Positions 1-64,000 of a DNA stretch of 64,000 nucleotides are shown here, piece by piece. Source of the stretch: an uncultured Solirubrobacterales bacterium. GTDB taxonomy: Bacteria; Actinomycetota; Thermoleophilia; Solirubrobacterales; Solirubrobacteraceae. Location of the stretch: the NCBI GenBank assembly GCA_963753145.1, contig CAVWAX010000001.1:39573-103572 (forward strand), in the 5' to 3' direction. Position 1 is the first letter of the stretch. Every line of letters starts with the position of its first letter. Below the pieces are notes generated by a model. That model had not been told where the DNA came from, did not search any database, and saw only the letters and a program-made list of their open reading frames with translations. The position numbers and the translations under genes were made by a program.

Positions 1-1005
1 CTGCGCTTGCGTGCCAGCGCTCGATCGCTCGTTCGGCGCTCGCGCGCAGGTCCAAGCGCTCGCCGGGCTGCTCGCGCTCGCCGGCTCGGCTGAGCAGCAG
101 CAGCTCCTCGACGATCTGCGCGAGCCGGTCAAGCTCGGCGGTCCCCGCGTCGAGCTCGACCGACGCCTCCGGGCTGACACCAGAGGCGCGCGCCTCCTCT
201 ATGCGCAGCCGCAGGCCGGTGAGGGGTGTGCGCAGCTGATGAGAGGCGTCGGCGACGAACTCCCGTTGTGACTCGAGCAATCGCTCCAAGCGCTGGGTCA
301 TCTCGTTGAAGGAGACCCCGAGCGAGCGCTGCTCGCGGCTGCCCTCGATGGCGGCGCGGGCGCTCAGATCGCCGCCGGCGACGCGTCCGGCGACACGCTC
401 CAGGCGCCCCAGAGGACGCGCTATCCGCCCAGCGATCACGACCCCCGCGGCGATGCCCAACGCAAGCACGACGGCACCGACCAACGCCAACCCCAGCTCG
501 ACCCGCCTGACGGCCGCGCTCACCGCCGAGACGCTCTGGGTGACACGCACAGCGCCCACGGTCCTGCCGTTACGGATCACGGGCGCGGCGGTCGCGAGGA
601 TTTCCTCGCCGAGGGTGCGGCTCGTGCGCTGCAGCTGCACCGGCCGACCGTGCAGCGCGCTCTCGATCTCCGGGCGCGCCGCGTAACTGGACCCCAGCTC
701 CGGTGGGGTTGCGCTGTCGGCAAGCACGACACCAGAGCGATCGACGACGAGCACCCGGCCTCGCAGTCCCGCGGCCGAGGTGCGCGCGAGGCCCGTCAGC
801 TCGCCACGGCGAGCGGGGGAGAGCAGATCGGCCGCGGTAGCCGCGATCAGGTCGGCTTGCCCCAGTGCCTGTGAGCGGACCTCGTCGTTGACGCGCGCGC
901 TGAGGCTCAGCCCGAGAGGCACCCCCAGCGCGACGATCGCCAGCAGCAGCACGTAGGAGAGCGCGGCCAGCAGCCCCGTCCGCAGTCGCAGCGCGCGTCT
1001 TACGA
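1..1005 (-). CDS. Sensor histidine kinase with HAMP domain (3' end runs off the window; start approximate)
   Basis: Manual minus-strand translation gives N-terminal TM RLRTGLLAALSYVLLLAIVALGVPLGL, HAMP ..FNEMTQRLERL and H-box FVADASHQLRTPLTGLRLRIE. It directly follows the response regulator. Confidence 0.9.
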
Positions 1006-1710
1006 CACTGCCTCCTGCTCGTCATCGAGTCCGGCGCAGCGAAACCCAACGCCGCGCACGGTTTCGATATAGCTCGGGCTGGAGACGTCATCGCCGAGCT
1101 TGCGTCGCAGCGCCGCTATGTGCACGTCGAGCGTCTTGGTCGAGCCGAACCAGTTCTCATCCCACACCTCGGCCATCAGCGTCTCGCGCGAGACGACCCG
1201 TCCAGGCTCGCGCGTCAAGCGCTCGAGCAGATCGAACTCCTTGCGGGTCAGGTCGAGCTCGGCCTCCCCGCGCCATGCGCGCCGCGCCGAAGGATCGAGG
1301 CGCAACTCCCCGACCGTTCGCACCGTTGGGCTCGAAGGGGCGGAGCGCGCGCGGCGCAGGACCGCGCGAATCCGCGAGACCACCTCGTCGATCGCAAATG
1401 GCTTGACGATGTAATCGTCGGCGCCCAGCTCCAAGCCGACGACCCTGTCGGTCACGGTGCCGCGCGCGGTCACCATGAGGATCGGCACGTCCGAGGTGCG
1501 GCGCAGCTCGCGGCAGACGTCGCGACCGTCGGCGTCGGGGAGCGTCAGATCGAGCAGCACAACCTCCGGCGGATCCTCCCGCGCGAGTCCCAGTGCGTCC
1601 CGCGCGGTCCGAGCGATCGAGACCTCGAAGCCGTGACGGGCGAGAGCATGCGCGAAGGGATCGGCGATAGACGCCTCGTCCTCGACCAAGAGCACTTTGC
1701 CGGCGCCCAT
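1000..1710 (-). CDS. OmpR/PhoB-family response regulator
   Basis: KVLLVEDE receiver, LLDLTLPD, GADDYIVKPF and wHTH ending IETVRGVGFR. Start placed at ATG 1710 rather than the extended ORF start. Confidence 0.93.
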   Translation of the reverse strand: MGAGKVLLVEDEASIADPFAHALARHGFEVSIARTARDALGLAREDPPEVVLLDLTLPDADGRDVCRELRRTSDVPILMVTARGTVTDRVVGLELGADDYIVKPFAIDEVVSRIRAVLRRARSAPSSPTVRTVGELRLDPSARRAWRGEAELDLTRKEFDLLERLTREPGRVVSRETLMAEVWDENWFGSTKTLDVHIAALRRKLGDDVSSPSYIETVRGVGFRCAGLDDEQEAVS

Positions 1711-1756
1711 ACTTACAGACATGGCCCCCACGATAGGAGCACTCGTCTCGGACAGG

Positions 1757-3610
1757 GTGAGCAGCCTGATAGAGCACCGCGCGCGCGTACTGGCGGCGAT
1801 TGCGCTTACCGCTCTGCCGGCAGGCGCCCTGGCCCACCTGGCGGGCGAGGCCACCACGGGCGATGACATCTGGCGCGCAGCGGTCGCGCTGCTTGCCGGG
1901 GCGCTGGCGGTCGAGGTCGGCAGGACGATCGTGGTTGAGCATCACATGGGCGTTGACACGATCGCCCTGGTGGCGATGGTGGGCGCGCTGGCGCTCGGGG
2001 AAGAGCTGGCGGGGCTGATCGTGGGGATCATGTTCACGGGCGGCTCGACGCTGGAGGACATCGCGTCGAGCAGGGCCCGGCGCGAGTTGACGGCGCTGGT
2101 GCAGCGCGCGCCGAAGGTCGCTCAGCGCAAGCGCGACGGCCGGCTGGAGGAGGTGCCGGTCGAGGAGGTGCAGGCCGGCGAGGTCGTGGTGGTTCGCACC
2201 GGGGAGGTGGTTCCTGTTGACGGCGCGGTGCTGAGCGCCGAGGCGGTGCTCGACACGAGCGCGCTGAGCGGCGAGCCGCTGCCGGTCACCTTGAAGCAGG
2301 GGATGGACGTGTTGAGCGGAACCGCGAATGCGGGCGCACCGTTCGAGGTGCGGGCCAGCCGCCCGGCGCGTGAGAGCGCGTACGCGGCACTGGTGCGTCT
2401 CGTGGAGCAGTCGCAATCCCAGCGTGCGCCGCTGGTACGGATGGCCGACCGCTACGCGGGGTTCTTCCTGGTGGCGACGCTCGTGCTGGCGGGCGCCGCA
2501 TGGGCGGCGAGCGGCGACGCGGTTCGCGCACTTGCGGTGGTCGTGGTCGCGACACCGTGCCCGTTGATATTGGCCGCTCCGATCGCGCTTGTGTCTGGGC
2601 TCTCGCGCGCGGCGCGCGCGGGGGTGATAGTGAAGGGCTCAGGCGCGATCGAGGTCCTTGGCCAGGCGCGGACGGTGCTGTTCGACAAGACGGGAACGCT
2701 GACCGTTGGCACGCCCGAGGTGCGCGACATCGCCACGAGCGACGGCGCGAGCGCGGGCGAGCTGCTGCGATTGGCCGCGTCGGTCGACAGGATGTCGACT
2801 CATGTCCTGGGCGAGGCGCTGGTGAAGGCGGCGCACGAGGCGCAGGTGACGCTCGCGATGCCGACCAGTGTGCGCGAGCAGCCGGGGCAGGGAATAGAGG
2901 GCGAGGTGGAAGGGCGCCGGGTGGCGGTGGGAAGCCGCGCGTTCTTGCGCTCGAGCGGCGTGCCTTCCGAGGAGGTGGACGCCGCAACGACGATGACCGG
3001 CTACGGCTCTGGCGAGGCGCACGTGCTCGTCGGCGTCGACGGACATCTGGGGGGCGTGGTGGTGATGGCCGACGTGCTGCGCGCCGACGCGGAGCGGATC
3101 GTCGAGCGACTGCGATCGGAGGGGGTCCGTCACGTGGCGATGGTCTCCGGCGACCGCCGCTCGGTGGCTGAGCGCATCGGGCGCGAACTGGGCGTGGATC
3201 GTGTGTATGCGGAGCAGTCCCCCGAGCAGAAGCTGGATGTGGTGCGCTCGCTGCGTGGCGAGGCGCGCCTGCGCCCGGTGGTGATGGTCGGCGACGGCGT
3301 CAACGACGCCCCGGCGCTGGCGCTCGCGGACGTCGGGATCGCGATGGGCTCCGCCGGAGCGACCGTCTCTTCGCAGACCGCTGACGCGGTGATCACAGTA
3401 GATCGGATCGATCGTGTCGCCGATGCGCTTCACGCGGGCCGGCGAGCGCTGCGCATCGCGCGCGAGAGCGTCCTGTTCGGGATGGGCCTCAGCCTCGCCG
3501 CCATGCTCGTCGCCGCGGCCGGCTATCTACCGCCCGTGGCGGGCGCGCTGCTGCAGGAGGGGATCGACCTCGCGGTGATCCTCAACGCGCTGCGCGCGCT
3601 GTATGGGTGA
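1757..3610 (+). CDS. Heavy-metal P1B-type ATPase (P1B-5-like motifs)
   Basis: SGE actuator, TPCPL TM motif, FDKTGTLT, MVGDGVNDAPALA, C-terminal QEGIDLAVILN. Start uncertain (1697/1721/1757). Confidence 0.92.
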   Translation: MSSLIEHRARVLAAIALTALPAGALAHLAGEATTGDDIWRAAVALLAGALAVEVGRTIVVEHHMGVDTIALVAMVGALALGEELAGLIVGIMFTGGSTLEDIASSRARRELTALVQRAPKVAQRKRDGRLEEVPVEEVQAGEVVVVRTGEVVPVDGAVLSAEAVLDTSALSGEPLPVTLKQGMDVLSGTANAGAPFEVRASRPARESAYAALVRLVEQSQSQRAPLVRMADRYAGFFLVATLVLAGAAWAASGDAVRALAVVVVATPCPLILAAPIALVSGLSRAARAGVIVKGSGAIEVLGQARTVLFDKTGTLTVGTPEVRDIATSDGASAGELLRLAASVDRMSTHVLGEALVKAAHEAQVTLAMPTSVREQPGQGIEGEVEGRRVAVGSRAFLRSSGVPSEEVDAATTMTGYGSGEAHVLVGVDGHLGGVVVMADVLRADAERIVERLRSEGVRHVAMVSGDRRSVAERIGRELGVDRVYAEQSPEQKLDVVRSLRGEARLRPVVMVGDGVNDAPALALADVGIAMGSAGATVSSQTADAVITVDRIDRVADALHAGRRALRIARESVLFGMGLSLAAMLVAAAGYLPPVAGALLQEGIDLAVILNALRALYG

Positions 3611-3692
3611 GGGGCGCTTGGGAATAACTACGGATACCCATAAGTGACGATTGCGGTCGCCCGCGAGAGCGCGTAGGCGTTGACTGTTAGGG

Positions 3693-4292
3693 ATGTTTCA
3701 GGTGCGCATCCACGGGCGGGGCGGGCAGGGCGTCGTCACCGCGGCTGAACTGCTGTCGCTGGCCGCCTTCGACGAGGGTCGCCACGCGCAGGCGTTTCCG
3801 AGCTTCGGATCGGAGCGCATGGGCGCGCCGGTGGTGTCCTTCTGTCGCATCGACGATCGCGAGATCCGCCTGCGCGAGCCGGTGGCGAGTCCCGACGCGC
3901 TGATCGTGGCCGATCCGACGTTGCTGCACCAGGTGGACGTGTTCGGTGGGTGCACGGCGGACTGTTACATCCTGATCAACACCACCAGGAGCTTTCACGA
4001 GCTCGGGCTGGGCGATTTCGTGAAGCGATTTCGCGGCGAGCGTCTGCTCACCGTGCCGGCCGCGGAGCTCGCGCGCGAGCACACCGGGCGCGCGCTTGCC
4101 AACGTGCCTCTGCTCGGCGGCTTTGCCGCGCTCACCGGCCAGATATCGCTCGCCTCGGTGGAGCGAGCGATCGCCGAGCGCTTCCCCGGGGCGCTGGCCG
4201 AGCGCAACATCGTGGCCGCGCGCGCCGCGTGCGCGTGGGTGGAACAAGAGATGAACGACCTGGCCTCGCCGAGCGCGGCCGCGGAGGCCTGA
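3693..4292 (+). CDS. porC: 2-oxoacid:acceptor oxidoreductase gamma subunit
   Basis: VRIHGRGGQGVVTAAELL and FGSERMGAPV motifs; first gene of the coupled operon. Confidence 0.92.
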   Translation: MFQVRIHGRGGQGVVTAAELLSLAAFDEGRHAQAFPSFGSERMGAPVVSFCRIDDREIRLREPVASPDALIVADPTLLHQVDVFGGCTADCYILINTTRSFHELGLGDFVKRFRGERLLTVPAAELAREHTGRALANVPLLGGFAALTGQISLASVERAIAERFPGALAERNIVAARAACAWVEQEMNDLASPSAAAEA

Positions 4293-4293
4293 G

Positions 4294-5547
4294 GTGCCCC
4301 GCCAGATCGAGGGCTCGCGCGCGGTCGCCGAGGCCGTGGCTCTGTGTCGCCCGGAGGTGATCTGCGCCTACCCGATCTCCCCGCAGACGCACATCGTCGA
4401 GAACCTCTCGGCCCTGGTCAAGACCGGCGAGCTCGCGCCGTGCGAGTTCGTCAACGTGGAGTCCGAGTTCGCCGCGATGTCGGTCGCGATCGGCGCCTGC
4501 GCGACCGGCGCGCGCGCCTACACCGCGACCGCTAGCCAGGGTCTGCTGTACATGAGCGAGGCGCTCTACAACGCCTCGGGCCTGGGCCTGCCGATCGTGA
4601 TGACGGTCGCCAACCGCGCGATCGGCGCCCCGATCAACATCTGGAACGACCACAGCGACGCGATGAGCCAGCGCGACAGCGGTTGGATCCAGCTCTACGC
4701 CGAGACCAACCAGGAGGCCGTGGACCTGCACATCCAGGCGTTTCGCCTGGCCGAGGCGCTGTCGGCGCCGGTGATGGTTTGCATGGACGGCTTCGTCCTC
4801 ACGCACGCCGTCGAGCGCCTCGAGATGCCCACCCAAACGCAGGTCGACGCGTTCCTGCCCGCGTTCGCGCCGCGCCAGGCGCTCGACCCTGACGAGCCGA
4901 TCACGATCGGCGCGATGGTGGGCCCCGAGGCGTTCATGGAGGTCAAGTACCTCGCCCACGCCAAGCAAATGCAGGCGCTGGAGCTGATCCCCGAGATCGC
5001 CGCCGAATTCGAGCAGGCGTTCGGGCGCGACTCCGGTGGGCTGGTTCGCGGCTACCGCCTTCAAGACGCCGAGACGATCGTGGTGGCGCTAGGCTCGGTG
5101 CTCGGCACGATCAAGGACACAGTCGATGAGATGCGAGCCGACGGCGCGAAGATCGGGGTTCTGGGCATTACCTCGTTTCGGCCCTTCCCGTTGCAACAGG
5201 TGCGAGAGTTGCTCGCTCACGCCAAGCGCGTGGTCGTGCTCGAGAAGGCGCTCGCGGTCGGCATCGGAGGGATCCTCACAACCGATGTGCGTATGGCCCT
5301 CTCCGGCATCCACCTGCACGGCTACACGGCGATCGCCGGCTTGGGCGGCCGTCCGATCACCAAGGTCTCGCTGCATCGCCTGTTCGCCGACGCGACGGCC
5401 GATCGGCTGGAGCCGCTCACGTTCCTAGACATGGACTGGGACGTCGTAGACCGCGAGCTGGCCCGCATGGGCGCGTCTTCGAGTTCAGGCCCCCACGCGG
5501 AGAACATCCTGCGCGACGTCGGCTCGGTTGCGGCGGGACCGGTATGA
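4294..5547 (+). CDS. porA: 2-oxoacid:acceptor oxidoreductase alpha subunit
   Basis: AYPISPQT, VESEFAA, TATASQGL, NRAIGAPINIWNDHSD. Confidence 0.94.
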   Translation: MPRQIEGSRAVAEAVALCRPEVICAYPISPQTHIVENLSALVKTGELAPCEFVNVESEFAAMSVAIGACATGARAYTATASQGLLYMSEALYNASGLGLPIVMTVANRAIGAPINIWNDHSDAMSQRDSGWIQLYAETNQEAVDLHIQAFRLAEALSAPVMVCMDGFVLTHAVERLEMPTQTQVDAFLPAFAPRQALDPDEPITIGAMVGPEAFMEVKYLAHAKQMQALELIPEIAAEFEQAFGRDSGGLVRGYRLQDAETIVVALGSVLGTIKDTVDEMRADGAKIGVLGITSFRPFPLQQVRELLAHAKRVVVLEKALAVGIGGILTTDVRMALSGIHLHGYTAIAGLGGRPITKVSLHRLFADATADRLEPLTFLDMDWDVVDRELARMGASSSSGPHAENILRDVGSVAAGPV

Positions 5548-6536
5548 GCTCGCCATCGGCCCCGCTCAAGTACTACCAAACAGGCAGCTTCGCGGTGGGC
5601 AACCGCCTGCTCGATCCCGACCAGCGCGCGGTCCAGGCCGGCGAGGGGCGCGCCAACTCGATCACCTGCGGGCACCGCGCCTGCCAGGGTTGCGGCGAGG
5701 CGCTCGGCGCGCGCTACGCGCTTGACGCGGCGATGCGCGCGACCGGCGGGCGCATGATCGCGGCCAACGCGACCGGGTGCCTGGAGGTGTTCTCCACGCC
5801 CTATCCCGAGAGCTCGTGGCGGATCCCTTGGATTCACTCGCTGTTTGCCAACGCGCCCGCGGTGTCTACCGGGATCGCCGCGGCGCTGCGCGCCAAGGGC
5901 CGCGAGGACATCCGCGTGGTCGGCCAGGGGGGAGACGGCGGCACCGTGGACATCGGCATGGCCTGCCTGTCGGGCATGTTCGAGCGCGGCGACGACGTGC
6001 TCTACATCTGTTACGACAACGAGGCCTACATGAACACCGGCGTGCAGCGCTCCGGCGCCACCCCGCCGGCCGCGCGCACGAGCACAACCCAGGCGGTGGG
6101 AGCGCAGCCGGGCAACGTGTTCGGGCAGGGCAAGAGCGCTCCGCTGATCGCGATGGCGCACGAGATCCCGTATGTCGCCACCGCGACGGTCGCCGAGCTG
6201 CGCGATCTGGAGGCCAAGGTGCAGACCGCGATGGGGCTGCACGGAGCGCGCTACCTGCACGTGTTCGTGCCGTGTCCCTTGGGCTGGGGCAGCGCCCCCA
6301 AGGACACGATCCGGATTGCGCGGTTGGCCAAGGAGACGGGCATCTTCCCGGTGTTCGAGGCCCGCGACGGCGAGGTCACGGCGGTCTCGAAGATCCGCCG
6401 CCAGGCGCCGGTCGAGGAGTACCTGCGGGCACAGCGGCGCTTTGCCCACCTGTTCGAGCCCGAGCCTCACACCGAGACGATCGCGCGCATCCAAGCGGGT
6501 GCCGATCGCAACATCCGACGCTTCGCTCTGCTGTGA
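5544..6536 (+). CDS. porB: 2-oxoacid:acceptor oxidoreductase beta subunit (TPP-binding)
   Basis: [44 protein letters not shown]; ATGA overlap with the alpha subunit. Confidence 0.94.
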
Positions 6537-8161
6537 TGGACAAGCCTTTCGCGATCACGCTGGACGTGGGCTCGAGCCTCGCCAACAAGACCGGCAGCTG
6601 GCGCGAGGAGCGACCGCTCTACGTCCACCGCGTGCCTCCGTGCAACGTGGGCTGTCCGGCCAAAGAGGACATCCAGCGCTGGCTCTACAGTGCCGAGTCG
6701 GGCGACTATCGGACCGCTTGGCTTGACCTGGTCGTCGACAACCCGCTGCCGGGTGTGGTCGGGCGCGTCTGCTACCACCCGTGCGAGTCTGCGTGCAATC
6801 GTGCCCAGCTCGACGACGCTGTGGGCATCCACGGCGTCGAGCGCTTCCTCGGCGACGAGGCGATCCGCCAGGGCTGGGAGCTACCGGGTCCCGTCCAGCT
6901 CTCGGGCAAGCGCGTGCTCGTGGTCGGCGCCGGGCCTTCGGGTCTGTCGGCCGCCTACCAGCTCGCGCGCGCCGGACACGCGGTCACGATCCGCGAGGCC
7001 GGCCCCCTGGCGGGCGGCATGATGCGATACGGCATCCCGCGCTACCGGCTGCCGCGCGAGGTCCTCGACGCCGAGGTCGCACGCATCCTGGAGATGGGCG
7101 TGACACTCGAGTGCGAGGCGCCGGTCACCGACATCCTCGCCACGATGCGCGATGGCGGCTTCGACGCGGCGTTTCTCGCTGTCGGCGCGCACATCGCAAA
7201 GCGCGCCTACATACCGGCCGGCGAGGCAGCGCACATGCTGGACGCCGTCTCGATGCTGCACGACATGGAGGGCGAGGACCCGCCACTGCTCGGGCGGCGC
7301 GTGGCGGTCTACGGCGGTGGCGACACCGCGCTCGACGCCGCCCGCACCGCCAAGCGGCTGGGCGCGAGCGACGCGGTTGTCGTGTACAGGCGCACCCGCG
7401 AGCGCATGCCCGCGCACGACAGCGAGGTGAAGGAGGCGCTGCGGGAGGGGGTCGAGATGCGTTGGCTCTCCACGATCGCACACGCCGACGCCGGCAAGCT
7501 CGTGATCGAAAAGATGCGCCTGGACGACGATGGCTTTCCCCAGCCCACGGGCGAGACCGAGGAGCTCTCAGCCGACTCGCTCGTGCTCGCCCTCGGACAG
7601 GAAGCCGACCTCTCGTTGCTCGACGGTGTGGAAGATATTGAGATTGATGGTGGCGTGGTCAGCGTCAACGATCGCATGATGACCGGTCACCCCGGCATCT
7701 TCGCGGGTGGTGACATGGTGCCGGCCGAGCGCACCGTGACTGTGGGGATCGGCCACGGCAAGCAGGCCGCCCGCAACATCGACGCCTGGTTGCGCGCCAC
7801 CCACTACGCGCAACCACCGCAGGGTTCGGAGGCCAGCTTTGAGACGCTCAACCCGTGGTACTACGCCGACGCCCCCAAGACGGTCGCGCCGACGCTCGAC
7901 GCGATCCGCCGCCAGTCCACCTTCGAGGAGGTCTCACTCGGCTTGGACGAGCACAACGCGCTATTCGAGGCGCGCCGCTGCTTGAGCTGCGGCAACTGCT
8001 TCGGCTGTGACAACTGCTACGGGGTGTGCCCCGACAACGCGGTCCTCAAGGTCGATCAGGCCGACGGCTACGCCTTCGACCTGGACTACTGCAAGGGCTG
8101 CGGCATCTGCGCGCAGGAGTGTCCGTGCGGAGCGATCGAAATGATCCCGGAGATCATTTGA
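6536..8161 (+). CDS. GltD-like FAD/NAD(P)-binding Fe-S flavoprotein fused to a C-terminal PorD-like 2x[4Fe-4S] domain
   Basis: Starts at TGATG overlap ([10 protein letters not shown]). Motifs [41 protein letters not shown], then [12 protein letters not shown] and [12 protein letters not shown]. Confidence 0.9.
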
Positions 8162-8188
8162 CCGCGGCGAGCGCGACCACCAGTCGAG

Positions 8189-8374
8189 TCACGCCGTTCG
8201 CGTGTCCTCGCCACCCGACGGTCGTGGCCTGTAGCGCCCGTGCTCCAGCCACGCCAGCCGGCGATGGCGTGGCGACTTGAGCGTGCGTCCGCTGTGCAGC
8301 GTCGCGAGCGCGCACACCAGAAAGCACAATGACCCGATCGCGAACGAACAGGCCATCCAGCGCTCGCGGCTCAC
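8189..8374 (-). pseudogene. Probable internally deleted remnant of a membrane protein gene (61 aa)
   Basis: GTGA overlap with the upstream amidotransferase stop. VSRERWMACSFAIGSLCFLV is joined directly to CALATLHSGRTLKSPRHRR, which resembles both ends of a longer actinobacterial membrane protein (recalled, not searched). Confidence 0.4.
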
Positions 8375-8985
8375 CCCGCGGCTGGTCCCTGCGAGGACGG
8401 CGGCGGCGTCGGCGCGAACGGGTAAACGTCGTCGCGCCCGCCGGCGATCACGGCGTAGCTTGACTCGGGCATTTCCCGCCACGCGCCGGGCAGGTCCCCG
8501 ATCGGCTCGGAGACGACCAGCCGCGCATCGTCTGAGACCTCGTCGAAGATCTCCTGCCTGGGATAGAGCTGGCGCAAGGTCGGTATGTCGGCGGTGTAGA
8601 ACAGCGAGCGCGACTCACCGACGTTGGAGTAGCGGAACACCCACATCCGCTCGCCGTCGGTCACTGCAAGCGTGCCCTGGAACGGCTCGGCGACGCCCAG
8701 GGCGTGCCCCGCGCTCTCGACGAGCCCGATGGTCTTCGCGACAGCGCTCGGCGGATCGTCGGTCAAGCCCAGGCTGAGCGCCAGGTAGAAGAGGACCTCA
8801 GAGTCGGGGAACCTGCCCGGCTCTGGACCGGCGTCGTCATACCAACCGACGCCAAACCCATCGCCGTTGGTCGGCTCGGCGCCAAGCCGGGAGTGAAGGC
8901 TCTGGTCGATCAGCGAATGCGCAGGTGCGTACAGCGCCCTCGAGAGCAGGATCGGCGCTCCGGTGTAGGCGAGCCAGCGGCACAT
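8371..8985 (-). pseudogene. Class II (Ntn) glutamine amidotransferase, EgtC/YafJ-like, with an apparent in-frame internal deletion
   Basis: MCRWLAY with N-terminal Cys and NGDGFGVGWY jumps straight to DSEVLFYLAL. The family AHIR, NCHPF and HNG segment is missing. Confidence 0.75.
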
Positions 8986-9071
8986 CAAGCCATACCTTAC
9001 GCCGCGGAAAGCGCTGGGGCTTCTCGCGAGCCGGTTGAGTCGTCATAGCCGTTGATTACCATCGTGGGTCG

Positions 9072-10286
9072 ATGCTCTACGTGCTCGCGGCCCTGCTGAT
9101 CCTCCTCATCTCCTTGGTCCTCGCCCTGCTTGCTCGCCAAGGCCGGGCAGGCCAGGCGCAGCTGGGTCAGGGCGAAACCGAGCGGATTGTCGCGGCGGTC
9201 CACTCCGATCTTGCGCGCGTTCAGGGCGAGATCCAGAAGGCAGGCGTCGAGCAGCTGGTGGCCCAGAACAAGACCGTCCTCGAGAAGGAGACCGCGCGCG
9301 GAGAGGAGCAGCTGAAGGCCCGTGGGACCGAGATCGATCAGGGGCTCGCGGAGGTTCGCAAAGAGCTGGGTACCCTGCGCGAGCTGGTGAGAGACGTCGA
9401 CAAGAAGCGCGGTGAGAGCCTCGTCAAGCTGGAGACCGTGACGCGCGAGAGCAAGCAGCAGACCGAACTGCTGCGTTCCGAGACGGGTCGCCTCAACGAA
9501 GTGCTCTCGGGCGCGCAGACGCGTGGCCAATGGGGCGAGCGCATGGCCGAGGACGTGCTGCGAGTCGCCGGCTTCATCGAGGGCGTCCAGTACCGCAAGC
9601 AGCAGCAGGTCGCAGGTGGGGCCTCCCGGCCGGACTTCACGTTCTTCGTGCAAGGCCAACTCCTGAACATGGATGTCAAGACGCCAATGGTCGAGTATCA
9701 GCGCTACTTGACGAGTTCCACCGAGCAGGAGTGCGACGCCGCCGCGAAGGCATTCAAGCGCGACGTGCGCGCGCGAATCAAGGAGGTCGGCACGCGCGAC
9801 TACATCGACCCCGAGGGCGGTACGCTCGATTACATGCTCGTGTTCATCCCCAACGAGCAGGTCTACGGGTTCATCCACGAAAACGACCCCGATCTACTCG
9901 ATGAGGCGCTCCAACAGAAGGTTGTGCTCTGCTCGCCGCTGACCTTGTTCGCGATCCTCGCGGTCATCCGCCAGGCAAGCGAGAACTTCAAGCTGGCCCA
10001 GCAAACCAACGAGATCTTGAAGGCGCTCGGTGGGTTCAACAAGCAGTGGGGCATGTTCAAGGACCAGATGGTCAAGGTCGATCGCGCCCTCGAAACCTCG
10101 CGGAGAGCGTACGCCGAGCTCATGGACACCCGCACGCGTCAGCTCGACAAGCAGGTCGAGCGGGTGGACGCTATGCGCCTCACCGCCGGGTTCGACGCAA
10201 GCAACGAGATGCTGACAAGCGGCGAGACTCCTGCACTAGCCCGGCCACCCAGCTCCGACGAGAATGCCATAGCCAACTCTCTTTGA
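9072..10286 (+). CDS. rmuC: DNA recombination protein RmuC
   Basis: N-terminal TM plus coiled coil, RGQWGE, RPDF..MDVKTP nuclease-like core, DYMLVFIPNE, CSPLTLFAIL. Confidence 0.9.
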   Translation: MLYVLAALLILLISLVLALLARQGRAGQAQLGQGETERIVAAVHSDLARVQGEIQKAGVEQLVAQNKTVLEKETARGEEQLKARGTEIDQGLAEVRKELGTLRELVRDVDKKRGESLVKLETVTRESKQQTELLRSETGRLNEVLSGAQTRGQWGERMAEDVLRVAGFIEGVQYRKQQQVAGGASRPDFTFFVQGQLLNMDVKTPMVEYQRYLTSSTEQECDAAAKAFKRDVRARIKEVGTRDYIDPEGGTLDYMLVFIPNEQVYGFIHENDPDLLDEALQQKVVLCSPLTLFAILAVIRQASENFKLAQQTNEILKALGGFNKQWGMFKDQMVKVDRALETSRRAYAELMDTRTRQLDKQVERVDAMRLTAGFDASNEMLTSGETPALARPPSSDENAIANSL

Positions 10287-10362
10287 CGCGCCCACAAGCG
10301 TGGACTCCTGCCCTTCGGCATCTCCAACTATCGCGTGGCGAACTCGTCCGGGCGTCCGCTCT

Positions 10363-10379
10363 GTATACCACGGTATACT
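10363..10379 (+). promoter_or_regulatory. Inverted repeat GTATACC-AC-GGTATAC overlapping a TATACT -10 element (likely autoregulatory TA operator, leaderless promoter)
   Basis: Perfect 7-bp arms at 10363-10378. TATACT (10374-10379) is 6 nt before ATG 10386. Confidence 0.7.
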
Positions 10380-10385
10380 CCCTCT

Positions 10386-10607
10386 ATGGCGAAGGTAATG
10401 GTGTCGATCCCAGACGACCTTCTCGACGAGGTTGACGCTCAAGCTAGCCGTCTCGGTACGTCTCGCAGCGCGGTGTTGCGAGATTTCGCGGATGCGGCCC
10501 TGCGCAGGCGCCGATCGGATCGCGCCGCTGCGATGGACGCCCTTCTGCGCCACGTCGGCCGGCATGGTGGCGGCGCCGCCGAGCATGTGAAGGCTACGCG
10601 GCCATAG
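10386..10607 (+). CDS. Ribbon-helix-helix (CopG-like) antitoxin
   Basis: MAKVMVSIPDDLLDEVDAQASRLGTSRSAVLR is an RHH signature; 1 nt before the PIN gene. Confidence 0.85.
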   Translation: MAKVMVSIPDDLLDEVDAQASRLGTSRSAVLRDFADAALRRRRSDRAAAMDALLRHVGRHGGGAAEHVKATRP

Positions 10608-10608
10608 C

Positions 10609-11067
10609 GTGAGCACTCTGGTCCTCGACGCCAGCGTGGTCCTGGCTGCGTTCGATGCTGAGGACGAAAATCACGATGTGGCCAAGTCGATTCTCGCAAA
10701 TCCAGAGGTCACGCTGGCCACGCTAGATCTCGCTCGCTACGAGGTAGCAAACGTGGCGGTGCGCGCATGGCGGGACGCGAGTCAGGTCGCCGGACTGCTC
10801 GAAGCGGTTGACCGCATCTCAGACGATGGCGGTATCACGTCTGCCACGACGACTCTACTTTCGCGTGCCGCCGAGCTCGCAGAACAACACGCCATCTCCG
10901 TCTACGACGCCGCGTATGTAGCCGCTGCCTCGCAGGTCGGCGCCAGCCTTATTAGCTGCGATATCCGTGATCTCGTGAATAAGGGTCTCGCACGCAGCCC
11001 CGCTGAGGTCTCCGAGGTCGAGTCGGAGCATTCTCAGGTCGGCGGCGAGGAAGCGGGACAGCCTTAG
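10609..11067 (+). CDS. vapC: PIN-domain VapC-family toxin
   Basis: LVLDASV, YEVANV, SVYDAAYVA, LISCD acidic PIN residues. Confidence 0.88.
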   Translation: MSTLVLDASVVLAAFDAEDENHDVAKSILANPEVTLATLDLARYEVANVAVRAWRDASQVAGLLEAVDRISDDGGITSATTTLLSRAAELAEQHAISVYDAAYVAAASQVGASLISCDIRDLVNKGLARSPAEVSEVESEHSQVGGEEAGQP

Positions 11068-11079
11068 CTTGCCTGACTG

Positions 11080-12000
11080 TCAGTCCAGCTCGAACTCGGG
11101 CTCGCCGGCGTGGAGGAAGTCGGGGCGCGGGCGAGTCGGGTGGGCGTCCGGCTCGGCGCTTGCGAGCGGGCTTTGGATGTCGGGGCGGGCAATCGCGAGG
11201 TAGGCGACGAGGGCGAAGACCGCGACGGCGAACACGACCGCCGTCGGTCCGTCGCCGAAGTCGAGCCCGGTGGTGTTGCGGGGCTTGCTGATGTAATCCG
11301 CGAAAGATGCCCCGAGCGGACGCGTGACGACGTAGGACATCCAGAACGCGGCGATCGGGTTCAGGCCAAAGCGCCAGTGGGCCACCGCGGGGATCAGGAT
11401 GACGATCGTGAAGAGGATGCCCGAGTCCAGGTAGCCGAGGTTCAGCGACATCGCCGTGAAGTCGCCGAGCGCGGTTCCGAGCGCGAAGGTCGCGAACACC
11501 GTCGCCCAGTAGTAGCCCTCGCGGCGCTGCGTGGTGATGCTGTGGATCGAGAGCGTCCCCTCGCTGCGCTGCCACAGCCAGAAGATCGCGGCCAAGACGG
11601 CGCTCCACAGCAGCGTGGTGCCCGCATAGGAGATGTGTCCGTCGAGGTGCAGGAAGTCTGAGACCCCGGTTCCCGTGATCGCGATCGCAAACGCCAATCC
11701 CCAGTAGGCGGCGGCTTTGTAGCGGCGGGTCCCGAACTGCGCCAACAACCCCACCACGATCACAAGCACCTCGATCCCGCCACCGCCGAAGTTGCCATAC
11801 GTCTTCAGATAGTCCGAGGTGGCCTCCCCGCCCGCGGTCGTCAGGATCTTCACGATCCAGAAGATGAGGATGACCTCGGGGACCTTCGCCGCCAGCGGGC
11901 TCGGGAAGAAGCGCCCCACGATGGGGATCAGGCCGTCACGCGAGCGCGTCCGGCGGTCGGGGTGCGGCGAAGGGTTGTACCGATCTGGGGCGGACGACAC
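11080..12000 (-). CDS. COG4705/DUF347-repeat membrane protein
   Basis: KVPEVILIFWIVKILTTAGGEATSDYL, FALGTALGD and TRPLGASFAD repeats; AAGGAGG RBS before GTG 12000. Confidence 0.8.
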   Translation of the reverse strand: MSSAPDRYNPSPHPDRRTRSRDGLIPIVGRFFPSPLAAKVPEVILIFWIVKILTTAGGEATSDYLKTYGNFGGGGIEVLVIVVGLLAQFGTRRYKAAAYWGLAFAIAITGTGVSDFLHLDGHISYAGTTLLWSAVLAAIFWLWQRSEGTLSIHSITTQRREGYYWATVFATFALGTALGDFTAMSLNLGYLDSGILFTIVILIPAVAHWRFGLNPIAAFWMSYVVTRPLGASFADYISKPRNTTGLDFGDGPTAVVFAVAVFALVAYLAIARPDIQSPLASAEPDAHPTRPRPDFLHAGEPEFELD

Positions 12001-12111
12001 GTGGCGAAGGCCTCCTTGCGGCCGAATGGGCCCCGACCCTAGCAAGCAGGCTTTTCCCGATGTCGCAGTCTCGCTGGACTGAGCCGGGTGCCGCCGTTAC
12101 ACTCGGCGGCC

Positions 12112-12990
12112 ATGTCTGAAATCTCGCCTGCTGTCTATCGCGCCGGATCTGGAGAGCCCGTCGTGCTGTTGCACGGCTTCACCGCGGCCTGGGGGATCTG
12201 GTACCCGATCCTGGCCGATCTGGTCGCCCGCTATGAGGTGATCGCGCCGACCTTGCCGGGCCACCACCACGGTCCCGCCTATCCGGCCGACCAGCCGATC
12301 GGCTTCGCGCAGTCCACGGACGCGGTCGAGCGCCAGCTGGACGAGATGGGGGTCGGCAGCGCGCATTTCGTCGGCAACTCGATGGGTGGGGGCATCGCCT
12401 TGGAGCTGGCCAAGCGCGGTCGTGCGCGCTCGGTAGTAGCGCTCGCTCCCGCCGGCGGTTGGAGCACAGGTGACGGGGAGGGCCCGCGCATCGGCAAGTT
12501 CTTCGCCAAGCAGATCAAGATGCTCGAGCGAACACACGCCTGGAGCGAGCGGATCATGAAGCGTCCCGGTACGCGCCGCCTGGCGTTCAGGGAACTGATG
12601 CGTCACGGCGAGCTCGTATCTCCAGCCGACGCCGCCGGGATATCGCAGGCCGCGCTCGGCTGCTCGATCAGCCAGCGAGCGATCCAAGCGCTGCTCCTCG
12701 ACATCCCCGAGCTCACCATCGGCGAGCTCGACCGGATCTCCTGTCCTGTGCTGCTGGCCACGCCCCAGTTCGATCGCGTCCTACCTGGTCCCCTGCACGC
12801 CCCGCGCTATCGCCGCGAGATACCGGGCGTCAAGGCGATCTCGCTCCCCGGCTGTGGACACGTCCCGATGTGGGACGACACGAAGCTGGTCACGGACTTG
12901 ATCGTCGGGCACGTCGAGGGTGCGGCTGCGGCAGACCCGCCCGACGCATCCTCCGTGGCGCCGTCGCGCTCGGCGCCGGTGGGTGTCTGA
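12112..12990 (+). CDS. Alpha/beta-fold hydrolase
   Basis: LLHGF, GNSMGG nucleophile elbow, GCGHVPM; TACACT 8 nt upstream. Confidence 0.9.
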   Translation: MSEISPAVYRAGSGEPVVLLHGFTAAWGIWYPILADLVARYEVIAPTLPGHHHGPAYPADQPIGFAQSTDAVERQLDEMGVGSAHFVGNSMGGGIALELAKRGRARSVVALAPAGGWSTGDGEGPRIGKFFAKQIKMLERTHAWSERIMKRPGTRRLAFRELMRHGELVSPADAAGISQAALGCSISQRAIQALLLDIPELTIGELDRISCPVLLATPQFDRVLPGPLHAPRYRREIPGVKAISLPGCGHVPMWDDTKLVTDLIVGHVEGAAAADPPDASSVAPSRSAPVGV

Positions 12991-12994
12991 GGCC

Positions 12995-14437
12995 TCAAGC
13001 GCCGTCGCTCGCGAACAGCTGCGCGTAGCGATCGAGATGGCGGTCGCCAAGGAACTCGGCGGCGGCACGGGCGTGTGCGCGCTCGCCCATCTCGGCAGCG
13101 GCCTCGGGCTCGGTGAGTAGTCGTTCGATCAGGGCGCCGAAGGCGACGAGATCGTGGGGGTCCTCCAGCAGCAGGCCGTGCTCGCCGTCGGTGATCTGAT
13201 CTGCGATGCCCCCGACCTTGCTGGCGACGATCGGTCGCGACTTCCACATCGCCTCGGTGACGGTCAAGCCGAAGCCCTCGGCGAGGCTCTTTTGCACCAC
13301 CACGGTCGCGTGGCGCTGCAGCGCGTTGACTATCGCCGAGGCCTCGTCGGGGTCGGCCATCGGCAGGCACGCCAGGTGCACGCGCCCGCGGATCGCGTGA
13401 GGCAGCGAGCGCCAGCGCTCCACGCACTCGTCATAGACCCTGCCCGCCTCCGGGTCGTCGGCCACGCCCGTCACGACCGGCCCCATCAACAGCAGATGCG
13501 CGCCGAGCGCGGGGTCGACGTGGTTGACGAAGCCTTCCATCACGCCCGCCATGTCCTTCAGATAATCCCAGCGCGAGACCTGCACGACCATCGGCGCCTC
13601 CTCTCGCGCGGAGGGTCCGCTTTGCAGGATGTCAACATGACGGTCGATCCGCCCCGGCGAGCCGTCGCGCCGCGCGAACGGCACCACCGGTCGAGCGTCG
13701 TCGCCGTCGAGCACGCCGACGTAGCTGAGCGCCAAACGCACGTTGCGGTGCGACATCGGCTCGTTCTTGGCCGAAAACGGGTCGATCGAAGGGGGTATCA
13801 CGTGCGTCCTTGCGCTATCCGCCCAGGGTGGAGCGAACGGCGCCCGCGAGACCACATAATCGTCGGCGCCCTCCAGGTAGGGGCGCAGAAACTCCCAAGC
13901 CCGTTCGGTCCAGTCGTTGGGCCGGTCGCACCCGACGTGGCATCGCCAAATCACGCGAGCGCCGGCGCGCTTGATCGTGTCCACCAGGCCCGCTGGCTGA
14001 GGATCGTGGATGAGCACCACGTCGCCGGGTCTGACCAACGCCAGCAACTCCTCGCCGTTGCGGCGCAACACCCGCTCATAGTGATTGCGCTCGAGCTCTC
14101 CCAACTCGCCACCGTCGCCGGGGAAGCCGTACAGGCCGTTGTGGATTCGCTTGGTGATGTCAAAGAACTCGGGGTCGCCTTGGATGACCAGCCAGCGAGC
14201 GTCGACGCCGGCGCCGCGCACGTAAGCGAGCAGCGTTTGCAGCATCTCCGCGACGCCGCCACCGGCCGCGGTGGAGCTGATGTTGAGCACGGTGTGACCG
14301 GCCAGCGTCCTCTGGGCGGCATCCGCGACCCGCTCGAAATTAGCCATCCGCCGCGTTCCGATCAGCGGCTCCAGGCGCGCGGCGTCGAGCGCCTGGACCT
14401 CGACCTCCTGCAATCTCACCTTTGCGTGGCTGCTCAT
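12995..14437 (-). CDS. GT4 glycosyltransferase, TreT-like trehalose synthase
   Basis: STAAGGGVAEML, IHDPQP, WRCH, VSRWDYLKD, QKSLAEGFGLTVTEAMWK. Confidence 0.85.
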   Translation of the reverse strand: MSSHAKVRLQEVEVQALDAARLEPLIGTRRMANFERVADAAQRTLAGHTVLNISSTAAGGGVAEMLQTLLAYVRGAGVDARWLVIQGDPEFFDITKRIHNGLYGFPGDGGELGELERNHYERVLRRNGEELLALVRPGDVVLIHDPQPAGLVDTIKRAGARVIWRCHVGCDRPNDWTERAWEFLRPYLEGADDYVVSRAPFAPPWADSARTHVIPPSIDPFSAKNEPMSHRNVRLALSYVGVLDGDDARPVVPFARRDGSPGRIDRHVDILQSGPSAREEAPMVVQVSRWDYLKDMAGVMEGFVNHVDPALGAHLLLMGPVVTGVADDPEAGRVYDECVERWRSLPHAIRGRVHLACLPMADPDEASAIVNALQRHATVVVQKSLAEGFGLTVTEAMWKSRPIVASKVGGIADQITDGEHGLLLEDPHDLVAFGALIERLLTEPEAAAEMGERAHARAAAEFLGDRHLDRYAQLFASDGA

Positions 14438-14608
14438 CCGCTCGGTCACGCCATCAAGGGGTGTGGTCAAACTCGTATTCGAGTGAGCAGTTTGCCGCGA
14501 TGTGCCGTCGATGTATGGGCGTCAGGATGTGCATAGAGCGTGAGTGTTCCGTTGGGAACGACCGCCAAACCGGCCAGCGACAGGACGCCGCGATATGCCG
14601 CACGGCAC

Positions 14609-16003
14609 TCACGCTCTCCCTTTTACCCGCAAGTGCTCGGCAAACCACTCGCCCGCAAGCCGGCTCACCTGCTCGAGCGCGCCCGGCTCTTCGAACAGGT
14701 GCGTCGCGCCCGGCACGATCTCCAGCCGGCTCTCGCAGCGCAGGCGGCGCTGGGCCGCCCGGTTGAGCTCGAGCACCTCGGCATCGGCGCCCCCCACGAT
14801 CAACAGGGTCGGCGCTCTCACCGCATCCAAATTGTGGGCGAGGTCCGGACGTCCCCCGCGTGAGACGACCGCGCCAACCCTCGAGCCGAGTATTGCGGCG
14901 GCGCTCAGCGCGGCCGCCGCTCCGGTGCTCGCGCCGAATAGCCCCAGCGGCAGGTGCGCGACATCCGGCTGCTCGGCCACCCAATCGCAAGCGGCCTGGA
15001 GTCAACCAGTGAGCATGTGAATGTCAAAGACGTTGGCTCGATCCGCCGCCTCGCTCGCGCTGAGCAGGTCGAACAGCAACGTCGCCAGGCCCGCCTCGTT
15101 CAGGGAACGGGCGACCGCCCGGTTGCGGTCACTGAGCCGGCTCGACCCGCTGCCGTGCGCGAACGTCACCATCCCCCGCGCATCCTCGGGCACGACCAGT
15201 TCGCCCTCCAACTCGACGCCCGAGTATGCCCGAACGAACACGTTCCGCCGTCGCGGCCCCGCATCGGGAGCCGCCCTGGACGAGATGGCCTGATCGCCAG
15301 GACCGGCGAGCAGTCGCGCCACTTCGCGGTCGGTGGTGGGCTGAAAGTCCTCATACCACGCGCCCACAGCCCAGAGCTCGGCTGGTTCCTCGACGCACAC
15401 GACCTCATCGGCGCGCTCGCGAAGCGCTCTCGCGGACTCGGGCGCCGCCACGGGCACGGCGAGAATCACGCGCGTCGCGCCCTGTTCGCGCAAGGATGCG
15501 ACCGCGGCCGCCGCCGAGTTGCCCGTGGCAAGCCCATCGTCAACCAAGATCGCGGTGCGGCCCGTCAAGTCGATCGACGCGCGCTCGCCTCGATAGCGCC
15601 GCGTCCGCTCCTCGAGCTCGCGCCGCGCGCGGGCCACGACCGCGCGCAGGGCGGGTGTCGGCAGGTTAAGGGACCGGACCGTGTGCTGGTCGAGCAGGTA
15701 CACACCATCCTCGGCGAGAGCGCCGATCGCGAACTCCGGGTTCTGGGGCGCGCCGATCTTGCGAACCACGACCACCTCAAGCGGCGCGTCGAGGCCCCAT
15801 GCGACCTCCGCGGCAACCGGCACGCCGCCGCGCGGGATGCCGACGACAACCGGATGCTCGCCCGCGAACCGCCGAAGCAATGGGACCAGCTTACGTCCGG
15901 CCTCGTGGCGATCTGAGAAACGCGCCGAGCTCGACACGAGCACGGGCGGATCCTCGACCGAGGTCACGGCGCCGGTCCAGCGTCCATCGTCCAGCCGTGT
16001 CAT
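14609..16003 (-). pseudogene. Phosphoribosyltransferase + dienelactone-hydrolase-like fusion interrupted by an in-frame TGA at 15002-15004
   Basis: PRTase motifs GIPRGGVPVA and ILVDDGLATG; hydrolase HGSGSSR..FDIHMLTG*LQAACDWVAEQ..LFGASTGAA..PGATHLFEE. The frame is the same on both sides of the stop. Confidence 0.85.
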
Positions 16004-16839
16004 AGCGCTCCGCTGGTTCGGCGCATAGCAACGCGTATGCCCTGCGAACGTCCGGTGAACGTCGAGGACGAGTCACGTTTGGTCTTCCGGCTCTGAGCCT
16101 CCGACAACGGTTCGAGAAGCAGTCGCGCGACGTCGTGCGGCGAGCGCTCCGCAAGGTCCATCGTCGTGAAGTCGACGATCCGCGAGCGCAGCTCGCTATC
16201 GAGCGCGCGCGCGACCGAGGACCAGCGGTCCTTCGGGGCTGCGATGACGAGATGTGCGAAGGCTTGGCGCCGATGAGCCCGTAGGAGCAGCCTCGCGAGT
16301 CGCTGAGCGTGGGAGACCAGATCGTCCTTGAGGACCGACAGCGCGAGCGATCCCGAGCGGTCGCCGAGAAAGCCACAGCCGTTGTGGATGGTCGCGAACT
16401 CGACGAGCGCCTGTGGGCGCCCGCGCAGCAGACGCGCCCCTTGAGCGCTCAAGATCGCCACCCCCCAGTCGCCCTCGGTGAAGCTGGCGGCCAGCGGCTC
16501 CAGCCAGCGCTCGCTGTCCAGCACCACGAGCTCCTGGACCTGGGAGGGCAGCTGGATCGTCACCGTCGACTCTCCCCCGTCCAGGTCGAAGAACATGGCC
16601 AGGCCACGCGCGCCGGGCCTGAGCGCCGGCAAGGCGCGCGTGGCGGCGAGTACCTGCTCGAGACGCTCCTCGCCGATGCGCTCTCTCATACCGGCGCTCA
16701 ACCGCTCCAGTTTCTCCACACTCACGCCGAGATCCGTGGTTGGATCCACCTCCAGGTAGACGCTCAGAACCGAACGGCCGCCGCGCTCGGACTCTCTGAG
16801 CCGCCGCAGCGTGCCCGCGCCTATCGTCGGCGGAGGCAT
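16000..16839 (-). CDS. aeRF1-like (baeRF/Balon-like) protein lacking GGQ and the C-terminal domain
   Basis: VLSVYLEVDP, ARGLAMF, LEPL..WGVAILSAQGARLL, LVIAAP. No GGxSQ/GGQ motif. ATGA-coupled to the PRTase gene. Confidence 0.65.
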   Translation of the reverse strand: MPPPTIGAGTLRRLRESERGGRSVLSVYLEVDPTTDLGVSVEKLERLSAGMRERIGEERLEQVLAATRALPALRPGARGLAMFFDLDGGESTVTIQLPSQVQELVVLDSERWLEPLAASFTEGDWGVAILSAQGARLLRGRPQALVEFATIHNGCGFLGDRSGSLALSVLKDDLVSHAQRLARLLLRAHRRQAFAHLVIAAPKDRWSSVARALDSELRSRIVDFTTMDLAERSPHDVARLLLEPLSEAQSRKTKRDSSSTFTGRSQGIRVAMRRTSGAL

Positions 16840-16851
16840 CTCTTGCCCCTG

Positions 16852-17289
16852 TCAACCCGCCGTGGGCGTGATCGTGACGGTCTCCTTCTCCTGCTTGGCG
16901 GGGAGTGGAATCGTCACCTCGACCACGCCGTCGTGCGTCTGTGCCTTGATCGCTTTGGCGTCAACTCCGGCGGGCAGAGCCATCGAGCGACGGAAGGACC
17001 CATAGCGGCGCTCGCGTCGCAGATACTGCTTGTCCTTCTTCTCCTCGCTCTCCACGTGCTCGCCGGACACGGTCAGGATGTCGTCCTCCACCTCGATCTT
17101 GACCTCCTCGGGCTTGATCCCGGGGATGTCCGCGCGGAGAACGAGGTTGCCGTCCTCGTGCTCGATGTCCACGGCAGGCGTCCAGGTCCGCGCGTGACCC
17201 TCGAACATGTCCTCGAACATGCGATCGAACCGGCTGCGCAGCTCGCCAAGTTCGGCGAACGGCTCCCAGCGGGTGAGTGCTCCTGGCAT
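16852..17289 (-). CDS. Hsp20/alpha-crystallin small heat-shock protein
   Basis: WTPAVDI, ADIPGIKPEEVKI, ERRYGSFRRSMALP, DGVVEVTIP; GGAGGAG RBS. Confidence 0.95.
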   Translation of the reverse strand: MPGALTRWEPFAELGELRSRFDRMFEDMFEGHARTWTPAVDIEHEDGNLVLRADIPGIKPEEVKIEVEDDILTVSGEHVESEEKKDKQYLRRERRYGSFRRSMALPAGVDAKAIKAQTHDGVVEVTIPLPAKQEKETVTITPTAG

Positions 17290-17467
17290 TGCTCCTCCTT
17301 TGGGTCGGTGTGTAACGGTGAAGCGAAGGTAGTCCCAGCCCGCCGTCCCCGCATCGGGATACAGCCCCGCCTCCCATCCGTAGTGATCACCGATGCGCCG
17401 CCGCGCCCCGCGCGGGATCCTTCTCGTGACGGTCAGCTCATCTGACACACCGATCCAGGAGCCCGCC

Positions 17468-17896
17468 ATGAGCGATGTCGATCCCAGCATCATCGAGCGC
17501 AGCGTCGAAAAGACTCACATCTGGTTGAACGATGTGGCGGAAGAGCTGGGCACAGACGACCGCCAGTACGCCTATCGCGCGTTGCGCGTCGTCCTGCACG
17601 CGTTGCGCGACCGTTTGACAGTCGACGTCGCCGCCAAGTTCGCCGCGCAACTGCCCACCCTGATACGAGGGATCTACTACGAGGACTGGGATCCAAGCCG
17701 CACGCCGCTCCCGATCCACGACGTCGAGGCGTTTCTCGATCGCATCGTCCAGGAGGGACGCATGGCAGGCGAGACCGAGGCATCGATAGCGGTGACCGCG
17801 GTCGCACATGTTCTGCGCCGGCATGTCAGCCCAGGGGAGATCGACGATGTGCTCGCGGTGCTTCCCGACAGGCTCAAGGCGCTCATCGGCGCTTGA
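17468..17896 (+). CDS. DUF2267 family protein
   Basis: KTHIWLNDV, AYRALRVVLHALRDRL, AAQLPTLIRGIYYEDW; CAGGAG RBS. Confidence 0.85.
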   Translation: MSDVDPSIIERSVEKTHIWLNDVAEELGTDDRQYAYRALRVVLHALRDRLTVDVAAKFAAQLPTLIRGIYYEDWDPSRTPLPIHDVEAFLDRIVQEGRMAGETEASIAVTAVAHVLRRHVSPGEIDDVLAVLPDRLKALIGA

Positions 17897-17932
17897 CGGA
17901 TTGACTCGTCTTTCGCATTTATCCGGGCGCAT

Positions 17933-19312
17933 TCACAGCGCGCTCGGATAGGTCTCCGGCGGCTCGCCGAGATCCCAAGCCGGCGTGCGCTCGAGTGGCT
18001 CAACCGCTCGCGTGAGGTCGAGGTGAACGAGCGCGTCGAACTGACGTGCGGCGCTCGCGGCGAAGAGATGGCTTTGGCGCTCTGTCTCAGGCCGGTAGAT
18101 GACTCCGATCGCCCGCTCCAAGCGCGGCTCGAGTAGGGCCCGACCGCTCTCCCCGGCGGTTAGCGGACAGAGCAGGAAGGCGCTCATGCCGGTCGCATGA
18201 AGGAGAGCCTCATAGCTGTCGGGGTGCGCCGGCCGTATCTGCTTGCGCTCGGCGGGTCCGCCCCAGCCAGAGCTTGCGGTGACAGTCCCGGCATAGGTGG
18301 TGAATCCGACGTTGACCACGTCGCGACCGTGGCGCTCGCGCATGAGCTGGCCGAGGTTGATCTCTCCCCGCCTCGCCATCTCGGTCGCGCGGGCGTCACC
18401 GATATGGGAGTTGTGCTCCCATACGACCACGCGCGCGGTGCCACCGTGGCGGTCCAGGTGAGCCAGCAGGTGATCGAGCGTGTCGGCCATGTGACGGTCG
18501 CGCAGGTTCCACGAGCCCGCCTGGTCGCCGAACATCGTGCGGTAGTACTCCTCGGCGTTGGCCACCACGGCCGCGTTCTGCTCGGCGAAGAAGTACTCGT
18601 CCTCGGCAAGCGCTCCGTCCCGATATAGGTACTCGCCAGCGCGCCTGCGCAGTTCGACGAGCTGCTCTATCACCGCTCGCCGGCACGGCTCGCTGACACC
18701 CAGCAAGACCGATTGGCCGTAGTCCGAGCTCTGCCCGGCGTAGGGTTGGAGGCACTCGTAGCGCGCCCGCGCCCGCGCGGCGGCGTCGGGGTCGTGCTCG
18801 TCGAGGTAGCCGATCACGCACTCCATCGAGGCTCCGAGGCTGTAGAGGTCCAGTCCGTACACGCCGACCCTGCGAGCTCCTCGCCCGAGGCCGTCGTTGT
18901 GGGTGCGCAGCCAGCCGACGAGGTCGAGTACGTCGGCGTTGCGCCACATCCAGCTGGGGAAGCGCTGAAATCCGCGCAGGGCCTCCTCGGCGTCGCGGTC
19001 CTCGCCGGCGCCGTTGACATAGCGGCCCGCGCGGTGGGCGTCCGGCCAGTCGCCCTCGATCGCGAGCGCCGTGAAACCTTGCTCGGCGATCAGGCGCTTG
19101 GTGATGCGTGCGCGCTCGCGGTAGAACTCGTGCGTGCCGTGGCTTGCCTCCCCGAGGAGCACGATCCGCGCGTTGCCGATCCTGGCAAGCAGCGTGTCGT
19201 AGTCGCGGCCATCGCCCCCGAGCGGATGCGCCTCGGCGCGCAGGGCATCGAGGATCGCGCTCTCGCCAAGCGGCAAGGAGCCTGGGGTTGTGGCGCTCAG
19301 CCGTGCGGGCAT
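17933..19312 (-). CDS. Erythromycin esterase family protein
   Basis: LLGEASHGTHEFY, AIEGDWPDA, FPSWMWRN, YGLDLYS, WEHNSHIGDARAT, ERAIGVIYRP. Confidence 0.92.
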   Translation of the reverse strand: MPARLSATTPGSLPLGESAILDALRAEAHPLGGDGRDYDTLLARIGNARIVLLGEASHGTHEFYRERARITKRLIAEQGFTALAIEGDWPDAHRAGRYVNGAGEDRDAEEALRGFQRFPSWMWRNADVLDLVGWLRTHNDGLGRGARRVGVYGLDLYSLGASMECVIGYLDEHDPDAAARARARYECLQPYAGQSSDYGQSVLLGVSEPCRRAVIEQLVELRRRAGEYLYRDGALAEDEYFFAEQNAAVVANAEEYYRTMFGDQAGSWNLRDRHMADTLDHLLAHLDRHGGTARVVVWEHNSHIGDARATEMARRGEINLGQLMRERHGRDVVNVGFTTYAGTVTASSGWGGPAERKQIRPAHPDSYEALLHATGMSAFLLCPLTAGESGRALLEPRLERAIGVIYRPETERQSHLFAASAARQFDALVHLDLTRAVEPLERTPAWDLGEPPETYPSAL

Positions 19313-20355
19313 ATCACCGCGCGACCGTCGATCTGGCCGGCGCGCAGCTGCTCGTAGACCTCGATCGCATGGTCGAGCGGGTAGTGCTGGACGTGCGCCT
19401 TGATCTTGCCAACCTCGGCAAGTGAGAGCACCTCGATCAGCTCGATGGCACTGCCCCAGTAGGTGGTCGAGAGCGAGCACTCATACGGCTGGGAGAAGAA
19501 CGAGAAGGGGAATGAGCCGCCCGCGAGGCCGACGATCGTGACGTCGCCCTCGGCGCGTCCGGACTGAGCGGCGAGCGAGATCGTCTCCTCGGCGCCGACG
19601 ATGTCGAGCACGAGCTCCGCGCCGCGCCCCTCGGTCGCCTCGTGGATCCGTTCGACCGCGCTCTCGCCGGCCTGCACCGTTACATCCGCGCCGACCTCGG
19701 CCGCCAGGGCCAGCTTCTCGGGCGAGGTGTCAACGGCCACGATGCGCGTGGCCGACAGCGCCTTCAAGATCTGGACGGCCATGTGCCCAAGACCACCCAC
19801 GCCGATCACCACCGTGGTGGAGCCCGGTGTGAGCTTGTGCAAGGAGCGCTTGACGGCGTGATAGGGGGTGAGCGCCGCGTCACTCAGCGGCGCGGCGTCG
19901 CGCGGGTCCAAGTCACCCAACGGCACGAGCAGGCGCGCTGCCGGCACAAGCAGGTATTCGGCCATCCCGCCGTCCAATCCAAGCCCGCCGCCCATCACGG
20001 CGATCTCGTTCTGACGCTCGCAGTAGTTCTCGCTCGAGCGTCTACAGGCGCGGCATCGACCACAGCCCCAGGGCCCGTACACGGCCACGGCGTCGCCGAC
20101 GGCGACGGTGTCTACTCCCGCTCCGACGCTCTGCACCCACCCGGCGTTCTCGTGGCCCAGCGTGAACGGTGGGTTGAAGGGCATCTGCCCCTCAGGCCAG
20201 TCCATCAGGTGCAAGTCCGAATGGCACGCGCCTGCCCCGGCGACCTTGAGGAGGACCTCGCCGGGCCCGGGAGCAGGAACGGGGACCTCGAGCAGTTGCG
20301 GCGGCTGTTGCCAGGCTACGAGCCGCAATGCTCGCATCGTTTGCGGCGCGCTCAT
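19297..20355 (-). CDS. Zn-dependent NAD(P) alcohol dehydrogenase
   Basis: GACHSD, TLGHE, CGRCRAC..ENYC, GVGGLGH. Confidence 0.93.
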   Translation of the reverse strand: MSAPQTMRALRLVAWQQPPQLLEVPVPAPGPGEVLLKVAGAGACHSDLHLMDWPEGQMPFNPPFTLGHENAGWVQSVGAGVDTVAVGDAVAVYGPWGCGRCRACRRSSENYCERQNEIAVMGGGLGLDGGMAEYLLVPAARLLVPLGDLDPRDAAPLSDAALTPYHAVKRSLHKLTPGSTTVVIGVGGLGHMAVQILKALSATRIVAVDTSPEKLALAAEVGADVTVQAGESAVERIHEATEGRGAELVLDIVGAEETISLAAQSGRAEGDVTIVGLAGGSFPFSFFSQPYECSLSTTYWGSAIELIEVLSLAEVGKIKAHVQHYPLDHAIEVYEQLRAGQIDGRAVICPHG

Positions 20356-20536
20356 CGGGGCCTCCGTCCGCTTGTCTCATAGACACGACGGCGCGGCTCG
20401 GCGACCGGATGTGTATTCGGATTGATCGCCATATTCGTCGCAGCACACCTTAGGGGGGCGGGTCGAACTGCGCATCGGAAGACTGCCGCGCGCGACAGGG
20501 CGAAAACTACGTACTCGCCAAAACTGCGCCACCCGC

Positions 20537-20644
20537 CCGGGACCCTTGGGCGGCCGGATCGTGCTCGATGTGTGCGTCGTGATGGCCACGACCCTCGTCG
20601 CGCTCGCGCTGGGAGCCGTCACCCTGCGGCGTCGAACCGCCTGA
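20537..20644 (+). pseudogene. Orphan 3' gene fragment resembling an ABC-2 permease C-terminus
   Basis: ..RIVLDVCVVMATTLVALALGAVTLRRRTA*; no matching upstream coding region seen. Confidence 0.4.
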
Positions 20645-20651
20645 TCGCTCG

Positions 20652-20675
20652 CGACTGCGGGATATTCCGCAGTCG
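20652..20675. promoter_or_regulatory. Perfect inverted repeat CGACTGCGG-N6-CCGCAGTCG upstream of sqr
   Basis: 9-bp arms with a GATATT spacer, 53 bp before ATG 20729. Confidence 0.55.
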
Positions 20676-20728
20676 TCGCGCGGCTTGGCCACGTTGTCGG
20701 CGGGAGCCCGCTCCCGCAGGATGGAGCG

Positions 20729-21997
20729 ATGGCACACGAGATTGTGATCCTCGGCGGGGGAACCGGAGGGACGTTGGTCGCCAACCGGCTCGATCGCGTG
20801 TTGGGCGAGGCGGCCCACATCACGGTGCTCGACCGCGACAACACCCACGTCTACCAACCAGGGCTCTTGTTCGTCCCGTTCGGCATGGCCGAGCCGAGCG
20901 AGCTGGTGCGTTCGCGCGACCTGCAGTTGCGCGAACGGGTCGATTTCATCGTCGGTGAGGTGGACAGGGTTGAAATCGAGCAAAGCCGCGTGAAGCTCGT
21001 TGCGGGCCTTCGCGAGATTCCCTACGACGCGCTCGTGATCGCCACCGGCGCGGTGCTCCAGCCGCAGGAGACCGAGGGCTTGGCGGGCCCGGAGTGGGGT
21101 CGCTCGATCCACACCTTCTACTCGCTCGAGGGCGCCACCGAGCTGCGCTCCGCGCTCGAGCGCTTCGAGCGCGGACGCATGGTCGTCAACCAGATCGACA
21201 TGCCGATCAAGTGCCCGGTGGCGCCCCTGGAGTTCTGCTTCCTGGCCGACTGGTGGCTGCGCGAGCGGGGTCGGCGCGAGGACGTGGAGATCACCTTTGT
21301 CACGCCGCTCGACGGTGCTTTCACCAAGCCCGTGGCCTCGGCCAGGCTCGGCCAGTTGCTCGCCGCCAAGGGCATCCGCGTCGAGTCGGAATTCGCGACC
21401 GGCCGGGTTGATGCGAGCGAGCGAAGACTGCACAGCTGGGACGAGCGTGAGATTCCCTACGACCTGCTCGTGGCGATTCCTCTGCACGGCGGTCCCGACT
21501 ACATAGACCGCTCAGACGGCCTGGGAGAAGCGCTCGGCTTCGTGCCGACCGACCCGCACACCCTGCGCTCGAAGGTCGCGGAGAACATATTCGTGATCGG
21601 CGACGCGACCGACCTGCCGACCTCCAAGGCGGGCTCGGTGAGCCACTTCGAGGGCGATGTCGTGGCCGGCAACGTGCGCCGCTTCCTGGCCGGGGAGGAG
21701 CTCGATCCGGCCTACGACGGTCACGCCAACTGCTTTATCGAGACCGGCTTTCACAAGGCCCTGCTGATCGACTTCGACTACGACCACGAGCCGCTGCCGG
21801 GACGCTACCCCGAGCCGCACTTCGGGCCCTTGCCGCTGATGGCCGAGTCGCGGCTGAACCATCTTGCCAAGCTCGCATTCCAGCCTCTCTACTGGAACGT
21901 GCTGCTCCCGGGTCGCGAGATCCCGGGTGTCAGCCCGCGCTTTCGCGCCGAGCACGACGAACACGTGGAGCGGGCCAGGGAGGGAGCGTCGCGATGA
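20729..21997 (+). CDS. sqr: Sulfide:quinone oxidoreductase family flavoprotein
   Basis: ILGGGTGG, YQPGLLF, PIKCPVAP, VIGDATDLPTSKAGS, YDGHANCFIETG. Confidence 0.85.
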   Translation: MAHEIVILGGGTGGTLVANRLDRVLGEAAHITVLDRDNTHVYQPGLLFVPFGMAEPSELVRSRDLQLRERVDFIVGEVDRVEIEQSRVKLVAGLREIPYDALVIATGAVLQPQETEGLAGPEWGRSIHTFYSLEGATELRSALERFERGRMVVNQIDMPIKCPVAPLEFCFLADWWLRERGRREDVEITFVTPLDGAFTKPVASARLGQLLAAKGIRVESEFATGRVDASERRLHSWDEREIPYDLLVAIPLHGGPDYIDRSDGLGEALGFVPTDPHTLRSKVAENIFVIGDATDLPTSKAGSVSHFEGDVVAGNVRRFLAGEELDPAYDGHANCFIETGFHKALLIDFDYDHEPLPGRYPEPHFGPLPLMAESRLNHLAKLAFQPLYWNVLLPGREIPGVSPRFRAEHDEHVERAREGASR

Positions 21998-22312
21998 GCG
22001 TTGTCACATTGGCGGGTACGAGCGTCGAGGTCGATGCGGAGGGATTCCTGCTCGATGCCTCACAGTGGAACAAGCAGATCGCCCAAGAGATCGCGAGCGC
22101 CAACGGAATAGAGCGGCTCAATGATCGCCAGTGGCAGGTGGTCGAACTTCATGCGCTCCACCTATCTGGAGAGCGGCTCGGCGCCCTCGATTCGCGCCCT
22201 GGGCAAGACCTCGGGCGTGCCGATCAAGGAGCTCTACGAGCTGTTTCCCAAGGGGCCCGCCAAGCTCGCCGCAAAGATCGCGGGGATTCCCAAGCCGCGC
22301 GGCTGTATCTGA
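21994..22312 (+). pseudogene. tusE: TusE/DsrC-family sulfur carrier with a +1 frameshift at ~22145 (possible sequencing error)
   Basis: VDAEGFL..QWQVV is in one frame and FMR..LYELFPKGPAKLAAKIAGIPKPRGCI* is in the next. The span is 319 nt (3n+1). Confidence 0.85.
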
Positions 22313-22337
22313 GACAACCACGGACCGAGGCAATCAT

Positions 22338-22805
22338 ATGAGCGACACGATCGAGAAGGTCTCCATCATCGTCTCCAAGGGCTCCCTGGAGGGGATCTAT
22401 CCGGGCCTGATCATGGCCAACGGAGCCCGCATGGAGGGCATCGAGGCGAACCTCTTCTTCACCTTCTTCGGCCTCGACGCGGTCAACAAGGCAAAGCACG
22501 AGCACGTCAAGGTCGCGACCGTCGGCAACCCCGGCTTGCACCTGGCCACGTGGGCGGGTGGCATCCCTGGCGTCTCGGCGCTCGTCACCCACCAGCTGGC
22601 CGCCGAGATGGACAAGCTCGACATCCCGCCGATTCCCGAGTTCGTGGAGATGATCTCCGACTCCGGCGCCGGCCTGTACGCGTGCAAGGCCTCGGTGGAC
22701 CTCTTCAAGCTCTCAAGCGACGACTTCATCCCCCAGGTCCGCGACATCATCACAGTCGGCGAGTTCTACGGCCTCGCGGGTGGCGGGCAGATTATTTTCA
22801 CTTGA
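22338..22805 (+). CDS. DsrE2/DsrE-like sulfur relay protein
   Basis: IIVSKGSL, LFFTFFGL, LYACKASVDLF, ITVGEFY; GAGG RBS. Confidence 0.85.
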   Translation: MSDTIEKVSIIVSKGSLEGIYPGLIMANGARMEGIEANLFFTFFGLDAVNKAKHEHVKVATVGNPGLHLATWAGGIPGVSALVTHQLAAEMDKLDIPPIPEFVEMISDSGAGLYACKASVDLFKLSSDDFIPQVRDIITVGEFYGLAGGGQIIFT

Positions 22806-22864
22806 TCAACGAGCGCCGCGATCTGCCACGATCATGATGTCCCCCCGTCCGCAAAGGAGAAGCC

Positions 22865-23635
22865 ATGCCCGACTATGTACCCGGAACGCCGTCCTGGGTC
22901 GAACTTTCCTCGTCTGACACCGACGCGTCGGCTCGCTTCTATGGCGAGTTGATGGGCTGGAGTCTGACCGAGCCCGGGGGAGAGGAGACCGGCGGCTACC
23001 GCATGTTCCAGAAGGACTCCAAGAACGTGGCCGGCCTGATGGGCCTGATGCAGGAGGGGCAGCCGGTCGCGTGGTCCACCTACATCAGCGTGGCCGACGC
23101 CGACGAGACCGCGGCCAAGGTCAAGGCTGCGGGCGGCAGCGCGATAGTAGAGCCGATGGACGTCATGGACATAGGCCGGATGGCGTTCTTCGCGGACCCC
23201 ACCGGCGCGGTCTTCGGCGTGTGGCAGCCCAAGAGCTTCGCCGGCGCGGATCTCGTCAACGAGCCGGGTTCGCTGTGCTGGAACAAGGTACTCACCCGCG
23301 ACGCCGATGCCGGCAAGGCGTTCTACCAAGCTGTCTTCGGCTGGCAGGGCCGTCCCCCGGCCTTCGAGGGCGCTCCCACCACGTACACGGTGTGGGAGAA
23401 CGAGGGCAAAGAAGTCGGCGGCATGATGCAAATGACCGACGAGTACTTTCCCCCCGAGATACCGCCCCACTGGGGCGTCGTGTTCGCGGTCGCCGACTGC
23501 GACGCCGCCGTCGCCAAGGCCCGCGAGCTGGGCGCCACCATCACCAACGGGCCGATGGACATGCCGATCGGCCGTTTCGCCGGGATCGTCAACCCGCAGG
23601 GAGCGGCCTTCACGGTGATGCAGCCGGCTGGCTGA
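22865..23635 (+). CDS. VOC/glyoxalase two-domain protein (CFP32-like)
   Basis: PGTPSWVEL, FYGELMGW, DPTGAVFGVW, PHWGVVFAV; AAGGAG RBS. Confidence 0.9.
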   Translation: MPDYVPGTPSWVELSSSDTDASARFYGELMGWSLTEPGGEETGGYRMFQKDSKNVAGLMGLMQEGQPVAWSTYISVADADETAAKVKAAGGSAIVEPMDVMDIGRMAFFADPTGAVFGVWQPKSFAGADLVNEPGSLCWNKVLTRDADAGKAFYQAVFGWQGRPPAFEGAPTTYTVWENEGKEVGGMMQMTDEYFPPEIPPHWGVVFAVADCDAAVAKARELGATITNGPMDMPIGRFAGIVNPQGAAFTVMQPAG

Positions 23636-23657
23636 CACGGTTAATCATTTTGCTGTT

Positions 23658-23729
23658 CGGGTCGGCGCATGCGCCGACCCGCCGGACCGTACATGTACGG
23701 TCCGGGACCTTGCCGCATGCGGCAAGGTC
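23658..23729. repeat. Three abutting perfect 24-bp palindromes (10-bp arm + CATG + reverse-complement arm)
   Basis: CGGGTCGGCG-CATG-CGCCGACCCG (23658-23681), CCGGACCGTA-CATG-TACGGTCCGG (23682-23705), GACCTTGCCG-CATG-CGGCAAGGTC (23706-23729); AT-rich flanks. Confidence 0.97.
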
Positions 23730-23755
23730 TTCACCCATAATTTGATTGGATCGAC

Positions 23756-24142
23756 ATGCACCCCTTCCGCCAAGCGATCGAAGCTCAAGATCTCAAAGCC
23801 GCCGTGGCGCTGATGAGCGAGGACGTCGTGTTTCGCAGCCCGGTCGTCTTCAAGCCCTACCAGGGCCGCGACGCGGTCGTGATGCTGCTCGGGGCCGTAT
23901 CGCAGGTGTTCGAAGACTTTCGCTACGACCGCGAAATCGGCGCGCCCGGCGCACCCGACCACGCGCTCGTGTTTCGCGCCCGCATCGGCGACCGCGAACT
24001 GGAGGGCTGCGACTTCCTGCACACCAACCCCGCCGGCCTGATCGACGAGATGTGCGTCATGGTCAGGCCGCTCTCCGGCGCCCACGCGCTCGCCGACGCA
24101 ATGCGGGCTCAGCTCGAGCGCACCCAAGCCAAGCTCGCCTAG
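23756..24142 (+). CDS. NTF2/SnoaL-like family protein
   Basis: MHPFRQAIEA, DVVFRSPVVFKPYQG, ELEGCDFL, VMVRPLSG. Confidence 0.85.
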   Translation: MHPFRQAIEAQDLKAAVALMSEDVVFRSPVVFKPYQGRDAVVMLLGAVSQVFEDFRYDREIGAPGAPDHALVFRARIGDRELEGCDFLHTNPAGLIDEMCVMVRPLSGAHALADAMRAQLERTQAKLA

Positions 24143-24210
24143 TGCAGGCGACCACCGGGCTTCCGCCATACCGAGCCTCACGCCTGATGTGTTGTTTGCC
24201 TGCGTTCTCA

Positions 24211-24936
24211 TCACGTCGCTGACGAGTCAAAGTCGGCGTTGCGACCCTCATACGGACGACCCGTGCGGGCCTCACCGATGTCGATCACTTCCGTCTTTCC
24301 GGTGGAGGCGACGTCAATCCAGCGGTCGGTCCAAGGACCGCGTCGGTCGAGCGAGGCATGGAAGAGCTTTGTGCGGATCGCGAAGCGTCCCACGCGGGGG
24401 ATGCGCACGTACTGGACGAAGGACACGCCGACCTGCACTGTGATTACTCGCGCAAAGAAGTGGAAGCTCTCGGGAGGGCCTGCGACTCCTGGCCAGCTCT
24501 CCTGTGTCGCGTCGTGGGATTGATCGAGGTCGGGTTGACCCCAGTGGTTTGTGAGTTGGGCGGCGGATGCGCGTTCGAACAGAATCGTCAGCACGGCGTC
24601 GTGTAGGTCGCGATCGCCGGTGTTGGTCAAACCTATGCTGAACACGCCGGCAGGCGGGTCTTGCTCGCCGGGGCCTGAGGAAATCGCACCTATATGGATG
24701 TGCTCGATCACGGGACGGCGCCGGCGGTCAGCTTCCAGTTGCTCGTGCTCCGCGCGAGCCAGCATGAGCTGCTCGCGCGCGCTGGCCGCAGCCGTCTCCG
24801 CCGCGTCGGCGCTGCGGCGCGAGTCACGGGTGCTGCGAAGCGCGACCACGAACGCGCTTGCGGCGACGAGGATTCCCACGACGGCGCCGAATGCGCTGAC
24901 GTATTCGGTCCAAAGCGGCTCGGCGGCTAGCGGCAT
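24211..24936 (-). CDS. Hypothetical single-TM protein with coiled coil and beta-rich C-domain
   Basis: TM SAFGAVVGILVAASAFVVAL, helical linker, GLTNTGD strand motif; no family recognised. Confidence 0.6.
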   Translation of the reverse strand: MPLAAEPLWTEYVSAFGAVVGILVAASAFVVALRSTRDSRRSADAAETAAASAREQLMLARAEHEQLEADRRRRPVIEHIHIGAISSGPGEQDPPAGVFSIGLTNTGDRDLHDAVLTILFERASAAQLTNHWGQPDLDQSHDATQESWPGVAGPPESFHFFARVITVQVGVSFVQYVRIPRVGRFAIRTKLFHASLDRRGPWTDRWIDVASTGKTEVIDIGEARTGRPYEGRNADFDSSAT

Positions 24937-24958
24937 CCGGCCAGGGTACAATGCAGCT

Positions 24959-25534
24959 GTGGCGGTTGAGCCTCTGTTCTACGGTGGCACCCTGGGTGGT
25001 CGCTTGGTTGCGGTTGCGGCGCGAGACGACACGAGCGCGGCCGCGCGCCTGGAGGCTGTCCTCGATCGCGAGGATGAGGACATCTTCGCCCAACGCCACG
25101 AGGCGTGGAAAGCGCTCAGCGTGGGGGTCGAATGGGCGGCCCGAGCACTGCGCTCGGTTGGAGTGGATGGGACAGACACGACGCCGGTGGGGGACTCCGA
25201 GGCGGCGTTCGCTCGGGGACAGCACCTAAACGGTCAGCTTTTCGTGCTGAGTCAGTTGCAAGGACGCCATGATCGTGCGGCCCTGCTCGTTAACGCGGTC
25301 AAGCAGGCGTGCTATGCGGCGGCTGAGCTGGGTCCGATCCAGGGTGGCCGATTGGGAGCGGTTAGGGCGGCTACGGATCGACCGGCGGTCGTGGAGAGCG
25401 TGGCTCCAAGGGAAGCCGACTTGCTTGAGGTCGGTGGCCAGCTCGGCGAGGCGCTGTACCGCTTGAGCGAACTCGGTCTTGGTGACATCGTGACTGAAGC
25501 TGCCAAGGCGCTCGCGGCCGTTTCTCCCACATAG
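24959..25534 (+). CDS. Hypothetical protein
   Basis: TACAAT (24947-24952) is 6 nt before GTG 24959, followed by an open helical-looking frame of 191 aa. Confidence 0.5.
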   Translation: MAVEPLFYGGTLGGRLVAVAARDDTSAAARLEAVLDREDEDIFAQRHEAWKALSVGVEWAARALRSVGVDGTDTTPVGDSEAAFARGQHLNGQLFVLSQLQGRHDRAALLVNAVKQACYAAAELGPIQGGRLGAVRAATDRPAVVESVAPREADLLEVGGQLGEALYRLSELGLGDIVTEAAKALAAVSPT

Positions 25535-25557
25535 CTACCGATCGTTGGCGGTGCCGG

Positions 25558-25581
25558 AAAGCTCGATCAAGAGCTTTGATC
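25558..25581. promoter_or_regulatory. Two interlocked inverted repeats (AAAGCTC-N6-GAGCTTT and GATCAA-N5-TTGATC)
   Basis: Read directly at 25558-25577 and 25565-25581, upstream of the 25706 gene. Confidence 0.4.
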
Positions 25582-25705
25582 TGCGGCCAATCCCGGACTA
25601 AACCAGGTGGCATCCCCCGCTTTGGATTGGGTCCCTTTCCCCGATGCTCGGAGGGCCGCGATGGCAAAGACTTGGCGCCACAAACCACCGAGCCAAGGAG
25701 CAGAC

Positions 25706-26359
25706 ATGAGAAAGCTATTGGAGGTCGGCGGCCTGCTTGCGGCCATCGTCCTGATCGCATTCGGGATCGGCGCGATCGTGATGGGGGCCAGCGGCCAGAG
25801 CACGGTCCACAACAACCTGGTCGAACAAAAGATCGTCGGCACCCCCGACATGACCCCCACGGCGATCAAGGCCGAGGCGGCCAAGTCGGGCCTGAACGTC
25901 TCCACGTTGACCATCCCGACCTGCTCGGTGGCCAACAAGCCCGTCGAAGACGGCGCCTCAGCGCGCTGCTTTGCCCAATACATGACGATCCACGCGCTCG
26001 AGGCGACAGGCGGCCTGTACTACTCGCAGATGCCCCGCTATGTGACCGCTGCCGGCGTGCCCACCAACGAAGAAGCCCGAGCCGCCAAGGACGCCAACGG
26101 TAGGCCCAAGGAAAACCCGGCCCGCGAGGTCTGGGTCCAGGAGACCGCGCTCTCCACGGCCTTGAACACGAGCTACATGGCAAGCCAGGTCGGCGTATTC
26201 GGGATCGTCGTCGGCATCGCCCTCCTGCTCAGCGGCCTGGGCTTCGCGATCCTCGCGATCGGCGGCGCCTTGCGCAACCCCGACAGCGTCCTGCGGTCCC
26301 TGGCCGCGCGAGAGCGCCAAGGCGGCCACGGCGCCACGCCCTCGCCCACTGGGGTGTGA
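25706..26359 (+). CDS. Conserved actinobacterial two-TM membrane protein
   Basis: Terminal TMs, Cys pair CSVANKPVEDGASARC, YMTIHALEATGGLYYSQM, ETALSTALNTSYMA; AAGGAG RBS. Confidence 0.8.
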   Translation: MRKLLEVGGLLAAIVLIAFGIGAIVMGASGQSTVHNNLVEQKIVGTPDMTPTAIKAEAAKSGLNVSTLTIPTCSVANKPVEDGASARCFAQYMTIHALEATGGLYYSQMPRYVTAAGVPTNEEARAAKDANGRPKENPAREVWVQETALSTALNTSYMASQVGVFGIVVGIALLLSGLGFAILAIGGALRNPDSVLRSLAARERQGGHGATPSPTGV

Positions 26360-26385
26360 GCCCGCAGAGGTGTGACAATAGTTAG

Positions 26386-27438
26386 ATGTTCGAGAAGATC
26401 CTCGTCGGGTACGCCGGAGACAGAGCCGGCCACGACGCGATCGCACTGGCCGCCCAGCTCAGTCGGGCGGCCAGTGCCTCTCTCACGGTCCTCTTTCCCT
26501 ACCACCCCGTACTCGCGCGCGAGACCGCCGAGCAGGCCGGCGCGCGCGTCCACAGCGAAGTCCGTTCCCAGCTGGCCGCGCTCCAAGCGGCCGCGGGCAT
26601 CGAGCACGAGCGCCCCGCCGAGAGCAAGCCGGCTGTCGAGGGCGGGCCAGGTTCCGACCTCGACACCTCACAGGCCGTGGAGTGCCTGTGGAGCTCCTCC
26701 AGCTGGCCGATCCGAGCCCTGCACGAGCTGGCCGGCTATCGCGGCTCGGATCTGATCGTGCTCGGCACCGCGCGTGAGACGCTCGGCGAGCGCCTGCAGC
26801 CGAGCGTGATGGCCCGCTTCGTGCACGGCGCACCCTGTGCAATGGCGGTCGCGCCGGCCGGCTATGCCGAGTCGGTCCTCGCGAGCGGGGCATCCACGCC
26901 GAGCGAACCGCGCCCGCGGACGCCTCCCGCGGATGGCGGCTACACCGAGCTAAAGCGCATCGGCGTCGGTTTCGCCTCTACCCCTGAGGGGCTCGCGGCT
27001 CTGAGGCTTGCGCGCGAACTGGCCCAGCGCGTGGGCGGCCGCGTGCAGGTCATCGCCGGCGCCGGTCTGGAGCCGGCGCTCGCCAGCTACGCCTTCTCCT
27101 CGCCCGCGCTCGCCGAAGTCGAAGCGGAGATCTACGCGGAGACCGAGCTGGCGCTTACCCGTGCCGTCGAGGAGGAGACCGTCGACGTTTCGATCCCGAT
27201 CGAGACCGAAACGATCCGCGGCGAGCCCGCCCGGGTGCTCGTCGAGCGCAGCTCGCGACTCGATCTGCTGGTGCTCGGCTCGCGCGCCTACGGTCCTGTG
27301 CGCCACGTCTTCTTGGGAAGCGTCTCCTCCCCGGCGATGCGCGAAGCGCGCTGCCCGGTCCTGGTGGTGCCCCGCGGTGTGGGAGGGGAGGATGAGCACC
27401 TTCGAGCACACACCCCCGGCGTCGCCCGCCCGGCCTGA
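26386..27438 (+). CDS. Tandem-domain universal stress protein
   Basis: KILVGY, DLIVLGT, RIGVGF, DLLVLGSRAYGPVRHVFLGSVS..CPVLVVP. Confidence 0.9.
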   Translation: MFEKILVGYAGDRAGHDAIALAAQLSRAASASLTVLFPYHPVLARETAEQAGARVHSEVRSQLAALQAAAGIEHERPAESKPAVEGGPGSDLDTSQAVECLWSSSSWPIRALHELAGYRGSDLIVLGTARETLGERLQPSVMARFVHGAPCAMAVAPAGYAESVLASGASTPSEPRPRTPPADGGYTELKRIGVGFASTPEGLAALRLARELAQRVGGRVQVIAGAGLEPALASYAFSSPALAEVEAEIYAETELALTRAVEEETVDVSIPIETETIRGEPARVLVERSSRLDLLVLGSRAYGPVRHVFLGSVSSPAMREARCPVLVVPRGVGGEDEHLRAHTPGVARPA

Positions 27439-29836
27439 GCCGATCTCCGCTCGAGGCCTCTCCCAGCGAGAGGCCGACGCCCGCCTGGCGCAGCTCGGCG
27501 CACCCCCCAAGCCCGCGTCCAGCCGCTCCTACCGGAGCATCGTGCGGGCGAACGTCTTCACGGTCTTCAACCTGATCCTGGCAGTCTTCGGTGCGCTCAC
27601 ACTGGCCTTCGGGGATTGGCGCGACGCCCTGTTTCTGGGGGTGATCGTGGCCAACACGACGATCGGCATAGCCCAAGAGACCCGTGCCAAGCGAGCGCTC
27701 GACCGCCTGGCCCTGCTCGTTGCGCCCCGTGCTCGCGCGATCCGCGACGGCGAGCCGCGCGAGATCGCCGTGGGCGAGGTGGTCCCCGGAGATCTGATCC
27801 GGGTCGGTCCCGGCGAGCAGATCGTCGCCGACGGTGAGCTGCTCGAGGCCCACGAACTGCGCCTCGACGAGTCCATCCTCACGGGCGAGAGCGAGCCCGT
27901 GGAGCGGGCTCCCGGGGATAGCGTGCGCTCCGGCGCGTTCGTCGCCGAGGGCGCCGGCGCCTACCTCGTCCAGGCCGTCGGAGAGCACAGCTTCGCGGCA
28001 CGCATCGTCGGTCAGGCGCGAACCTTCAGGCACCCCCGTTCCCCGCTCGAGCAGGCCGTCAACCGGCTCCTCTACGGCCTCGTCGTCCTCATGGTCGGCC
28101 TCGGAGCGGTGCTCGGCTACTCCCTCTATCACCGCCACGTCCCGATCCACGAAGCCGTCTCCACCTCGGTCGCCGGCGCCGTCAGCCTCGTGCCCGAGGG
28201 CCTGATCGTCCTGCTCAGCCTCACCTACGCCGTCGCCTGTATCCGCATGGCCCGTCGCGGCGTGCTTGCCCAACAGCTCAACGCCATCGAGTCGCTCGCC
28301 TCCGTCGAAGTCATCTGCGTCGACAAGACCGGCACGCTCACCGAGTCCGCTCTGCGGGTGGCCGGCGTCGAGGCGGCCCCCGGCACAAGCCGGCGCGAGC
28401 TGACAGACGCCCTCGCGCGCTTTGCCGCCTCGGCCTCCGCCCCCAACGCGACCCTCCGAGCCGTGGCGGACGCCTTTCCGGGCGAGCCCGAGCCCGTCGA
28501 GCAAGAGACCCCGTTCAGCTCCAAGCGGCGCTTCTCGGGGCTGCGCTTCGGTGCGGTCACATACGTGCTCGGCGCTCCCGAGCGCCTGCCCTTGGGTGAG
28601 CTCGCCGAGCGAGCCCAACAGCTCCAGCGCGAAGGGCGCCGCGTGCTCGCGCTGGCCGTCGGCGGCGTCGCCCGCGACCCTGTTCTCGAAGGTATCGCCA
28701 CCGGGGATCGCGCCTCGCAAGATCGCGCATGGCGAGACGATGACGCACTGGCACTCGACCTGCGCCCGATCGGCCTGGTCATGCTCGCCGAGAGCCTGCG
28801 ACCCAACGTGCGCGCCACCGTCTCGTTCCTGCTCGAGCAGGGCGTCGAGGTGAAGGTCCTCTCCGGCGACGCCCCCGCCACCGTCGCGGCGATCGCCCGC
28901 GACGTCGGGATCCCCGCCGAGCGCGTCTTCGACGGCAGCGAAATCCCGGACGGTCCCGAGGAGCTACGCGACTTCGCGCTCGCGGCCAACGCGATCGGAC
29001 GTATCTCACCCGAGGGCAAGCACGCGATCGTCTCCACCCTGCACGACGCCGGCCGTTACGTCGCGATGCTCGGCGACGGCGTCAACGACGTCCCCGCCCT
29101 CAAGCGCGCCCGCCTCGCGATCGCCCAGGGCAGCGGCGCCCAGATGGCACGCTCCATCGCCGACCTGGTGCTCGTCGACGGCGACTTCGACGCGATCCCT
29201 GCCCTCATCCACGAGGGCCGCCAAGCGCTGCGCAACCTCCAGCGCGTCACCAAGCTCTACGTCACCAAGTCCGCCTTCGCCGCCTTCCTGATCCTCACGA
29301 TCGGCACCAGCTCCGAGGCCTACCCACTGCTGCCGCGCCATCTCAGCCTCGCCGCCGCCCTGGCGATCGGGATCCCCACCTTCTTTCTTGCCTTGGCCCC
29401 CTCACGGGGAGCGTGGCGGCCCGAGGGCTTCGTGCGTCGCGTCGCCCGCTTCGCCGTCCCCGCCGGCACGATCGTCGGCGTGGGCACCGTCACCGGCTAC
29501 CTGTTCGCCCTGCACGACCTCGACTACTCGGTGATCCAGGCCCGCACGATCGCCACCACGGTCCTCGTACTGGTGGGCCTGTATCTGGTCCTGGTGCTCG
29601 AGTCCACCGGCTCCGTGCGCCGCTCGGGGATCGTCGGCGCCATGTGCTTCGCGCTCGCCGGCGCCTACGCCGCCGTCCTGCTGCTACCCGCCACGCGCCA
29701 CTTCTTCCAGTTCGCGGCTCCCGGCGCCGGCATGCTCGCCACCGCCCTGCTCGCCGCCGCCGTCTCGATCGGAGCGCTCGTGCTCTCGGGCTTCGGCCTC
29801 AGTGCCTCCACGCGCTCGGCCGAGCTCACCGGGTGA
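27392..29836 (+). CDS. P-type cation-transporting ATPase (CtpE-like)
   Basis: DESILTGESEP, LVPEGL, VDKTGTLT, VLSGD, MLGDGVNDVPAL. Confidence 0.9.
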   Translation: MSTFEHTPPASPARPEPISARGLSQREADARLAQLGAPPKPASSRSYRSIVRANVFTVFNLILAVFGALTLAFGDWRDALFLGVIVANTTIGIAQETRAKRALDRLALLVAPRARAIRDGEPREIAVGEVVPGDLIRVGPGEQIVADGELLEAHELRLDESILTGESEPVERAPGDSVRSGAFVAEGAGAYLVQAVGEHSFAARIVGQARTFRHPRSPLEQAVNRLLYGLVVLMVGLGAVLGYSLYHRHVPIHEAVSTSVAGAVSLVPEGLIVLLSLTYAVACIRMARRGVLAQQLNAIESLASVEVICVDKTGTLTESALRVAGVEAAPGTSRRELTDALARFAASASAPNATLRAVADAFPGEPEPVEQETPFSSKRRFSGLRFGAVTYVLGAPERLPLGELAERAQQLQREGRRVLALAVGGVARDPVLEGIATGDRASQDRAWRDDDALALDLRPIGLVMLAESLRPNVRATVSFLLEQGVEVKVLSGDAPATVAAIARDVGIPAERVFDGSEIPDGPEELRDFALAANAIGRISPEGKHAIVSTLHDAGRYVAMLGDGVNDVPALKRARLAIAQGSGAQMARSIADLVLVDGDFDAIPALIHEGRQALRNLQRVTKLYVTKSAFAAFLILTIGTSSEAYPLLPRHLSLAAALAIGIPTFFLALAPSRGAWRPEGFVRRVARFAVPAGTIVGVGTVTGYLFALHDLDYSVIQARTIATTVLVLVGLYLVLVLESTGSVRRSGIVGAMCFALAGAYAAVLLLPATRHFFQFAAPGAGMLATALLAAAVSIGALVLSGFGLSASTRSAELTG

Positions 29837-29857
29837 GGCCGACCCGGCGGCTTCACC
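29832..29857. terminator. Hairpin between convergent genes
   Basis: GGTGAGGCCG-ACCCGG-CGGCTTCACC, 10-bp stem with one G-U pair. Confidence 0.5.
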
Positions 29858-29876
29858 GCGCCTCGGAGGCCCGCGT

Positions 29877-30272
29877 TCAGCCCGCGTCAAGCTCGCTAAC
29901 CAGCGAGCGAACGAGCCGGTCGATCTCGTCGCGCGTCGCGCGCACCTCTGAGATCGGCCGGCCCTTGGGGTCGGGCAGATCCCAATCGATGTAGCGCTTG
30001 CCCGGGATGTAGGGGCAAGCGTCGCCGCAGCCCATCGTCACGACCACGTCGGCCCGCTCCGCAAGCTCGTGCGTCAGCGGCTGTGGGTGGCGCTCGGCCA
30101 GGTCGATGCCCAGCTCGAGCATCGCCTCCACCACCTCCGGATGCACATGCTCGGCGGGTGTCGTGCCCGCGGACTCAGCGCTGTGGCGCCCCCGCGCCGC
30201 CCGCTCGAACAGCGCCTGGCTCATCTGCGAGCGACCCGCGTTATGAAGGCACACGAACAGCGCCCGCGCCAT
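29877..30272 (-). CDS. arsC: Arsenate reductase (LMW-PTP fold)
   Basis: FVCLHNAGRSQM (CX5R), VVTMGCGDACP, WDLPDPKG. Confidence 0.9.
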   Translation of the reverse strand: MARALFVCLHNAGRSQMSQALFERAARGRHSAESAGTTPAEHVHPEVVEAMLELGIDLAERHPQPLTHELAERADVVVTMGCGDACPYIPGKRYIDWDLPDPKGRPISEVRATRDEIDRLVRSLVSELDAG

Positions 30273-30996
30273 CGCGGCTCGCCTCCTCCTGGTGGGGCAA
30301 CAGCACCTCGGCCGCCTCCGCTGGGGTCACGCCGGGGTAGAGCGTCCTGATGAGCAGCACCGCGCAAGCGCCGCCGAAGAGCTGCGCGACCACATATCCC
30401 GGCACCGACGAGGGCGCGATGCCCGCGAACGTGTTCGAGAAGATGCGTCCCACCGTGATCGCCGGGTTGGCGAAGCTGGCCGAGCTCGTAAAGAAGTAGG
30501 CCGCCCCGATATACGCGCCCACCGCCGCCGGGATCGTGTTTGCGCGTTTGGTGCGCGCAAGCGAAAAGATCACCAGCAGCAGGCCGGCCGTAGCGATCGC
30601 CTCGGAGAACAGGTGCGCCGGCGAGGCCCGGTGGTGGGTCGAGATGCTGATCGCCGCGAGCGAGAACATCGCGTTGGCGGTGACCGCCCCGCCGATGCAG
30701 CCCAACACCTGGACCGGGATGTAGGCCAGCGCGTCGCGCCAAGCGATCCCACCGAAGCCCGCGTCGGCCAGCGACACGACCGGGTTGAAGTGCCCACCCG
30801 ACACCGGCCCGAACATCAGGATGATCGCGAACAGCCCGGCGGCCGTCGCCACCGCGTTCTCCAATAGCTGCAACCCCACATCGCCCGGCGAAAGCGTCTG
30901 CGCGGCGATGCCCGATCCGATCACCAGCGCCGCGAGCAGCCCTGAGCCGAGCAGCTCGGCCAGCAGGCGGCGGTGCAGTGGCGGCGAGGTATCCAC
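30241..30996 (-). CDS. MIP/aquaporin channel (AqpS-like, arsenic associated)
   Basis: GHFNPVVS and FANPAITVGR loops; overlaps arsC; TAGGAT 6 nt before GTG. Confidence 0.88.
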   Translation of the reverse strand: MDTSPPLHRRLLAELLGSGLLAALVIGSGIAAQTLSPGDVGLQLLENAVATAAGLFAIILMFGPVSGGHFNPVVSLADAGFGGIAWRDALAYIPVQVLGCIGGAVTANAMFSLAAISISTHHRASPAHLFSEAIATAGLLLVIFSLARTKRANTIPAAVGAYIGAAYFFTSSASFANPAITVGRIFSNTFAGIAPSSVPGYVVAQLFGGACAVLLIRTLYPGVTPAEAAEVLLPHQEEASRDGAGAVRVPS

Positions 30997-31010
30997 GCAC
31001 GCATCCTATT

Positions 31011-31053
31011 GCATCGATAACCGTCGCTTCAATAGATGAATGTATATCGATGC
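31011..31053. promoter_or_regulatory. Inverted repeat GCATCGATA-N25-TATCGATGC upstream of aqp-arsC (ArsR-type operator candidate)
   Basis: Arms at 31011-31019 and 31045-31053 in an AT-rich stretch next to the -10. Confidence 0.5.
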
Positions 31054-31153
31054 TGGTCGATCTGGGTCGGGCCGCTGTGCCGGCTTCTACGTAGTCTCGC
31101 GCGGGGACTTTCCCGATGTCGTGGGCGCCGACGTGGCGTAGCGTCGAGACACG

Positions 31154-31501
31154 ATGACCCCCATCGCCAACCGAGTGGACGCGACGCCCCGGGTGCTCGA
31201 CTTGCTGGAGCGCCTGCGGGCTCGCTACGGCCCGCTGGCGATCCACCAGTCGGGCGGCTGCTGTGACGGCAGCTCCCCGATTTGCCTGCCTTCGGCCGAG
31301 TTGCCGCCCGGCCCGGACGACGTCTTGCTCGGCGTCATCGGCGAGACGCCGGTCTACATCGACGGCGACCAGGACGAGCGCTGGCTGCGCCCCTCGCTCT
31401 CACTCGACGTAGCCCCCGGCGCCGCCATGGGCTTCTCCTTGGAGGGCGTCGAAGACGTTCACCTCGTCGCCCTGGATTCGTGCGTCCTGGAGGGTCGCTA
31501 A
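31154..31501 (+). CDS. DUF779 family protein
   Basis: HQSGGCCDGSSPIC, LDVAPG..GFSLEG. Confidence 0.85.
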   Translation: MTPIANRVDATPRVLDLLERLRARYGPLAIHQSGGCCDGSSPICLPSAELPPGPDDVLLGVIGETPVYIDGDQDERWLRPSLSLDVAPGAAMGFSLEGVEDVHLVALDSCVLEGR

Positions 31502-32656
31502 TGCCGGGTCGCAGCGTGCGCATAGCGCGCATCGCCGGCATACCCGTCGGGGTGAGTCCGTGGTGGCTTGCGATCGTCGCGCTCATCACCTGGTCGCTCG
31601 GCGCCTCCTACTTCCCCGAAGCGATCCCCAACATCGCCCCCGCCGCCTCCTACGCGCTCGGCCTGGCAAGCGCGCTGCTCCTGTTCGCGAGCATCCTCGC
31701 CCACGAGTTCGGCCACGCGCTGGTCGCGCGCCGTGCCGGCATCGAAGTCGAAGAGATCGACCTCTGGCTCTTGGGCGGCGTCTCGCGCATGAAGGGCGAG
31801 GCCCACGATCCCCGCGACGAGCTGCGCTACGCCTTGGCGGGCCCGCTGGTCACCGCCGCGATCGCCGTGTGCTTCCTGATCGCGGCCCTTCTACTGCCGG
31901 CCTCCACGCCGGCCGCGGTTCGCGTCTTGGTCGAATACCAAGCGCTCGTCAACGGCCTGATCCTCGTCTTCAACATGCTCCCGGCCTTCCCGCTGGACGG
32001 CGGGCGCGTGTTGCGCTCGCTGTTGTGGCGGCGCTCCGGCGACATCGGCAAGTTCGACCGCCACCGCCGCGAGCGTCGGTCGGGGCTTCGGCTACGTGAT
32101 GATCGGTCTCGGGCTGCTCGAGTTCCTCAGTGGCCAGCCCACCGGCCTGTGGCTGGCGCTGATCGGCTTCTTTATCGTCATGGCGGCCGGCTCGCAGGCG
32201 GTCGGGGCTCAGATCCAGGCCGCGCTCTCGGGCGTGCACGCTTCAGACTTGATGTCCACGCCCGTCATCAGCATCCCCGAGCGCACCTCCGCCTTGCAGG
32301 CCACCACCGACTATTTCGTGCCCTACCGCTACACGGCCTTCCCCGTGGTGGACGATCGCGGGCGCGCCACCGGCCTGCTCAGCATCGGCCTGGTGGACCG
32401 CCTCACCCGCTCCCAGCGCGCGGCCCAATGGGTCGCCGACGTCGCCGACCACGACCCCTCGCTGCTGGTCGCCCGCGGCGAGGATGTCGCGCGCGTGCTC
32501 GAGCGGCCCGCGTTTGCCCGCGTCGGGCGCGCCGCCGTCGTCGACGAGGACGGCGCCCCGATCGGCCTGCTCTCGATCACCGACGTCCAGCGCGCACTGC
32601 GCGCCGCCCGCATCGCCGAGCCGGCCGGCGGCGGCCACGCGGGCGTCAGTCGCTGA
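31501..32656 (+). pseudogene. Site-2 (M50) protease with CBS domains, +1 frameshift at ~32053 (possible sequencing error)
   Basis: HEFGH and FNMLPAFPLDGGR. The frame changes at AAGTTCG, then a CBS pair follows (FPVVDD, GLLSITD). The span is 1156 nt (3n+1). Confidence 0.85.
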
Positions 32657-32918
32657 GAGCCTCGCCGTCGGCCTCGCCGTAGACCGAGTCCGAGGACTCC
32701 TCGTCGAGCCCGTTGGCGTCCTGCAAGACGCGCCCGGCGCTGTGCTCGTCGCCGTGCGAGGCGTGTTCGATCAGCTCCTGCTCGGCCTGCTCGAAGCCCT
32801 CGGCCTCGCCGCCGCCCGCTTCTTCGACCGCGCGGCGCTCTTCGCGGTGGCGCTCGTTGCGGTTCATCAGCGGCTCGGCCTTGCTCTGCTCGGTCGGTCG
32901 GGGCGCGTCTTGGTCCAT
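32646..32918 (-). CDS. Small acidic hypothetical protein
   Basis: AVEEAGGGEAEGFEQAEQELIEHASHGD; codon pattern typical of real genes in this window. Confidence 0.6.
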   Translation of the reverse strand: MDQDAPRPTEQSKAEPLMNRNERHREERRAVEEAGGGEAEGFEQAEQELIEHASHGDEHSAGRVLQDANGLDEESSDSVYGEADGEALSD

Positions 32919-32975
32919 GCGTTGCACTCTACCCGCCCTCCCGGTCCCCAAGCAGCGTCGAGCGTTTTTCGACAG

Positions 32976-33155
32976 CCCGCCGCTCGAGACGGCGGGGGCG
33001 ACGCAAGGGCGCGTTCACAGCGAGAGAGGAGAGGTCGCGCGCGGCAGGCTGCTCCGCGCGCGACCGTCTCCCTGGCGTCCAGGTAGGGAGTGCTGGACGT
33101 CTGCCTGTCCCGGTGGATGATGCGCCATCCTCACCGCCCTCGGGTCGGGGGGCGG
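32976..33155. other. Cluster of five stem-loops in an intergenic region
   Basis: Stems at 32976-32996, 33028-33071, 33075-33100, 33115-33130 and 33134-33155. Confidence 0.4.
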
Positions 33156-33211
33156 CGCTGAGACCACGATGACGCGGTCGGGGCAGCTTTGTACGGTCGT
33201 GGGGTCTGCGC

Positions 33212-33514
33212 TCATCGAGCCCTGCGCTCCCTCTGCTCCAAGCCGGCGCGCAACTGGCGCACCTGCTCGGTGAGCTTGCGGTTGTCGCTGCGCAACCGAG
33301 CGGCCTGGCGCCGCGCTGAGGCCATTTCCTGGGCGAGCACCGGTAGCACCCGGCGCAGGTTCTGCAAGCGGTCCAGCAGTTGCTCGCGTTCGGCCGCCTC
33401 GAAGCTGCTCGGGCCGATCCGCAAGCCGGTGGGGGCGACGATCGGCATATTGGCGGCGGCGGCGATCGCCGGCCCCTCTCTCGTCGCGATCGTCGGTGGT
33501 GCGATGGTTGACAC
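33212..33514 (-). CDS. Hypothetical coiled-coil protein
   Basis: REQLLDRLQNLRRVLPVLAQEMASARRQAARLRSDNRKLTEQV heptad pattern; purine-rich RBS. Confidence 0.55.
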   Translation of the reverse strand: MSTIAPPTIATREGPAIAAAANMPIVAPTGLRIGPSSFEAAEREQLLDRLQNLRRVLPVLAQEMASARRQAARLRSDNRKLTEQVRQLRAGLEQRERRAR

Positions 33515-33701
33515 TGATTCGTTCCCTTCGGGCGTTTTCTAGCCACGCATACTCCCGTTCGCCCGCCCCCGCTCCATCCGCACCCACCACGCGCCTCGCT
33601 CGGGGATTTACCACATGGCCGCGCGGGTTGGGTAGTTATCCGCAGCCGAACACGGCTTTACGCGGCTGTCCGGCCGGCGCGCCGCGCCTAACGTGCCGGC
33701 C

Positions 33702-34136
33702 ATGTCCAACTGCATGGTGCTCGGCTATGACCGCACAGAAAGCGCCCGCTTGGCGGCCAAGTGGGCGCTCGAGCGCCTGCTGCCCGACGGCAGGCTCGTG
33801 ATAGTCCACTCCTGCCGCCCCCTGCACGCCCCGCCCTCGCCGCTCTCGGGCGCCGAGGAGCGTCATCGACTCGGTCGCGACCTCGTCGACGAGCTGCTGC
33901 TCGAGGGCGAGGACTCGCTGTTCGACCTCGATGTCGAGGTCGAGGTCTCAGACGAGGACCCCGTCTCCGCGCTCAGCGAGGCCGCCCAGCGCTACGGGGC
34001 CGAAGCGATCGTCGTCGGCTCCGAGCACCACTCGCGCCTGCACAAGGCCTTGGGCACCGTCACGACCGAGCTGCTGCAAAAGGCGCCCGTGCCGGTCATT
34101 GTGGTGCCCCAAAGTGCCCGCGTCGACGCGGTTTGA
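33702..34136 (+). CDS. Universal stress protein
   Basis: MVLGYD, AIVVGS, LGTVTTELL..PVPVIVVP; TAACGT 7 nt upstream. Confidence 0.85.
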   Translation: MSNCMVLGYDRTESARLAAKWALERLLPDGRLVIVHSCRPLHAPPSPLSGAEERHRLGRDLVDELLLEGEDSLFDLDVEVEVSDEDPVSALSEAAQRYGAEAIVVGSEHHSRLHKALGTVTTELLQKAPVPVIVVPQSARVDAV

Positions 34137-34193
34137 GCCGCGCCCATGGCGCCGTCCGAGCGTTTGCGGTCGCCAAGCGCGCATCGAGGCTCC

Positions 34194-35162
34194 TCACGGC
34201 ACGATCACGCCGGCCCCGACGAAGCGCCCATTGCGCAGATCCTCGAGCGCCTCGGCGGCTCGCTCCAGGGGATAGCTGGTCACGTGCGTATGAACGGGAA
34301 CCTCGGGCGCCAGCGCCAGGAACTCGCGCGCGTCCGCCCTGGTCAGGTTGGCGACCGAGCGCACCGTCCGCTCCCCCCACAACAGCTCATACGGAAAGGA
34401 GGGGATGTCGCTCATGTGGATGCCGCCGCACACGACCGTCCCGCCCGGCGCCGTGGCGCGCAGCGCCGCCGGCACCAGCGCCCCGTCAGGCGCAAACACG
34501 ATCGCGGCATCGAGCGGCTGTGGTGGGGACTGCTCGGAGGACCCCGCCCACGCGGCGCCCAGTTCCAGCGCGAAGCTCTGAGCCGCCTCGTCGCCAGGGC
34601 GCGTGAAGGCCACGATCTCGCGACCCTGCCAGACCGCCACCTGGGTGACGATGTGCGCGGCCGCGCCGAAGCCATAGATCCCGATGCGCCGAGCCTCGCC
34701 GCACATCCGCAGCGCCCGGTAGCCGATCAGCCCGGCGCAAAGCAGCGGCGCGGCCTGCTCGTCCGGATAGCCCTCGGGGATGGGAAAGCAGTAGCGCTCG
34801 TCGGCAACCGCGTATTCGGCCATGCCCCCGTCGATGTCACAGCCCGTGAAGCGCGCGCGTGGGCAGAGGTTCTCCCGTCCGCTTCGACACCACTCGCACT
34901 CGTCGCAGCTCCAGCCGAGCCACGGCACCCCGACGCGTCCGCCGTCCGGCTCGACCGTGGCCACGATCTGGTGGCCCAGCACCCGCGGTGGCGAGCGCAC
35001 CTTCACCTCGTTGTCGAGCAGATGCAGATCGGTGCGACACACCCCGCAGGCCTTCACCCTCAACAGCAGCTGCCCAGGTCCCGGCTCGGGAACCGGGAGC
35101 GTCGCGACGCGCAGTGGACGCCCCGGGCCGTCGAACACGATCGCGCGCATCTGATCGGGCAT
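34194..35162 (-). CDS. Zn-binding alcohol dehydrogenase family protein
   Basis: GVCRTD, VLGHQ, CDECEWC..ENLC, LLCAGLIGYRAL, YGFGAAA. Confidence 0.92.
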   Translation of the reverse strand: MPDQMRAIVFDGPGRPLRVATLPVPEPGPGQLLLRVKACGVCRTDLHLLDNEVKVRSPPRVLGHQIVATVEPDGGRVGVPWLGWSCDECEWCRSGRENLCPRARFTGCDIDGGMAEYAVADERYCFPIPEGYPDEQAAPLLCAGLIGYRALRMCGEARRIGIYGFGAAAHIVTQVAVWQGREIVAFTRPGDEAAQSFALELGAAWAGSSEQSPPQPLDAAIVFAPDGALVPAALRATAPGGTVVCGGIHMSDIPSFPYELLWGERTVRSVANLTRADAREFLALAPEVPVHTHVTSYPLERAAEALEDLRNGRFVGAGVIVP

Positions 35163-35185
35163 ACCAGTGAAGATAGTCTCATCAT

Positions 35186-36217
35186 GTGGGCGCCATGAAC
35201 AGCGGTCTCTATTTCGAGCACCCCGCCTGCCTGGAGCACGACCCGCGTGCGCACATGCCCTCGCATCCGGACACGCCCGAGCGTTTGCTGGTGCTCGAGC
35301 GCGCGCTGGCCGCCCGCGATTGGCTCGGCTGGGAGCGCTGCCAAGCGGACCCCGCGAGCGAGCGCGAGCTGGAGTTGGTCCACAGCCCCCACCACGTCCG
35401 CGCGATCCGCGAGCTGTGCGCGGGCGGGGGAGGCGCGATCGACGCCGACACCTACGTCGGCGAGGCCTCCTACCGCGCCGCCCTGTACGCGGTCGGCGCC
35501 GCATGCGCGATGACCCGCGCGCTGGTCGAGCGCGAAGCCGAGTTCGGCTTCTGCGGCGTGCGACCCTCCGGACACCACGCCGAGCCCGACCGTGCGATGG
35601 GCTTCTGCCTGTTCAACAACGTCGCGATCGCCGCCGAGTACGCGATCCGCGAGCTGGGCGTCCGGCGCGTGTTCGTGCTCGACTGGGACGTCCACCACGG
35701 CAACGGCACCGCCGAGGCCTTCCGCCGGCGCTCAGACGTCCTGTTCGCGAGCATCCACCAGTCCGGTCTCTACCCCGGCACCGGCCCGCTCGGCGACGTC
35801 GGCAGCGGCGCGGGCGAGGGCTACACGATCAACCTTCCGGTGCCCGCCGGCAGCGAAGAGGACCTGTGGCTGTCGCTGCTCGAGCACATCGCGCTGCCGG
35901 CCGCAGCCGCATTCCAGCCCGAATTGGTGCTGCTCTCAGCCGGCTTCGACGCCCACCGTGCCGACCCGCTCGCCGGGGTGCGCCTGGAGACAGAGTCCTT
36001 CGGCGAGATGACCCGCCACCTGCGCGACATGGCCCGCGGCGCCGGTGCGCCGCTGGGTGCGATACTGGAGGGCGGCTACGAACCTAAGGTCCTGGCCGAC
36101 TGCGTGATCGAGACCCTACAAGCGCTCGGTGACCCGCGCGAAGCACACTCTGCGGCACCCGAGCCGCTCTTGACCTCCCGCGCCGCGGCCCAGATCGGCC
36201 GCTACTGGTCGCTATGA
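35186..36217 (+). CDS. Histone deacetylase family protein
   Basis: HPDTPERL, RPSGHHA, GFCLFNN, DWDVHHGNGT, SAGFDAH, LEGGY. Confidence 0.93.
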   Translation: MGAMNSGLYFEHPACLEHDPRAHMPSHPDTPERLLVLERALAARDWLGWERCQADPASERELELVHSPHHVRAIRELCAGGGGAIDADTYVGEASYRAALYAVGAACAMTRALVEREAEFGFCGVRPSGHHAEPDRAMGFCLFNNVAIAAEYAIRELGVRRVFVLDWDVHHGNGTAEAFRRRSDVLFASIHQSGLYPGTGPLGDVGSGAGEGYTINLPVPAGSEEDLWLSLLEHIALPAAAAFQPELVLLSAGFDAHRADPLAGVRLETESFGEMTRHLRDMARGAGAPLGAILEGGYEPKVLADCVIETLQALGDPREAHSAAPEPLLTSRAAAQIGRYWSL

Positions 36218-36922
36218 CTCTTTGATCAGGCCCCGTTTGAGCGCGTAGCCGACGAGCTCGGCGCGCGAGGACAGGTTCAGCTTCTGCTGGATGTGGGCCC
36301 GATGTGTCTCCACCGTGCGCACCGACAGGAACAGCTGCTCGGCGATCTCCGCGTTGGTGTGCCCCAGCGCGATCAGACGAAGCACGTCCACCTCGCGCTC
36401 GCTCAGATCGTCGGGCGGTCCCGGCGCCGGCTCTGAGGCCAGACGCGCGCCCAGGCGCGGGTTCAGGTAGCTCTCCCCGCGCGCCGCCCTGCGCACCGCC
36501 TCGACAAGCTCGTCGTCAGCGGCCTCCTTGAGCACGTATCCGATCGCGCCCGCGCTGAGCGCGTGGCGCGCAAAGGCGGGCTCCTGCTGCATCGTGAGCA
36601 CCACTATCTCGGTGTCCGGGCTTTTCTTGCGGATCTCCGGGATCGCCTCGAGGCTCGAGCCGCCCGGCATGTTCAGATCGAGCACCAGCACAGCCGGATG
36701 GTGTCCGCGCACGTAGCGCTCGGCGCTTTCCACGTCGCCTGCTTCGGCGACCACCTCGAAGTCGCTCTCGGTCTCGAGCAGCAGACGCAATCCGCTGCGC
36801 ACCACCGCGTGGTCGTCGGCCAGCACGATGCGAATCGTCTTGCGGCTCTCATCGCCCTGGGCGCTCGCCTGTCCCGGCTCGGCCTCGCGCGCCTGCTCGA
36901 CCTGCTGACCCTGTTCGCTCAC
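36212..36922 (-). CDS. NarL/FixJ-family response regulator (NreC-like)
   Basis: LADDHAVVRSGL, LDLNMP, YVLKEAA, LSEREVDVL, VRTVETHRAHIQQKL; TAGCGT 7 nt before GTG. Confidence 0.92.
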   Translation of the reverse strand: MSEQGQQVEQAREAEPGQASAQGDESRKTIRIVLADDHAVVRSGLRLLLETESDFEVVAEAGDVESAERYVRGHHPAVLVLDLNMPGGSSLEAIPEIRKKSPDTEIVVLTMQQEPAFARHALSAGAIGYVLKEAADDELVEAVRRAARGESYLNPRLGARLASEPAPGPPDDLSEREVDVLRLIALGHTNAEIAEQLFLSVRTVETHRAHIQQKLNLSSRAELVGYALKRGLIKES

Positions 36923-37123
36923 CAGCGAGACGCTAGCGCGTGGGGCGGTCGTGTGCCTGCGGCGAACTACGCGCGCCGGTGTGGAGCGGTACGGATAGCT
37001 CACCACCGCGGGCTCATACCGATTTCATGCCGAGCCGCCCCCTGGCGCCATACGCGTGGCCCCGATCTTGTTCACAGGAAGTCCGACAGCGGCGCCTGGA
37101 CGGGCGCGCCGGCCGGCCCCCGC

Positions 37124-37819
37124 CTACTTCGCGCGCCCGCGCCGGTAGCGGTAGCCAAAGCCCCGCACCGTCTCAATCGGCGTGGACCCGGGCTGCTCAG
37201 GGTCGAGCTTGTGGCGCAAATAGCCCACGTACAGCTTCACCTGCTCGGGCGAGACGCCGAACGAGTCGCCCCACACCAGCTCGAGCAACTGGTCGCGGCT
37301 GAGCACCTGGTTGGGGTGGCGCACGAACACCGCCAGCAGCTTGAACTCCAGCGGCGTGAGCGTGATCGCGCGTTCTTCGTAGAGCACCACGTGCGCGGCG
37401 AAGTCGATCGACAGGCGCCCATCGGCGTAGGTGCGCTGCTGCTCGCCCTCGGGGCGGGCCCTACGTAGAAGCGCGCCGACGCGCGCCACGAGCTCTTGGC
37501 GGCCGAACGGCTTGACGACGTAGTCGTCGGCGCCGCCCTTCAGGCCGCGCACGCGCTCGAGCTCGGTCTCGCGCGCGGTCAGCATCAACACGGGCACGTC
37601 GCTGAGCTCCCTGATCCGCTCGAGCGTGCTCCAGCCGTCGAGCTCGGGCATCTCCACGTCGAGGATCACCAGGTCGGGCGCCGCCGCGTAGAGGTCGCGC
37701 AGTCCCGAGCGCCCGTCGGGCGCTTCGCGCACGTCGTGCCCCGCGCGCTCGAGCAGGCCGCGAACCACACCCCTGGTGAGCTCGTCGTCGTCGACGACCA
37801 GCACGCGCGATCCGCTCAT
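37124..37819 (-). CDS. OmpR/PhoB-family response regulator
   Basis: VLVVDDD, ILDVEMP, GADDYVVKPF, IETVRGFGY. Confidence 0.92.
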   Translation of the reverse strand: MSGSRVLVVDDDELTRGVVRGLLERAGHDVREAPDGRSGLRDLYAAAPDLVILDVEMPELDGWSTLERIRELSDVPVLMLTARETELERVRGLKGGADDYVVKPFGRQELVARVGALLRRARPEGEQQRTYADGRLSIDFAAHVVLYEERAITLTPLEFKLLAVFVRHPNQVLSRDQLLELVWGDSFGVSPEQVKLYVGYLRHKLDPEQPGSTPIETVRGFGYRYRRGRAK

Positions 37820-37876
37820 ACCTCGCTCACACCGCCTCCAGCCGCGGATCCGACGGACGCCGTCGAGTATTGAGTC

Positions 37877-38221
37877 ATGGCACGAATAATCATCAGCGAG
37901 CCCCACGCCGACGTCCGCGCTTTGGTCGCGCGGATGGTCCTGCAACTGGGCCACGAACCGATAGTCCTCAGGACCCCGATGCCCGAGCAGTTCCTTGGCG
38001 CCGACCTGTTCCTGGTCGAGCCGGCCGACCCGATCGGCGCGGTGCTGGTCAAGGCGGCGAGCTTGATCGCGCCCGAGATGCCGATTGTGTTCGTCAGCGT
38101 CGAAGCTCCGCCCGAGCTCGACGTCGAGCCGGCTGCGCACGTGATGAAGCCGTTCACGGGTGAGCAGCTGCGCGGCGCGATCGATCGGGCCCTGGCGCTG
38201 GGCCGCCGTCGCTGCGCCTGA
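37877..38221 (+). CDS. Stand-alone atypical receiver-like protein
   Basis: RIIISEPH, LFLVEP (Glu where Asp is expected), PIVFVS, VMKPF. Confidence 0.6.
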   Translation: MARIIISEPHADVRALVARMVLQLGHEPIVLRTPMPEQFLGADLFLVEPADPIGAVLVKAASLIAPEMPIVFVSVEAPPELDVEPAAHVMKPFTGEQLRGAIDRALALGRRRCA

Positions 38222-38264
38222 GCCGCCTCGCGGGGACCACCGCCCACGCGTGGCGCGAGGCGGC
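38222..38264. terminator. Hairpin between convergent genes
   Basis: GCCGCCTCGCG..CGCGAGGCGGC, 11-bp perfect stem. Confidence 0.55.
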
Positions 38265-38284
38265 CTGGGTGACGGAGACTCGGC

Positions 38285-39352
38285 TCAGTCGGCATAGGCG
38301 CGCCGGATTCCCTCCAGCTCGTCGAGCGTGTCGACGAAGCCGTCGAGCAGCTCCGGGTCGAAGTGCGCGCCGCGCTCGGCGCGCATCATGTCGACCGCCG
38401 TTTTCAACGGGAAGGCCGGGCGGTAAACGCGGTCGCTGGTGAGCGCGTCGAACACGTCTGCCACCGCGGCGATCCGGCCCTCGACCGGGATCTCTTCGCG
38501 CGCGAGCCCGCGCGGATAGCCGCAACCGTCCCAGCGCTCGTGATGGGTGTGGGCGATGCGCGCGCCCATCTGCACCACCTCCGAGCCCGAGCCGGCCAGC
38601 ATCCGGTAGCCCGCCTCGGCGTGGGTCTTGATGATCTCGAACTCCTCGCTCGTGAGCTTGCCCGGCTTGCGCAACACGTGGTCTGGCACCGCCACCTTGC
38701 CCACGTCGTGCAGCTGGCTGGCCAAGCGCATGCGCTCGGCGTGCCCCGCCTCGATGCCGACCTCGCGCGCGAGCGCCTCGCAATAGGAGCTCATGCGCTG
38801 CAGGTGGTGGCCGGTCTCCTCGTCTCTGAACTCGACCACCCGCGCCAGGCGGAAGATCGTCTCCGCCTGGCTCATCCAGACCTTGCTCTCCGAGCGGCGC
38901 AGCTCCTCCATCGCGTCCTCCAGGCTCGCGCCGCGCTGCGCCGCGGTGGCCTGCAGGCCGCGCATCAGGCGCCGGCTCTCGATCTCGAGTGCACGGCGGT
39001 GCAGGGCGTTGGCGACGTTGATCAGCAGCTCGCCCGCGCCGACCGGCTTGACCACGTACCCGAACGCGCCGAGCTCGATCGCTGTCATCGCCAGGCGCGG
39101 GTCGTCCTCGCCGGTGACCATCACCACCGCCGCGCTCGGGTGCTCGCTGCGGATGTGTCCCAGCAAGTCCACACCCGATTCCCCGGGCATGTTCACGTCG
39201 AGCAGCACCAGCTCGTACTCGCCCTCGGCGAGCAGTGCGCGCGCGTCGCTCGCGTTGGCGGCCGTGTCGCACACGTAGCCGCGCTCGCGCAGGACGCGCT
39301 CGGCCCACAGGCGCAGCGGGTCGTCGTCGTCGACGATCAACAGCTCGCTCAT
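38285..39352 (-). CDS. REC + HD-GYP cyclic di-GMP phosphodiesterase (RpfG-like)
   Basis: Receiver LLDVNMP, LHDVGK, HHERWDGCGYP, VADVFDALTSDRVY. Confidence 0.92.
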   Translation of the reverse strand: MSELLIVDDDDPLRLWAERVLRERGYVCDTAANASDARALLAEGEYELVLLDVNMPGESGVDLLGHIRSEHPSAAVVMVTGEDDPRLAMTAIELGAFGYVVKPVGAGELLINVANALHRRALEIESRRLMRGLQATAAQRGASLEDAMEELRRSESKVWMSQAETIFRLARVVEFRDEETGHHLQRMSSYCEALAREVGIEAGHAERMRLASQLHDVGKVAVPDHVLRKPGKLTSEEFEIIKTHAEAGYRMLAGSGSEVVQMGARIAHTHHERWDGCGYPRGLAREEIPVEGRIAAVADVFDALTSDRVYRPAFPLKTAVDMMRAERGAHFDPELLDGFVDTLDELEGIRRAYAD

Positions 39353-40584
39353 AGGGCCAGCACCTGCTCGACCCTGGCCAGCAGCGTGGCCGCCGAGAAC
39401 GGCTTGTCGATCAGCTCGAACTCGCCCCTCATCTGGCCCTGGGCGGCGAGGATCGGCTCGGCGAAGCCTGACATCAGCAGCACACGCGTCTCCGGATGCT
39501 CGCTCGCGAAAGCCTCGGCGAGCTGGGTGCCCGCCATGCGCGGCATGATCACATCGCTCAGCAACAGGTCGATCGGGCCGGTGTGCTCGCGCGCGACCTG
39601 CAGCGCCTCCTCGCCGCCCGCGGCGACCAGCACGTCGTAGCCGTGGCGCAGCAGGATGCGGCGGCTGACCTCGCGCAAGGCGTGCTCGTCCTCGACCAGC
39701 AGGATCGTGCGCTCGCTCGTCACCGGCGCGGGCTCCGGCGCCGCCGCGCTCTCGCGCCTTACCCTGTCGGTGGCGGGCAGCAGCGTGGTCAAGGTCGTGC
39801 CGATCCCCTGCTCGGAGTAGATGTGCACGTGCCCGCCGGCCTGGCTGACGATCCCGAACACGGTGGCCAGGCCCAGGCCCGTCCCTTGGCCGGGCGGCTT
39901 GGTCGTGAAGAACGGGTCGAAGGCGCGCGTGAGCACGTCGTCGGGCATGCCGCTGCCGGTGTCGGCGATGCGCAGGCGCACGTAGGAGCCGGGCGCCACC
40001 TCGGAGTCGCCCGAGCCATACAGCCCGTCGATCTCGACGTTGGCCGTGTCGATTGTCAGGCGCCCGCCGTCGGGCATCGCGTCGCGTGCGTTGATCGCAA
40101 GGTTGACCAGCACCTGTTCGAGCTGCCCGGGGTCCATCAGGACAGAAGCGAGGCCCGGATCGAGGGTGCTGATGAGTTCGACGTGCTCGCCGAGCGTGCG
40201 GCGCAGCAGCTGCTCCACGTCGCCCACCACCACGTTCACGTCAACGACTTCGGGCTGCACGACGTCGCGGCGCGCGAACGCGAGCAATTGTCGGGTCAGG
40301 TTGGCGGCGCGCTCGGAGGCCCTGCGGATCTGCTCGACATCCTCCAAGGTGCCGTGCCACTTGCTGCCGCCAGGCAGCCGGGCCGCCGCTTCGAGGTCGT
40401 GGGCGACGAAGGCCGCATAGTTGATGATGACCGCGAGCAGGTTGTTGAAGTCGTGGGCGATCCCCCCGGCGAGCTCGCCGAGGCTCTCCAGGCGCTGGGC
40501 CTGGTGCAGGCGTCGCTGGACCCGGTGCTGCTCCCGGCCGGTCTCGGGCCGGGCGCTGTCGGTTCCCATCGGGCCGGTTCCCAT
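39349..40584 (-). CDS. Hybrid histidine kinase (HisKA-HATPase-REC) with no input domain
   Basis: [35 protein letters not shown], receiver LLSDVIMP. Confidence 0.9.
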
Positions 40585-40697
40585 CCGACTGATTTCCCGC
40601 ACAGCGCTCTTTTACCTTCTGAACGCCTCCTTCAATCGGAATCTTGGCCAGGGCGGCTTTTTACCCCAAAATACTCGGGGCCTTCGATTAACTAAAT

Positions 40698-41717
40698 CTA
40701 TATGCCTTCGCCCGGCAAGAACTCGTTGGTGAAAGGCGGCAATGCGGCGCCGTTGGGGTTGGACTTGATCAGTTTGTGGTCATACATCCAGCTGGAGAAG
40801 GCCGCCCACGCCGAAGGGTCCTGCCAGCCGTAGACCTTTTCCCGGTTTGCCGGCGTCATCGCGCCGAGGGTGGCTTCGATCGAGGTCAGCTGCAGCTTGC
40901 TCTGCGCCGAGGGGTTGGCCTTCACGATCGTCGCCGCGGCCGCCGCCGGGTTGGCCTTGACCTGCTTTTGGCCCTGAGTCAGCGCCTGCAGGAAGGCTCT
41001 GAGTTCCGCGCCGCGCTTGCCCGCCTCGTCCTCGCGCACGACCAGGACCAGCTCGTCGTAGGTGGGCACGCCGGCTTTGTCGATCGGGATCACGACCGGC
41101 TTCTTGCCCATCTGTGTCAGCTGGATCGCCTCGTAGTTCCAGTAGCCGCCGAGCGTGGCCGCGACCTTGCCAGAGAGCATCGAGCCGACCAGGTTGAAGC
41201 CGACATCGCTTTCGGTGACCGACGCTGGGTTTACCCCCGCGGCCTGGAGTGCGCTGCGCAGCTCGGCCGCCTGATAGGGGATGCCGGCAGTGCCGACGCG
41301 CTTGCCCGCCAGATCGGCGACCGTGTTCACGTGCGCGGATGGGAGGGCGATGATCGAGGTCAGGGGACGCTGCACGAGCGCCCCGATCGAGACCACTTTC
41401 AGGCCCTCGTCGCGCGCGAGCAGCAGCTCGGGCTCATAGGAGATGGCCATGTCCACCTTGCCGGCCGCGAGTAGCTTGAGCGGTTCGGCCGTTTCGCTGG
41501 GCACGACCGGTTTGACGTCCAGGCCGGCCTTGGCGAAATCGCCGTCGGCGATCGCGGTGTAGAGCGGCGCGTGGTCGGCGTTGGGGAACCAATCGAGCAT
41601 CACCGAAAACGGCGTCGTGCCCGGCGCCGTGACGACGTCCTGCTTCGAGCCGCACGCCGAGAGCGCGAGCAGGCAGGCGAGGATGAGCAGTGGCGCGAGG
41701 GCGGTGCGGACTCTCAA
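40698..41717 (-). CDS. thiY: ABC transporter substrate-binding lipoprotein, NMT1/THI5 (ThiY-like)
   Basis: Lipobox LSAC, MLDWFPNADH, YDELVLV; lies under a TPP riboswitch. Confidence 0.82.
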   Translation of the reverse strand: MRVRTALAPLLILACLLALSACGSKQDVVTAPGTTPFSVMLDWFPNADHAPLYTAIADGDFAKAGLDVKPVVPSETAEPLKLLAAGKVDMAISYEPELLLARDEGLKVVSIGALVQRPLTSIIALPSAHVNTVADLAGKRVGTAGIPYQAAELRSALQAAGVNPASVTESDVGFNLVGSMLSGKVAATLGGYWNYEAIQLTQMGKKPVVIPIDKAGVPTYDELVLVVREDEAGKRGAELRAFLQALTQGQKQVKANPAAAAATIVKANPSAQSKLQLTSIEATLGAMTPANREKVYGWQDPSAWAAFSSWMYDHKLIKSNPNGAALPPFTNEFLPGEGI

Positions 41718-42496
41718 TGGATCTCTCCTCTTGGCTTTTGCGCCCACGGCGCGAGCACGCGCTCGGCCAGGGCCAGGGTGTAGAAACAGGCGATCGCGAA
41801 GGCGAACAGCAGCATCGCGGCAGCGTAGGCGCGCGGGGTCTGCAGGGCGTTGATGTCCGCGTTGATCTGGTGGCCGAGGCCCGCGTAGGGCCCGGTCGTG
41901 GCGGTCGAGGTCTCGGCGATGTAGGCGCCGATCACGCCAACCGCCAAAGCGATGCGCGCGCCGCTCAGCGCGGCCGGTACGGCGGCGGGCAGCTCGCCGA
42001 AGCGCAGCGCCTGCCAGCGCGAGGCGCCGAGCGTGCGCAGCAGCTTGAGCTGGTCGGGATCCACCGAGGCCAGGCCGTCCACGGTCGTGACGACGACCGG
42101 AAAGAAGCAGATCAGCACGATCACGAACAGCTTGGGCAGCACGCCGAAGCCCCACCAGAACACGAGCAGGACCCCGATCAAGGCGATCGGCACCGCCTGG
42201 GAGCCGACCGCCAAGGGATAGACGGCGCGGCGCAGCAGGGGGGAGAGGTGGATCAAGACCCCCAACACGAAGCCCAGCACGAGCGCGAGCAGCACCCCCA
42301 AGCCGACCTCCTGGGCGGTCAGTTCGAGGTTGGCCGCCAGCAGGCCCGCGTTGTTCCAGGCTTCGCCAGCGACTTCGTGGGGGGCGGGCAGCACGATCGA
42401 GCTGACCGAGCCGAGATCCGCGTAGAGCTCCCAGGCGCCGAGCAGCACCAGCGCCAGCAGCACGGCGGGAAGCACATGCACCACGCGCCGCGTCAC
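41714..42496 (-). CDS. thiX: ABC transporter permease (SsuC/TauC-type, ThiX-like)
   Basis: SQAVPIALI, FFPVVVTTVDGL, LRTLGASRWQ. Confidence 0.82.
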   Translation of the reverse strand: MTRRVVHVLPAVLLALVLLGAWELYADLGSVSSIVLPAPHEVAGEAWNNAGLLAANLELTAQEVGLGVLLALVLGFVLGVLIHLSPLLRRAVYPLAVGSQAVPIALIGVLLVFWWGFGVLPKLFVIVLICFFPVVVTTVDGLASVDPDQLKLLRTLGASRWQALRFGELPAAVPAALSGARIALAVGVIGAYIAETSTATTGPYAGLGHQINADINALQTPRAYAAAMLLFAFAIACFYTLALAERVLAPWAQKPRGEIH

Positions 42497-43299
42497 TGCG
42501 CCCCCAGATGCAGCGCCTTCAGAGCGCGCTCGCGCAGCGCCACGACGGCCGGGTCGGTGCGGGTGCGGGGCCGTGCAAGATCGACTTGCAGCTCGGCCAC
42601 GACGCGGCCCGGGCGGGCGCTGAGCACCGCGACCGTGTCGGCCAGCACGATCGCCTCCTCGACGTCGTGGGTCACCAGCACCACGGTCCTCGGCTCGCGC
42701 ACCAGCGCCCCGGTGAGCCATTCCTGCATCTCCTGCCTGGTGATCGCGTCGAGCGCGCCGAAGGGCTCGTCCAGGCACAGCACCGGCTTGCCCGAGAGCA
42801 GCGTCCGCACGAACGCGACGCGCTGGCGCATCCCGCCGGAGAGCTCGTGCGCGCGAGCCCGCTCGAAGCCCTCCAGGCCGAGCTCCGCGAACAGGGCCGC
42901 CCCCTGCGCGCGTGCGCGAGTGCGAGGCTCGCCCGCGATGCGCAACGCCAAAGCCGCATTGTCGACGGCGCTCAGCCAGGGCAGCAGCAGGTCGCGCTGG
43001 GGCATCAGCACCGCGGGCTCGCCGACGATCGTGCCCGCGTCCGGCTTCTGCAGGCCGCAGATCAGCTCCAGCAAGGTGGTCTTGCCACAGCCGCTCGGTC
43101 CGACGACCGCCAACACCGAGCCGCGCGGGGCGCGCAGCGACACGTCGCGCAAGGCCTGGACCTCGGCGCCGAGCGCGTCGCCGTAGGCGCGGCTGACGCT
43201 TTGCAACGCGAGCCCGCCAGACGCGCGAGGGGCTCGATCGGTCGCGCCGTGGGGCTGCTGTGTGTGGCCTTCACGACGGGTCTCGGTCTGCGTCTGCAC
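42493..43299 (-). CDS. thiZ: ABC transporter ATP-binding protein (ThiZ-like)
   Basis: GPSGCGKTT, LSGGMRQR, LDEPFGALD, VTHD; GTG directly after the riboswitch. Confidence 0.85.
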   Translation of the reverse strand: MQTQTETRREGHTQQPHGATDRAPRASGGLALQSVSRAYGDALGAEVQALRDVSLRAPRGSVLAVVGPSGCGKTTLLELICGLQKPDAGTIVGEPAVLMPQRDLLLPWLSAVDNAALALRIAGEPRTRARAQGAALFAELGLEGFERARAHELSGGMRQRVAFVRTLLSGKPVLCLDEPFGALDAITRQEMQEWLTGALVREPRTVVLVTHDVEEAIVLADTVAVLSARPGRVVAELQVDLARPRTRTDPAVVALRERALKALHLGAQ

Positions 43300-43300
43300 T

Positions 43301-43402
43301 GCGCTCCCTCCGCGGGCATTACCCCACAGGTTCGAAGGGTCGGCACCGGCGGGACGTCTATCCCTGGGCGCCATCTCAGCCGGCCTCCGCCAGCTCCCCT
43401 GT
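43301..43402 (-). ncRNA. TPP riboswitch
   Basis: Minus strand reads GGGGAGC..GCTGAGAT..GACCCTTCGAACCTGTGGGGTAATGCCCGCGGAGGGAGC. The 3' P1 strand contains the GGAGG Shine-Dalgarno of thiZ. Confidence 0.92.
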
Positions 43403-43436
43403 TTGTCACGCTCGATGCTAGCGCGGACACCCTCGG

Positions 43437-44819
43437 TCAGCGCGGGGCGGCGATCACCGGGCGGGTGAGCGCCTTGACGAAATCCTCGAGTTGGGCGGTG
43501 GTCCAGCACTCGAACGCGGTGCAGTACTCCTCGTAGGCGGAGATCACCGAGTCGCCGTAGTTCCAATACAGGCACGGCTCGGGGTTCAGCCAGAAGGTGC
43601 GCCCGGCGCGCGCGGCCACCTGGCCGAACAGGTCGGCGCGGGGGTCGCGGCCGTTGGTGCGGGCGTCGCCGAGCACGATCACGGTGGCGCGCGGGTTCAT
43701 GTCGTCCTGGATCAGCTCGAGCAGCTCCATCCAGACGCGCCCGTAGTCGGTGTAGCCGGAGATGTCGGCCACGCCCGCGTCGCTTGAGATGCGCTCGGAC
43801 ACCGCTTTGAAATCGCGCTCGTGTTCGAACACGTCGGTCACCTCGCTGATCCGCTCGATGAACACGAACGAGCGCATCTTGCGAAACGAGTCGTGCAGGG
43901 CGTGCAGGACCGAGAGGAAGAAGACGGACGCCGAGGTGACGCTGGTCGAGACGTCGCACAGGACGTAGATCTCGGGGCGCTTGGGCCGGCGCGGGCGGAA
44001 GCGCAGCTCGACGGGCACGCCGCCGGTCTGCAGGGAGGCGCGCATCGTGCGCCTCACGTCCACGTGGGCGTGGCGCCGATGCCCCCGGTTCTGCTTGCCC
44101 TGCGTTGCCAGCCGGCGGCGCAGCTGGGCGACCACCCGGTGCACGGCCGCCAGATCGGCCAGCGGGCCCGACGGCAAGGCTCGATCGAGCTCGCCGAGCG
44201 GACGCGCGGGCGGCAGGCGCCCGGAGCGCTGCACCTGGGTGCGTTCCAGCTCGCGGCGCATCAATGCCTCGAAGCGGCGCAGGGCCTCGCGCGGGACGCC
44301 GTCGCGACGCGGGTCGTCCTCGGGCAGGTCCGGCTGTGGCTCGGCTCGCAGGCCGAGTGCGCGGCGGATGCGCTGGACGTCGACGCCGATCACACCCGAG
44401 CCCTGCTCGGCCTGTCCGAAGGTCGCGATCGCCATGCGCGCCAGGTCCCTCATCGAGCCCTCCGCGCCGTCGCGCAGTGCCTCGGCGATCTGGCGTCGCA
44501 GGGCATCCAGTTCGTTTTCGGAGAGCTCGCTCAGGTCAAACGCGGCGGAGCTCGTCTGCTCCTGCACGCCCTGGCGCGTAGCCTCGAGCTCGACGGCGCG
44601 AAAGAAGAAGCGGTCGAACACCAGCTCGTAGATGCGGCGGTCCTCCTGACTCTTGGCCAGGGTCGCCGCGAGCGCCTCGCGGAACTCGCCCTGCGAAGTC
44701 CACGGGATCTCGCGCAGCACGGCAAACGCGTCGAGCAGCTCGGAGGTACCGACGGCAACCCCCTCCTCGCGCAGCTGCTCTCCGAGTCTCAGGAGTTGAG
44801 CCGCCATGCCTTCCGGCAT
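43437..44819 (-). CDS. VWA-domain protein (CoxE-like)
   Basis: DVRRTMRASL, LCDVSTSV MIDAS-like, GYTDYG, LGDARTN, WLNPEP. Confidence 0.88.
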   Translation of the reverse strand: MPEGMAAQLLRLGEQLREEGVAVGTSELLDAFAVLREIPWTSQGEFREALAATLAKSQEDRRIYELVFDRFFFRAVELEATRQGVQEQTSSAAFDLSELSENELDALRRQIAEALRDGAEGSMRDLARMAIATFGQAEQGSGVIGVDVQRIRRALGLRAEPQPDLPEDDPRRDGVPREALRRFEALMRRELERTQVQRSGRLPPARPLGELDRALPSGPLADLAAVHRVVAQLRRRLATQGKQNRGHRRHAHVDVRRTMRASLQTGGVPVELRFRPRRPKRPEIYVLCDVSTSVTSASVFFLSVLHALHDSFRKMRSFVFIERISEVTDVFEHERDFKAVSERISSDAGVADISGYTDYGRVWMELLELIQDDMNPRATVIVLGDARTNGRDPRADLFGQVAARAGRTFWLNPEPCLYWNYGDSVISAYEEYCTAFECWTTAQLEDFVKALTRPVIAAPR

Positions 44820-44906
44820 GGCGGCGTTTGGGGGGTGGGGGAGACAGCCGCGGCCATGCCCTCGGGCGCGGCGGCGCTTGTGGGTGTGGGGTCGGCCGCC
44901 ACGCCC

Positions 44907-45806
44907 TCAGGCCGGGGCGGCGTCCGCGGCCGCCTGGGCCAGCTTCAATCCGACCCGCTCGGCGACGATGTCCATGTCGGTGCGGTGCTTGACGATCACC
45001 GACATCGTCTCGTTGAACGTGGTCGCGTCGATGTCCTTGGCGCCGAGCAGGAGCAGGGCGCGCGCCCAGTCGATCGACTCGGCGATCGAAGGCGGCTTCT
45101 TGAGGTCGAGCTCGCGCACCATGCCGATGACCTCGACGAGTCGCCGTGCGACCGCCTCGGAGAGGTCGGGCGCGTGCAGCTTGACGATCGCCAGCTCGTG
45201 CTCCAGGCAGGGGTAGTCGAGCCACAGGTACAGGCAGCGGCGCTTGAGCGCCTCGGTCAGCTCGCGCGAGTTGTTGGAGGTGAGCAGGACGACTGGATGG
45301 GTCTTCGAGCTGACTCGGCCAAGCTCGGGTATCGAGATCTGAAAGTCGGAGAGGACCTCGAGCAGCATCGCCTCGAACTCCTGGTCGGTCTTGTCGATCT
45401 CGTCGATCAACAACACGACCGGCTGCTCTGAGGCGATCGCGCTCATCAGGGGGCGCGCGAGCAGGAACTCCTCGCCGAAGATGTCCTCCTGGACGGCCTC
45501 CCAGCCGGTGCCGCTTGCCTCGGCTTGGATGCGAAGGAGCTGCTTGCGGTAGTTCCACTCATACAAGGCCTTGGCCTCGTCGAGGCCCTCGTAGCACTGC
45601 AGCCTGATCAGCTCGCGGTCCAGATAGCGCGCGAGCGCCTTGGCGAGCTCGGTCTTGCCGACCCCGGCGGGTCCCTCGACCAGCACGGGCTTGCCCAGCT
45701 TCGTCGCCAGGTAGGCCACGAGCGCGGCCGACTCGCTCGGCAGGTAGCCGACCTCGCTCAGTCCTTGCGCGACCTCGGCCGTTGACGTGGGTCCCTCAGG
45801 GGGCAT
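44907..45806 (-). CDS. MoxR-family AAA+ ATPase (CoxD-like)
   Basis: EGPAGVGKT, RLQCYEGLD, LLIDEIDK, LTSNNSRELTEALKRRC. Confidence 0.92.
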   Translation of the reverse strand: MPPEGPTSTAEVAQGLSEVGYLPSESAALVAYLATKLGKPVLVEGPAGVGKTELAKALARYLDRELIRLQCYEGLDEAKALYEWNYRKQLLRIQAEASGTGWEAVQEDIFGEEFLLARPLMSAIASEQPVVLLIDEIDKTDQEFEAMLLEVLSDFQISIPELGRVSSKTHPVVLLTSNNSRELTEALKRRCLYLWLDYPCLEHELAIVKLHAPDLSEAVARRLVEVIGMVRELDLKKPPSIAESIDWARALLLLGAKDIDATTFNETMSVIVKHRTDMDIVAERVGLKLAQAAADAAPA

Positions 45807-46597
45807 CGTCGGGGGAATGATAGGGCGTGGTCCTCGAAGGACAGTTGCTCGGAGGGTTTCGGGGGGAAGCGGGGGCGCTTGGGGGCGATCTTGGGAGTTG
45901 ATGAGGGGTTCCTCGTGCGGGTCGGTGTGACCTCGGCCGGGGTGGGGCTGGGCACGATGTCCGTCCGCGCCTGGTCTGGTCGTGCCGGGACGGGAGCCGC
46001 ACGCTCGTGGCGCCGGGGCGAGGGTGCAACGACCGTGAGGTCCTCCCCGAGCACCGTGGTGTCTTGGCGACGGGCCGTGATGTCCTCGGCGGGATCTGCG
46101 GTGTGGGGTGGTCTGCGTGTGCGCGCGTGGGAGCGCGTGAGGGGCGTCTCGGGTGCGGCGGTGGCGCGCATGCGCCAGCCGGCGTAGGTGAGGGCGCCGG
46201 AGGCGACGAAGGCGAGGAAGAAGCCCCACTGGATGCCAACCGGGTAGCCGTGGCCGGCGGGGCGGCTGAAGACGCGGTAGAAGATCAACAGCGTGGCCCA
46301 GCCGCCGGCCACCATGACGACGGCTCCGTCGGAGCCGGGCATGTGGAAGTCCTTGCGCTCTGCCCGCGCGAACAGCAGCGCGATCACACCGGCGGCGACC
46401 AGGAAGACGGCGGCCTCGACGAAGGACACGTCGCCGAAAGCGCTGATCGAGCTCGAGTTGATGACCTTCGTCTTGGGGTCCAGCGACTGCAGTTCGTACC
46501 ACGGCAAGAACATGGTCACGAGCAGCGCGATCGCCGCGACCGCGGCGATCCGCTGCTCGGGCGAGAGCGCGCCCCAGGCGCGCGCGAGGCGGGTCAT
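45758..46597 (-). CDS. Hypothetical membrane protein (4 TMs + Pro-rich tail)
   Basis: LLVTMFLPWY and three further hydrophobic segments. Confidence 0.7.
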   Translation of the reverse strand: MTRLARAWGALSPEQRIAAVAAIALLVTMFLPWYELQSLDPKTKVINSSSISAFGDVSFVEAAVFLVAAGVIALLFARAERKDFHMPGSDGAVVMVAGGWATLLIFYRVFSRPAGHGYPVGIQWGFFLAFVASGALTYAGWRMRATAAPETPLTRSHARTRRPPHTADPAEDITARRQDTTVLGEDLTVVAPSPRRHERAAPVPARPDQARTDIVPSPTPAEVTPTRTRNPSSTPKIAPKRPRFPPKPSEQLSFEDHALSFPRRCPLRDPRQRPRSRKD

Positions 46598-46682
46598 CCG
46601 CGCCTGTCCCCACGGGGGCTATTCGGGGCGTTGCAAAGCATGGATCGATTGTATGGCGCATCCCAGCGCCAGCCACACCAAC

Positions 46683-47096
46683 TCAACCGCCGGCGCGGTG
46701 CTGTCTTGCGGCGCTCATCAACTGTTCTGCCGCACGCTCGGCTCGCTTGCGGTCAGCCGCGCTTACCCGCTCGTGGCTGTACCCCGCGCGAGTCTTCATC
46801 CTGAGCAAAGTGCGCAATGATCCGGCGAGCGCCTGACCCTTCGGCCGGACTTGAGCGAGGTGTGCGACAGCTTCGTTGTGATCGTCGCCCTGCACATGCT
46901 CCCCGAGCGCGACGCAGCAGACGACATCGGCGGCCGCGATGCCGGCGTGTATGCAGAGCGTTACATACGCATCCCCGACATCTCGCTCATCCTCCGCCAG
47001 CTCGCGGATGGTTTCGGCTCCCTGTAGGAACTGCTCCGCCTTGCGGAGGCGGCCATCGATCGTGGCGGGATCTGACTTGCGTACACGCGGCGTCAC
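46683..47096 (-). CDS. HEPN-like helical protein (putative toxin)
   Basis: LRKAEQFLQGA, HAGIAAAD, HNEAVAHL, MKTRAGY; GTGA-coupled to the MNT gene. Confidence 0.65.
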   Translation of the reverse strand: MTPRVRKSDPATIDGRLRKAEQFLQGAETIRELAEDERDVGDAYVTLCIHAGIAAADVVCCVALGEHVQGDDHNEAVAHLAQVRPKGQALAGSLRTLLRMKTRAGYSHERVSAADRKRAERAAEQLMSAARQHRAGG

Positions 47097-47722
47097 GACT
47101 TGGCGCTGGCCTTCATGGCTTCGCGTAGGGTGCGCCGCGACCCGAACAACTCGAGGCCGTCACGCAACACGTCTTGCAGTACCGGCTCGGCCGTGAAGTC
47201 AGCCAATTCGTTCGCTCCATATTCGAGGATCCGGGCGTCATGGCCGGTCCAGGCGCTAGTCCGAGCTTCGAGCTCGGCGAGCTGCTGGCTCCAAGGCGCC
47301 TGGTCGGGATCAACGCCCGCCGGTCGTACGACCAGCAGGTCGATGTCGCTTCCAGGCTTGGCCGTTCCGGTCGCCACAGAGCCAAACAGCATCGCCACGA
47401 GCGGTGGTTGAGCCCACTCCTCGATTGCCGCGCGGAGTCGGTCGATGACCTCGTCGAGCAAGGATGCGAGTCGCTCGATCCACGGTGCGGCCACATGATC
47501 GCGGTTAAGCCGGTAGAGGTAGGCGTTGCCGACGGAATGGCGTTCCACGATGCCCTCTCCCACCAAACGCTCCGCTGCGTTGCGAACTCCCTGATGGGAC
47601 CCGACACCCATAAGGCGCTGGATCTCGCGTCCTGTCATCTGAGCATCGGCACGCGCGAGCACTGCCAGAACGCCTCCATCCAATGTCGGAGTGACTACTC
47701 GCATGGGTTGCCGGAAGTCCAC
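47093..47722 (-). CDS. wHTH + minimal nucleotidyltransferase (MNT) antitoxin-like protein
   Basis: MTGREIQR HTH, LFGSVATGTAKPGSDIDLLVV (GS-X10-DxD); TATCGT 7 nt before GTG. Confidence 0.82.
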   Translation of the reverse strand: MDFRQPMRVVTPTLDGGVLAVLARADAQMTGREIQRLMGVGSHQGVRNAAERLVGEGIVERHSVGNAYLYRLNRDHVAAPWIERLASLLDEVIDRLRAAIEEWAQPPLVAMLFGSVATGTAKPGSDIDLLVVRPAGVDPDQAPWSQQLAELEARTSAWTGHDARILEYGANELADFTAEPVLQDVLRDGLELFGSRRTLREAMKASAKS

Positions 47723-47902
47723 TGACGCGACGATAGCAGATGTTGGCAAGTAAATTAGCCAATCTGCAAATAAACTTGGCGTACGTACTATACGTACACG
47801 CGCTACGCCGTCCCGACACCCAAGCGCGTCGCTCCCAATCGGTGCCTCGAAATGCGACTCCGGAAACAGCCGCATGCGCAGCGCTTCGTCAGCTTGAATG
47901 CC

Positions 47903-48367
47903 TCAGGCGTGCGTCTTGGCCGCCGCGCTCATGCGCTTGACCAACAGCTTGGCGTCCTTCTCAGAGACGGTCCGCAGCTGCCCCTGGAAGGCGAGCTTCC
48001 AGTGCTCGGCCGGCCACTTCTGGATGTGCTCAAGCTTCGTCGCCAGCTTTTCGGCGGGGATCCACTCGTCCTGCTCGAGCACGATCTCCGGCTCGGTCGC
48101 AAAGCGCCAGGGGTAGGCGTCCGCTTTGCCCGGCTTACCCGGCCAGATCTTGGTTCGGTCCTCGTACATCTCACCAACCACCTTGATCGAGCCAGCGAAA
48201 GCCATCACCTTCGTCAGGTAGAGGACGATCCGGTCGCCCGGCTCGATCTGAAGTGCACGTGTGCGGTTGCGCTCCTTGATCCCGATCACCTCGAAGCCGT
48301 GCGCCTTGGTGGCCTCGTGGTTTTCGGGGGAGGCGGTCAGGATCCAGGTATGGGGCGCGTCGGGCAT
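47903..48367 (-). CDS. EVE-domain protein
   Basis: TWILTASPENH, IEPGDRIVLY, YPWRF, FQGQLRTVSEKD. Confidence 0.8.
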   Translation of the reverse strand: MPDAPHTWILTASPENHEATKAHGFEVIGIKERNRTRALQIEPGDRIVLYLTKVMAFAGSIKVVGEMYEDRTKIWPGKPGKADAYPWRFATEPEIVLEQDEWIPAEKLATKLEHIQKWPAEHWKLAFQGQLRTVSEKDAKLLVKRMSAAAKTHA

Positions 48368-48373
48368 TGCGCT

Positions 48374-49936
48374 TCAAAGCATAGGCTGCGGCCGCGCCGG
48401 CGGTGAGATACGTGCGCCCGCTTTCGTCCGAGCGTTCCCAGCGCCCCCCGCACGTGCGGCCCTGGCGCCCTTGGCTTTGCCCTTGGCGGCCGGCTTGACC
48501 GCGATCGCGCCGTCGGCGACTTCTTCGTTGCCGGCCAGGTCCCTCGCTTTGACGACCACGGTGTAGAGGCCCGGCTTGGAGGGCGTCACCCACAGCATCC
48601 TGGGCTTGCCGCCTTCCACCGTCGCGCTGTTGCTCCACACTGTCCTTTCGCCGAGCTTGACGGTCATGCTCAGGGTCGAGACCTTCGACAGCTTGATCTG
48701 CACGCCAGCCCGTTCGCTGGTCCTCAGGTTCTTGGTGAGAAGTTCGACCACGGGCGGGGTCTTCTCGTCTTCGCGGAATTCCTTGGCGGTCGTGCAGTAG
48801 ACGTCGTCGCCTGGGATCTGCGCCGCCGAGACCCCCGGCGTGGCGGCCGCGAGCGGCTCGCCCCGGCCCGTCTTTTCGCACAGGTGTTCGAGGAATTCGG
48901 CGAGCAGTTCGTGGTAGTTGAGATCCGATTCGGAGTGCTGGTCATACATCGACCAGGCGCCCGTGTTGTAGTGGGGCACCTCCTCGCGCGCCTCCGCGTC
49001 GCCCGCTTCGAAAAGCTGCTGGCCGAGTGGGTCGCCGGTCAGCTTGGTGTATTCGTAGAGCCCCACCAGGCTCTGGATGAAGCCGTTGAGGATGCGCTCG
49101 CTCGGTGCGTAGGTGTACTCCAAGTAGTGGGCCCCGGCCGCGGTCTTCACGCGCACCCCGGTCTGCGGGCCGGTCTTGAAGATCCCGAGCGCCTGCTGGG
49201 CCGCCGTCAGGTACTGCGGTTCGTGGGTCTTCGACCACGCCCGTGCCAGCACTTGCAGCGCGGTCCCTTGCGAGAGCCCGCTGGTCCAGGGCGGTGAGCC
49301 GCCGTCGAACTGGAACATGTACTCCCACGCGATCCCTCCCGCCCTTTGCGTGGCCAACGGAATCGCTTCGTTCAGCACTTCCTCGAGCGCGGTCGTGTCT
49401 TTGTCCAGGAAGTACCCGTTGGCCTCGCCAAAGGTGGCCAGCCACTGGATCTCGATGCCCTGCCCCGGGTAGTACTCCCACACCAGGCGGCTTCCGCTGA
49501 AGCTCACGCGCTGGTCGGCGCCCAGCAGTCGTTCGGTGGTCCACCACTGCTTGTTGCGTTCGAGCGTCGTAAACACAATCGGCAGGCGCGAGGCGATCAG
49601 CCGCCCTTTGGAGGCCATCGTTTCGACGTTGGCCACGACCGCGCCCAGTTCGGCGGCCCTCGTGCCGGTCAGTTTGCGAAGTGAGCTCTTGGCCGCGCTG
49701 AAGGCGCCTTGGTACCCGCGGTAGGAGACTTGCGTGATCGCCCCGCTTCGCTCGAGCGCTTGCAGGGCCGCCGTCACGGTCACGCGTCGGCTCGCGCTCG
49801 CGTGCGGCGCGTGCCGCCGAACGCGGGCTGCCCATGCCGCCGTGCAGGAGATGCTCAGCACGCTCATCGTCAAGATCGCCACGAGCAGGAGTGCTCCCCG
49901 AGCATGGGTGCGGGCGCGAGGCGGCTTGGCGGGCAT
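48374..49936 (-). CDS. Secreted D-glucuronyl C5-epimerase-like (alpha/alpha-toroid) protein
   Basis: Signal peptide; WTSGLSQGTALQVLARA, YLEY, ILNGFIQSLVGLYEY, YNTGAWSMYD, YHELL. Confidence 0.75.
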   Translation of the reverse strand: MPAKPPRARTHARGALLLVAILTMSVLSISCTAAWAARVRRHAPHASASRRVTVTAALQALERSGAITQVSYRGYQGAFSAAKSSLRKLTGTRAAELGAVVANVETMASKGRLIASRLPIVFTTLERNKQWWTTERLLGADQRVSFSGSRLVWEYYPGQGIEIQWLATFGEANGYFLDKDTTALEEVLNEAIPLATQRAGGIAWEYMFQFDGGSPPWTSGLSQGTALQVLARAWSKTHEPQYLTAAQQALGIFKTGPQTGVRVKTAAGAHYLEYTYAPSERILNGFIQSLVGLYEYTKLTGDPLGQQLFEAGDAEAREEVPHYNTGAWSMYDQHSESDLNYHELLAEFLEHLCEKTGRGEPLAAATPGVSAAQIPGDDVYCTTAKEFREDEKTPPVVELLTKNLRTSERAGVQIKLSKVSTLSMTVKLGERTVWSNSATVEGGKPRMLWVTPSKPGLYTVVVKARDLAGNEEVADGAIAVKPAAKGKAKGARAARAGGAGNARTKAGARISPPARPQPML

Positions 49937-50007
49937 CGGGCTGATGCTAGGCTCGTTTTTCTGAGGCACCGCAGCAAACCTTGCAGGGCCGTCGGGGGGT
50001 AGAAGCG

Positions 50008-50985
50008 TTGAGGGCATTCTCCAAGAACACCATCATCCGCGTCTCAGTTGCGCTGCTTGTGCTGAGCGCGCTCGTGTGCCTGCTCGTGGCTTGCGGCGGC
50101 GCCTCGGGCGGGGCCGACTCGATCCTCGCCGAAACCTTCTCCGGCAAGACGCCGGTCAAGAGCGGCAACGTCAAGCTCTCCTTCGCCGTCTCCGCCACCG
50201 GCCAGAGCACCGCCACGCAGCCCTTGGCGGTGACGCTCAGCGGCCCCTTCGAAAGCGCCGCCAGCGGCAAGATCCCCCGCTTCGACTTGCAATTGAAACT
50301 CACGGCCGGCGGCCAGCCCCTGTCGGCCGGGGCAACCTCGACCGGTTCGGCCCTGTACGTGCAACTGGCGGGCACCTGGTTCTCGATCCCCTCGGCCGCC
50401 TACACGCAGATCGAAGAAGGCTTCGCCAAGGCGACCGCCGGCTCGAGCTCCGCCAAAGTCCATTCCACGTTCTCGGCGCTCGGGATCGAACCGGGTCGCT
50501 GGCTGAGCGAACCGACCGAGGCCGGCACGACCACGATCGAAGGCGTCTCGGTGGTGCACCTGACCGCCGCGGTCAACCTGCCGGCATTCCTGGCCGACGT
50601 CTCCAAACTCTCCCAGGCGGGCGGCTCGCTCGCCGGCGGCTCGCTCGGGCTCGGCTCAAGCGGCGCCGGCGAATCGCTCTCGCCCGCCGCCCTGGGCGAA
50701 CTGACCAAGTCGATCAAATCTGCCCACGTCAACGTCTACACCGGCCAATCGGACCATCTCCTGCGTCGCCTCGAAGTCACGGCCTCGCTCACCGGCACCC
50801 CCCAAACCCAGACCCTGCTTGGCGGTCTCAGCAGCGCCAACCTGAAGGTCCTGCTCGAATTCTCTTCGATCAACCAGCCCCAAACGATCTCCGCTCCGCC
50901 CAACCCCGAGCCGGCCTCGCAGCTGTTGCCGGCGCTGCAGCAGCTCGTCGGAGCGCTTCAGGGCGCGGGCGGATCCAGTTCCTGA
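50008..50985 (+). CDS. Lipoprotein (LppX/LprAFG-like fold possible)
   Basis: Lipobox LVACG; C-terminal FSSINQPQTISAP. Confidence 0.7.
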   Translation: MRAFSKNTIIRVSVALLVLSALVCLLVACGGASGGADSILAETFSGKTPVKSGNVKLSFAVSATGQSTATQPLAVTLSGPFESAASGKIPRFDLQLKLTAGGQPLSAGATSTGSALYVQLAGTWFSIPSAAYTQIEEGFAKATAGSSSAKVHSTFSALGIEPGRWLSEPTEAGTTTIEGVSVVHLTAAVNLPAFLADVSKLSQAGGSLAGGSLGLGSSGAGESLSPAALGELTKSIKSAHVNVYTGQSDHLLRRLEVTASLTGTPQTQTLLGGLSSANLKVLLEFSSINQPQTISAPPNPEPASQLLPALQQLVGALQGAGGSSS

Positions 50986-51401
50986 AGCGTTCGCTTAACC
51001 TCTGACTCGACATCCATCGGTTCTTCGCCCGAGCGCATCCGGCGTTCGTTGCGGGCGATCACGAGCTGGCGCACCTCTTCGGTCAGGGCCGCGTCGTGTT
51101 TGCCGTAGGTCGCGCCCTCCGCAGCGCTGTCGAGCAGGGCCAGCTCCGCGTCGATGTCGAGCGCCGGTCCGCCGTTGCGCACCTGGCGTTCGCTGCGGGC
51201 CTGCAACATCTGGCGGATCTCCAGCTCACGCTCGGCCTTGGCCAGCGCCGGATTGCCGGGCGACGGGGATCCGGAGGGTCCCATCGTAAGCCCGCCCTCG
51301 CCGATCTTGTCGTACAGGCTGCCGCCGGCCAGGAACGAGCCGACGCCGACGAGCACGAACAAGACCACCGCGCCGACCACCACGACCGTGAACGGTTCCA
51401 T
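50958..51401 (-). CDS. Hypothetical single-TM protein
   Basis: N-terminal TM, EVRQLVIARNERR; CACAAT 6 nt upstream. Confidence 0.7.
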   Translation of the reverse strand: MEPFTVVVVGAVVLFVLVGVGSFLAGGSLYDKIGEGGLTMGPSGSPSPGNPALAKAERELEIRQMLQARSERQVRNGGPALDIDAELALLDSAAEGATYGKHDAALTEEVRQLVIARNERRMRSGEEPMDVESEVKRTLQELDPPAP

Positions 51402-51478
51402 GTGCTGATTGTGGCCTACTTGCGGCCTGCGCGGGGGGCGCCATTGGGCTCGGACCTTCCGCTACCCTTTGGGAACGC

Positions 51479-51498
51479 GATTGACTGACTAGTCAATC
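51479..51498. promoter_or_regulatory. Operator-like inverted repeat GATTGACT-GACT-AGTCAATC
   Basis: Perfect 8-bp arms 45 bp upstream of the acyl-CoA dehydrogenase; TetR-like geometry. Confidence 0.65.
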
Positions 51499-51543
51499 TA
51501 ATCCCGTGCCCCGCGGCGCACCGTCTTAGGAGAACAGCCGACC

Positions 51544-52710
51544 ATGGTCGATTTCACGCTCACCGACGAGCAGAAGAACCTTCGCGAAATGGCCCACGAC
51601 TTTGCCGAGAAAGAGATCCGGCCGGTCGCCTGGGAGTACGACAAGGACGGCACCTGGCCGGCCGACATCATCCAGAAGGCCTGGGACGTCGGCCTGATGA
51701 ACACCCACATCGAGGAGCAGTACGGCGGCCCCGGCGCCGGCTACCTCGACGGCTGTTTGATCGAGGAGGAGCTCTCCTGGGGCTGCTCGGGCATCCAGAC
51801 TTCCTTGGGCTGCAACGGCCTGGCAACCGCGCCGATCGCCCTCGGCGGCTCGGAGGAGACCAAGAAGAAGTACCTGGGCATGCTCACCGAATCGCCCAAG
51901 CTGGCTTCCTTCTGCCTGACCGAGCCCGACGCCGGCTCCGATGTCTCGGGGATGCGCACGACGGCCGTCAAGAAAGGCGACAAGTACGTCATCAACGGAT
52001 CGAAGTGCTTCATCACCAACGGCGGCTACGCCGACTACTACACGGTCTACGCCAAGACCGACAAGGAGGCCGGCCACCGCGGCATCTCCGCCTTCGTCGT
52101 CGAGCGTGACTGGGGCGTCGTTGTCGACAAGAAGGAGGACAAGCTCGGGCAGCGCGCGTCGAACACCGCCACGATCTCCTTCAACGACGTCGAGGTGCCC
52201 GCCGAGAACCTGCTCGGCGAGGAAAACGCGGGCTTCAAGCTCGCGATGATGACCCTCGACCGCACCCGTCCCGGCGTCGCCGCGATGGCCACCGGAATCG
52301 CCCGTGCGGCGTTCGAGTTCGCGACCGACTACTCGCGCGAACGCGTCCAGTTCGGCGTGCCGATTGCGATGCACCAGGCGATCCAGTTCATCATCGCCGA
52401 CATGGCCACCGAGATCGAAGCGGCCCGCCTGCTGACGTGGAAGTCCGCGACGATGCTCGACTCAGGCGAACGCAACACCTTGGTCTCCTCGCACGCCAAG
52501 CGCTTCGCGGCCGACACCGCGATGAAGACCGCCACCGAAGCGGTGCAGGTCTACGGCGGCTACGGCTTCATCAAGGAGTATCCCGTCGAGAAGCTGTTCC
52601 GCGACGCCAAGATCATGCAGCTGTACGAGGGCACTTCGCAGATTCAGCGGCTGGTTATCGCGCGCGAAACGTTGCTCCCGCGGCGGGTTGAGGAGCCCGC
52701 CGCGGTCTGA
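51544..52710 (+). CDS. Acyl-CoA dehydrogenase
   Basis: FCLTEPDAGSD, GSKCFITNG, QVYGGYG, QLYEGTSQIQR. Confidence 0.95.
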   Translation: MVDFTLTDEQKNLREMAHDFAEKEIRPVAWEYDKDGTWPADIIQKAWDVGLMNTHIEEQYGGPGAGYLDGCLIEEELSWGCSGIQTSLGCNGLATAPIALGGSEETKKKYLGMLTESPKLASFCLTEPDAGSDVSGMRTTAVKKGDKYVINGSKCFITNGGYADYYTVYAKTDKEAGHRGISAFVVERDWGVVVDKKEDKLGQRASNTATISFNDVEVPAENLLGEENAGFKLAMMTLDRTRPGVAAMATGIARAAFEFATDYSRERVQFGVPIAMHQAIQFIIADMATEIEAARLLTWKSATMLDSGERNTLVSSHAKRFAADTAMKTATEAVQVYGGYGFIKEYPVEKLFRDAKIMQLYEGTSQIQRLVIARETLLPRRVEEPAAV

Positions 52711-54731
52711 TGTTCGTCTTCAAGTCCGCCGTTGTCGGGGCGGGCACCATGGGTGGACAGATCGCCCAGACGATCGCCGCCGCCGGGTTCCCGGTCGTGC
52801 TCAAGGACATCAACCAGGACCTCGTCCAGGCCGGCTTGGACGAGGCCCGCAAAGTGACCGAGGGCCAGGTCGCAAAGCTCGTCAAGAAGGAGCGCTTCAC
52901 CGTCGAGCAGGGCGCCGCCCAGATCGAGGAGGTCCTCGGGCGCATCCACGGCACCACCTCCTATGAGGCTTTCGGCGATGTGGACTTCGTGATCGAGGCC
53001 GTCCCCGAGCGCATGGAGATCAAGCAGGCCGTCTTTGCGGAGCTCGACGCCGTCTGCCCCGGCCACGCGATCCTCGCATCCAACACCTCATCCCTGTCGA
53101 TCGGCGAGATCGGCGAAGCGACGCTGCGACCCGACAAGGTCGTTGGCTTCCACTACTTCTACCCCGCCTCGGTCATGCCGCTCGTGGAGATCGTCGAGGG
53201 CGAGGAGACCTCTCCCGAAACGGTCACCGCCGCGCTCACCTTCGCCCAGGCGATCCGCAAGCAGCCGATCGCTTGCCTGGAGGTCCCCGGCTTCGTCGTC
53301 AACCGCATCCTGATGGCCGGCATGTCGGAGATCTGGCGCGAGCAGGAAGAGAAGAAACTCTCGATCAAGGCCATGGACGAAGGCATCGGCGCCGCCGGCG
53401 TCGTGCCGATGGGCCCTTACTTCCTGGTCAACCTGCTCGGCCTGGACACCGTCCTGCACGTCGCCGAACACGTCGCCGACGCCTACGGCGAGGAGCGCTT
53501 CTACGTGCCCAAGGGGATGCAAAAACTGGTCGCCGAAGGCAAGCTCGGAGCCAAGACCGGTGGCGACGGCGTCTACAGCCCGACCGGCGAGCCCAACCTC
53601 AAGGGCGAGGAGCAGCCCGACGTGCAGGAGATCGTCGAACTGCTCAGCCTCAAGACGTTCGTCGAGGCCGCCTTGGTCCTGCAAGAGGGCGTCGCGACCC
53701 ACCGCGACATCGACTTCGGGATGATGGCCGGCGCCGGCCTGGACCCGCGCCGCGGCCTGATGCCGCCGTTCATGAAGGCCGACGCCGAAGGGCTCGACAC
53801 GGTGCTCGCGCGCCTGGAAAAGCTGGCCGAGAGCCACGGCGAGCGCTTCACCCCGCCCACGATCCTGCGCCGTCTCGTCGCCCAGGGACGGCTCGGGCAA
53901 AAGAGCGGCCAGGGCTTTTACGCCTATCCACAGCTGGACGCAGCGCAGCCCGCTGAGGTGGTCAAGCTCGAGACGCGCCCCGACGGCGTCGCCGTCGCGT
54001 GGCTCGCCAACGGCCAGATGAACTCGATCTCCCCTCAGGTGATCGAAGACCTTGGCAAGGTCTGGCGCCAGGTCAAGGACGGCTCCGACGGCGTGAACCC
54101 GGTGCGCGCGCTCGTGATCGCCTCCTCCAACCCGTTCCTGTTCAGTGCCGGAGCCGACATCAAGGCGTTCACCTCGATGGACGCCTCCTCGGGCGAGCAG
54201 CTGATCCACGCGGCCCACGCATTGCTGCGCGAACTGGGCTCCGAGGGCATCGCCACGATCGCCGCCGTCAACGGTCTCGCTTTCGGCGGCGGCTGCGAGC
54301 TGGCGATGGCCTGCGACGTGCGCATCGCCGCCCGCTCGGCCACGTTCGGCCAGCCCGAGATCAAGCTCGGGATCATCCCGGGCTTCGGTGGCACCCAACG
54401 GCTGCCGCGTCTCGTCGGTGAGAACAAGGCCTTGGAGATGAACCTGGTGGGCGACCCCATCCTCGCCGAAGAGGCCTTCGAACTGGGCCTCGTCAACCGC
54501 ATGGTCGAGGACCACGAACTGTTCGAGACCGCCTTGGCCTGGGCGCGGCGCCTGGCCGGCCAAGCCCCGATCGCGCTCGAGCAGATCAAGCGCGTCTCCG
54601 CCGCCGGCGACTTGGACGAGGGCATCGAGGCCGAGAAGCGCGGCTTCGCCACGGCGTTTGGCTCGGAGGACGCCAAGGAGGGCATCTCCGCCTTCCTGGG
54701 CAAGCGCGCCGCGCGCTTCCAAGGTCGCTGA
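52710..54731 (+). CDS. Bifunctional 3-hydroxyacyl-CoA dehydrogenase (N) / enoyl-CoA hydratase (C)
   Basis: VVGAGTMG, IEAVPE, ASNTSS, PGFVVNRI, then FSAGADI, AFGGGCELA, PEIKLGIIPGFGGTQRL. Confidence 0.92.
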   Translation: MFVFKSAVVGAGTMGGQIAQTIAAAGFPVVLKDINQDLVQAGLDEARKVTEGQVAKLVKKERFTVEQGAAQIEEVLGRIHGTTSYEAFGDVDFVIEAVPERMEIKQAVFAELDAVCPGHAILASNTSSLSIGEIGEATLRPDKVVGFHYFYPASVMPLVEIVEGEETSPETVTAALTFAQAIRKQPIACLEVPGFVVNRILMAGMSEIWREQEEKKLSIKAMDEGIGAAGVVPMGPYFLVNLLGLDTVLHVAEHVADAYGEERFYVPKGMQKLVAEGKLGAKTGGDGVYSPTGEPNLKGEEQPDVQEIVELLSLKTFVEAALVLQEGVATHRDIDFGMMAGAGLDPRRGLMPPFMKADAEGLDTVLARLEKLAESHGERFTPPTILRRLVAQGRLGQKSGQGFYAYPQLDAAQPAEVVKLETRPDGVAVAWLANGQMNSISPQVIEDLGKVWRQVKDGSDGVNPVRALVIASSNPFLFSAGADIKAFTSMDASSGEQLIHAAHALLRELGSEGIATIAAVNGLAFGGGCELAMACDVRIAARSATFGQPEIKLGIIPGFGGTQRLPRLVGENKALEMNLVGDPILAEEAFELGLVNRMVEDHELFETALAWARRLAGQAPIALEQIKRVSAAGDLDEGIEAEKRGFATAFGSEDAKEGISAFLGKRAARFQGR

Positions 54732-54797
54732 GCCTCAGTTGCACCCAAAGTTGCCGGATCGCTCAAGCAGATCCGCCTGCTTGCCGACATCTCGACC

Positions 54798-56675
54798 ATG
54801 TCGGTTCCAAATAATGGGTTGAGCGAGCATATCGACGACGTTTCGCCGGGCGCCAGGATGGAGCTCGAACGTCACCTGCGCGAGCTCGGCGAAGCCCTCA
54901 ACCGGCGCACCGCCGAGGTGGTCGGCGGCATCCGCCGGCGCAACCAAGAATCGGGTGTCGTGCTCGAGTCGATCGTCGAAGAGAGCTTCGTCCGGGTCGG
55001 CACCGTGTCCACCGAGGCCGTCGCCCGCTGGATGGCCGGCGAGGGCGCCGAGGTTGCCCGCGAGGTCGGCCAGGAGTCCTGGAGCATCTTCGGCCAGCTG
55101 GCCGCCCAGCGCGCCGCGCCGCTCAACGAGGTCACCAAGCGCTGCCTGCGCTGGCGCGACGCCGCCGAGGACACGGTCGGCGAGATCGTCGCGGAGCTGC
55201 AGTTGGGCGAGGCCGTGCTCGTGCGGGCGTTCTCGATGCTCCAGCGCAGCCTCGACGTGACCCTGGTGCGCATGTGCCAGTCCTATGAGGTCGAGCGCCA
55301 GCGCGCCCACGAGGAGCTCTCCCGGCGCCAGGAGGAGCTGGCCTTCATGGCCACCCACGACGCCCTCACCGGCCTGCCCAACCGCACCTTGATCCTCGAC
55401 CGCGTCGAGCAGATGCTCGCCCGTGCGCGGCGCAGCCAGACGCCGGTGGCGGCCCTGTTCGTGGACCTGGACAACTTCAAGTCGATCAACGACACGCTCG
55501 GCCACGGCATCGGCGACCAGCTCCTGCGCGCCGTCGCCGCTCGCCTGGAGGGAGTCGTGCGCGACATCGACGCGCTCGGGCGCCTCGGCGGCGACGAGTT
55601 CGTGGTCGTCGCCGAAGGCATGTCCCTCGCCGCCGGCCCCGAGTTGATCGCCGAGCGCCTCCTGGCCGCCCTCAAGCAGCCGTTCAAGCTCAAGGGCGCC
55701 GAGTCCAAGCGCCTCACCGTAACCGCCTCGGTGGGCGTCGCGATGGGCGACCGCGCCACCGCCGAAGAGCTCCTGCGCGACGCCGACATCGCCATGTATC
55801 GCGCCAAGTGGGAAGGCAAGAACGGCTACGTCGTGTTCGAGTCCGGCATGCAGGACGACGTCCAAAGCAAGATGGAATTGGAGATGGACCTGCGCGACGC
55901 CTACGCCGGCGAGGAGTTCTTCCTCGTCTACCAGCCCACCTTCAACCTGCGCGACATGGTCCCCACCGGCCTCGAGGCCTTGATCCGCTGGCGCCACCCC
56001 CGCCGCGGCGTCGTCCAACCGGACGACTTCGTCCCGATCCTCGAGGAGACAGGCCTGATCGTCGATGTCGGTCGCTGGGTCCTGCACGAGGCGTGCCGCC
56101 AAGGAGCCCAGTGGCGCGACGCCGGCCGGGACATAGGCGTGGCGGTCAACGTCGCTGCGCGCCAGCTCGACCGCGACGAGCTCGTCTCCGAAGTGGCCGA
56201 AGCGCTCAGCGTGAGCGGGCTGGACCCCGACGCGCTCACGATCGAGATCACCGAGACCGCGATCATGGCCAACGCCGAGCAGACCGCCGTGCGCTTGGCC
56301 GCGATCAAGGAGCTCGGCGTGCGCGTCGCGATCGACGACTTCGGCACCGGCTACTCCTCGCTTGCCTACCTCCAGCGCTTTCCCGTGGACGCTTTGAAGA
56401 TCGACCGCTCGTTCGTCTCCAAAATGGGGGAGAACAGCGAAGGCGAGACGCTGATCAGGACCTTGGTTCAGCTCGGCAAGTCGCTCTCGATCGAGACCCT
56501 CGCCGAGGGCATCGAGCAGGCCCACGAGCTGTCATTGCTGCGCGCCGAGAGCTGCGACACAGGCCAAGGCTTCCTGTTCGCGCGCCCGCTCGACGGCCCC
56601 GAATGCGAGGCCTTTCTCGAGCAATGGTCCGGCGCGGTCGCGCCGCTCGCGCCGCCTTCTGTCAGCGGGTCTTGA
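54798..56675 (+). CDS. Diguanylate cyclase/phosphodiesterase (GGDEF-EAL)
   Basis: [45 protein letters not shown]. Confidence 0.95.
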
Positions 56676-57793
56676 CGAGGTCGCGCTCGGGCGCGATGCG
56701 CCAACGTGTAGCGAGCTCGCCCAGATCCTCATCCAAGGTCCACCGGTCCGCCAGCGGCTCGCCCTCGTATTCGACGCTTGCCCCCTTCAAAGCCATCGAG
56801 CCGCTGTTGTCGCCGATCGCACGCAGTTCCTGTACCTCGGTCGCGCTCAGCCTCAGCTCGCTCGGGAGTGCGCCCAGCTCCGCGCGCTTGTCCTCGATCG
56901 GCCGAGCGTTCGACTCCGCTCTCCTGGATCAACGTCGGCGCCACGCAAGCGACCGCCTCGTGCGCCAAGTTCCACTGGCACGCCAGCTGCAACATGCTCA
57001 GCCCGTGCCGCTCGGCGTAGGGGCGCATCCGCTCAAGCTTCTGCGTCCCCGCCTCGACCCAGCCGTCCGGCCTGAACTTGCGGTGGTCGTACTCCGCGAA
57101 CGTGTGACCCGCGCGCACGTCGTCGTGGAACACGCCCCCATAGTCCACCACCCGCGTGATCAGCTTCACCTCGTTGGCCGCCGCCGCGTCGAGCACCAGC
57201 TCGCCCGGCCAAGGCTCCATCGGGCTGAGGATGATCATCGCCCAGTCGAGCGTCTCCCCGAAGCGCTCGAAGCAGTCGATCAGGTCGAGCGTGAACCCGT
57301 TGGCCGGCCCCGGTGCCACGCCCACCAGGCGCGTCAAGCCCTGAGCACGCAAATCGCTCATCCCCTCCCAAACGGCCTCGCTGGTGTAGCCGGTGCGGTC
57401 TGGGTTGTGCAACAGCAACAGATCAAACGCGCTCGCGCCCAGCCGCTCCAAGCTGCACTCGGCGGCCATCCCGATGTAGTCGCCGTAGGCCTCCTGGTCG
57501 CGCAGGCGCGGATCGGTGAAGCGCGGATAGCCCTTTGCGCCTTCGCGCTCGCCCTCATAGAAGTCGTGTCCGATCGCCCCGATCAGGCAGTAGGTGTCGC
57601 GATCGACGCCCTCGATCGCACGGCCGAGCAGCGCGTCGGCCTCGCCCGCGCCGTAGGCGTCGGCGCTCATCACGGTCTCGATCCCCCCGCCCGGGCGCAA
57701 CAGCTCAAGCAGGCGCTCTTCGGGCAGCGGCTCGCCGAAGTGCATGAAGCGTCCCCCGCTCCAGGTGCCGATGGCTGTCTGCGTCGGGTCCAT
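56662..57793 (-). pseudogene. Aldo/keto reductase with a +1 frameshift at ~56910 (possible sequencing error)
   Basis: SADAYG, LLLHNP, QLACQWNL. The coherent C-terminus ARPIEDKRAEL..GDNSGSMALKG..DLVKTR* is in the next frame. The span is 1132 nt (3n+1). Confidence 0.82.
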
Positions 57794-57795
57794 GC

Positions 57796-58638
57796 TCAGC
57801 GCACAGTAAAGCCGGTCGCGGTCCGCGCGCGCAGCGCCGCCTCCAAGCGCTCCAGTCCATGGCGCACGACCTGCTCCTCGGGGGTCGCGGTCGTGTTCGG
57901 GAGCGAGCGGTGCGCGGCCCGCTCGACCTCGGCGCGCAGTTCTCTGAGCTCCTCGATGCGCTGCGTCAGGTCGGCGCGGCGCTGCGCATCGAGCTCCACC
58001 AGCCCGGTCGCATATGCGCGCTCCAGCCCGATCGCCGCCAGCTCGATGCGACCCGAGTCCAGGTCCATGCGCGCGCGCAACACCAGCTCCTCGCAGAGCA
58101 GCGGCTGCTCGCGGCCGGAGAGCAGCATCGCCAAGCGCTCCTGCGGGCGCAGCACGCTGGCTCGGCGACCGGCTCGCTTGCGTGAGAGGACCAGCTCGCG
58201 CGCGTCGCTCCACAAGCCGTCCGCCACCTGCTCGCCCTCGCCGTAGCCGGCCCTCACGATCAGCGCCTGCGGGGCGGCCACTTCGCGCACGTGGGCCTCG
58301 GCGCCCGCGATGCGGTGAGCCCACAGCACCCGGTTGAGCACCGCCGCCGCCGCGTCCGCCTCGCGCTCGGGGTCGAGTTGGCGTAGCCAGGCGCGCGCCT
58401 GGGTCTCCAGCGACAGGGGCACCGGATCGACCACCGTCGCGCGCGTCACCGGCACCGGCGCGGGCGTCCCGTCTGTGCGCCGGGTGCGCGTCCGGCCGCC
58501 CAGCAGGCCCCTACGCTCGGCGCCGACGGTCGAGAGCACCACGACATGCTCGGGCTCGGCCTCGCCCGGCCCGGCTTGCCTGCGCAGCAGGTAGCGCCCG
58601 TCGGCCGGTCCCAGCTCCCAAGGAAGCTCCATCTGCAC
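57796..58638 (-). CDS. Conserved hypothetical protein
   Basis: QMELPWELGPADGRYLLR, LLCEELVLRARMD; codon pattern typical of real genes here. Confidence 0.7.
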   Translation of the reverse strand: MQMELPWELGPADGRYLLRRQAGPGEAEPEHVVVLSTVGAERRGLLGGRTRTRRTDGTPAPVPVTRATVVDPVPLSLETQARAWLRQLDPEREADAAAAVLNRVLWAHRIAGAEAHVREVAAPQALIVRAGYGEGEQVADGLWSDARELVLSRKRAGRRASVLRPQERLAMLLSGREQPLLCEELVLRARMDLDSGRIELAAIGLERAYATGLVELDAQRRADLTQRIEELRELRAEVERAAHRSLPNTTATPEEQVVRHGLERLEAALRARTATGFTVR

Positions 58639-58769
58639 GAAGGTGAACAGGCGCCACCGTCATCCGTTGCACGGTACCCCCTCGCGCCCTCCGCGGCCGA
58701 GCCCCGCAAACTCCGCCGAACTCGACTAGCCTTATGCGCCCCGATGCGCGAAGCGAGAAGCAGTTGAGC

Positions 58770-59333
58770 ATGTCCGACGGCGCGAGCCACACCGCCAAGC
58801 TGCGCGAGCGCTTGACGACGGGCACCGAGGACAAGCTGGGTCGCGCCCTGGCCGACCTGCTCGACAACCCGCTCGTCACCGGCACGATCGGCCGCGCCTT
58901 CGACGCGCGCGAGCGCGCCGTCCAGGCCCAGGAGCTGGCCTTGAGCGCGCTCAACATCCCCACCGCCGCCGACATAGAACGGCTCACGCGGCGCGTGCGC
59001 TCGGTCTCCCAGCGCCTGGAGGGCATCGAGGACGGCGTACACCGGCTCAACCGGGCTTTGAGCGACGGCTCGGTCGAGCGGCGTTTGGCGGCGATGGAGG
59101 AGCAGCTTCAGGTCCTGAGCAGCAAGCTGCCGCGTGTCGTGGGGGCGTCCCCATCAACTGAGGAGGGTGACTCGCGCGCGCGGGGGGCCTTTGCCGAGCC
59201 GCCGTCCTCGCCGGCTTCCAAGCAGCGGTCCGCCCGGTCTGCGCCCAAGCGCGCCGGCTCCGCTTCCAAGCCGGCCGGATCGTCTACCAAGCGGGCGTCG
59301 GCGACCAAGCGCGCCGCCAAGAAGAGCTCCTAG
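58770..59333 (+). CDS. Phasin-like coiled-coil protein with basic low-complexity tail
   Basis: LNIPTAADIERLTRRVRSVSQRLEGIED; tail rich in K/R/S/A. Confidence 0.65.
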   Translation: MSDGASHTAKLRERLTTGTEDKLGRALADLLDNPLVTGTIGRAFDARERAVQAQELALSALNIPTAADIERLTRRVRSVSQRLEGIEDGVHRLNRALSDGSVERRLAAMEEQLQVLSSKLPRVVGASPSTEEGDSRARGAFAEPPSSPASKQRSARSAPKRAGSASKPAGSSTKRASATKRAAKKSS

Positions 59334-60063
59334 ATCGCGGCGAGCGCCGCGGCAGCCACGCTGCCCATCGCCTCGGCGCCGCGCGTCAGCGCGTCCTCCT
59401 CGATTCGCCTGCGTCCGCCACGCTCGTCGAAGGTGTCGGTCACGAGCAGCAGGCACGCGACCTGGATGCCCGCCGCCGCGCCCACCGCGAACAGGGCCGC
59501 CGCCTCCATCTCCACGGCGATCGCGCCTTCGACTTGCCACGCCGCGTTGCGTGCGTCGTCGCGCTCGTAGAACAGGTCGGTGCTCACGATGCGCCCCGTC
59601 CTGTGGCCGCGCTCGCCCAGTCGCCAGGAAGCGCTCTGCCTGCTCCTCGAGGGCGTCGCTCAGCGCAGCGTCGGCACGCACCAGCCGGCCCGCCCCCGAG
59701 CGCCGCGCTGGTCCCATCCGCGCCGATCGCCTCACGCGCCACGACCAGATCGCCGAGGCCGAGCATCGGGTCGAGCGCCCCACAGGTGCCCACCCGGATC
59801 GCGCGCCTCGCGCCGAGCGCGACCAGCTCGTGCATCACGATCGCCGCGCTCGGCCCACCCATGCCCGTGCTCTGGACCGTCAGCGCCTCGCCGTCGCCGG
59901 CCGTGCCCGTGTAGCCCCAAAGCCCCCTGTGATGGTTGAACATCAGCGGCTTCTCGCACAGGTACTGAGCCAGCAGCAGTGCCCGTCCCGGGTCCCCCGG
60001 CAACAGCACCCGCTCGGCGAGTTCCGCGGTCGGGCGCAGGTGGATCGGCTCGGTTGGGCTCAT
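59330..60063 (-). pseudogene. Purine-nucleoside phosphorylase (DeoD-type) with two +1 frameshifts (~59695 and ~59629)
   Basis: LLPGDPGRA, STGMGGPSA, RVGTCG, then IVSTDLFY and AVEMEAAALF in other frames. The span is 734 nt (3n+2). Confidence 0.85.
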
Positions 60064-60157
60064 CCGTTGGGGACCCTAACCGTCCTGCGTCGCAAACGAC
60101 GTGCTGTTTGCGAATTTCGAGGCTCGCTCCCCGCGACAGGCCTCTTAGACTTGCCCC

Positions 60158-61384
60158 GTGGCCACAACGCAGAAGCAACCCGAGGTCGATGCCGGCCACC
60201 CGAATCTGGCCCGAGTCGCCGAGGGCGCGGGCGTGTCTGGGGCTACCGTCAGGCGCTGGGTCAAGGAGGGCTTGGTGCCGCAGTACGAGGGCGTCTGGAG
60301 TCCCCAGGCCGTCGCTCAGGTAGGCATCGTCGCTCGGCTGCGCGAGCGGGGGCATTCCTTGGAGGACATCCGTCGCGCCCACCAGAGCGGTCAGCTGGCC
60401 GGCTACGTCCAAGGCATGTTCGCCCCGCCCGAGGGCCGCTACACCCTGGCCCAGGTGGCCCGCGAGGCGGAGATCGACGAGGAGTTGATCGAGCGCATCT
60501 ACATGAGCCTCGGTCTCAGTGCGCTCTCCTTGGACTCGATCGGCGAGGAAGACATGGAGATGGTCCGCTACCTGGCCGCGATGCTGTCCGCCGGGATGCC
60601 CGAGACGGTGCTGCTCCAGCTGGCCCGCGTCTACGGCCAAACCCTGGCTCAGATCGCCGACGCCGAGGTGCGCCTGATCCACCTGCACGTCCACGAGCCG
60701 ATGATGCGCGAGGGGATGCCCGGCGCCCAGATGGCCGAGGCGATGGAGGGCCTGGCAGCCGAGCTCCTGCCCTTCGCCGCCCCATTCATGCGCTACCTAC
60801 ACGGCCGCTTCCTCGGCCATTTCATCGAGCAGGACGTGATCGGCCACATGGAGGCGGACCTCGCCGGCGGCATCCCCGACGAGGGGCGCCTGCGGGTCGC
60901 GATCGCCTTCGCCGATCTCGCGGGCTACACGAAGCTGACCGAGGAGCGCGGCGACGAGGAGGCGGTCGGCGTGGTCGAACGCTTCGTCGAGGCCGTCCAG
61001 CAGTCCCTGCCAATCGATGCCCGCGTGATCAAGACGCTCGGCGACGAGGTCATGGTCGTCGGCGCCGACGTGGTCGCGCTCACCCGCTGGGCCGTCGATT
61101 TCCAGCGCGAAGTCGAACCCCAGGACCCCGCCCCGCGGATCGGCATTCACAGTGGTGAGGCGCTCTACCGCGACGGCGACTACTACGGGCGCGACGTCAA
61201 CCAGGCCGCCCGCGTCGTCGCCCGCGCCGCCGGGGGAGAGGTGCTCGTCACGCGCCCGGTGGTGGACAGCGCGGCCTCCGTCGAGGGCGTGCGCTTCGAG
61301 CTGATCGGGGAAATCGGGCTCAAGGGCTTCACCGAGCCGATCGAGCTGTTCGACGCGCTGCCGTCTCGCGAGGGGGGGCAGTGA
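60158..61384 (+). CDS. Class III adenylate cyclase with MerR-like HTH regulatory domains
   Basis: GVSGATVRRW HTH, FADLAGYT, IKTLGDEVM, DYYGRDVNQAAR; TAGACT 6 nt upstream. Confidence 0.88.
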   Translation: MATTQKQPEVDAGHPNLARVAEGAGVSGATVRRWVKEGLVPQYEGVWSPQAVAQVGIVARLRERGHSLEDIRRAHQSGQLAGYVQGMFAPPEGRYTLAQVAREAEIDEELIERIYMSLGLSALSLDSIGEEDMEMVRYLAAMLSAGMPETVLLQLARVYGQTLAQIADAEVRLIHLHVHEPMMREGMPGAQMAEAMEGLAAELLPFAAPFMRYLHGRFLGHFIEQDVIGHMEADLAGGIPDEGRLRVAIAFADLAGYTKLTEERGDEEAVGVVERFVEAVQQSLPIDARVIKTLGDEVMVVGADVVALTRWAVDFQREVEPQDPAPRIGIHSGEALYRDGDYYGRDVNQAARVVARAAGGEVLVTRPVVDSAASVEGVRFELIGEIGLKGFTEPIELFDALPSREGGQ

Positions 61385-61561
61385 TCTGCTCTGCGGTGGC
61401 GTCGATCTCGTTGGTTCTCGTGGTTGTCTCCTAAGGTTGCGGATCGCGACTGGGCTGTGTTGTGGGTTCAAAATTTTGCAAAGCTTTCCGGTTGTAATGA
61501 TTTCGCCGCGACACGAATCGATAATTTCGAATAGACATCCCCTCGGCTGCTCTATCGGGCA

Positions 61562-62515
61562 ATGATGCGAACGAGCGTCACTCGCATACGGGACCGCGTG
61601 CGAGATGACGAGCTACTCGCGGCAGGGTGTGAGGTCGTCGCGATGCTCTCGGGTGGGCGTGACTCTGTCTGCCTGCTCGATCTGGCCGTGGCCCTGTGTG
61701 GCGCCGATCGCGTGTGTGCTCTGCACGTCAACTACCAGCTGCGATCGGCCTCCGACGTCGATGAGGCCCACTGTCGCGAGCTGTGCGGTCGGCTAGGCGT
61801 GCGGATCGAGGTGGTGCGCGCCCGGCGCGACCCCGACGCCACGGGGAACCTGCACGCCTGGGCGCGCGAGTTGCGCTACCAAGCGGCTTTCGAGTTGGCC
61901 CAGGCGTCCCTGGTCGCGACCGGCCACACCGCTACCGATCAAGTCGAGACGATCCTCTACCGGCTCGCAGCCTCGCCCGGACGGCGCGCCCTGCTCGGCA
62001 TGCCTGCGCGCGAGGGGACCTTGGTGCGCCCGCTGCTTGGCTTGACGCGCGCCGAGACCGCCGCCTACTGTCAGGAGCGGGGCTTGGCCTGGCGCGAGGA
62101 TGAGAGCAACGACAGCGCCGAGTATGCGCGCTCTCGCGTACGCCACGGCCTGCTTCCGGCCTTGGAAGTCGTTCACCCCGCGGCCTGCTCCAACGTGCTG
62201 CGCACGGCCGCGCTCTTGCGGCAGGAGACCGAACTGCTCGATGGGCTGGTGGACGGCGAGCTGGCGGGCGCCGAGCGGATCTCGATCGCGCGCCTCGGCG
62301 ACTTGGCTCCGGCGCTACAGCGATTGATCGTCATCCGTCTCGCCGAGACGGCTGCCGCGACCTTCGTGCCCCAGGCCGGCGACCGCGTCGAGGAGATCCT
62401 CGCGCTCGCCGAGCGGCGCGATCACGCCGAACTACATGTGGGTGGGCTCGTCTCCGCCGTGATCGAGCAAGGGCAGCTGCGCATGGTTGCGATCGAGCCC
62501 CGCCCCCAGCATTAA
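61562..62515 (+). CDS. tilS: tRNA(Ile)-lysidine synthetase
   Basis: SGGRDS PP-loop, ARELRY, TGHTATDQVET, RPLL, DESN..RSRVR; tilS-hpt-ftsH order. Confidence 0.93.
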   Translation: MMRTSVTRIRDRVRDDELLAAGCEVVAMLSGGRDSVCLLDLAVALCGADRVCALHVNYQLRSASDVDEAHCRELCGRLGVRIEVVRARRDPDATGNLHAWARELRYQAAFELAQASLVATGHTATDQVETILYRLAASPGRRALLGMPAREGTLVRPLLGLTRAETAAYCQERGLAWREDESNDSAEYARSRVRHGLLPALEVVHPAACSNVLRTAALLRQETELLDGLVDGELAGAERISIARLGDLAPALQRLIVIRLAETAAATFVPQAGDRVEEILALAERRDHAELHVGGLVSAVIEQGQLRMVAIEPRPQH

Positions 62516-62526
62516 ATACACTGCGC

Positions 62527-63093
62527 TTGGTGGTCCCACGATCCGAGCCTCTCGCTGCCGCACCCGGCGCCGACTCCGAAGTGGGGGAGGTGCTCGTCGG
62601 CGCCGAGGAGCTCTCCCAGCGCGTGCGCGAACTGGGAGAGGCGATCTCGCGCGATTACGCCGGGCGTCCGTTGTTGCTCGTCGGCGTGCTCAAGGGCGCC
62701 GTGTTCTTCCTGTCCGACCTCATGCGCCACGTCGACATCCCGGTGGAGGTCGACTTCATGGCGGTCGCCTCCTACGGCTCGGCCACCGACTCCTCCGGGG
62801 TCGTGCGCATCCTCAAGGATCTCGACATCGCGATCGAGGGCCGAGACGTCTTGATCGTCGAGGACATCGTCGACTCGGGGCTCACCCTGCAATATCTGTT
62901 GCGCAATCTCGGCTCGCGCAATCCCGCGTCGTTGGAGGTATGTGCACTGCTCACCAAGCCCGACCGCCGCAAGGTTGACCTTCCGACCAGGTACGTCGGC
63001 TTCGAGATCCCTGACCGCTTCGTGATCGGCTATGGCCTGGACTACGCGGAGCGTCACCGCAACCTGCCCTTTGTGGCCGCTCTGGCACGCTAA
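62527..63093 (+). CDS. hpt: Hypoxanthine phosphoribosyltransferase
   Basis: GVLKGA, SSGVVRILKD, LIVEDIVDSGLTL, FVIGYGLDY. Confidence 0.96.
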   Translation: MVVPRSEPLAAAPGADSEVGEVLVGAEELSQRVRELGEAISRDYAGRPLLLVGVLKGAVFFLSDLMRHVDIPVEVDFMAVASYGSATDSSGVVRILKDLDIAIEGRDVLIVEDIVDSGLTLQYLLRNLGSRNPASLEVCALLTKPDRRKVDLPTRYVGFEIPDRFVIGYGLDYAERHRNLPFVAALAR

Positions 63094-63102
63094 CCTTCTC
63101 CC

Positions 63103-64000
63103 ATGAGCCGATTCTTCAAGAGCGCGGCTTTCCCGATCCTGATCGTGGTCGTGCTCGCCTTCTTCCTCTCCAAGCTGGTGGTCCCCAGCTCGCAGAAAGG
63201 GCCCGAACACACCTACCAGACGCTCGTCTCCACCGATATCCCCAACCATCTCGTCAAGTCCGCCGAGATGAAGGTCAAAGACAACGCGGTCTCGGTGGAA
63301 CTGAACAACAAAGAAAAATACGAAGTGGGCATCTTCGACCAGCAGGTCCCACAGCTGGAAGGCGAATTGAAGAAGGCTGGGGCCAAGTTCAACGTGGAAT
63401 CGAACAAAACCTCGATCTGGCCGTCGCTGCTCACCTTCGCGCTGCCGCTCGTCCTGATCCTCGGCTTCTGGTTCTTCTTGATCAACCAGGTCCAGGGTGG
63501 AGGCTCGCGCGTGATGAGCTTCGGCAAGTCGCGAGCCAAGCGGTTGTCGGCCGACTCGCCCAAGATCACGTTCCGTGACGTCGCCGGGGTCGACGAGGCC
63601 GTCGAGGAGTTGCATGAGATCAAGGAGTTCCTGGAGAACCCCAAGAAGTTCCAGGCGCTCGGCGCCCGAATACCCACCGGTGTGCTGCTCTACGGTCCTC
63701 CAGGGACCGGCAAGACACTGCTGGCCCGCGCGGTCGCGGGCGAGGCCGGCGTGCCGTTCTTCTCGATCTCGGGCTCCGATTTCGTCGAGATGTTCGTCGG
63801 TGTCGGCGCCTCCCGCGTACGCGACCTGTTCGAGCAGGCCAAGCAGAACTCCCCTTGCATCATCTTCATGGATGAGATCGACGCCGTCGGGCGCCACCGC
63901 GGCGCCGGGCTCGGTGGCGGTCACGACGAGCGCGAGCAGACCCTCAACCAGCTCTTGGTCGAGATGGACGGCTTCGAGGCCAAGGACAACATCATCATGA
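63103..64000 (+). CDS. ftsH: ATP-dependent zinc metalloprotease FtsH (3' end runs off the window)
   Basis: Manual translation: [13 protein letters not shown], two TMs, [44 protein letters not shown]. Confidence 0.97.

Follow-up and report, generated by a model that had tools for sequence, protein, structure and literature searches.

A putative pyruvate:NADP+ oxidoreductase with a flavoprotein inserted in its PorD subunit in an uncultured Solirubrobacterales bacterium

In this work, a four-gene operon of an uncultured Solirubrobacterales bacterium was found that, with moderate confidence, encodes a four-subunit TPP-dependent pyruvate:NADP+ oxidoreductase (CoA-acetylating), which would serve as a bypass of pyruvate dehydrogenase (PDH) at low oxygen. 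The operon lies in the window (the whole 64,000-nt stretch of DNA that was analysed), and all features given here are on the plus strand. The gene set seen in the first-pass annotation, gamma, alpha and beta genes followed by a 541-aa protein with GltD motifs, was confirmed by the ORFs, the domains and the NF009410 score, and all four ORFs are intact. The CoA-binding gamma subunit PorC (199 aa, 3693..4292) contains the POR domain (PF01558) and scores 181.8 bits with TIGR02175 (cut-off 81.1). The alpha subunit PorA (417 aa, 4294..5547) contains POR_N and PFOR_II (PF01855 and PF17147) with the pyruvate-type substrate residues YPISP (Ser29) and Arg108, and the beta subunit PorB (330 aa, 5544..6536) contains TPP_enzyme_C (PF02775) with the GDG...N TPP/Mg motif and with Asn164, supported by invariant columns. 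The delta subunit with the inserted flavoprotein (541 aa, 6536..8161) belongs to the NF009410 family by profile match, and consists of Fer4_20, Pyr_redox_2 and a C-terminal Fer4 dicluster. The gamma and alpha genes are separated by 1 nt with no overlap, while the alpha/beta and beta/delta junctions overlap as ATGA and TGATG, respectively. An ORF of 794 aa (5777-8161) is merely an in-frame 5' extension over the beta gene, and the homologues begin at the ATG at 6536. The fourth gene had been placed where a free porD would be, which does not hold for its position, as porD is normally second in the order porC-D-A-B (PMC13768988) and the delta gene is here the last (C-A-B-D). A genome-wide domain search found no POR_N and no PorD-like domain outside this operon.

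The 541-aa protein exceeds the cut-off of NF009410/PRK12771 (733.1 vs 516 bits), and its C-terminus is barely over that of the PorD family TIGR02179 (60.4 vs 60.05). Since NF009410 proteins also have DsrAB, NifJ and complex I as partners, membership in this family alone proves nothing about binding to the other subunits. The two halves of PorD are both present, with an insert of 450 aa between them. The N-terminal arm (residues about 4-31, 6545..6628) has a TGxWR..RP motif; the top NCBIfam match of residues 1-40 is to positions 6-31 of PorD_Arch (E 1.3e-4), and the arm aligns with residues 3-28 of 9bt4_G. The 2x[4Fe-4S] domain (residues 487-539, 7994..8152) matches TIGR02179 and NF040684. When the arm and the C-terminus are rejoined, they score 86 bits with PorD_Arch and 80 bits with 9bt4_G, compared with 57 and 60 bits for the C-terminus alone. 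All eight cysteine ligands of the PorD domain (C488/491/494/498 and C519/522/525/529) are invariant in 94 homologues, and fifteen cysteines in total are invariant in the homologue alignment. In the set of 99 complete distant relatives, the arm and the CKGC motif of PorD occur together in 82 and are both absent from 11; CKGC without the arm is found in 6, and the arm without CKGC in none. The alignments thus place the flavoprotein inside PorD and not as a simple C-terminal fusion. The earlier description of a delta subunit fused to a GltD-like flavoprotein is therefore right about the two parts and wrong about a simple fusion, the module being permuted and inserted.

The inserted module (residues 33-486, 6632..7993) is a circularly permuted FAD module of the GltD/NfnB type, as judged from model superposition and sequence alignment. 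Residues 28-488 of the AlphaFold2 model (pLDDT 93.9, pTM 0.92) superimpose on residues 96-569 of 9bov_A (Z 43.2, rmsd 2.1, 457 aligned), unpermuted NfnB/GltD structures span just model residues 31-427, and residues 458-486 align weakly with NfnB 15-43 (E 0.034). The predicted ligands, assigned following the numbering of PMC7596348, are C40/C79/C83/E102 for the proximal cluster and C36/C87/C482/C485 for the distal cluster. A YRR motif, which marks a preference for NADP(H) (PMC7596348), is located at residues 284-286 (7385-7393) and is kept in 18 of 18 close loci checked and in 56 of 79 distant rows. The protein is thus predicted to hold four [4Fe-4S] clusters, FAD and an NADP(H) site. The GltD cluster ligand C485 lies three residues before C488, the first PorD ligand, and this closeness suggests that electrons follow a fixed internal route from TPP to NADP+. 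The same permuted module was also found in the delta subunit of an oxalate oxidoreductase and in a protein in the NuoI slot of complex I, and the cassette appears to be portable.

We hypothesize that the PorD halves would rejoin into a ferredoxin domain docking on the core, with the permuted module placed in the loop between them. Electrons would pass from TPP via the beta cluster, two PorD clusters and two GltD clusters to FAD and NADP+. In this scheme, the FAD would most likely be a simple switch between two-electron and one-electron transfer and not a bifurcating site. As the flavoprotein is spliced into the middle of PorD, electrons probably go straight to NADP+, the reduction of which would not need free ferredoxin. 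The first-pass annotation had proposed a direct coupling of 2-oxoacid decarboxylation to NAD(P). The architecture, the conserved ligands and the gene linkage all speak for such a coupling, which could be narrowed to pyruvate and NADP+ as the predicted reactants.

It is unlikely that the complex still needs free ferredoxin or flavodoxin or has one of them as its main acceptor, with the insert serving as a tethered ferredoxin:NADP+ reductase or as a bifurcating site of the NfnB kind whose partner is encoded elsewhere. PFORs are promiscuous toward small redox proteins and the genome has a free ferredoxin, two points against the ferredoxin-free assignment, and the 2-oxoglutarate enzyme of Azoarcus reportedly serves both acceptors, which counts for this reading. 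However, the junction of the insert with PorD is three residues away from a cluster ligand, and the insert would be expected to crowd the exit to ferredoxin, the first CxxCxxC of the PorD domain presumably holding the distal (exit) cluster. The flavin-site Arg of NfnB, which is hydrogen-bonded to N5 of the FAD, is kept (R171 by our reading of the alignment, 93 of 94 rows), and bifurcation has been proposed for a nifJ-linked relative in Propionibacterium (PMC7650540). On the other hand, the same Arg occurs in StnC, the FAD of which was shown to be non-bifurcating and which has the NADP(H) site in this module (PMC10482914), and an NfnA/DHODH-like gene is absent from the operon.

The catalytic core is closest to the pyruvate-type PFOR of Methanosarcina acetivorans by sequence comparison. 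The top PDB match of the alpha subunit is 9bt4_B (389 bits, compared with 217 for oxalate oxidoreductase), and the beta subunit scores 308 bits with 9bt4_C. The APINIWNDH and YMNTG motifs are identical to those of the M. acetivorans enzyme, and the proximal [4Fe-4S] cluster of the beta subunit is ligated by C47, C50, C79 and C244. By homology, the alpha and beta subunits would bind TPP and pyruvate and the gamma subunit CoA, as in a classical PFOR, and alpha and beta have active-site residues of the pyruvate type. Among the four subunits, equivalog cut-offs were passed only by gamma and by the delta family, and the substrate range is therefore not fixed. We consider it quite improbable that the same electron path serves mainly another small or branched-chain 2-oxoacid, such as 2-oxobutyrate or 2-oxoisovalerate, in amino acid breakdown. 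Por and Vor enzymes share the four-subunit class TIGR02175/TIGR02179, many PFORs accept several 2-oxoacids, and an alpha position with Thr in characterised PFORs is Ser here. However, the alpha subunit scores 461 bits with PorA_Arch (cut-off 550) vs 298 with VorA, the two motifs are exactly those of the M. acetivorans PFOR, and the neighbouring genes belong to the pyruvate node. In the alpha tree, the subunit falls within a supported clade comprising 23 rows with the insert, requiring at least two changes; as it contains no characterised references and gave long-branch warnings, the tree was left out of the assignment of the substrate class. An oxalate oxidoreductase was rejected because alpha has YPISP and not the Arg of YPIRP (254 bits vs a cut-off of 500). 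A KorAB core was also rejected, as gamma is separate from alpha and the models score far lower than required (TIGR03710 111.9 vs 482.75, KorB 43 vs 261.9), and the Pad models score far under their cut-offs.

By comparison with known systems, M. acetivorans PorCDAB (9bt4) is, of the solved structures, nearest to alpha and beta as well as to PorD once rejoined, and it shares the separate gamma, alpha and beta subunits and the active-site motifs. Its PorD has 85 aa vs the 541 aa of the flavoprotein-split PorD here, where the order is C-A-B-D and the predicted acceptor is NADP+. The 2-oxoglutarate enzyme of Azoarcus evansii is reportedly 2-oxoglutarate-specific, with three subunits and a KorAB-type core in which gamma is fused to alpha, which is not matched by the separate gamma and the low KorAB scores here. 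Other routes from a 2-oxoacid to NAD(P)H that do without free ferredoxin are PNO of Euglena and Cryptosporidium, a one-subunit PFOR fused to a flavodoxin/P450-reductase-type domain, and PadEFGHI of Azoarcus (phenylglyoxylate:NAD+ oxidoreductase), which has a separate NAD flavoprotein. No Pfam domain of the flavodoxin/FNR type was found in the four proteins, which speaks against a Euglena-type PNO. The first-pass annotation knew of no biochemical characterisation of such operons; a related precedent is the 2-oxoglutarate:NADP+ oxidoreductase of Az. evansii (Ebenau-Jehle, Boll & Fuchs 2003, PMID 14526024), with a flavoprotein of the GltD/NfnB/DsrL superfamily according to PMC10134865. As in the Azoarcus type, an FAD/Fe-S subunit of this superfamily is encoded here together with the OFOR genes, and reduction of NADP+ is predicted from YRR. 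DsrL and other NF009410 proteins have their domains in the order seen here (two clusters, FAD, NAD(P), two clusters) and also carry YRR; DsrL is defined by a dsrAB context with no POR link (PMC7596348), whereas the gene here is directly linked to POR genes. The same permuted module occurs in the GltD-like domain of StnC and in NfnA of Bfu-type transhydrogenases (8oh5, 9bov, 9n5u; Z 41-43, rmsd 2.1-2.7), which are the best structural matches and use it as an NADP(H) site. There it is part of a NuoG-like protein that is connected to a bifurcating module of the HydBC type, and the operon here has no such module. In the Propionibacterium nifJ-NF009410-DHODH-like operon (PMC7650540), a flavoprotein of the same family adjoins a PFOR gene, but the PFOR there consists of one subunit that includes a domain V of its own, the flavoprotein has a degenerate arm motif, there is an extra FMN protein, and the function is only proposed. 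The NfnA partner ([2Fe-2S]/FAD) of an NfnAB transhydrogenase is absent from the operon and its conserved neighbours, and TIGR01316/7/8 fall below cut-off for a GltD of glutamate synthase; NfnB and GltD were therefore rejected as identities of the delta protein, as was DsrL.

That similar operons occur in other bacteria was borne out by gene linkage. The beta gene is immediately upstream in 80 of 80 delta-selected loci, and in 11 of 11 alpha-selected loci (at least 69% identity) beta and then a 541-aa-type gene follow. Some distant homologues occupy the canonical porC-D-A-B slot and others are fused to PorC. The NF009410 family, which is already annotated, comprises at least 8,000 clusters. The POR link was noticed before and not studied, since homologues linked to pyruvate/ketoisovalerate oxidoreductase genes were explicitly excluded from the 2020 work on DsrL (PMC7596348). 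No study of the split-PorD form and no characterised PorD-GltD enzyme was found in the literature searched, which covered few subscription journals. The split-PorD design is widespread, with biochemical precedent for an NADP+-reducing OFOR.

In relatives, the operon is part of a hypoxia-type island that also encodes PEP synthase, CoA-transferase and GAPDH. Among 68 relatives, the neighbours are PEP synthase (52), acetyl-CoA hydrolase/transferase (45), NarL-type regulator (26), GAPDH (24), USP (19), M50/CBS (18) and Zn-ADH (11). The ppsA gene usually leads the operon (at most 115 nt from gamma in 50 relatives) and is accompanied by a divergent CoA-transferase and GAPDH; in the lineage of this stretch both ppsA and the CoA-transferase are missing as neighbours. 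A fixed-spacing upstream element (3626..3685), conserved in the relatives' upstream regions, consists of an AACTAC box (3626-3631), a CGGT box (3654-3659) and TTGACT (3680-3685), which ends 7 nt before the gamma ATG. The AACTAC box occurs at near-constant spacing in 47 of 50 ppsA-led and 8 of 20 gamma-led upstream regions. The element is probably an activator site with a promoter, and the transcript is perhaps leaderless. Neither a sigma-70 promoter nor a terminator was found at the operon, Rfam gave no match, and no regulon is claimed because the core motif is not enriched genome-wide (13 matches vs 17 in shuffles).

The host resembles aerobic soil Solirubrobacteraceae. The genome, which is 90.8% complete, encodes PDH, pyruvate kinase, three COX1, PntB and a free 7Fe ferredoxin. 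Neither acetate kinase nor acetyl-CoA hydrolase was found in it, which, like the missing ppsA and CoA-transferase neighbours, counts against the PDH-bypass assignment. The genome also has a distinct GltD-like gene (30% identity) at C1:196142, preceded by an ORF of 1616 codons that is probably gltB. From the neighbourhood, the complex would work in the oxidative direction at low oxygen, producing acetyl-CoA and NADPH when a build-up of NADH blocks PDH. In Synechocystis, PFOR takes over from PDH at high NADH/NAD+ (PMC13768988). The reverse carboxylation raised in the first-pass annotation survives as a minority reading only: it is doubtful that the ppsA-porC-A-B-D* operons of aerobic soil Thermoleophilia encode a ferredoxin-free, NADPH-driven pyruvate synthase that fixes CO2 into acetyl-CoA, pulled to PEP by the co-transcribed PEP synthase, for acetate assimilation or as a hypoxic electron sink. 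The typical first place of ppsA with the divergent CoA-transferase and GAPDH favors it, as do isocitrate lyase, not found in this genome or 5 relatives, PntB as a possible source of NADPH, and the title of St. Maurice 2007, which names reversible PFOR-NADPH coupling in Helicobacter. However, the potential of pyruvate/acetyl-CoA + CO2 (-515 to -540 mV) vs that of cellular NADPH (about -370 mV) makes the reaction uphill by about 145-170 mV (about +28 to +33 kJ/mol by our arithmetic), the operon has no bifurcating partner, crotonyl-CoA carboxylase/reductase (in 5 of 5 genomes tested) offers an alternative acetate route, and ppsA was lost from the operon in this stretch.

The split-PorD form has thousands of members, yet it is missing from a 2026 review of PFOR diversity (PMC13768988), which covers forms with one, two, four and five subunits but has no mention of either GltD or glutamate synthase. 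If the pyruvate:NADP+ oxidoreductase assignment is true, the electron flow of genomes annotated with a PFOR plus a glutamate synthase small chain is mis-modelled, because the product would be NADPH and not reduced ferredoxin, and an NADPH-yielding step of pyruvate decarboxylation would be usable in metabolic engineering. It would also mean that common aerobic soil Actinomycetota have a PDH bypass at low oxygen.

The stretch at 3693-8161 encodes, as the first-pass annotation had read it, four intact ORFs: gamma (PorC, 3693-4292), alpha (PorA, 4294-5547) and beta (PorB, 5544-6536), all called by Pfam and NCBIfam, and a 541-aa NF009410/PRK12771 member with a PorD-like C-terminus (6536-8161; 733 bits against a cut-off of 516). 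Of the genes proposed as translationally coupled, gamma and alpha are separated by 1 nt; alpha/beta and beta/541-aa gene overlap. The expected occurrence of comparable operons in other bacteria was borne out. The closest 80 loci (Solirubrobacterales or unclassified Actinomycetes MAGs, 73-83% identity, isolate labels mostly soil- or peat-type) all carry beta immediately 5' of the 541-aa homologue, and every sufficiently long one has the order gamma-alpha-beta-541-aa gene. Gamma, alpha or beta is frameshifted in L010, L011, L021, L066, L071, L075, L076 and L079, possibly through assembly indels.

Alignments show the 541-aa protein to be a PorD in two parts. Taken by themselves, residues 1-40 have PorD_Arch positions 6-31 as best match (E 1.3e-4), residues 482-539 match positions 28-84, and the ends joined in silico align with nearly all of M. 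acetivorans PorD (9bt4_G 3-83). A 50%-identity library supplied 99 complete relatives; in 82 the N-terminal arm and the CKGC motif occur together, and in none does the arm occur without CKGC. Because the PorD halves travel together, and distant homologues fill the canonical porC-D-A-B slot (L154, L161 and L162 included) or are fused behind PorC, the protein is the delta subunit and not an adjoining glutamate synthase chain. A delta subunit and a GltD-like flavoprotein are thus both present in one protein, as first annotated, but PorD is split around the insert and not plainly fused to it. PorC precedes the inserted delta in one chain in P0148, P0152, P0186, P0195, P0201, P0217, P0220 and P0246; at the P0148 locus (JGI 3300035696) an alpha-beta fusion follows, giving a two-gene version.

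The insert is, by alignment and modelling, a circularly permuted GltD/NfnB module. Starting at residue 45, T. maritima NfnB aligns with the body of the insert, and residues 458-486 align to NfnB 15-43 with C482 and C485 on C39 and C42 (weak alone, E 0.034). In a structure search with the AlphaFold2 model (pLDDT 93.9, pTM 0.92), the corresponding domains in Nfn-ABC and StnC matched residues 28-488 (Z 41-43, rmsd 2.1-2.7), whereas overlap with NfnB and GltD was limited to 31-427, which supports the permutation. By the numbering of PMC7596348, the predicted ligands are C40/C79/C83/E102 for the proximal cluster and C36/C87/C482/C485 for the distal cluster; the cysteines are invariant throughout, and E102 is kept in 93/94 rows of the homologue alignment. 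The module's new termini come together at the distal cluster, a requirement for insertion into a loop, and the first PorD ligand, C488, follows C485 at a distance of three residues. We infer an unbroken five-cluster wire from TPP to FAD. The YRR motif at 284-286, kept in 18/18 close loci examined and 56/79 distant rows, indicates NADP(H) (PMC7596348) and points to it as the likely cofactor. Ferredoxin-dependent or bifurcating operation of the complex seems unlikely.

Pyruvate is the best guess for the substrate. M. acetivorans PFOR is closest to alpha (389 bits) and beta (308 bits), and oxalate oxidoreductase scores lower (217 and 213 bits). NCBIfam models rank alpha as PorA_Arch 461 > VorA 298 > PadG 275 > OOR 254, each below its cut-off. 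The Thr/Arg/Asn set that binds pyruvate in one-subunit PFORs is matched in the alignments by Ser29, Arg108 and Asn164. Another 2-oxoacid as substrate appears improbable. We hypothesize, with moderate confidence, that the subunits would assemble into one complex converting pyruvate + CoA + NADP+ to acetyl-CoA + CO2 + NADPH, induced as a low-oxygen PDH bypass. Electron transfer from pyruvate to NADP+ would be downhill by ~145-170 mV, and NADPH might, speculatively, be reoxidized via PntAB, crotonyl-CoA carboxylase/reductase or alcohol dehydrogenase.

The host genome (3.29 Mb, 90.8% complete) contains a single OFOR and a single PorD-like domain, both in this operon. It also encodes the E1 components of PDH and OGDH, pyruvate kinase, PntB, one free ferredoxin and three copies of heme-copper oxidase subunit I. 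Among 11 sampled genomes of the same family, 2 have a close alpha, marking the operon as accessory. Its neighbours in 68 relatives are PEP synthase (52/68, usually the operon's first gene), acetyl-CoA hydrolase/transferase (45/68), NarL-type regulator (26/68), GAPDH (24/68), USP (19/68), M50/CBS protease (18/68) and Zn-ADH (11/68), and also PfkB, acetate kinase and phosphoketolase. Several of these families are also found in the mycobacterial DosR regulon. DosR-like stress genes (TreT, phosphoribosyltransferase, baeRF10, USP, M50/CBS, NarL-type regulator, Zn-ADH) lie at window 12995-36922. An AACTAC / CGGT / TTGACT element of fixed spacing (3626-3685), conserved in most relatives 5' of the gene that opens the operon, now stands 7 nt before the gamma ATG; ~7 other relatives have the core box on the other strand, and it recurs in island flanks. 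Judging from sequence, ppsA was lost in this lineage and the element kept; a P1B-type ATPase gene (1697-3610, + strand) ends 82 nt before gamma, the position of ppsA in most relatives. Reductive carboxylation with PpsA providing the pull is an unlikely direction for the complex. A 205-aa ORF starting MCRWLAY (8371-8988, - strand), without a Pfam match, looks internally shortened and resembles proteins of the class II glutamine amidotransferase type. A membrane gene cluster lying some 22-29 kb ahead of the window (G000:C1:10679-17075) resembles Hyf/Ehr, its NiFe large-subunit match being weak and below cut-off.

The same cassette was observed in other settings. The operon nuoA-B-C-D-H-I-J-K-L-M-N (L133:1390-12033, G020:C2), without nuoEFG inside, has in its NuoI slot a 618-aa gene (L133:6827-8683, - strand) with a GltD-type cassette (NF009410 515 bits) before a NuoI-type dicluster C-terminus, and could encode a complex I with built-in NAD(P)H input. 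An oxalate oxidoreductase-type gamma-delta-alpha-beta operon (L130:4558-9477, - strand; likewise L131, L132) has an alpha with YPIRP that passes NF045791 (525.8 vs 500) and a delta with the same insert, SLE replacing YRR; it is possibly an oxalate:NAD+ oxidoreductase. Adjoining dsrAB-like genes (L119:6991-8658 and L120-L124), DsrL-like proteins carry the same RCxSCGxC stretch ahead of their C-terminal dicluster. For the distal cluster of DsrL, PMC7596348 proposed Ser/Thr and Arg ligands, an assignment that may have arisen because the circular permutation was overlooked. An NF009410 gene with a degenerate arm lacking Trp lies immediately 5' of nifJ-type PFOR in L111, L112, L113, L114, L115 and L118, with a DHODH-like gene 3' in L111 and L112; the 4.9-Mb Aeromonas record of L113 bears a plasmid label and is probably a chromosome.

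The window's enzyme would work like Azoarcus 2-oxoglutarate:NADP+ oxidoreductase and Euglena PNO but belongs to neither group. The NF009410 family is annotated, and a search down to E 1e-100 gave at least 8,000 clusters; its cut-off was passed in 43/301 Actinomycetota genomes, a tally that takes in DsrL and nifJ-linked forms. The link of such proteins to POR genes was noticed and then set aside (PMC7596348). The literature searched yielded no biochemical work on the split-PorD form, and a 2026 PFOR review omits it (PMC13768988). The split-PorD gene arrangement is real and widespread, its family and POR linkage being already known. New here are the tested permutation and ligand map, the two-way linkage and an aerobic soil host with a ppsA/CoA-transferase island, and also the same cassette in an oxalate-type enzyme and complex I.

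Follow-up and report, generated by a model that had tools for sequence, protein, structure and literature searches.

Genes of the island

We analyzed a window of 64,000 nucleotides from an uncultured soil actinobacterium of the Solirubrobacterales (Thermoleophilia), represented by a MAG of 3.29 Mb that is 90.8% complete. Pfam and NCBIfam scans placed all of the families named in an initial annotation of this DNA within positions 12995-36922, hereafter the island, and the Pfam content of that interval parallels the Mycobacterium tuberculosis DosR regulon family by family, as had been proposed. The genes of the island and its surroundings, with the Pfam evidence, are:

12995-14470, minus strand: TreT-type trehalose synthase (GT4), last co-directional gene after the hsp20 operon (TreT_GT1, 153.8 bits; Glycos_transf_1)
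14609-16003, minus strand: PRTase fused to a dienelactone-hydrolase-like alpha/beta hydrolase, PRT-DLH (Pribosyltran, 74 bits)
16000-16839, minus strand: short, aeRF1-like protein of baeRF family 10, of the Rv2629/Balon kind (baeRF_family10, 29.6 bits, cut-off 27.1)
16852-17289, minus strand: Hsp20/alpha-crystallin, first gene of its operon (HSP20, 91.9 bits)
17468-17896, plus strand: DUF2267 protein, divergent from hsp20 (DUF2267, 132.5 bits)
17933 to about 19300, minus strand: erythromycin-esterase family protein (Ere), second gene of the ADH-Ere operon (Erythro_esteras, 438.7 bits)
19297-20355, minus strand: Zn-ADH, first gene of the ADH-Ere operon (ADH_N, ADH_zinc_N)
20729-26359, plus strand: interrupting block of SQR, a frameshifted DsrC/TusE-like gene, DsrE2, glyoxalase, SnoaL and three hypothetical genes
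26386-27438, plus strand: tandem USP (Usp twice, 98.4 bits)
27392-29836, plus strand: P-type cation ATPase, overlapping the tandem USP (E1-E2_ATPase, Hydrolase)
29877-30996, minus strand: LMW phosphatase/ArsC-type reductase and MIP aquaglyceroporin (LMWPc, 78.6 bits; MIP, 89.4 bits)
31154-31501, plus strand: DUF779 protein (DUF779, 100.8 bits)
31498-32682, plus strand: M50 metalloprotease with a CBS pair, coupled to DUF779 (Peptidase_M50, 76.5 bits; CBS, 52 bits)
33693-34136, plus strand: single-domain USP (Usp, 67.7 bits)
34194-35150, minus strand: second Zn-ADH
35186-36217, plus strand: HDAC-family deacetylase
36212-36922, minus strand: NarL/GerE-type response regulator (Response_reg, GerE)
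37124-38140, minus strand: OmpR-type regulator
38285-39352, minus strand: REC-HD (HD_5) protein
39349-40602, minus strand: hybrid histidine kinase

Seven of these families (baeRF, Hsp20, Ere, PRT-DLH, DUF2267, DUF779 and the single USP) have one copy each in the 3.29-Mb genome by tblastn, and they are spread over at least four transcription units within 24 kb. Because seven single-copy families are packed into 0.7% of the genome, their clustering goes beyond chance. The island families were found together again in Solirubrobacterales relatives.

The hsp20 gene has the ribosome-binding site AAGGAGGAG upstream. An aeRF1-like gene near hsp20 is a common neighbourhood (PMC10901736); here, as in Balon/Rv2629 stress operons, it lies directly 3' of hsp20. 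Its product is a candidate aeRF1-like hibernation factor that matches the family marginally by sequence: the NCBIfam model of the MSMEG_1130-family hibernation factor aligned with the N-terminal part only (E = 6e-8, 32 bits against a cut-off of 480), a sequence search of the PDB gave no match, and the protein has 279 aa, compared with about 380-430 aa in relatives. The gene overlaps that of the PRTase-hydrolase fusion. TreT was recognized by NCBIfam with E = 8e-71, under the equivalog cut-off. Relatives of the Ere protein, 55-85% identical, occur across many phyla and mostly adjoin PRT-DLH, and the top PDB matches of the tandem USP, which has two Usp domains in one chain, are the Rv2623 entries 2jax and 3cis.

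A promoter design common to three operons

Three operons of the island, hsp20-baeRF-PRTase/hydrolase(-TreT), ADH-Ere and DUF779-M50/CBS, have one promoter design of about 70 bp in common. It starts with an ACTAC/GTAGT element, followed after 27 or 32 bp by a CCGATG(C/T)(C/G) box and, 18 bp beyond the box, by a TA(G/C)NNT -10 hexamer. These promoters, and that of the island regulator, are:

17320-17397, minus strand: hsp20 promoter; ACTAC at 17384-17380, CCGATGCG box at 17357-17350, TACCTT -10 at 17331-17326
20442-20513, minus strand: ADH-Ere promoter; TACGTAGT at 20513-20506, CCGATGCG box at 20478-20471, TAAGGT -10 at 20452-20447
31082-31148, plus strand: DUF779-M50/CBS promoter; CTACGTAG at 31087-31094, CCGATGTC box at 31113-31120, TAGCGT -10 at 31139-31144
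Upstream of 36212-36922, minus strand: the regulator's own promoter; GTAGTTCGCCGCAGGC from 36970, TAGCGT at 36935-36930

The strict pattern had four matches genome-wide, and the three in the island are intergenic and correctly oriented. The same three sites took the top three scores in a PWM scan of the 3.29 Mb. With profile R1, the hsp20 promoter was the best match in the genome (E = 7e-9 for the genome, 1e-10 for the window), followed by the DUF779-M50/CBS promoter (2e-6 and 4e-8); the ADH-Ere promoter, located by whole-genome regex and PWM scans, had E = 1.5e-3 for the genome and 2.8e-5 for the window. The register of the hsp20 promoter is identical across three genomes.

Weaker versions of the design lie upstream of DUF2267, the single USP, the island regulator and, on another contig, a PpsA gene (R1 E = 6e-4, genome). 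A second, inverted box at 17390-17397 (plus strand) points toward DUF2267, which has its weaker match at 17367-17412 (R1 E = 0.0027, window). Upstream of the single USP we found GTAGTTATCCGCAG at 33632-33645, a type of 14-mer that also precedes the island regulator and PpsA, and a weak R1 match at 33637-33698 (E = 0.016, window). There was no convincing motif in this genome for TreT, the second ADH, the HDAC gene or the USP-ATPase unit. For the second ADH and HDAC, no R1 match under E = 0.4 was seen upstream in the window. The USP-ATPase unit (26386-29836) has no strong motif upstream in this genome; the USP orthologues of relatives G005, G045, G019, L040 and L082 do have one.

Throughout the genus, the strict pattern shows just an approximately 4-fold enrichment over a reversed control. 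Among newly examined sites in relatives, 18 of 20 lie 30-250 bp upstream of a co-oriented gene. The genes preceded by the motif in relatives are hsp20 (orthologues 73-78% identical, with the same design), tandem USP, baeRF, PRT, Zn-ADH (in G005, G014 and G046), WS/DGAT, PfkB, AAA_33 kinase, PPDK-like, PpsA, MMPL, DUF5335-DUF2267, aldehyde dehydrogenase and NarL regulator genes, a content that closely parallels the DosR regulon.

Since at least three operons of the island have one conserved promoter, their co-regulation is likely, as judged from sequence. With a transcription start about 7 bp beyond the -10 hexamer, the CCGATG box would span about -38 to -31 and the ACTAC/GTAGT element would fall at about -60 to -70. 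The latter varies in position by a full helical turn and would thereby remain on one face of the DNA, a geometry that would be that of an activator site.

Several modules of the island fall outside the DosR analogy: SQR-DsrC-DsrE, glyoxalase, SnoaL, three hypothetical genes, ArsC(LMWP)-aquaglyceroporin, DUF779 and the HDAC-family deacetylase. The interrupting block at 20729-26359 lacks the full promoter design and has only a partial, non-significant R1 match at 20659-20690, and the suggestion that an SQR sulfur relay is a linked part of the system finds no support there. The arsenic-type pair (29877-30996) is probably unrelated to the regulon. We regard the genes for SQR, arsenic functions and glyoxalase and the hypothetical genes as probable insertions in the island or neighbours of the regulon. 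The supposed link to a 2-oxoacid oxidoreductase operon comes down to proximity; the two are separated by genes for RmuC, a PIN toxin and a DUF347 protein, and there is no motif.

The island regulator and a haem-GAF kinase

The regulator at 36212-36922 matched VraR (114 bits), NarL (106 bits) and DevR (100 bits; 99.9) in the PDB. Its recognition helix reads RTVETHRAHI, compared with KTVKNYVSRL in DevR; the aligned residues are R-T-V-E-T-H, and the DevR DNA-contact residues K179, K182 and N183 are not kept, which speaks against a DevR orthologue with the same DNA contacts. The promoter of the regulator is kept upstream of the five closest orthologues examined (L180-L184), and in L179 the orthologue is 96% identical and the upstream region is different. 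In 12 genomes an orthologue has a motif site no more than 25 kb away (chance expectation, about 4%), and a paralogue, 58% identical, is itself directly preceded by the motif.

A DosT/DevS-type haem GAF-GAF-HisKA_3 kinase is encoded outside the window, at positions 1163821-1165533 of contig C3, in keeping with the idea of a DosR-like circuit. Its GAF-A domain matched DosT (2vzw) with E = 2e-42 and DevS with E = 2e-37, and the haem His (GHPPM) and Tyr (NLYLTEK) are conserved. It is one of two HisKA_3 kinases in the genome. The other adjoins its own regulator; the haem kinase is on a different contig from the island regulator and has no adjacent regulator, an orphan arrangement reminiscent of DosT.

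In seven genomes, a DosT/DevS-like kinase is encoded within approximately 1 kb of a response regulator 74-82% identical to the island regulator, and in five of the seven the two genes are directly adjacent; these kinases are orthologues of the C3 kinase with 63-71% identity. The neighbouring regulator is that genome's best orthologue of the island regulator in three of the seven and a close paralogue in the other four. At least 17 genomes have a further pairing, between a second kinase clade and a second regulator clade. Another NarL regulator (approximately 51% identical) is encoded 1.3-2.4 kb from the kinase orthologue in the five closest relatives and may be the true partner of the haem kinase. 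For a DosR-like circuit with the island regulator, the orthologues that adjoin haem kinases in relatives speak in favour and the missing DevR contact residues against. The signalling genes at 37124-40602, upstream of the regulator and on the same strand, are putative members of the regulon; the hybrid HisKA kinase in this row could be an alternative input to the island regulator.

Comparison with DosR and OsdR systems

Members of the DosR regulon include hspX, USPs, Rv2625c, Rv1997, Rv0571c, Rv2629, Rv2030c and Rv2004c (PMC5309233). The island shares with it Hsp20 (hspX), tandem USPs (Rv2623 type), the aeRF1-like protein (Rv2629), Ere/PRT (Rv2030c, whose N-terminal part resembles the Ere protein), the PRT-hydrolase fusion (Rv0571c, same architecture), the M50-CBS protein (Rv2625c, like architecture) and a P-type ATPase beside a USP (Rv1996-ctpF). 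Three further DosR families, WS/DGAT (tgs1), PfkB (Rv2029c) and AAA_33 kinase (Rv2004c), are preceded by the motif in Solirubrobacterales relatives. As in DosR-DosS/DosT, the regulator is of the NarL family, and the GAF-GAF-HisKA_3 kinase retains the haem His and Tyr.

The differences begin with the DNA. The operator and promoter here are ACTAC/GTAGT, CCGATGCG and TAGCNT, without the DosR box, a palindrome of approximately 20 bp with the core GGGACnnnnGTCCC. Allowing one mismatch, this box had two matches in the 64 kb (4.25 expected), none of them in the promoters of the set; the relaxed DosR/OsdR pattern GGGMCNNNNGKCCC had none in the window; and the two exact sites genome-wide (four strand-wise matches) are not near the island. 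The island lacks the canonical DosR/OsdR box. In contrast to M. tuberculosis, where the genes occupy about ten loci, they are gathered in one locus here, TreT stands in place of OtsB1, and the regulator and kinase are unlinked in this genome and convergent in relatives. The window showed no nitroreductase, narK2X or nrdZ.

The OsdR/OsdK system of Streptomyces coelicolor, a DosR-type two-component system beyond mycobacteria, controls USPs, Zn-ADH and pyruvate phosphate dikinase near the regulator; OsdR retains a DosR-like palindrome, AGGGCCGATCGGCCCT, and binds mycobacterial targets (PMC5069765). Here too, ADH and PpsA/PPDK-like genes are preceded by the promoter motif, whereas AGGGCCGATCGGCCCT is not present in the window.

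A proposed rewired dormancy regulon

We think it moderately probable that the island represents the principal locus of a small stress/dormancy regulon with DosR (DevR)/OsdR-like content, a re-specified cis-element, and control by the regulator and the haem kinase. The haem-GAF kinase (C3:1163821-1165533) would phosphorylate the island regulator as O2 falls or NO/CO rises, and the NarL-type regulator (36212-36922) would activate the motif promoters. The products would jointly shut down and protect the cell, through the Hsp20 chaperone, ribosome hibernation by the aeRF1-like protein, USPs, a compatible solute from TreT, membrane proteolysis by M50-CBS, ion pumping, and the conserved Ere/PRT/hydrolase module. 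Because the same kinds of survival gene are found with another promoter design, such a regulon would belong to a known kind of system, as a rewired relative of the dormancy regulon already described. The initial annotation regarded the island as independently assembled. This is unlikely, because the sensor, the regulator family and approximately ten effector families are homologous to those of mycobacteria, and Ere and PRT-DLH form a core whose linkage extends across phyla. The sequences are better explained by a common ancient toolkit whose cis-element was re-specified.

A more far-reaching version, which we hold only tentatively, is that Thermoleophilia, at least in the family of this genus, have an ancient actinobacterial haem-kinase dormancy circuit acting through a completely re-specified "two-key" promoter, the keys being the ACTAC/GTAGT operator and the CCGATGCG/TAGCNT core. 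The first key would be the operator of the DosR-family regulator, held in helical phase, and the second, near-invariant, would be recognized by a sigma factor or adaptor of its own. In this version the regulator-DNA interface would have been replaced, with sensor and effectors left as they were. If true, the two-key promoter is a natural test case for the rewiring of a whole regulon.

It is possible, though rather unlikely, that this is a general stress or starvation/desiccation regulon of a dedicated alternative sigma factor, with CCGATGCG as the -35 and TAGCNT as the -10, no special role for oxygen, and the NarL regulator as a mere member. The box and -10 are the most invariant alignment columns and have a fixed spacing of 17-19 bp, the island regulator's own promoter has a variant of the box with TAGCGT, and the genome encodes 19 sigma factors. 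Hsp20, USPs, trehalose synthase and a hibernation factor would suit any soil dormancy trigger, and Balon-type genes occur in stress operons of various kinds, some of which include alternative sigma factors (PMC10901736). However, neither the window nor the surroundings of the examined motif clusters contain a sigma-factor gene, and haem-GAF kinases are physically paired with the island regulator family across the genus. The distance of the ACTAC/GTAGT element from the box (27, 32 or 12 bp) also preserves helical phase, a sign of a further DNA-binding activator.

We consider it improbable that the island regulator instead answers an unrelated signal through the upstream hybrid kinase/REC-HD/OmpR set (37124-40602), with the DosT-like kinase on C3 serving a different NarL regulator and other genes. 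The four signalling genes do lie on one strand with short gaps, the closest orthologues of the haem kinase neighbour a different regulator, and in G028, from another family, the 69% identical orthologue of the regulator adjoins an OmpR orthologue, 3 kb from a baeRF gene. But NarL/GerE regulators normally pair with HisKA_3 kinases and the hybrid kinase is of the HisKA type, G038 has a 96% identical regulator without these upstream genes, and in the seven genomes described above haem-GAF kinases have an orthologue or a close paralogue of the regulator (74-82% identical) beside them. A chance grouping of common stress genes that are not controlled together, although the block is broken by unrelated modules and several units lack the motif, can hardly be reconciled with seven single-copy families in 0.7% of the genome, three promoters with a common design of approximately 70 bp that is otherwise almost missing from the genome, and the recurrence of both linkage and motif in relatives.

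To our knowledge, work on the DosR regulon has dealt almost solely with mycobacteria and Streptomyces and has viewed it as a programme for the persistence of pathogens. The presence of its toolkit (haem-GAF sensor, NarL-family regulator, approximately ten effector families, among them the Ere/PRT/hydrolase module and an aeRF1-like factor) in a deep-branching uncultured soil actinobacterium argues that the dormancy programme is an old environmental device. Since the cis-element is unlike the DosR box, the motif allows regulon members in these organisms to be listed independently and from sequence, and it may help to pick out a conserved core among poorly understood DosR genes (Rv2030c, Rv0571c, Rv2004c, Rv2625c and DUF2267). 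Under the rewired-regulon reading, the island would be a clear case of regulon rewiring that is open to tests with few purified proteins.

Interrupted reading frames

A premature stop and a frameshift, at the least, occur in this stretch of a MAG whose completeness is given above. The reading frame of the PRTase-hydrolase gene is broken by an in-frame TGA at 15002-15004 and was translated with read-through; the position of the stop is Arg in 25 of 25 aligned homologues.

Gene content and clustering of the island

The assembly comprises 3.29 Mb in three contigs, with a completeness of 90.8%. Raw ORF lists are noisy because of the G+C content of the window (65-71%, even apart from slightly lower values at 22-26 kb, where hypothetical genes lie); genes were called from third-position G+C and verified with Pfam and NCBIfam. 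All of the DosR-regulon-like families listed in the initial annotation were found at 12995-36922, together with genes outside the DosR analogy.

Genes of the island, as identified with Pfam and NCBIfam (12995-36922 is the range of the whole island, within which the gene lies)
12995-36922, TreT-type trehalose synthase
12995-36922, PRTase fused to an alpha/beta hydrolase (PRT-hydrolase)
12995-36922, short aeRF1-like protein (baeRF family 10)
12995-36922, Hsp20; DUF2267 protein; erythromycin-esterase-family protein (Ere)
12995-36922, two Zn-dependent alcohol dehydrogenases (Zn-ADHs)
12995-36922, tandem USP, overlapping a P-type ATPase
12995-36922, single USP; M50 protease with a CBS pair
36212-36922 (-), NarL/GerE-type response regulator (the island regulator)
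In the island, outside the DosR analogy: SQR, DsrC/TusE-like gene, DsrE2, glyoxalase, SnoaL protein, three hypothetical genes
In the island, outside the DosR analogy: ArsC(LMWP)/aquaglyceroporin pair, DUF779, HDAC-family deacetylase

Seven of these families (baeRF, Hsp20, Ere, PRT-hydrolase, DUF2267, DUF779 and single USP) have a single copy in this genome. All seven lie inside 24 kb, spread over at least four transcription units, and their clustering exceeds chance. For Balon-type hibernation factors, the pairing of hsp20 with an aeRF1-like gene has been described before (PMC10901736). A PDB search with the sequence of the aeRF1-like protein gave no match to the solved Balon/Rv2629 structures.

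In genomes of the same genus, the island families were again grouped, with their order shuffled. One relative (G007) groups USP, DUF2267, Ere, PRT, Hsp20 and baeRF genes, and another (G004) groups baeRF, Hsp20, PRT, DUF2267 and CBS/M50 genes. We surveyed the neighbourhoods of 80 Ere loci. Those of Solirubrobacterales had PRT-hydrolase, DUF2267, M50/CBS, USPs, ATPase, Hsp20, TreT and DUF779 genes nearby; in other phyla only a core of Ere and PRT-hydrolase remains linked (41 of 59 loci). Across Thermoleophilia, Acidobacteriota, Cyanobacteria, Chloroflexota, Gemmatimonadota and Proteobacteria (loci L043-L108), the Ere-family and PRT-hydrolase proteins share 55-65% identity and are mostly encoded by adjacent genes. 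The pair is a strongly conserved module, for which a function as macrolide esterase is improbable.

A common promoter design

A conserved design lies 5' of hsp20 in three genomes, in exact register. It consists of ACTAC(G/T)G or the complement GTAGT, a CCGATG(C/T)(C/G) box that follows at 27 bp (or 32 bp), and a TA(G/C)NNT hexamer 18 bp past the box. The hsp20-type design is also found 5' of the DUF779-M50/CBS operon, and it recurs 5' of the ADH-Ere operon, where the upstream element is farther off by one helical turn. There were four matches to the strict pattern genome-wide, three of which are these island sites, intergenic and in the correct orientation; the same three had the top scores in a position weight matrix (PWM) scan of the 3.29 Mb. 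An Infernal sequence profile trained on 23 sites gave per-genome E values of 7e-9, 2e-6 and 1.5e-3 for them. (A search with nhmmer and a 4-sequence motif recovered the training sites only, and regular expressions, PWM scans and the sequence profile were used instead.) Genus-wide, the strict pattern was about four times as frequent as its reversed control, and the profile matched strongly in two genera of the family and more weakly in other parts of the class.

The profile gained one further site in this genome, on contig C3 (GTAGTTCTCCGCAG ... CCGATGCG), 5' of a PpsA gene whose neighbours are a P-type ATPase and a paralogous tandem USP. This second small cluster (C3:640473-649165) contains the tandem USP, a methyltransferase-like gene, an ABC ATPase, the P-type ATPase and PpsA. 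Weaker profile matches in the window lie 5' of DUF2267 and of the single USP, and the element GTAGTTnnCCGCAG is common to the USP, regulator and PpsA upstream regions.

In searches of the window and the genome, no canonical DosR box and no OsdR palindrome of Streptomyces (consensus from PMC5069765) was found for the island genes. The count of GTAGT-N2-4-CCGCAG showed no excess over controls, its locations alone being suggestive. The 13-mer TTTCCCGATGTCG has just two copies in the 3.29 Mb, at window 12053-12065 and 31109-31121; the copy at 12053, 5' of an alpha/beta hydrolase gene, was excluded from the members because it has neither a -10 hexamer nor an upstream element.

Motif targets in relatives

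Of 20 further sites in relatives, 18 were located 30-250 bp 5' of a co-oriented gene. Taking new and earlier sites together, the genes downstream of the motif (Pfam) encode Hsp20, tandem USPs, baeRF, PRT, Zn-ADH and WS/DGAT proteins; a DUF5335 protein followed by DUF2267; PfkB or AAA_33 kinases; PPDK-like and PpsA proteins; MMPL transporters; an acyl-CoA ligase; an aldehyde dehydrogenase; a GT4 transferase; and a NarL regulator. Many of these families also occur in the DosR regulon of M. tuberculosis, which includes hspX, USPs, Rv2629, Rv2030c, Rv0571c, tgs1, pfkB, Rv2004c and dosR itself (PMC5309233).

Regulator and sensor

By sequence, the island regulator is a generic NarL-family protein (VraR 114, NarL 106 and DevR 100 bits). 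In the recognition helix (RTVETHRAHI), Lys182 and Asn183 of DevR are missing, consistent with a DNA target different from that of DevR. There are only two HisKA_3 kinases in the genome, one of which has its own regulator adjacent. The other (C3:1163821-1165533) is a clear DosT/DevS-type GAF-GAF kinase (DosT match, E=2e-42) that keeps the haem His and the distal Tyr; no regulator gene adjoins it. Beside it, at C3:1165537-1167910, are genes for a PfkA-type phosphofructokinase and an FAD oxidoreductase, and past these there is a weak motif match (E=0.016) 5' of two small membrane-protein genes.

In a survey of regulators and kinases across 41 genomes from the genus, about 30 had an orthologue of the island regulator (74-96% identity); in 12 genomes such an orthologue lies within 25 kb of a motif site, far above the approximately 4% expected. 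The regulator's own promoter is kept before the closest orthologues, with GTA(N)TTTCCCGCAG and TAGCGT. In seven genomes, a response regulator 74-82% identical to the island regulator is encoded within about 1 kb of a kinase orthologue (63-71% identical), directly adjacent in five; this regulator is the genome's best island-regulator orthologue in three of the seven and a close paralogue in four. A second kinase clade (about 50% identical) is convergently paired with a second regulator clade (about 57% identical) in at least 17 genomes, and the second-clade regulator is motif-driven in three (G043, G004 and G014). The five closest relatives have a different regulator, about 51% identical, near the orthologue of the kinase. 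These genomic associations link the regulator family with haem-GAF kinases as well as with the motif regulon.

Near the island regulator there is a signalling row on one strand (37124-40602), encoding a hybrid HisKA kinase, a REC-HD (HD_5) protein and an OmpR-type regulator, then the NarL regulator. In one relative (G028), the OmpR and NarL orthologues are adjacent, with a baeRF gene 3 kb off. The HDAC-family deacetylase gene (35186-36217) is convergent with the regulator gene, and the 3' ends of the two overlap by 6 bp. In M. tuberculosis, DosR acetylation reportedly tunes the response to hypoxia (PMC5861037).

A proposed mechanism

The island combines a DosR-regulon-like gene content, clustering of these genes, and a common, conserved promoter design. 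We propose that the haem kinase would phosphorylate the island regulator at low O2 or with NO or CO, and that the regulator would then bind ACTAC/GTAGT, whose predicted position at about -60 or -70 has the geometry of an activator site; the regulon products would protect the non-growing cell. The CCGATG box would lie at about -38 to -31. The main alternative is that this box and the -10 hexamer are read by an alternative sigma factor, with or without the regulator; there is no sigma-factor gene inside or beside the island.

Regulation by the haem kinase and island regulator would resemble the working of the DosR and OsdR regulons, with which the sensor type, regulator family and effectors are held in common. 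The island system differs from the mycobacterial DosR system in two defining features, the operator sequence and the DNA-contact residues. The island had been interpreted as independently assembled. We instead favor a shared old toolkit with a lineage-specific arrangement and a replaced cis-element, because the sensor, regulator family and effectors are homologous and Ere and PRT-hydrolase are linked across phyla. A literature search found no description of such a regulon in Thermoleophilia.

Neighboring genes and possible lesions

Two functional links made in the initial annotation were not supported. Proximity was the sole basis for joining the island to the 2-oxoacid oxidoreductase operon (3693-8161). 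The two are separated by a PIN-domain toxin gene (10609-11067) preceded by a small ORF (together 10335-11067), with the RmuC and DUF347 membrane-protein genes on either side. The SQR operon, also linked previously, has no CCGATG box and bears another palindrome, TGCGGGATATTCCGCA, at 20656-20671, 58 bp ahead of the start codon of SQR; a closely similar palindrome, TGCGGGAATTCCCGCA, is found at C1:679681. The general form TGCGG-N4-6-CCGCA is not enriched in the genome (21 matches vs 35-70 for controls), and its AT-centred intergenic copies are just the one upstream of SQR and one other.

The PRTase-hydrolase gene is split by an in-frame TGA (15002-15004) at a position that is Arg in 25 of 25 aligned homologues. 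The halves on either side are otherwise well conserved, and the TGA stems either from a recent nonsense mutation or from an error in the assembly. The DsrC/TusE-like gene between SQR and DsrE2 (21994-22311) requires a one-base frame change near 22150 and has the typical C-terminus, PKPRGCI. Between the glyoxalase and SnoaL genes (23658-23729), there are three abutting GC-rich palindromes with CATG at each centre, which may be terminator-like or repeat elements.

Follow-up and report, generated by a model that had tools for sequence, protein, structure and literature searches.

The window analysed here, a stretch of 64,000 nucleotides from an uncultured Solirubrobacterales bacterium, carries one copy of a dispersed family of short repeats, each an array of perfect 24-bp palindromes. 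The family is apparently undescribed, REP-like and confined to a few genera of uncultured soil Solirubrobacterales, and it probably behaves as lineage-restricted, interspersed, selfish DNA of the REP/BIME or MITE type. With moderate confidence we read it as a REP/BIME-like, probably selfish repeat whose symmetry would be kept at the level of DNA, most likely by hairpin-templated template switching, a mechanism that we infer from the patterns described below. If this reading is right, the family is a clean natural case of intra-palindrome concerted evolution in bacteria, in which hundreds of independent 10-bp stems vary and yet a mismatch or a wobble pair is almost never seen. Template switching, so far known mainly as a mutational hotspot in reporters of E. 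coli and yeast, would become measurable in nature, and DNA-level and RNA-level explanations of compensatory change would become separable.

Anatomy and gene context of the element in the window

The window corresponds to C1:39573-103572 of a metagenome-assembled genome (MAG) of 3.29 Mb in three contigs, with 67.5% GC and a completeness of 90.8%. Positions 23658-23729 consist of three abutting perfect palindromes of the form N10-CATG-N10', in exact 24-bp register and with a spacer of 0. Unit 1 (23658-23681, CGGGTCGGCG-CATG-CGCCGACCCG) and unit 2 (23682-23705, CCGGACCGTA-CATG-TACGGTCCGG; an identical unit lies at C1:959233) are of type A, whose consensus is CCGGnCGGCG-CATG-CGCCGnCCGG, and unit 3 (23706-23729, GACCTTGCCG-CATG-CGGCAAGGTC) is the terminal unit, of type B, with the consensus GnCnnnGCCG-CATG-CGGCnnnGnC. 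The array is flanked by tails, both read on the plus strand: TTTTGCTGTT on the 5' side (23648-23657; family consensus ..G..GTT / TGCTGTT) and TTCA on the 3' side (23730-23733; family consensus TTCC / TnCC). Similarity to a paralogue at C1:959199-959283 starts with the 5' tail and stops at 23732; since the match, with 91% identity, spans exactly 23648-23732 (tail, array and tail), the element measures 85 bp.

Both neighbouring genes, given here as context only, lie on the plus strand: upstream a two-domain member of the glyoxalase/VOC superfamily (22865-23635; PF00903, 1.1e-19; PF18029, 1.1e-15) and downstream a SnoaL-like gene (SnoaL_2, 23756-24142; PF12680, 4.2e-08). Within the 120-bp gap between the two open reading frames, unit 1 begins 22 nt past the VOC stop and the SnoaL start follows 26 nt past unit 3; with its tails included, the element lies 12 nt past the stop and ends 22 nt short of the start. 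An earlier note on this DNA had described three abutting perfect 24-bp palindromes without spacer in this gap, and every detail of that description was borne out, perfect complementarity included. It had also drawn attention to AT-rich flanks and to a CATAAT motif; both are present, but the AT-rich 5' flank is the element's own tail, and CATAAT is not conserved in the family.

The array is predicted to fold into three 10-bp hairpins with 4-nt loops (-66.1 kcal/mol as RNA and -38.5 kcal/mol as DNA; z about -7.3). Neither a sigma-70-like promoter nor a hairpin-plus-T-run or intrinsic-terminator consensus was detected at the locus, where the 3' tail is of the TTCC type. A split -35/-10 promoter made by the two tails was considered and rejected, since its spacing is wrong and no sigma-70-like promoter was detected. 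The block had been held to be neither a CRISPR nor a canonical intrinsic terminator, and we agree on both counts: apart from the CATG core there is no direct repeat, the units themselves being the variable part, and no terminator-like site was detected, the 3' tail being TTCC and other copies lying within open reading frames and operons.

The adjacency of VOC and SnoaL is unique to the window genome, and in congeners 2-15 kb lie between the two genes; the array thus stands at the junction of a lineage-specific rearrangement. As no congener has VOC adjoining SnoaL, a comparison of filled and empty states at the window's own site is uninformative. The DNA 3' of VOC is different in every species compared, and the search among relatives that the earlier note had suggested for this interval gave one congener (L140) with an array 3' of VOC, made of 5 units. 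Nothing indicates a function particular to VOC or SnoaL. A device specific to this gene pair, as the note implied, did not emerge from the analysis: the block belongs to a dispersed family whose copies have short conserved tails. If VOC and SnoaL are co-transcribed, their transcript would carry three very stable hairpins between the cistrons, and these may incidentally slow 3' exonucleases and protect the upstream cistron, or attenuate read-through; such effects would not be why the element exists.

The VOC coding sequence also contains, at 23550-23573, a CATG-centred near-palindrome with two arm mismatches (GGCCGATGGACATGCCGATCGGCC), which belongs to the chance background (10 such sites genome-wide) and is outside the family.

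Arrays across the genome

Under a chance model with GC 0.675, a match probability of about 0.28 per pair and 10 arm pairs (our own arithmetic), about 0.025 of the 8,337 CATG sites of the genome would be expected to have all ten arm pairs matched. The observed number is 55, and the earlier judgement that the palindromes are not due to chance is upheld. The mismatch spectrum of these CATG sites is bimodal (55 sites with 0 mismatches, 4 with 1, 10 with 2, 59 with 3, and then a rise to the random background). Moreover, perfect palindromes of half-length 12 are over-represented in the genome, with 58 occurrences against 7-13 at half-lengths of 10, 11 and 13.

The genome contains 18 arrays with about 58 units (15 arrays with 3 units, one with 4 and two with 5). 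A common module emerges once the arrays are oriented by their flanks. It is composed of a 5' tail (T)TTGCTGTT, A units, a terminal B unit and the 3' tail TTCC; in its basic form, of about 85 bp, the module has the TGCTGTT tail, two A units, one B unit and the TTCC tail. The best Rfam match to the element scored 25.7 bits against a gathering threshold of 58, and no family was assigned; our literature search found no description of such repeats either, in agreement with the earlier note, to whose author no known family came to mind.

The GC skew of the MAG is too weak for replichores to be defined. Outside the window, C1:273766-274091 holds a 326-bp perfect palindrome of about 163 A followed by about 163 T, which looks like an artefact of assembly or polishing and not real sequence. 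Three further perfect palindromes, each standing alone and 32-34 bp long, have no relation to the 24-bp family; they lie at C1:1704664-1704697, C3:337857-337888 and C3:959737-959768.

Distribution among taxa

Related genomes were searched with a pattern of three YRCATGYR cores at 24-bp spacing, the reversed pattern being used as a control. The scan for arrays that the note had proposed proved productive here too: 15 of 24 congeneric genomes contain the pattern (3-49 matches per genome), and none of 16 genomes of other genera does. Across the order, 3 of 73 sampled genera are positive among 251 genomes, all three in the window's own family, and no match was found in about 180 genomes of five other families; the reversed controls gave 0 matches in both surveys.

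A scan of one genome per prokaryotic species yielded at least 120 matching stretches. Among the matches listed, the titles are those of uncultured Solirubrobacterales or Solirubrobacteraceae MAGs, except for one 'Actinomycetota' and one 'Proteobacteria', and the source MAGs come from several projects and assemblers. The 'Proteobacteria' match was rejected, being an ordinary direct tandem repeat and not a palindrome; carriage by phages was rejected as well, all five IMG/VR matches being ordinary direct tandem repeats. The true named matches among those listed are all Solirubrobacterales MAGs, and it is from MAGs alone that the family is known. In two genomes (G202 and G277) the copies are far more alike than in the window genome, most arrays having CCGGACGGTG or CnGATCGGTG as their middle unit, which suggests recent bursts of amplification in particular lineages. 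In practice, the arrays can serve as a lineage marker, and they probably break contigs when the genomes of these soil bacteria are assembled from short reads.

Family-wide anatomy and placement

A pooled set of 158 non-redundant arrays comprises 651 units. Arrays have 3-8 units, most commonly 3; the distance from centre to centre is 24 bp in 377 of 450 spacings, and linkers measure 0-3 nt. The centre is CATG in 633 of the 651 units. The hexamer is GCATGC in 475 and ACATGT in 155, so the purine of the closing pair is always 5', and purines alternate with pyrimidines in the core G-Y-R-CATG-Y-R-C. Arm diversity is high (412 distinct arms in 582 units) and solo units are rare (13, against 683 in arrays). 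The earlier note had proposed hairpin-forming units of equal length that have CATG as their constant centre and arms that are complementary but not conserved, and this is supported. No gene is consistently linked to the arrays and no pair of arrays consistently brackets a gene, for which reason arrays as the ends of a larger autonomous element were rejected.

As regards placement, 74 of 116 classifiable arrays lie in tandem gaps, 30 in convergent and 12 in divergent ones. Against a crude background taken from the window genome (60% tandem, 17% convergent, 23% divergent), convergent gaps are enriched and divergent gaps depleted. The median distance from an array to the adjacent stop is 22 nt, and to the adjacent start about 100 nt, context statistics that use the gene calls of a crude GC3-based caller. 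Arrays occur in both orientations relative to the neighbouring genes. REP elements are known to be distributed in this way.

About 900 RCATGY sites lie outside arrays and receive no special treatment. A role in methylation, one of those that the earlier note had offered, or in restriction found no support: restriction-modification pressure on RCATGY was rejected, its observed/expected ratio of 0.72-0.81 being the same as for CCATGG and TCATGA, with CATG overall at 1.02.

Symmetry of the arms and its rate of change

The covariation of the arms was analysed in a gapless alignment of 70 different three-unit arrays, with 2,100 cells. Watson-Crick pairing is found in 99.5% of the cells, against 67.7 +/- 0.7% in shuffled alignments, none of 500 being as high. 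Twenty-nine of the 30 pairs vary on both sides; counted by cells, 613 two-sided changes stand against 3 one-sided ones (G.U), and the covariation score is 0.80, compared with 0.20 after shuffling and at most 0.12 when the partners are slid. The 5,859 internal pairs of the pooled arrays include 23 mismatches, of which 9 are G.T. Imperfect slots between perfect units number 10, against 614 perfect units, and 3 of the 10 have perfect arms and an altered centre; the slot immediately outside an array drops to background, that is, the edges of the arrays are sharp. On these two grounds the symmetry is not an effect of ascertainment. The centre also changes symmetrically, as from GCATGC to GTATAC in L176.

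Both flanking genes are shared by 91 pairs of arrays, within which the number of units varies from 3 to 6. Matched units at orthologous sites differ through symmetric double substitutions; in one orthologous group the base at one stem position varies among A, C and T between three species, and its exact partner always stands opposite. The compensated changes number 425, of which 237 (56%) are of transversion type and 188 of transition type. Relatives thus have both arrays and massive compensatory change, and it was the lack of these that the earlier note had named as speaking against its interpretation. Matched arm pairs have diverged by 0.18-0.23, against 0.2-0.3 for the fastest-evolving codon position of the flanking genes, a comparison in which units are matched at no more than 3 differences, a common consensus can give false matches and the flanks do not evolve in a strictly neutral way; another 20-27% of units are without any match at orthologous arrays. 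The stem pairs would therefore seem to flip at a roughly near-neutral rate, without the wobble intermediates that dominate the evolution of RNA helices.

Filled and empty sites and copies within genes

Copies of the family occupy loci that are otherwise unrelated. Orthologous sites may be filled in one species and empty in another, and arrays, once inserted, are long-lived and gain or lose units. An SDR/lyase operon junction, syntenic across the genus, is an example. In the empty state the two genes abut, overlap (GTGGTGA) or leave a gap of at most 28 nt; in nine species, the window genome's among them, the junction holds 3-8 units. The units CCGGACGGCG|CCGACCCGTG are identical in L171 and L175, others have been gained or lost, and short linkers (T, AA, AAT) occur between units. 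L168 and L170 have no array at this junction and carry a small hairpin, GACCCCC-nnn-GGGGGTC, followed by CCCAAAAAA, which may be another short repeat or an opposite-strand terminator. In L177 a 13-bp direct duplication of the upstream gene's end (GTCGATGTGGTGA twice) stands directly before the array, one unit of which has a CTTG centre.

A second example is the array C1:165961, which lies in frame within a 460-aa PLP decarboxylase of the Orn/DAP/Arg type and makes up residues 161-185. A single PF02784 match covers residues 74-325, and GC3 is 0.87 before the array and 0.92 after it, with the frame unchanged. Among the orthologues, the empty state is a short loop, DEIDR-LARLADGTQSVL-IRATP, and eight others contain arrays of 3-5 units in frame; wherever the tails GCTGT(T) and TTCC are seen, an array is present too. 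L212 has a single chimeric unit, composed of the left half of unit 1 and the right half of unit 5 of L219. To judge by these halves, it is a deletion product of an L219-type array, formed via the conserved GGCGCATGCGCCG cores, and documents one route of loss.

Other variants of the same loop were also seen. In L214, L218, L227, L234 and L235 it is array-free and contains, at the same position, unrelated insertions of 29-38 aa, which could be decayed arrays turned into ordinary coding sequence. In L209, L215 and L225 the loop length is not a multiple of three, and this could reflect either a frameshifted gene or long-read indel errors near palindromes.

Arrays in frame within genes account for 7 of 147 testable cases (about 5%), always in the frame GCG-CAT-GCG-CCG, which encodes AHAP. 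One is in the gene of the leucyl-tRNA synthetase (LeuRS), at a site common to five species that separates the catalytic core from the anticodon-binding domain, and an ABC-F ATPase gene hosts another. At the filled and empty sites of the SDR/lyase junction and of the decarboxylase no consistent target-site duplication was found; a 2-bp 'TT' duplication, considered as a candidate, is unsupported by either the tail consensus or these sites.

How the symmetry may be maintained

In the mechanism that we favour, a point mutation would first hit one arm of a palindrome; during replication or repair the strand would fold back on itself and one arm would template its partner, so that the change would be undone or else transferred to the second arm (quasipalindrome template switching, or intra-palindrome conversion). 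The palindrome would thus stay perfect while its sequence drifts at an approximately neutral rate. Template switching was chosen as the likeliest mechanism because it is well established and ends in just this result: the nascent strand takes its own inverted repeat as template, so that a quasipalindrome becomes 'perfect or more perfect' (PMC7202029). That the symmetry is enforced on DNA, and not through RNA folding, is argued by the virtual absence of wobble pairs together with the frequency of transversion-type flips, by the near-neutral flip rate, by the symmetry of the centre itself and by the copies in LeuRS and in the decarboxylase, which are equally perfect where a terminator would be harmful. 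Of the roles suggested in the earlier note, then, a hairpin process at the DNA level is favoured; RNA attenuation or processing is disfavoured as the main purpose, since copies lie in frame within LeuRS and other genes, and in operons.

Two considerations could be held against this reading: given very large populations, fast compensatory evolution could arise under selection alone, and long orthologous retention together with the bias towards 3' ends could mean a host function. Since no transposase, target-site duplication or excision footprint was found, the case for mobility is made from the distribution of the copies, from paralogues and from presence and absence at orthologous sites. A loss of ExoVII raising template switching in array-bearing lineages was also considered and rejected: XseA was found in the window genome as well as in its relatives, whether these have arrays or not.

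Template switching alone does not account for the seeding of new copies or for the three-unit module, and the invariant 10-bp core and the fixed length of 24 bp, which it does not explain, hint at a protein partner; for these reasons a hairpin-recognising activity stays a live rival. In its broader form, which we hold only tentatively, the family would be a 'self-perfecting' palindromic element of a new class, in which a specific activity on RCATGY hairpins both seeds units and rewrites arms. This activity could be a hairpin-directed enzyme, or unusually efficient fold-back copying by the replisome or repair machinery of the host; the result would be concerted evolution within 24 bp and near-neutral drift in a family that has no known transposase and is tolerated within essential genes, where it would give rise to new peptide loops.

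The narrower form of this idea, namely that a dedicated enzyme (a nuclease for hairpins or single-stranded DNA, a recombinase or an HUH-like protein) reads RCATGY hairpins and tails, mobilises the module and may regenerate an arm, appears doubtful to us. In its favour, the core G-Y-R-CATG-Y-R-C is invariant, with the purine of the closing pair always 5', the units keep a fixed length of 24 bp, conservation extends to the asymmetric tails and units almost never stand alone (683 in arrays, 13 solo). The highly similar copies in G202 and G277 suggest recent bursts, and RAYTs offer a precedent, since they cleave REP hairpins with a flanking tetranucleotide (PMC3733652). However, no RAYT (Y1 HUH, PF01797) is encoded in the window genome, and among 81 congeners PF01797 matches were found in 3, none of which belongs to the 37 high-quality genomes, with positive controls matching; a RAYT or IS200-type transposase as the seeding activity is therefore rejected. 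No gene is consistently linked to or bracketed by arrays, and the REPs of CGTC type indicate that palindromic families can exist without a dedicated transposase. The hairpin-recognising enzyme of the earlier note is thus possible in principle, but no candidate was found.

That the arrays are RNA elements selected by the host (U-tract-independent terminators, attenuators or barriers to 3' exonucleases), their symmetry being kept by selection on RNA folding, we likewise regard as unlikely. The predicted hairpins are indeed very stable (-66.1 kcal/mol, z -7.3), arrays prefer the 3' ends of genes and convergent gaps and are kept at orthologous sites across species, and for hairpin clusters a role as intrinsic terminators has been proposed in bacteria, GC-rich ones included (PMC8355165). 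RNA helices tolerate wobble, though, and here G.U occurs in only 3 of 2,100 cells, while 56% of the compensated changes are of transversion type. Moreover, arrays lie in frame in the LeuRS, PLP decarboxylase and ABC-F genes and in an operon where stop and start codons overlap when the array is absent, 10% of them occupy divergent promoter gaps, both orientations are used, there is no U tract, and the CATG centre is symmetric, which is needless for a loop.

We consider it quite improbable that the units are phased duplex binding sites for a dimeric protein, such as a nucleoid-associated protein or gyrase, reading a 10-bp core every 24 bp. Binding of the gyrase or nucleoid type has been proposed for BIMEs, and the core, a perfect palindrome of alternating purines and pyrimidines, recurs strictly every 24 bp; but the outer 7 bp of each arm, not conserved in sequence, stay perfectly complementary, and about 900 RCATGY sites outside the arrays are not treated specially. 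Finally, although chimeric long reads can yield palindromes, an assembly, adapter or fold-back artefact is very unlikely, to the point of being negligible, because more than 100 MAGs, assembled from long or short reads in independent studies and with independent assemblers, share the array architecture at orthologous sites, with species-specific arms and in frame within conserved genes.

Comparison with known repeats

The preferred reading, a selfish repeat with symmetry kept on DNA, places the family closest to the REP/BIME/REPIN elements of Proteobacteria, which are mobilised by RAYT, an IS200-like Y1 HUH protein (PMC3116915, PMC3337134, PMC3733652). The two have in common short GC-rich hairpin palindromes at tens of sites, clustered in arrays and mostly placed just 3' of stops, as well as vertical inheritance within a lineage with a copy number that varies between relatives; as dispersed short hairpin-forming repeats the 18 arrays of the window genome fit this description, most copies being intergenic and near stops. 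They differ in architecture: the present units are self-complementary, perfect palindromes that abut without spacer at 24-bp spacing, and not the inverted REP doublets of a REPIN. REP stems typically have mismatches and bulges, virtually absent here, and the arms of the present family, unlike those of REP/BIME, vary in sequence from copy to copy (412 distinct arms of 582). Neither a GTAG nor a CGTC tetranucleotide tag was found in the consensus ..G..GTT CCGGnCGGCGCATGCGCCGnCCGG ... TnCC. The family extends REP-like elements to a deep, uncultured actinobacterial lineage without RAYT, which sharpens the question of how palindromic repeats lacking a transposase spread. The CGTC-tagged REPs are a similar case, a palindromic family that 'apparently lacks a dedicated transposase', but they have another tag and consensus and are not reported as abutting, perfect, sequence-variable palindromes (PMC3733652).

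Compared with MITEs, the tails TGCTGTT and TTCC are not inverted repeats of each other, filled and empty sites show no consistent duplication and no pair of copies brackets a gene. The attC sites of integrons are conserved in structure and variable in sequence, and they are recognised as folded single strands. They are also imperfect, with essential extrahelical bases, and occur singly, tied to cassettes and an integrase. The present family resembles them in that structure is kept while sequence is free, and differs in having no attC-type bases, cassettes or integrase.

The hairpin clusters of bacteria without canonical U-tract terminators are several adjacent stable hairpins located 3' of stops (PMC8355165); these are heterogeneous in length and loop and form no repeat family, whereas the present arrays also lie in genes and operons. 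Template-switch mutagenesis has been studied as a hotspot in quasipalindrome (QP) reporters of E. coli lacZ (PMC7202029), that is, as a hotspot mechanism and not as the long-term mode of maintenance of a natural repeat family, which is what we infer here.

The Rickettsia palindromic elements (RPEs) enter housekeeping genes in frame and add a peptide without destroying the protein (PMC10969869). In-frame insertion that keeps the host reading frame open is found here as well, in LeuRS, the PLP decarboxylase and the ABC-F ATPase. By their description, RPEs measure about 150 bp, have a conserved sequence and peptide and belong to another phylum, whereas the present family has 24-bp units with variable arms, is in frame in only about 5% of cases and has an AHAP-like core as its only recurring peptide. 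After the RPEs, it would be the second example of palindromic repeats that remodel essential proteins in frame.
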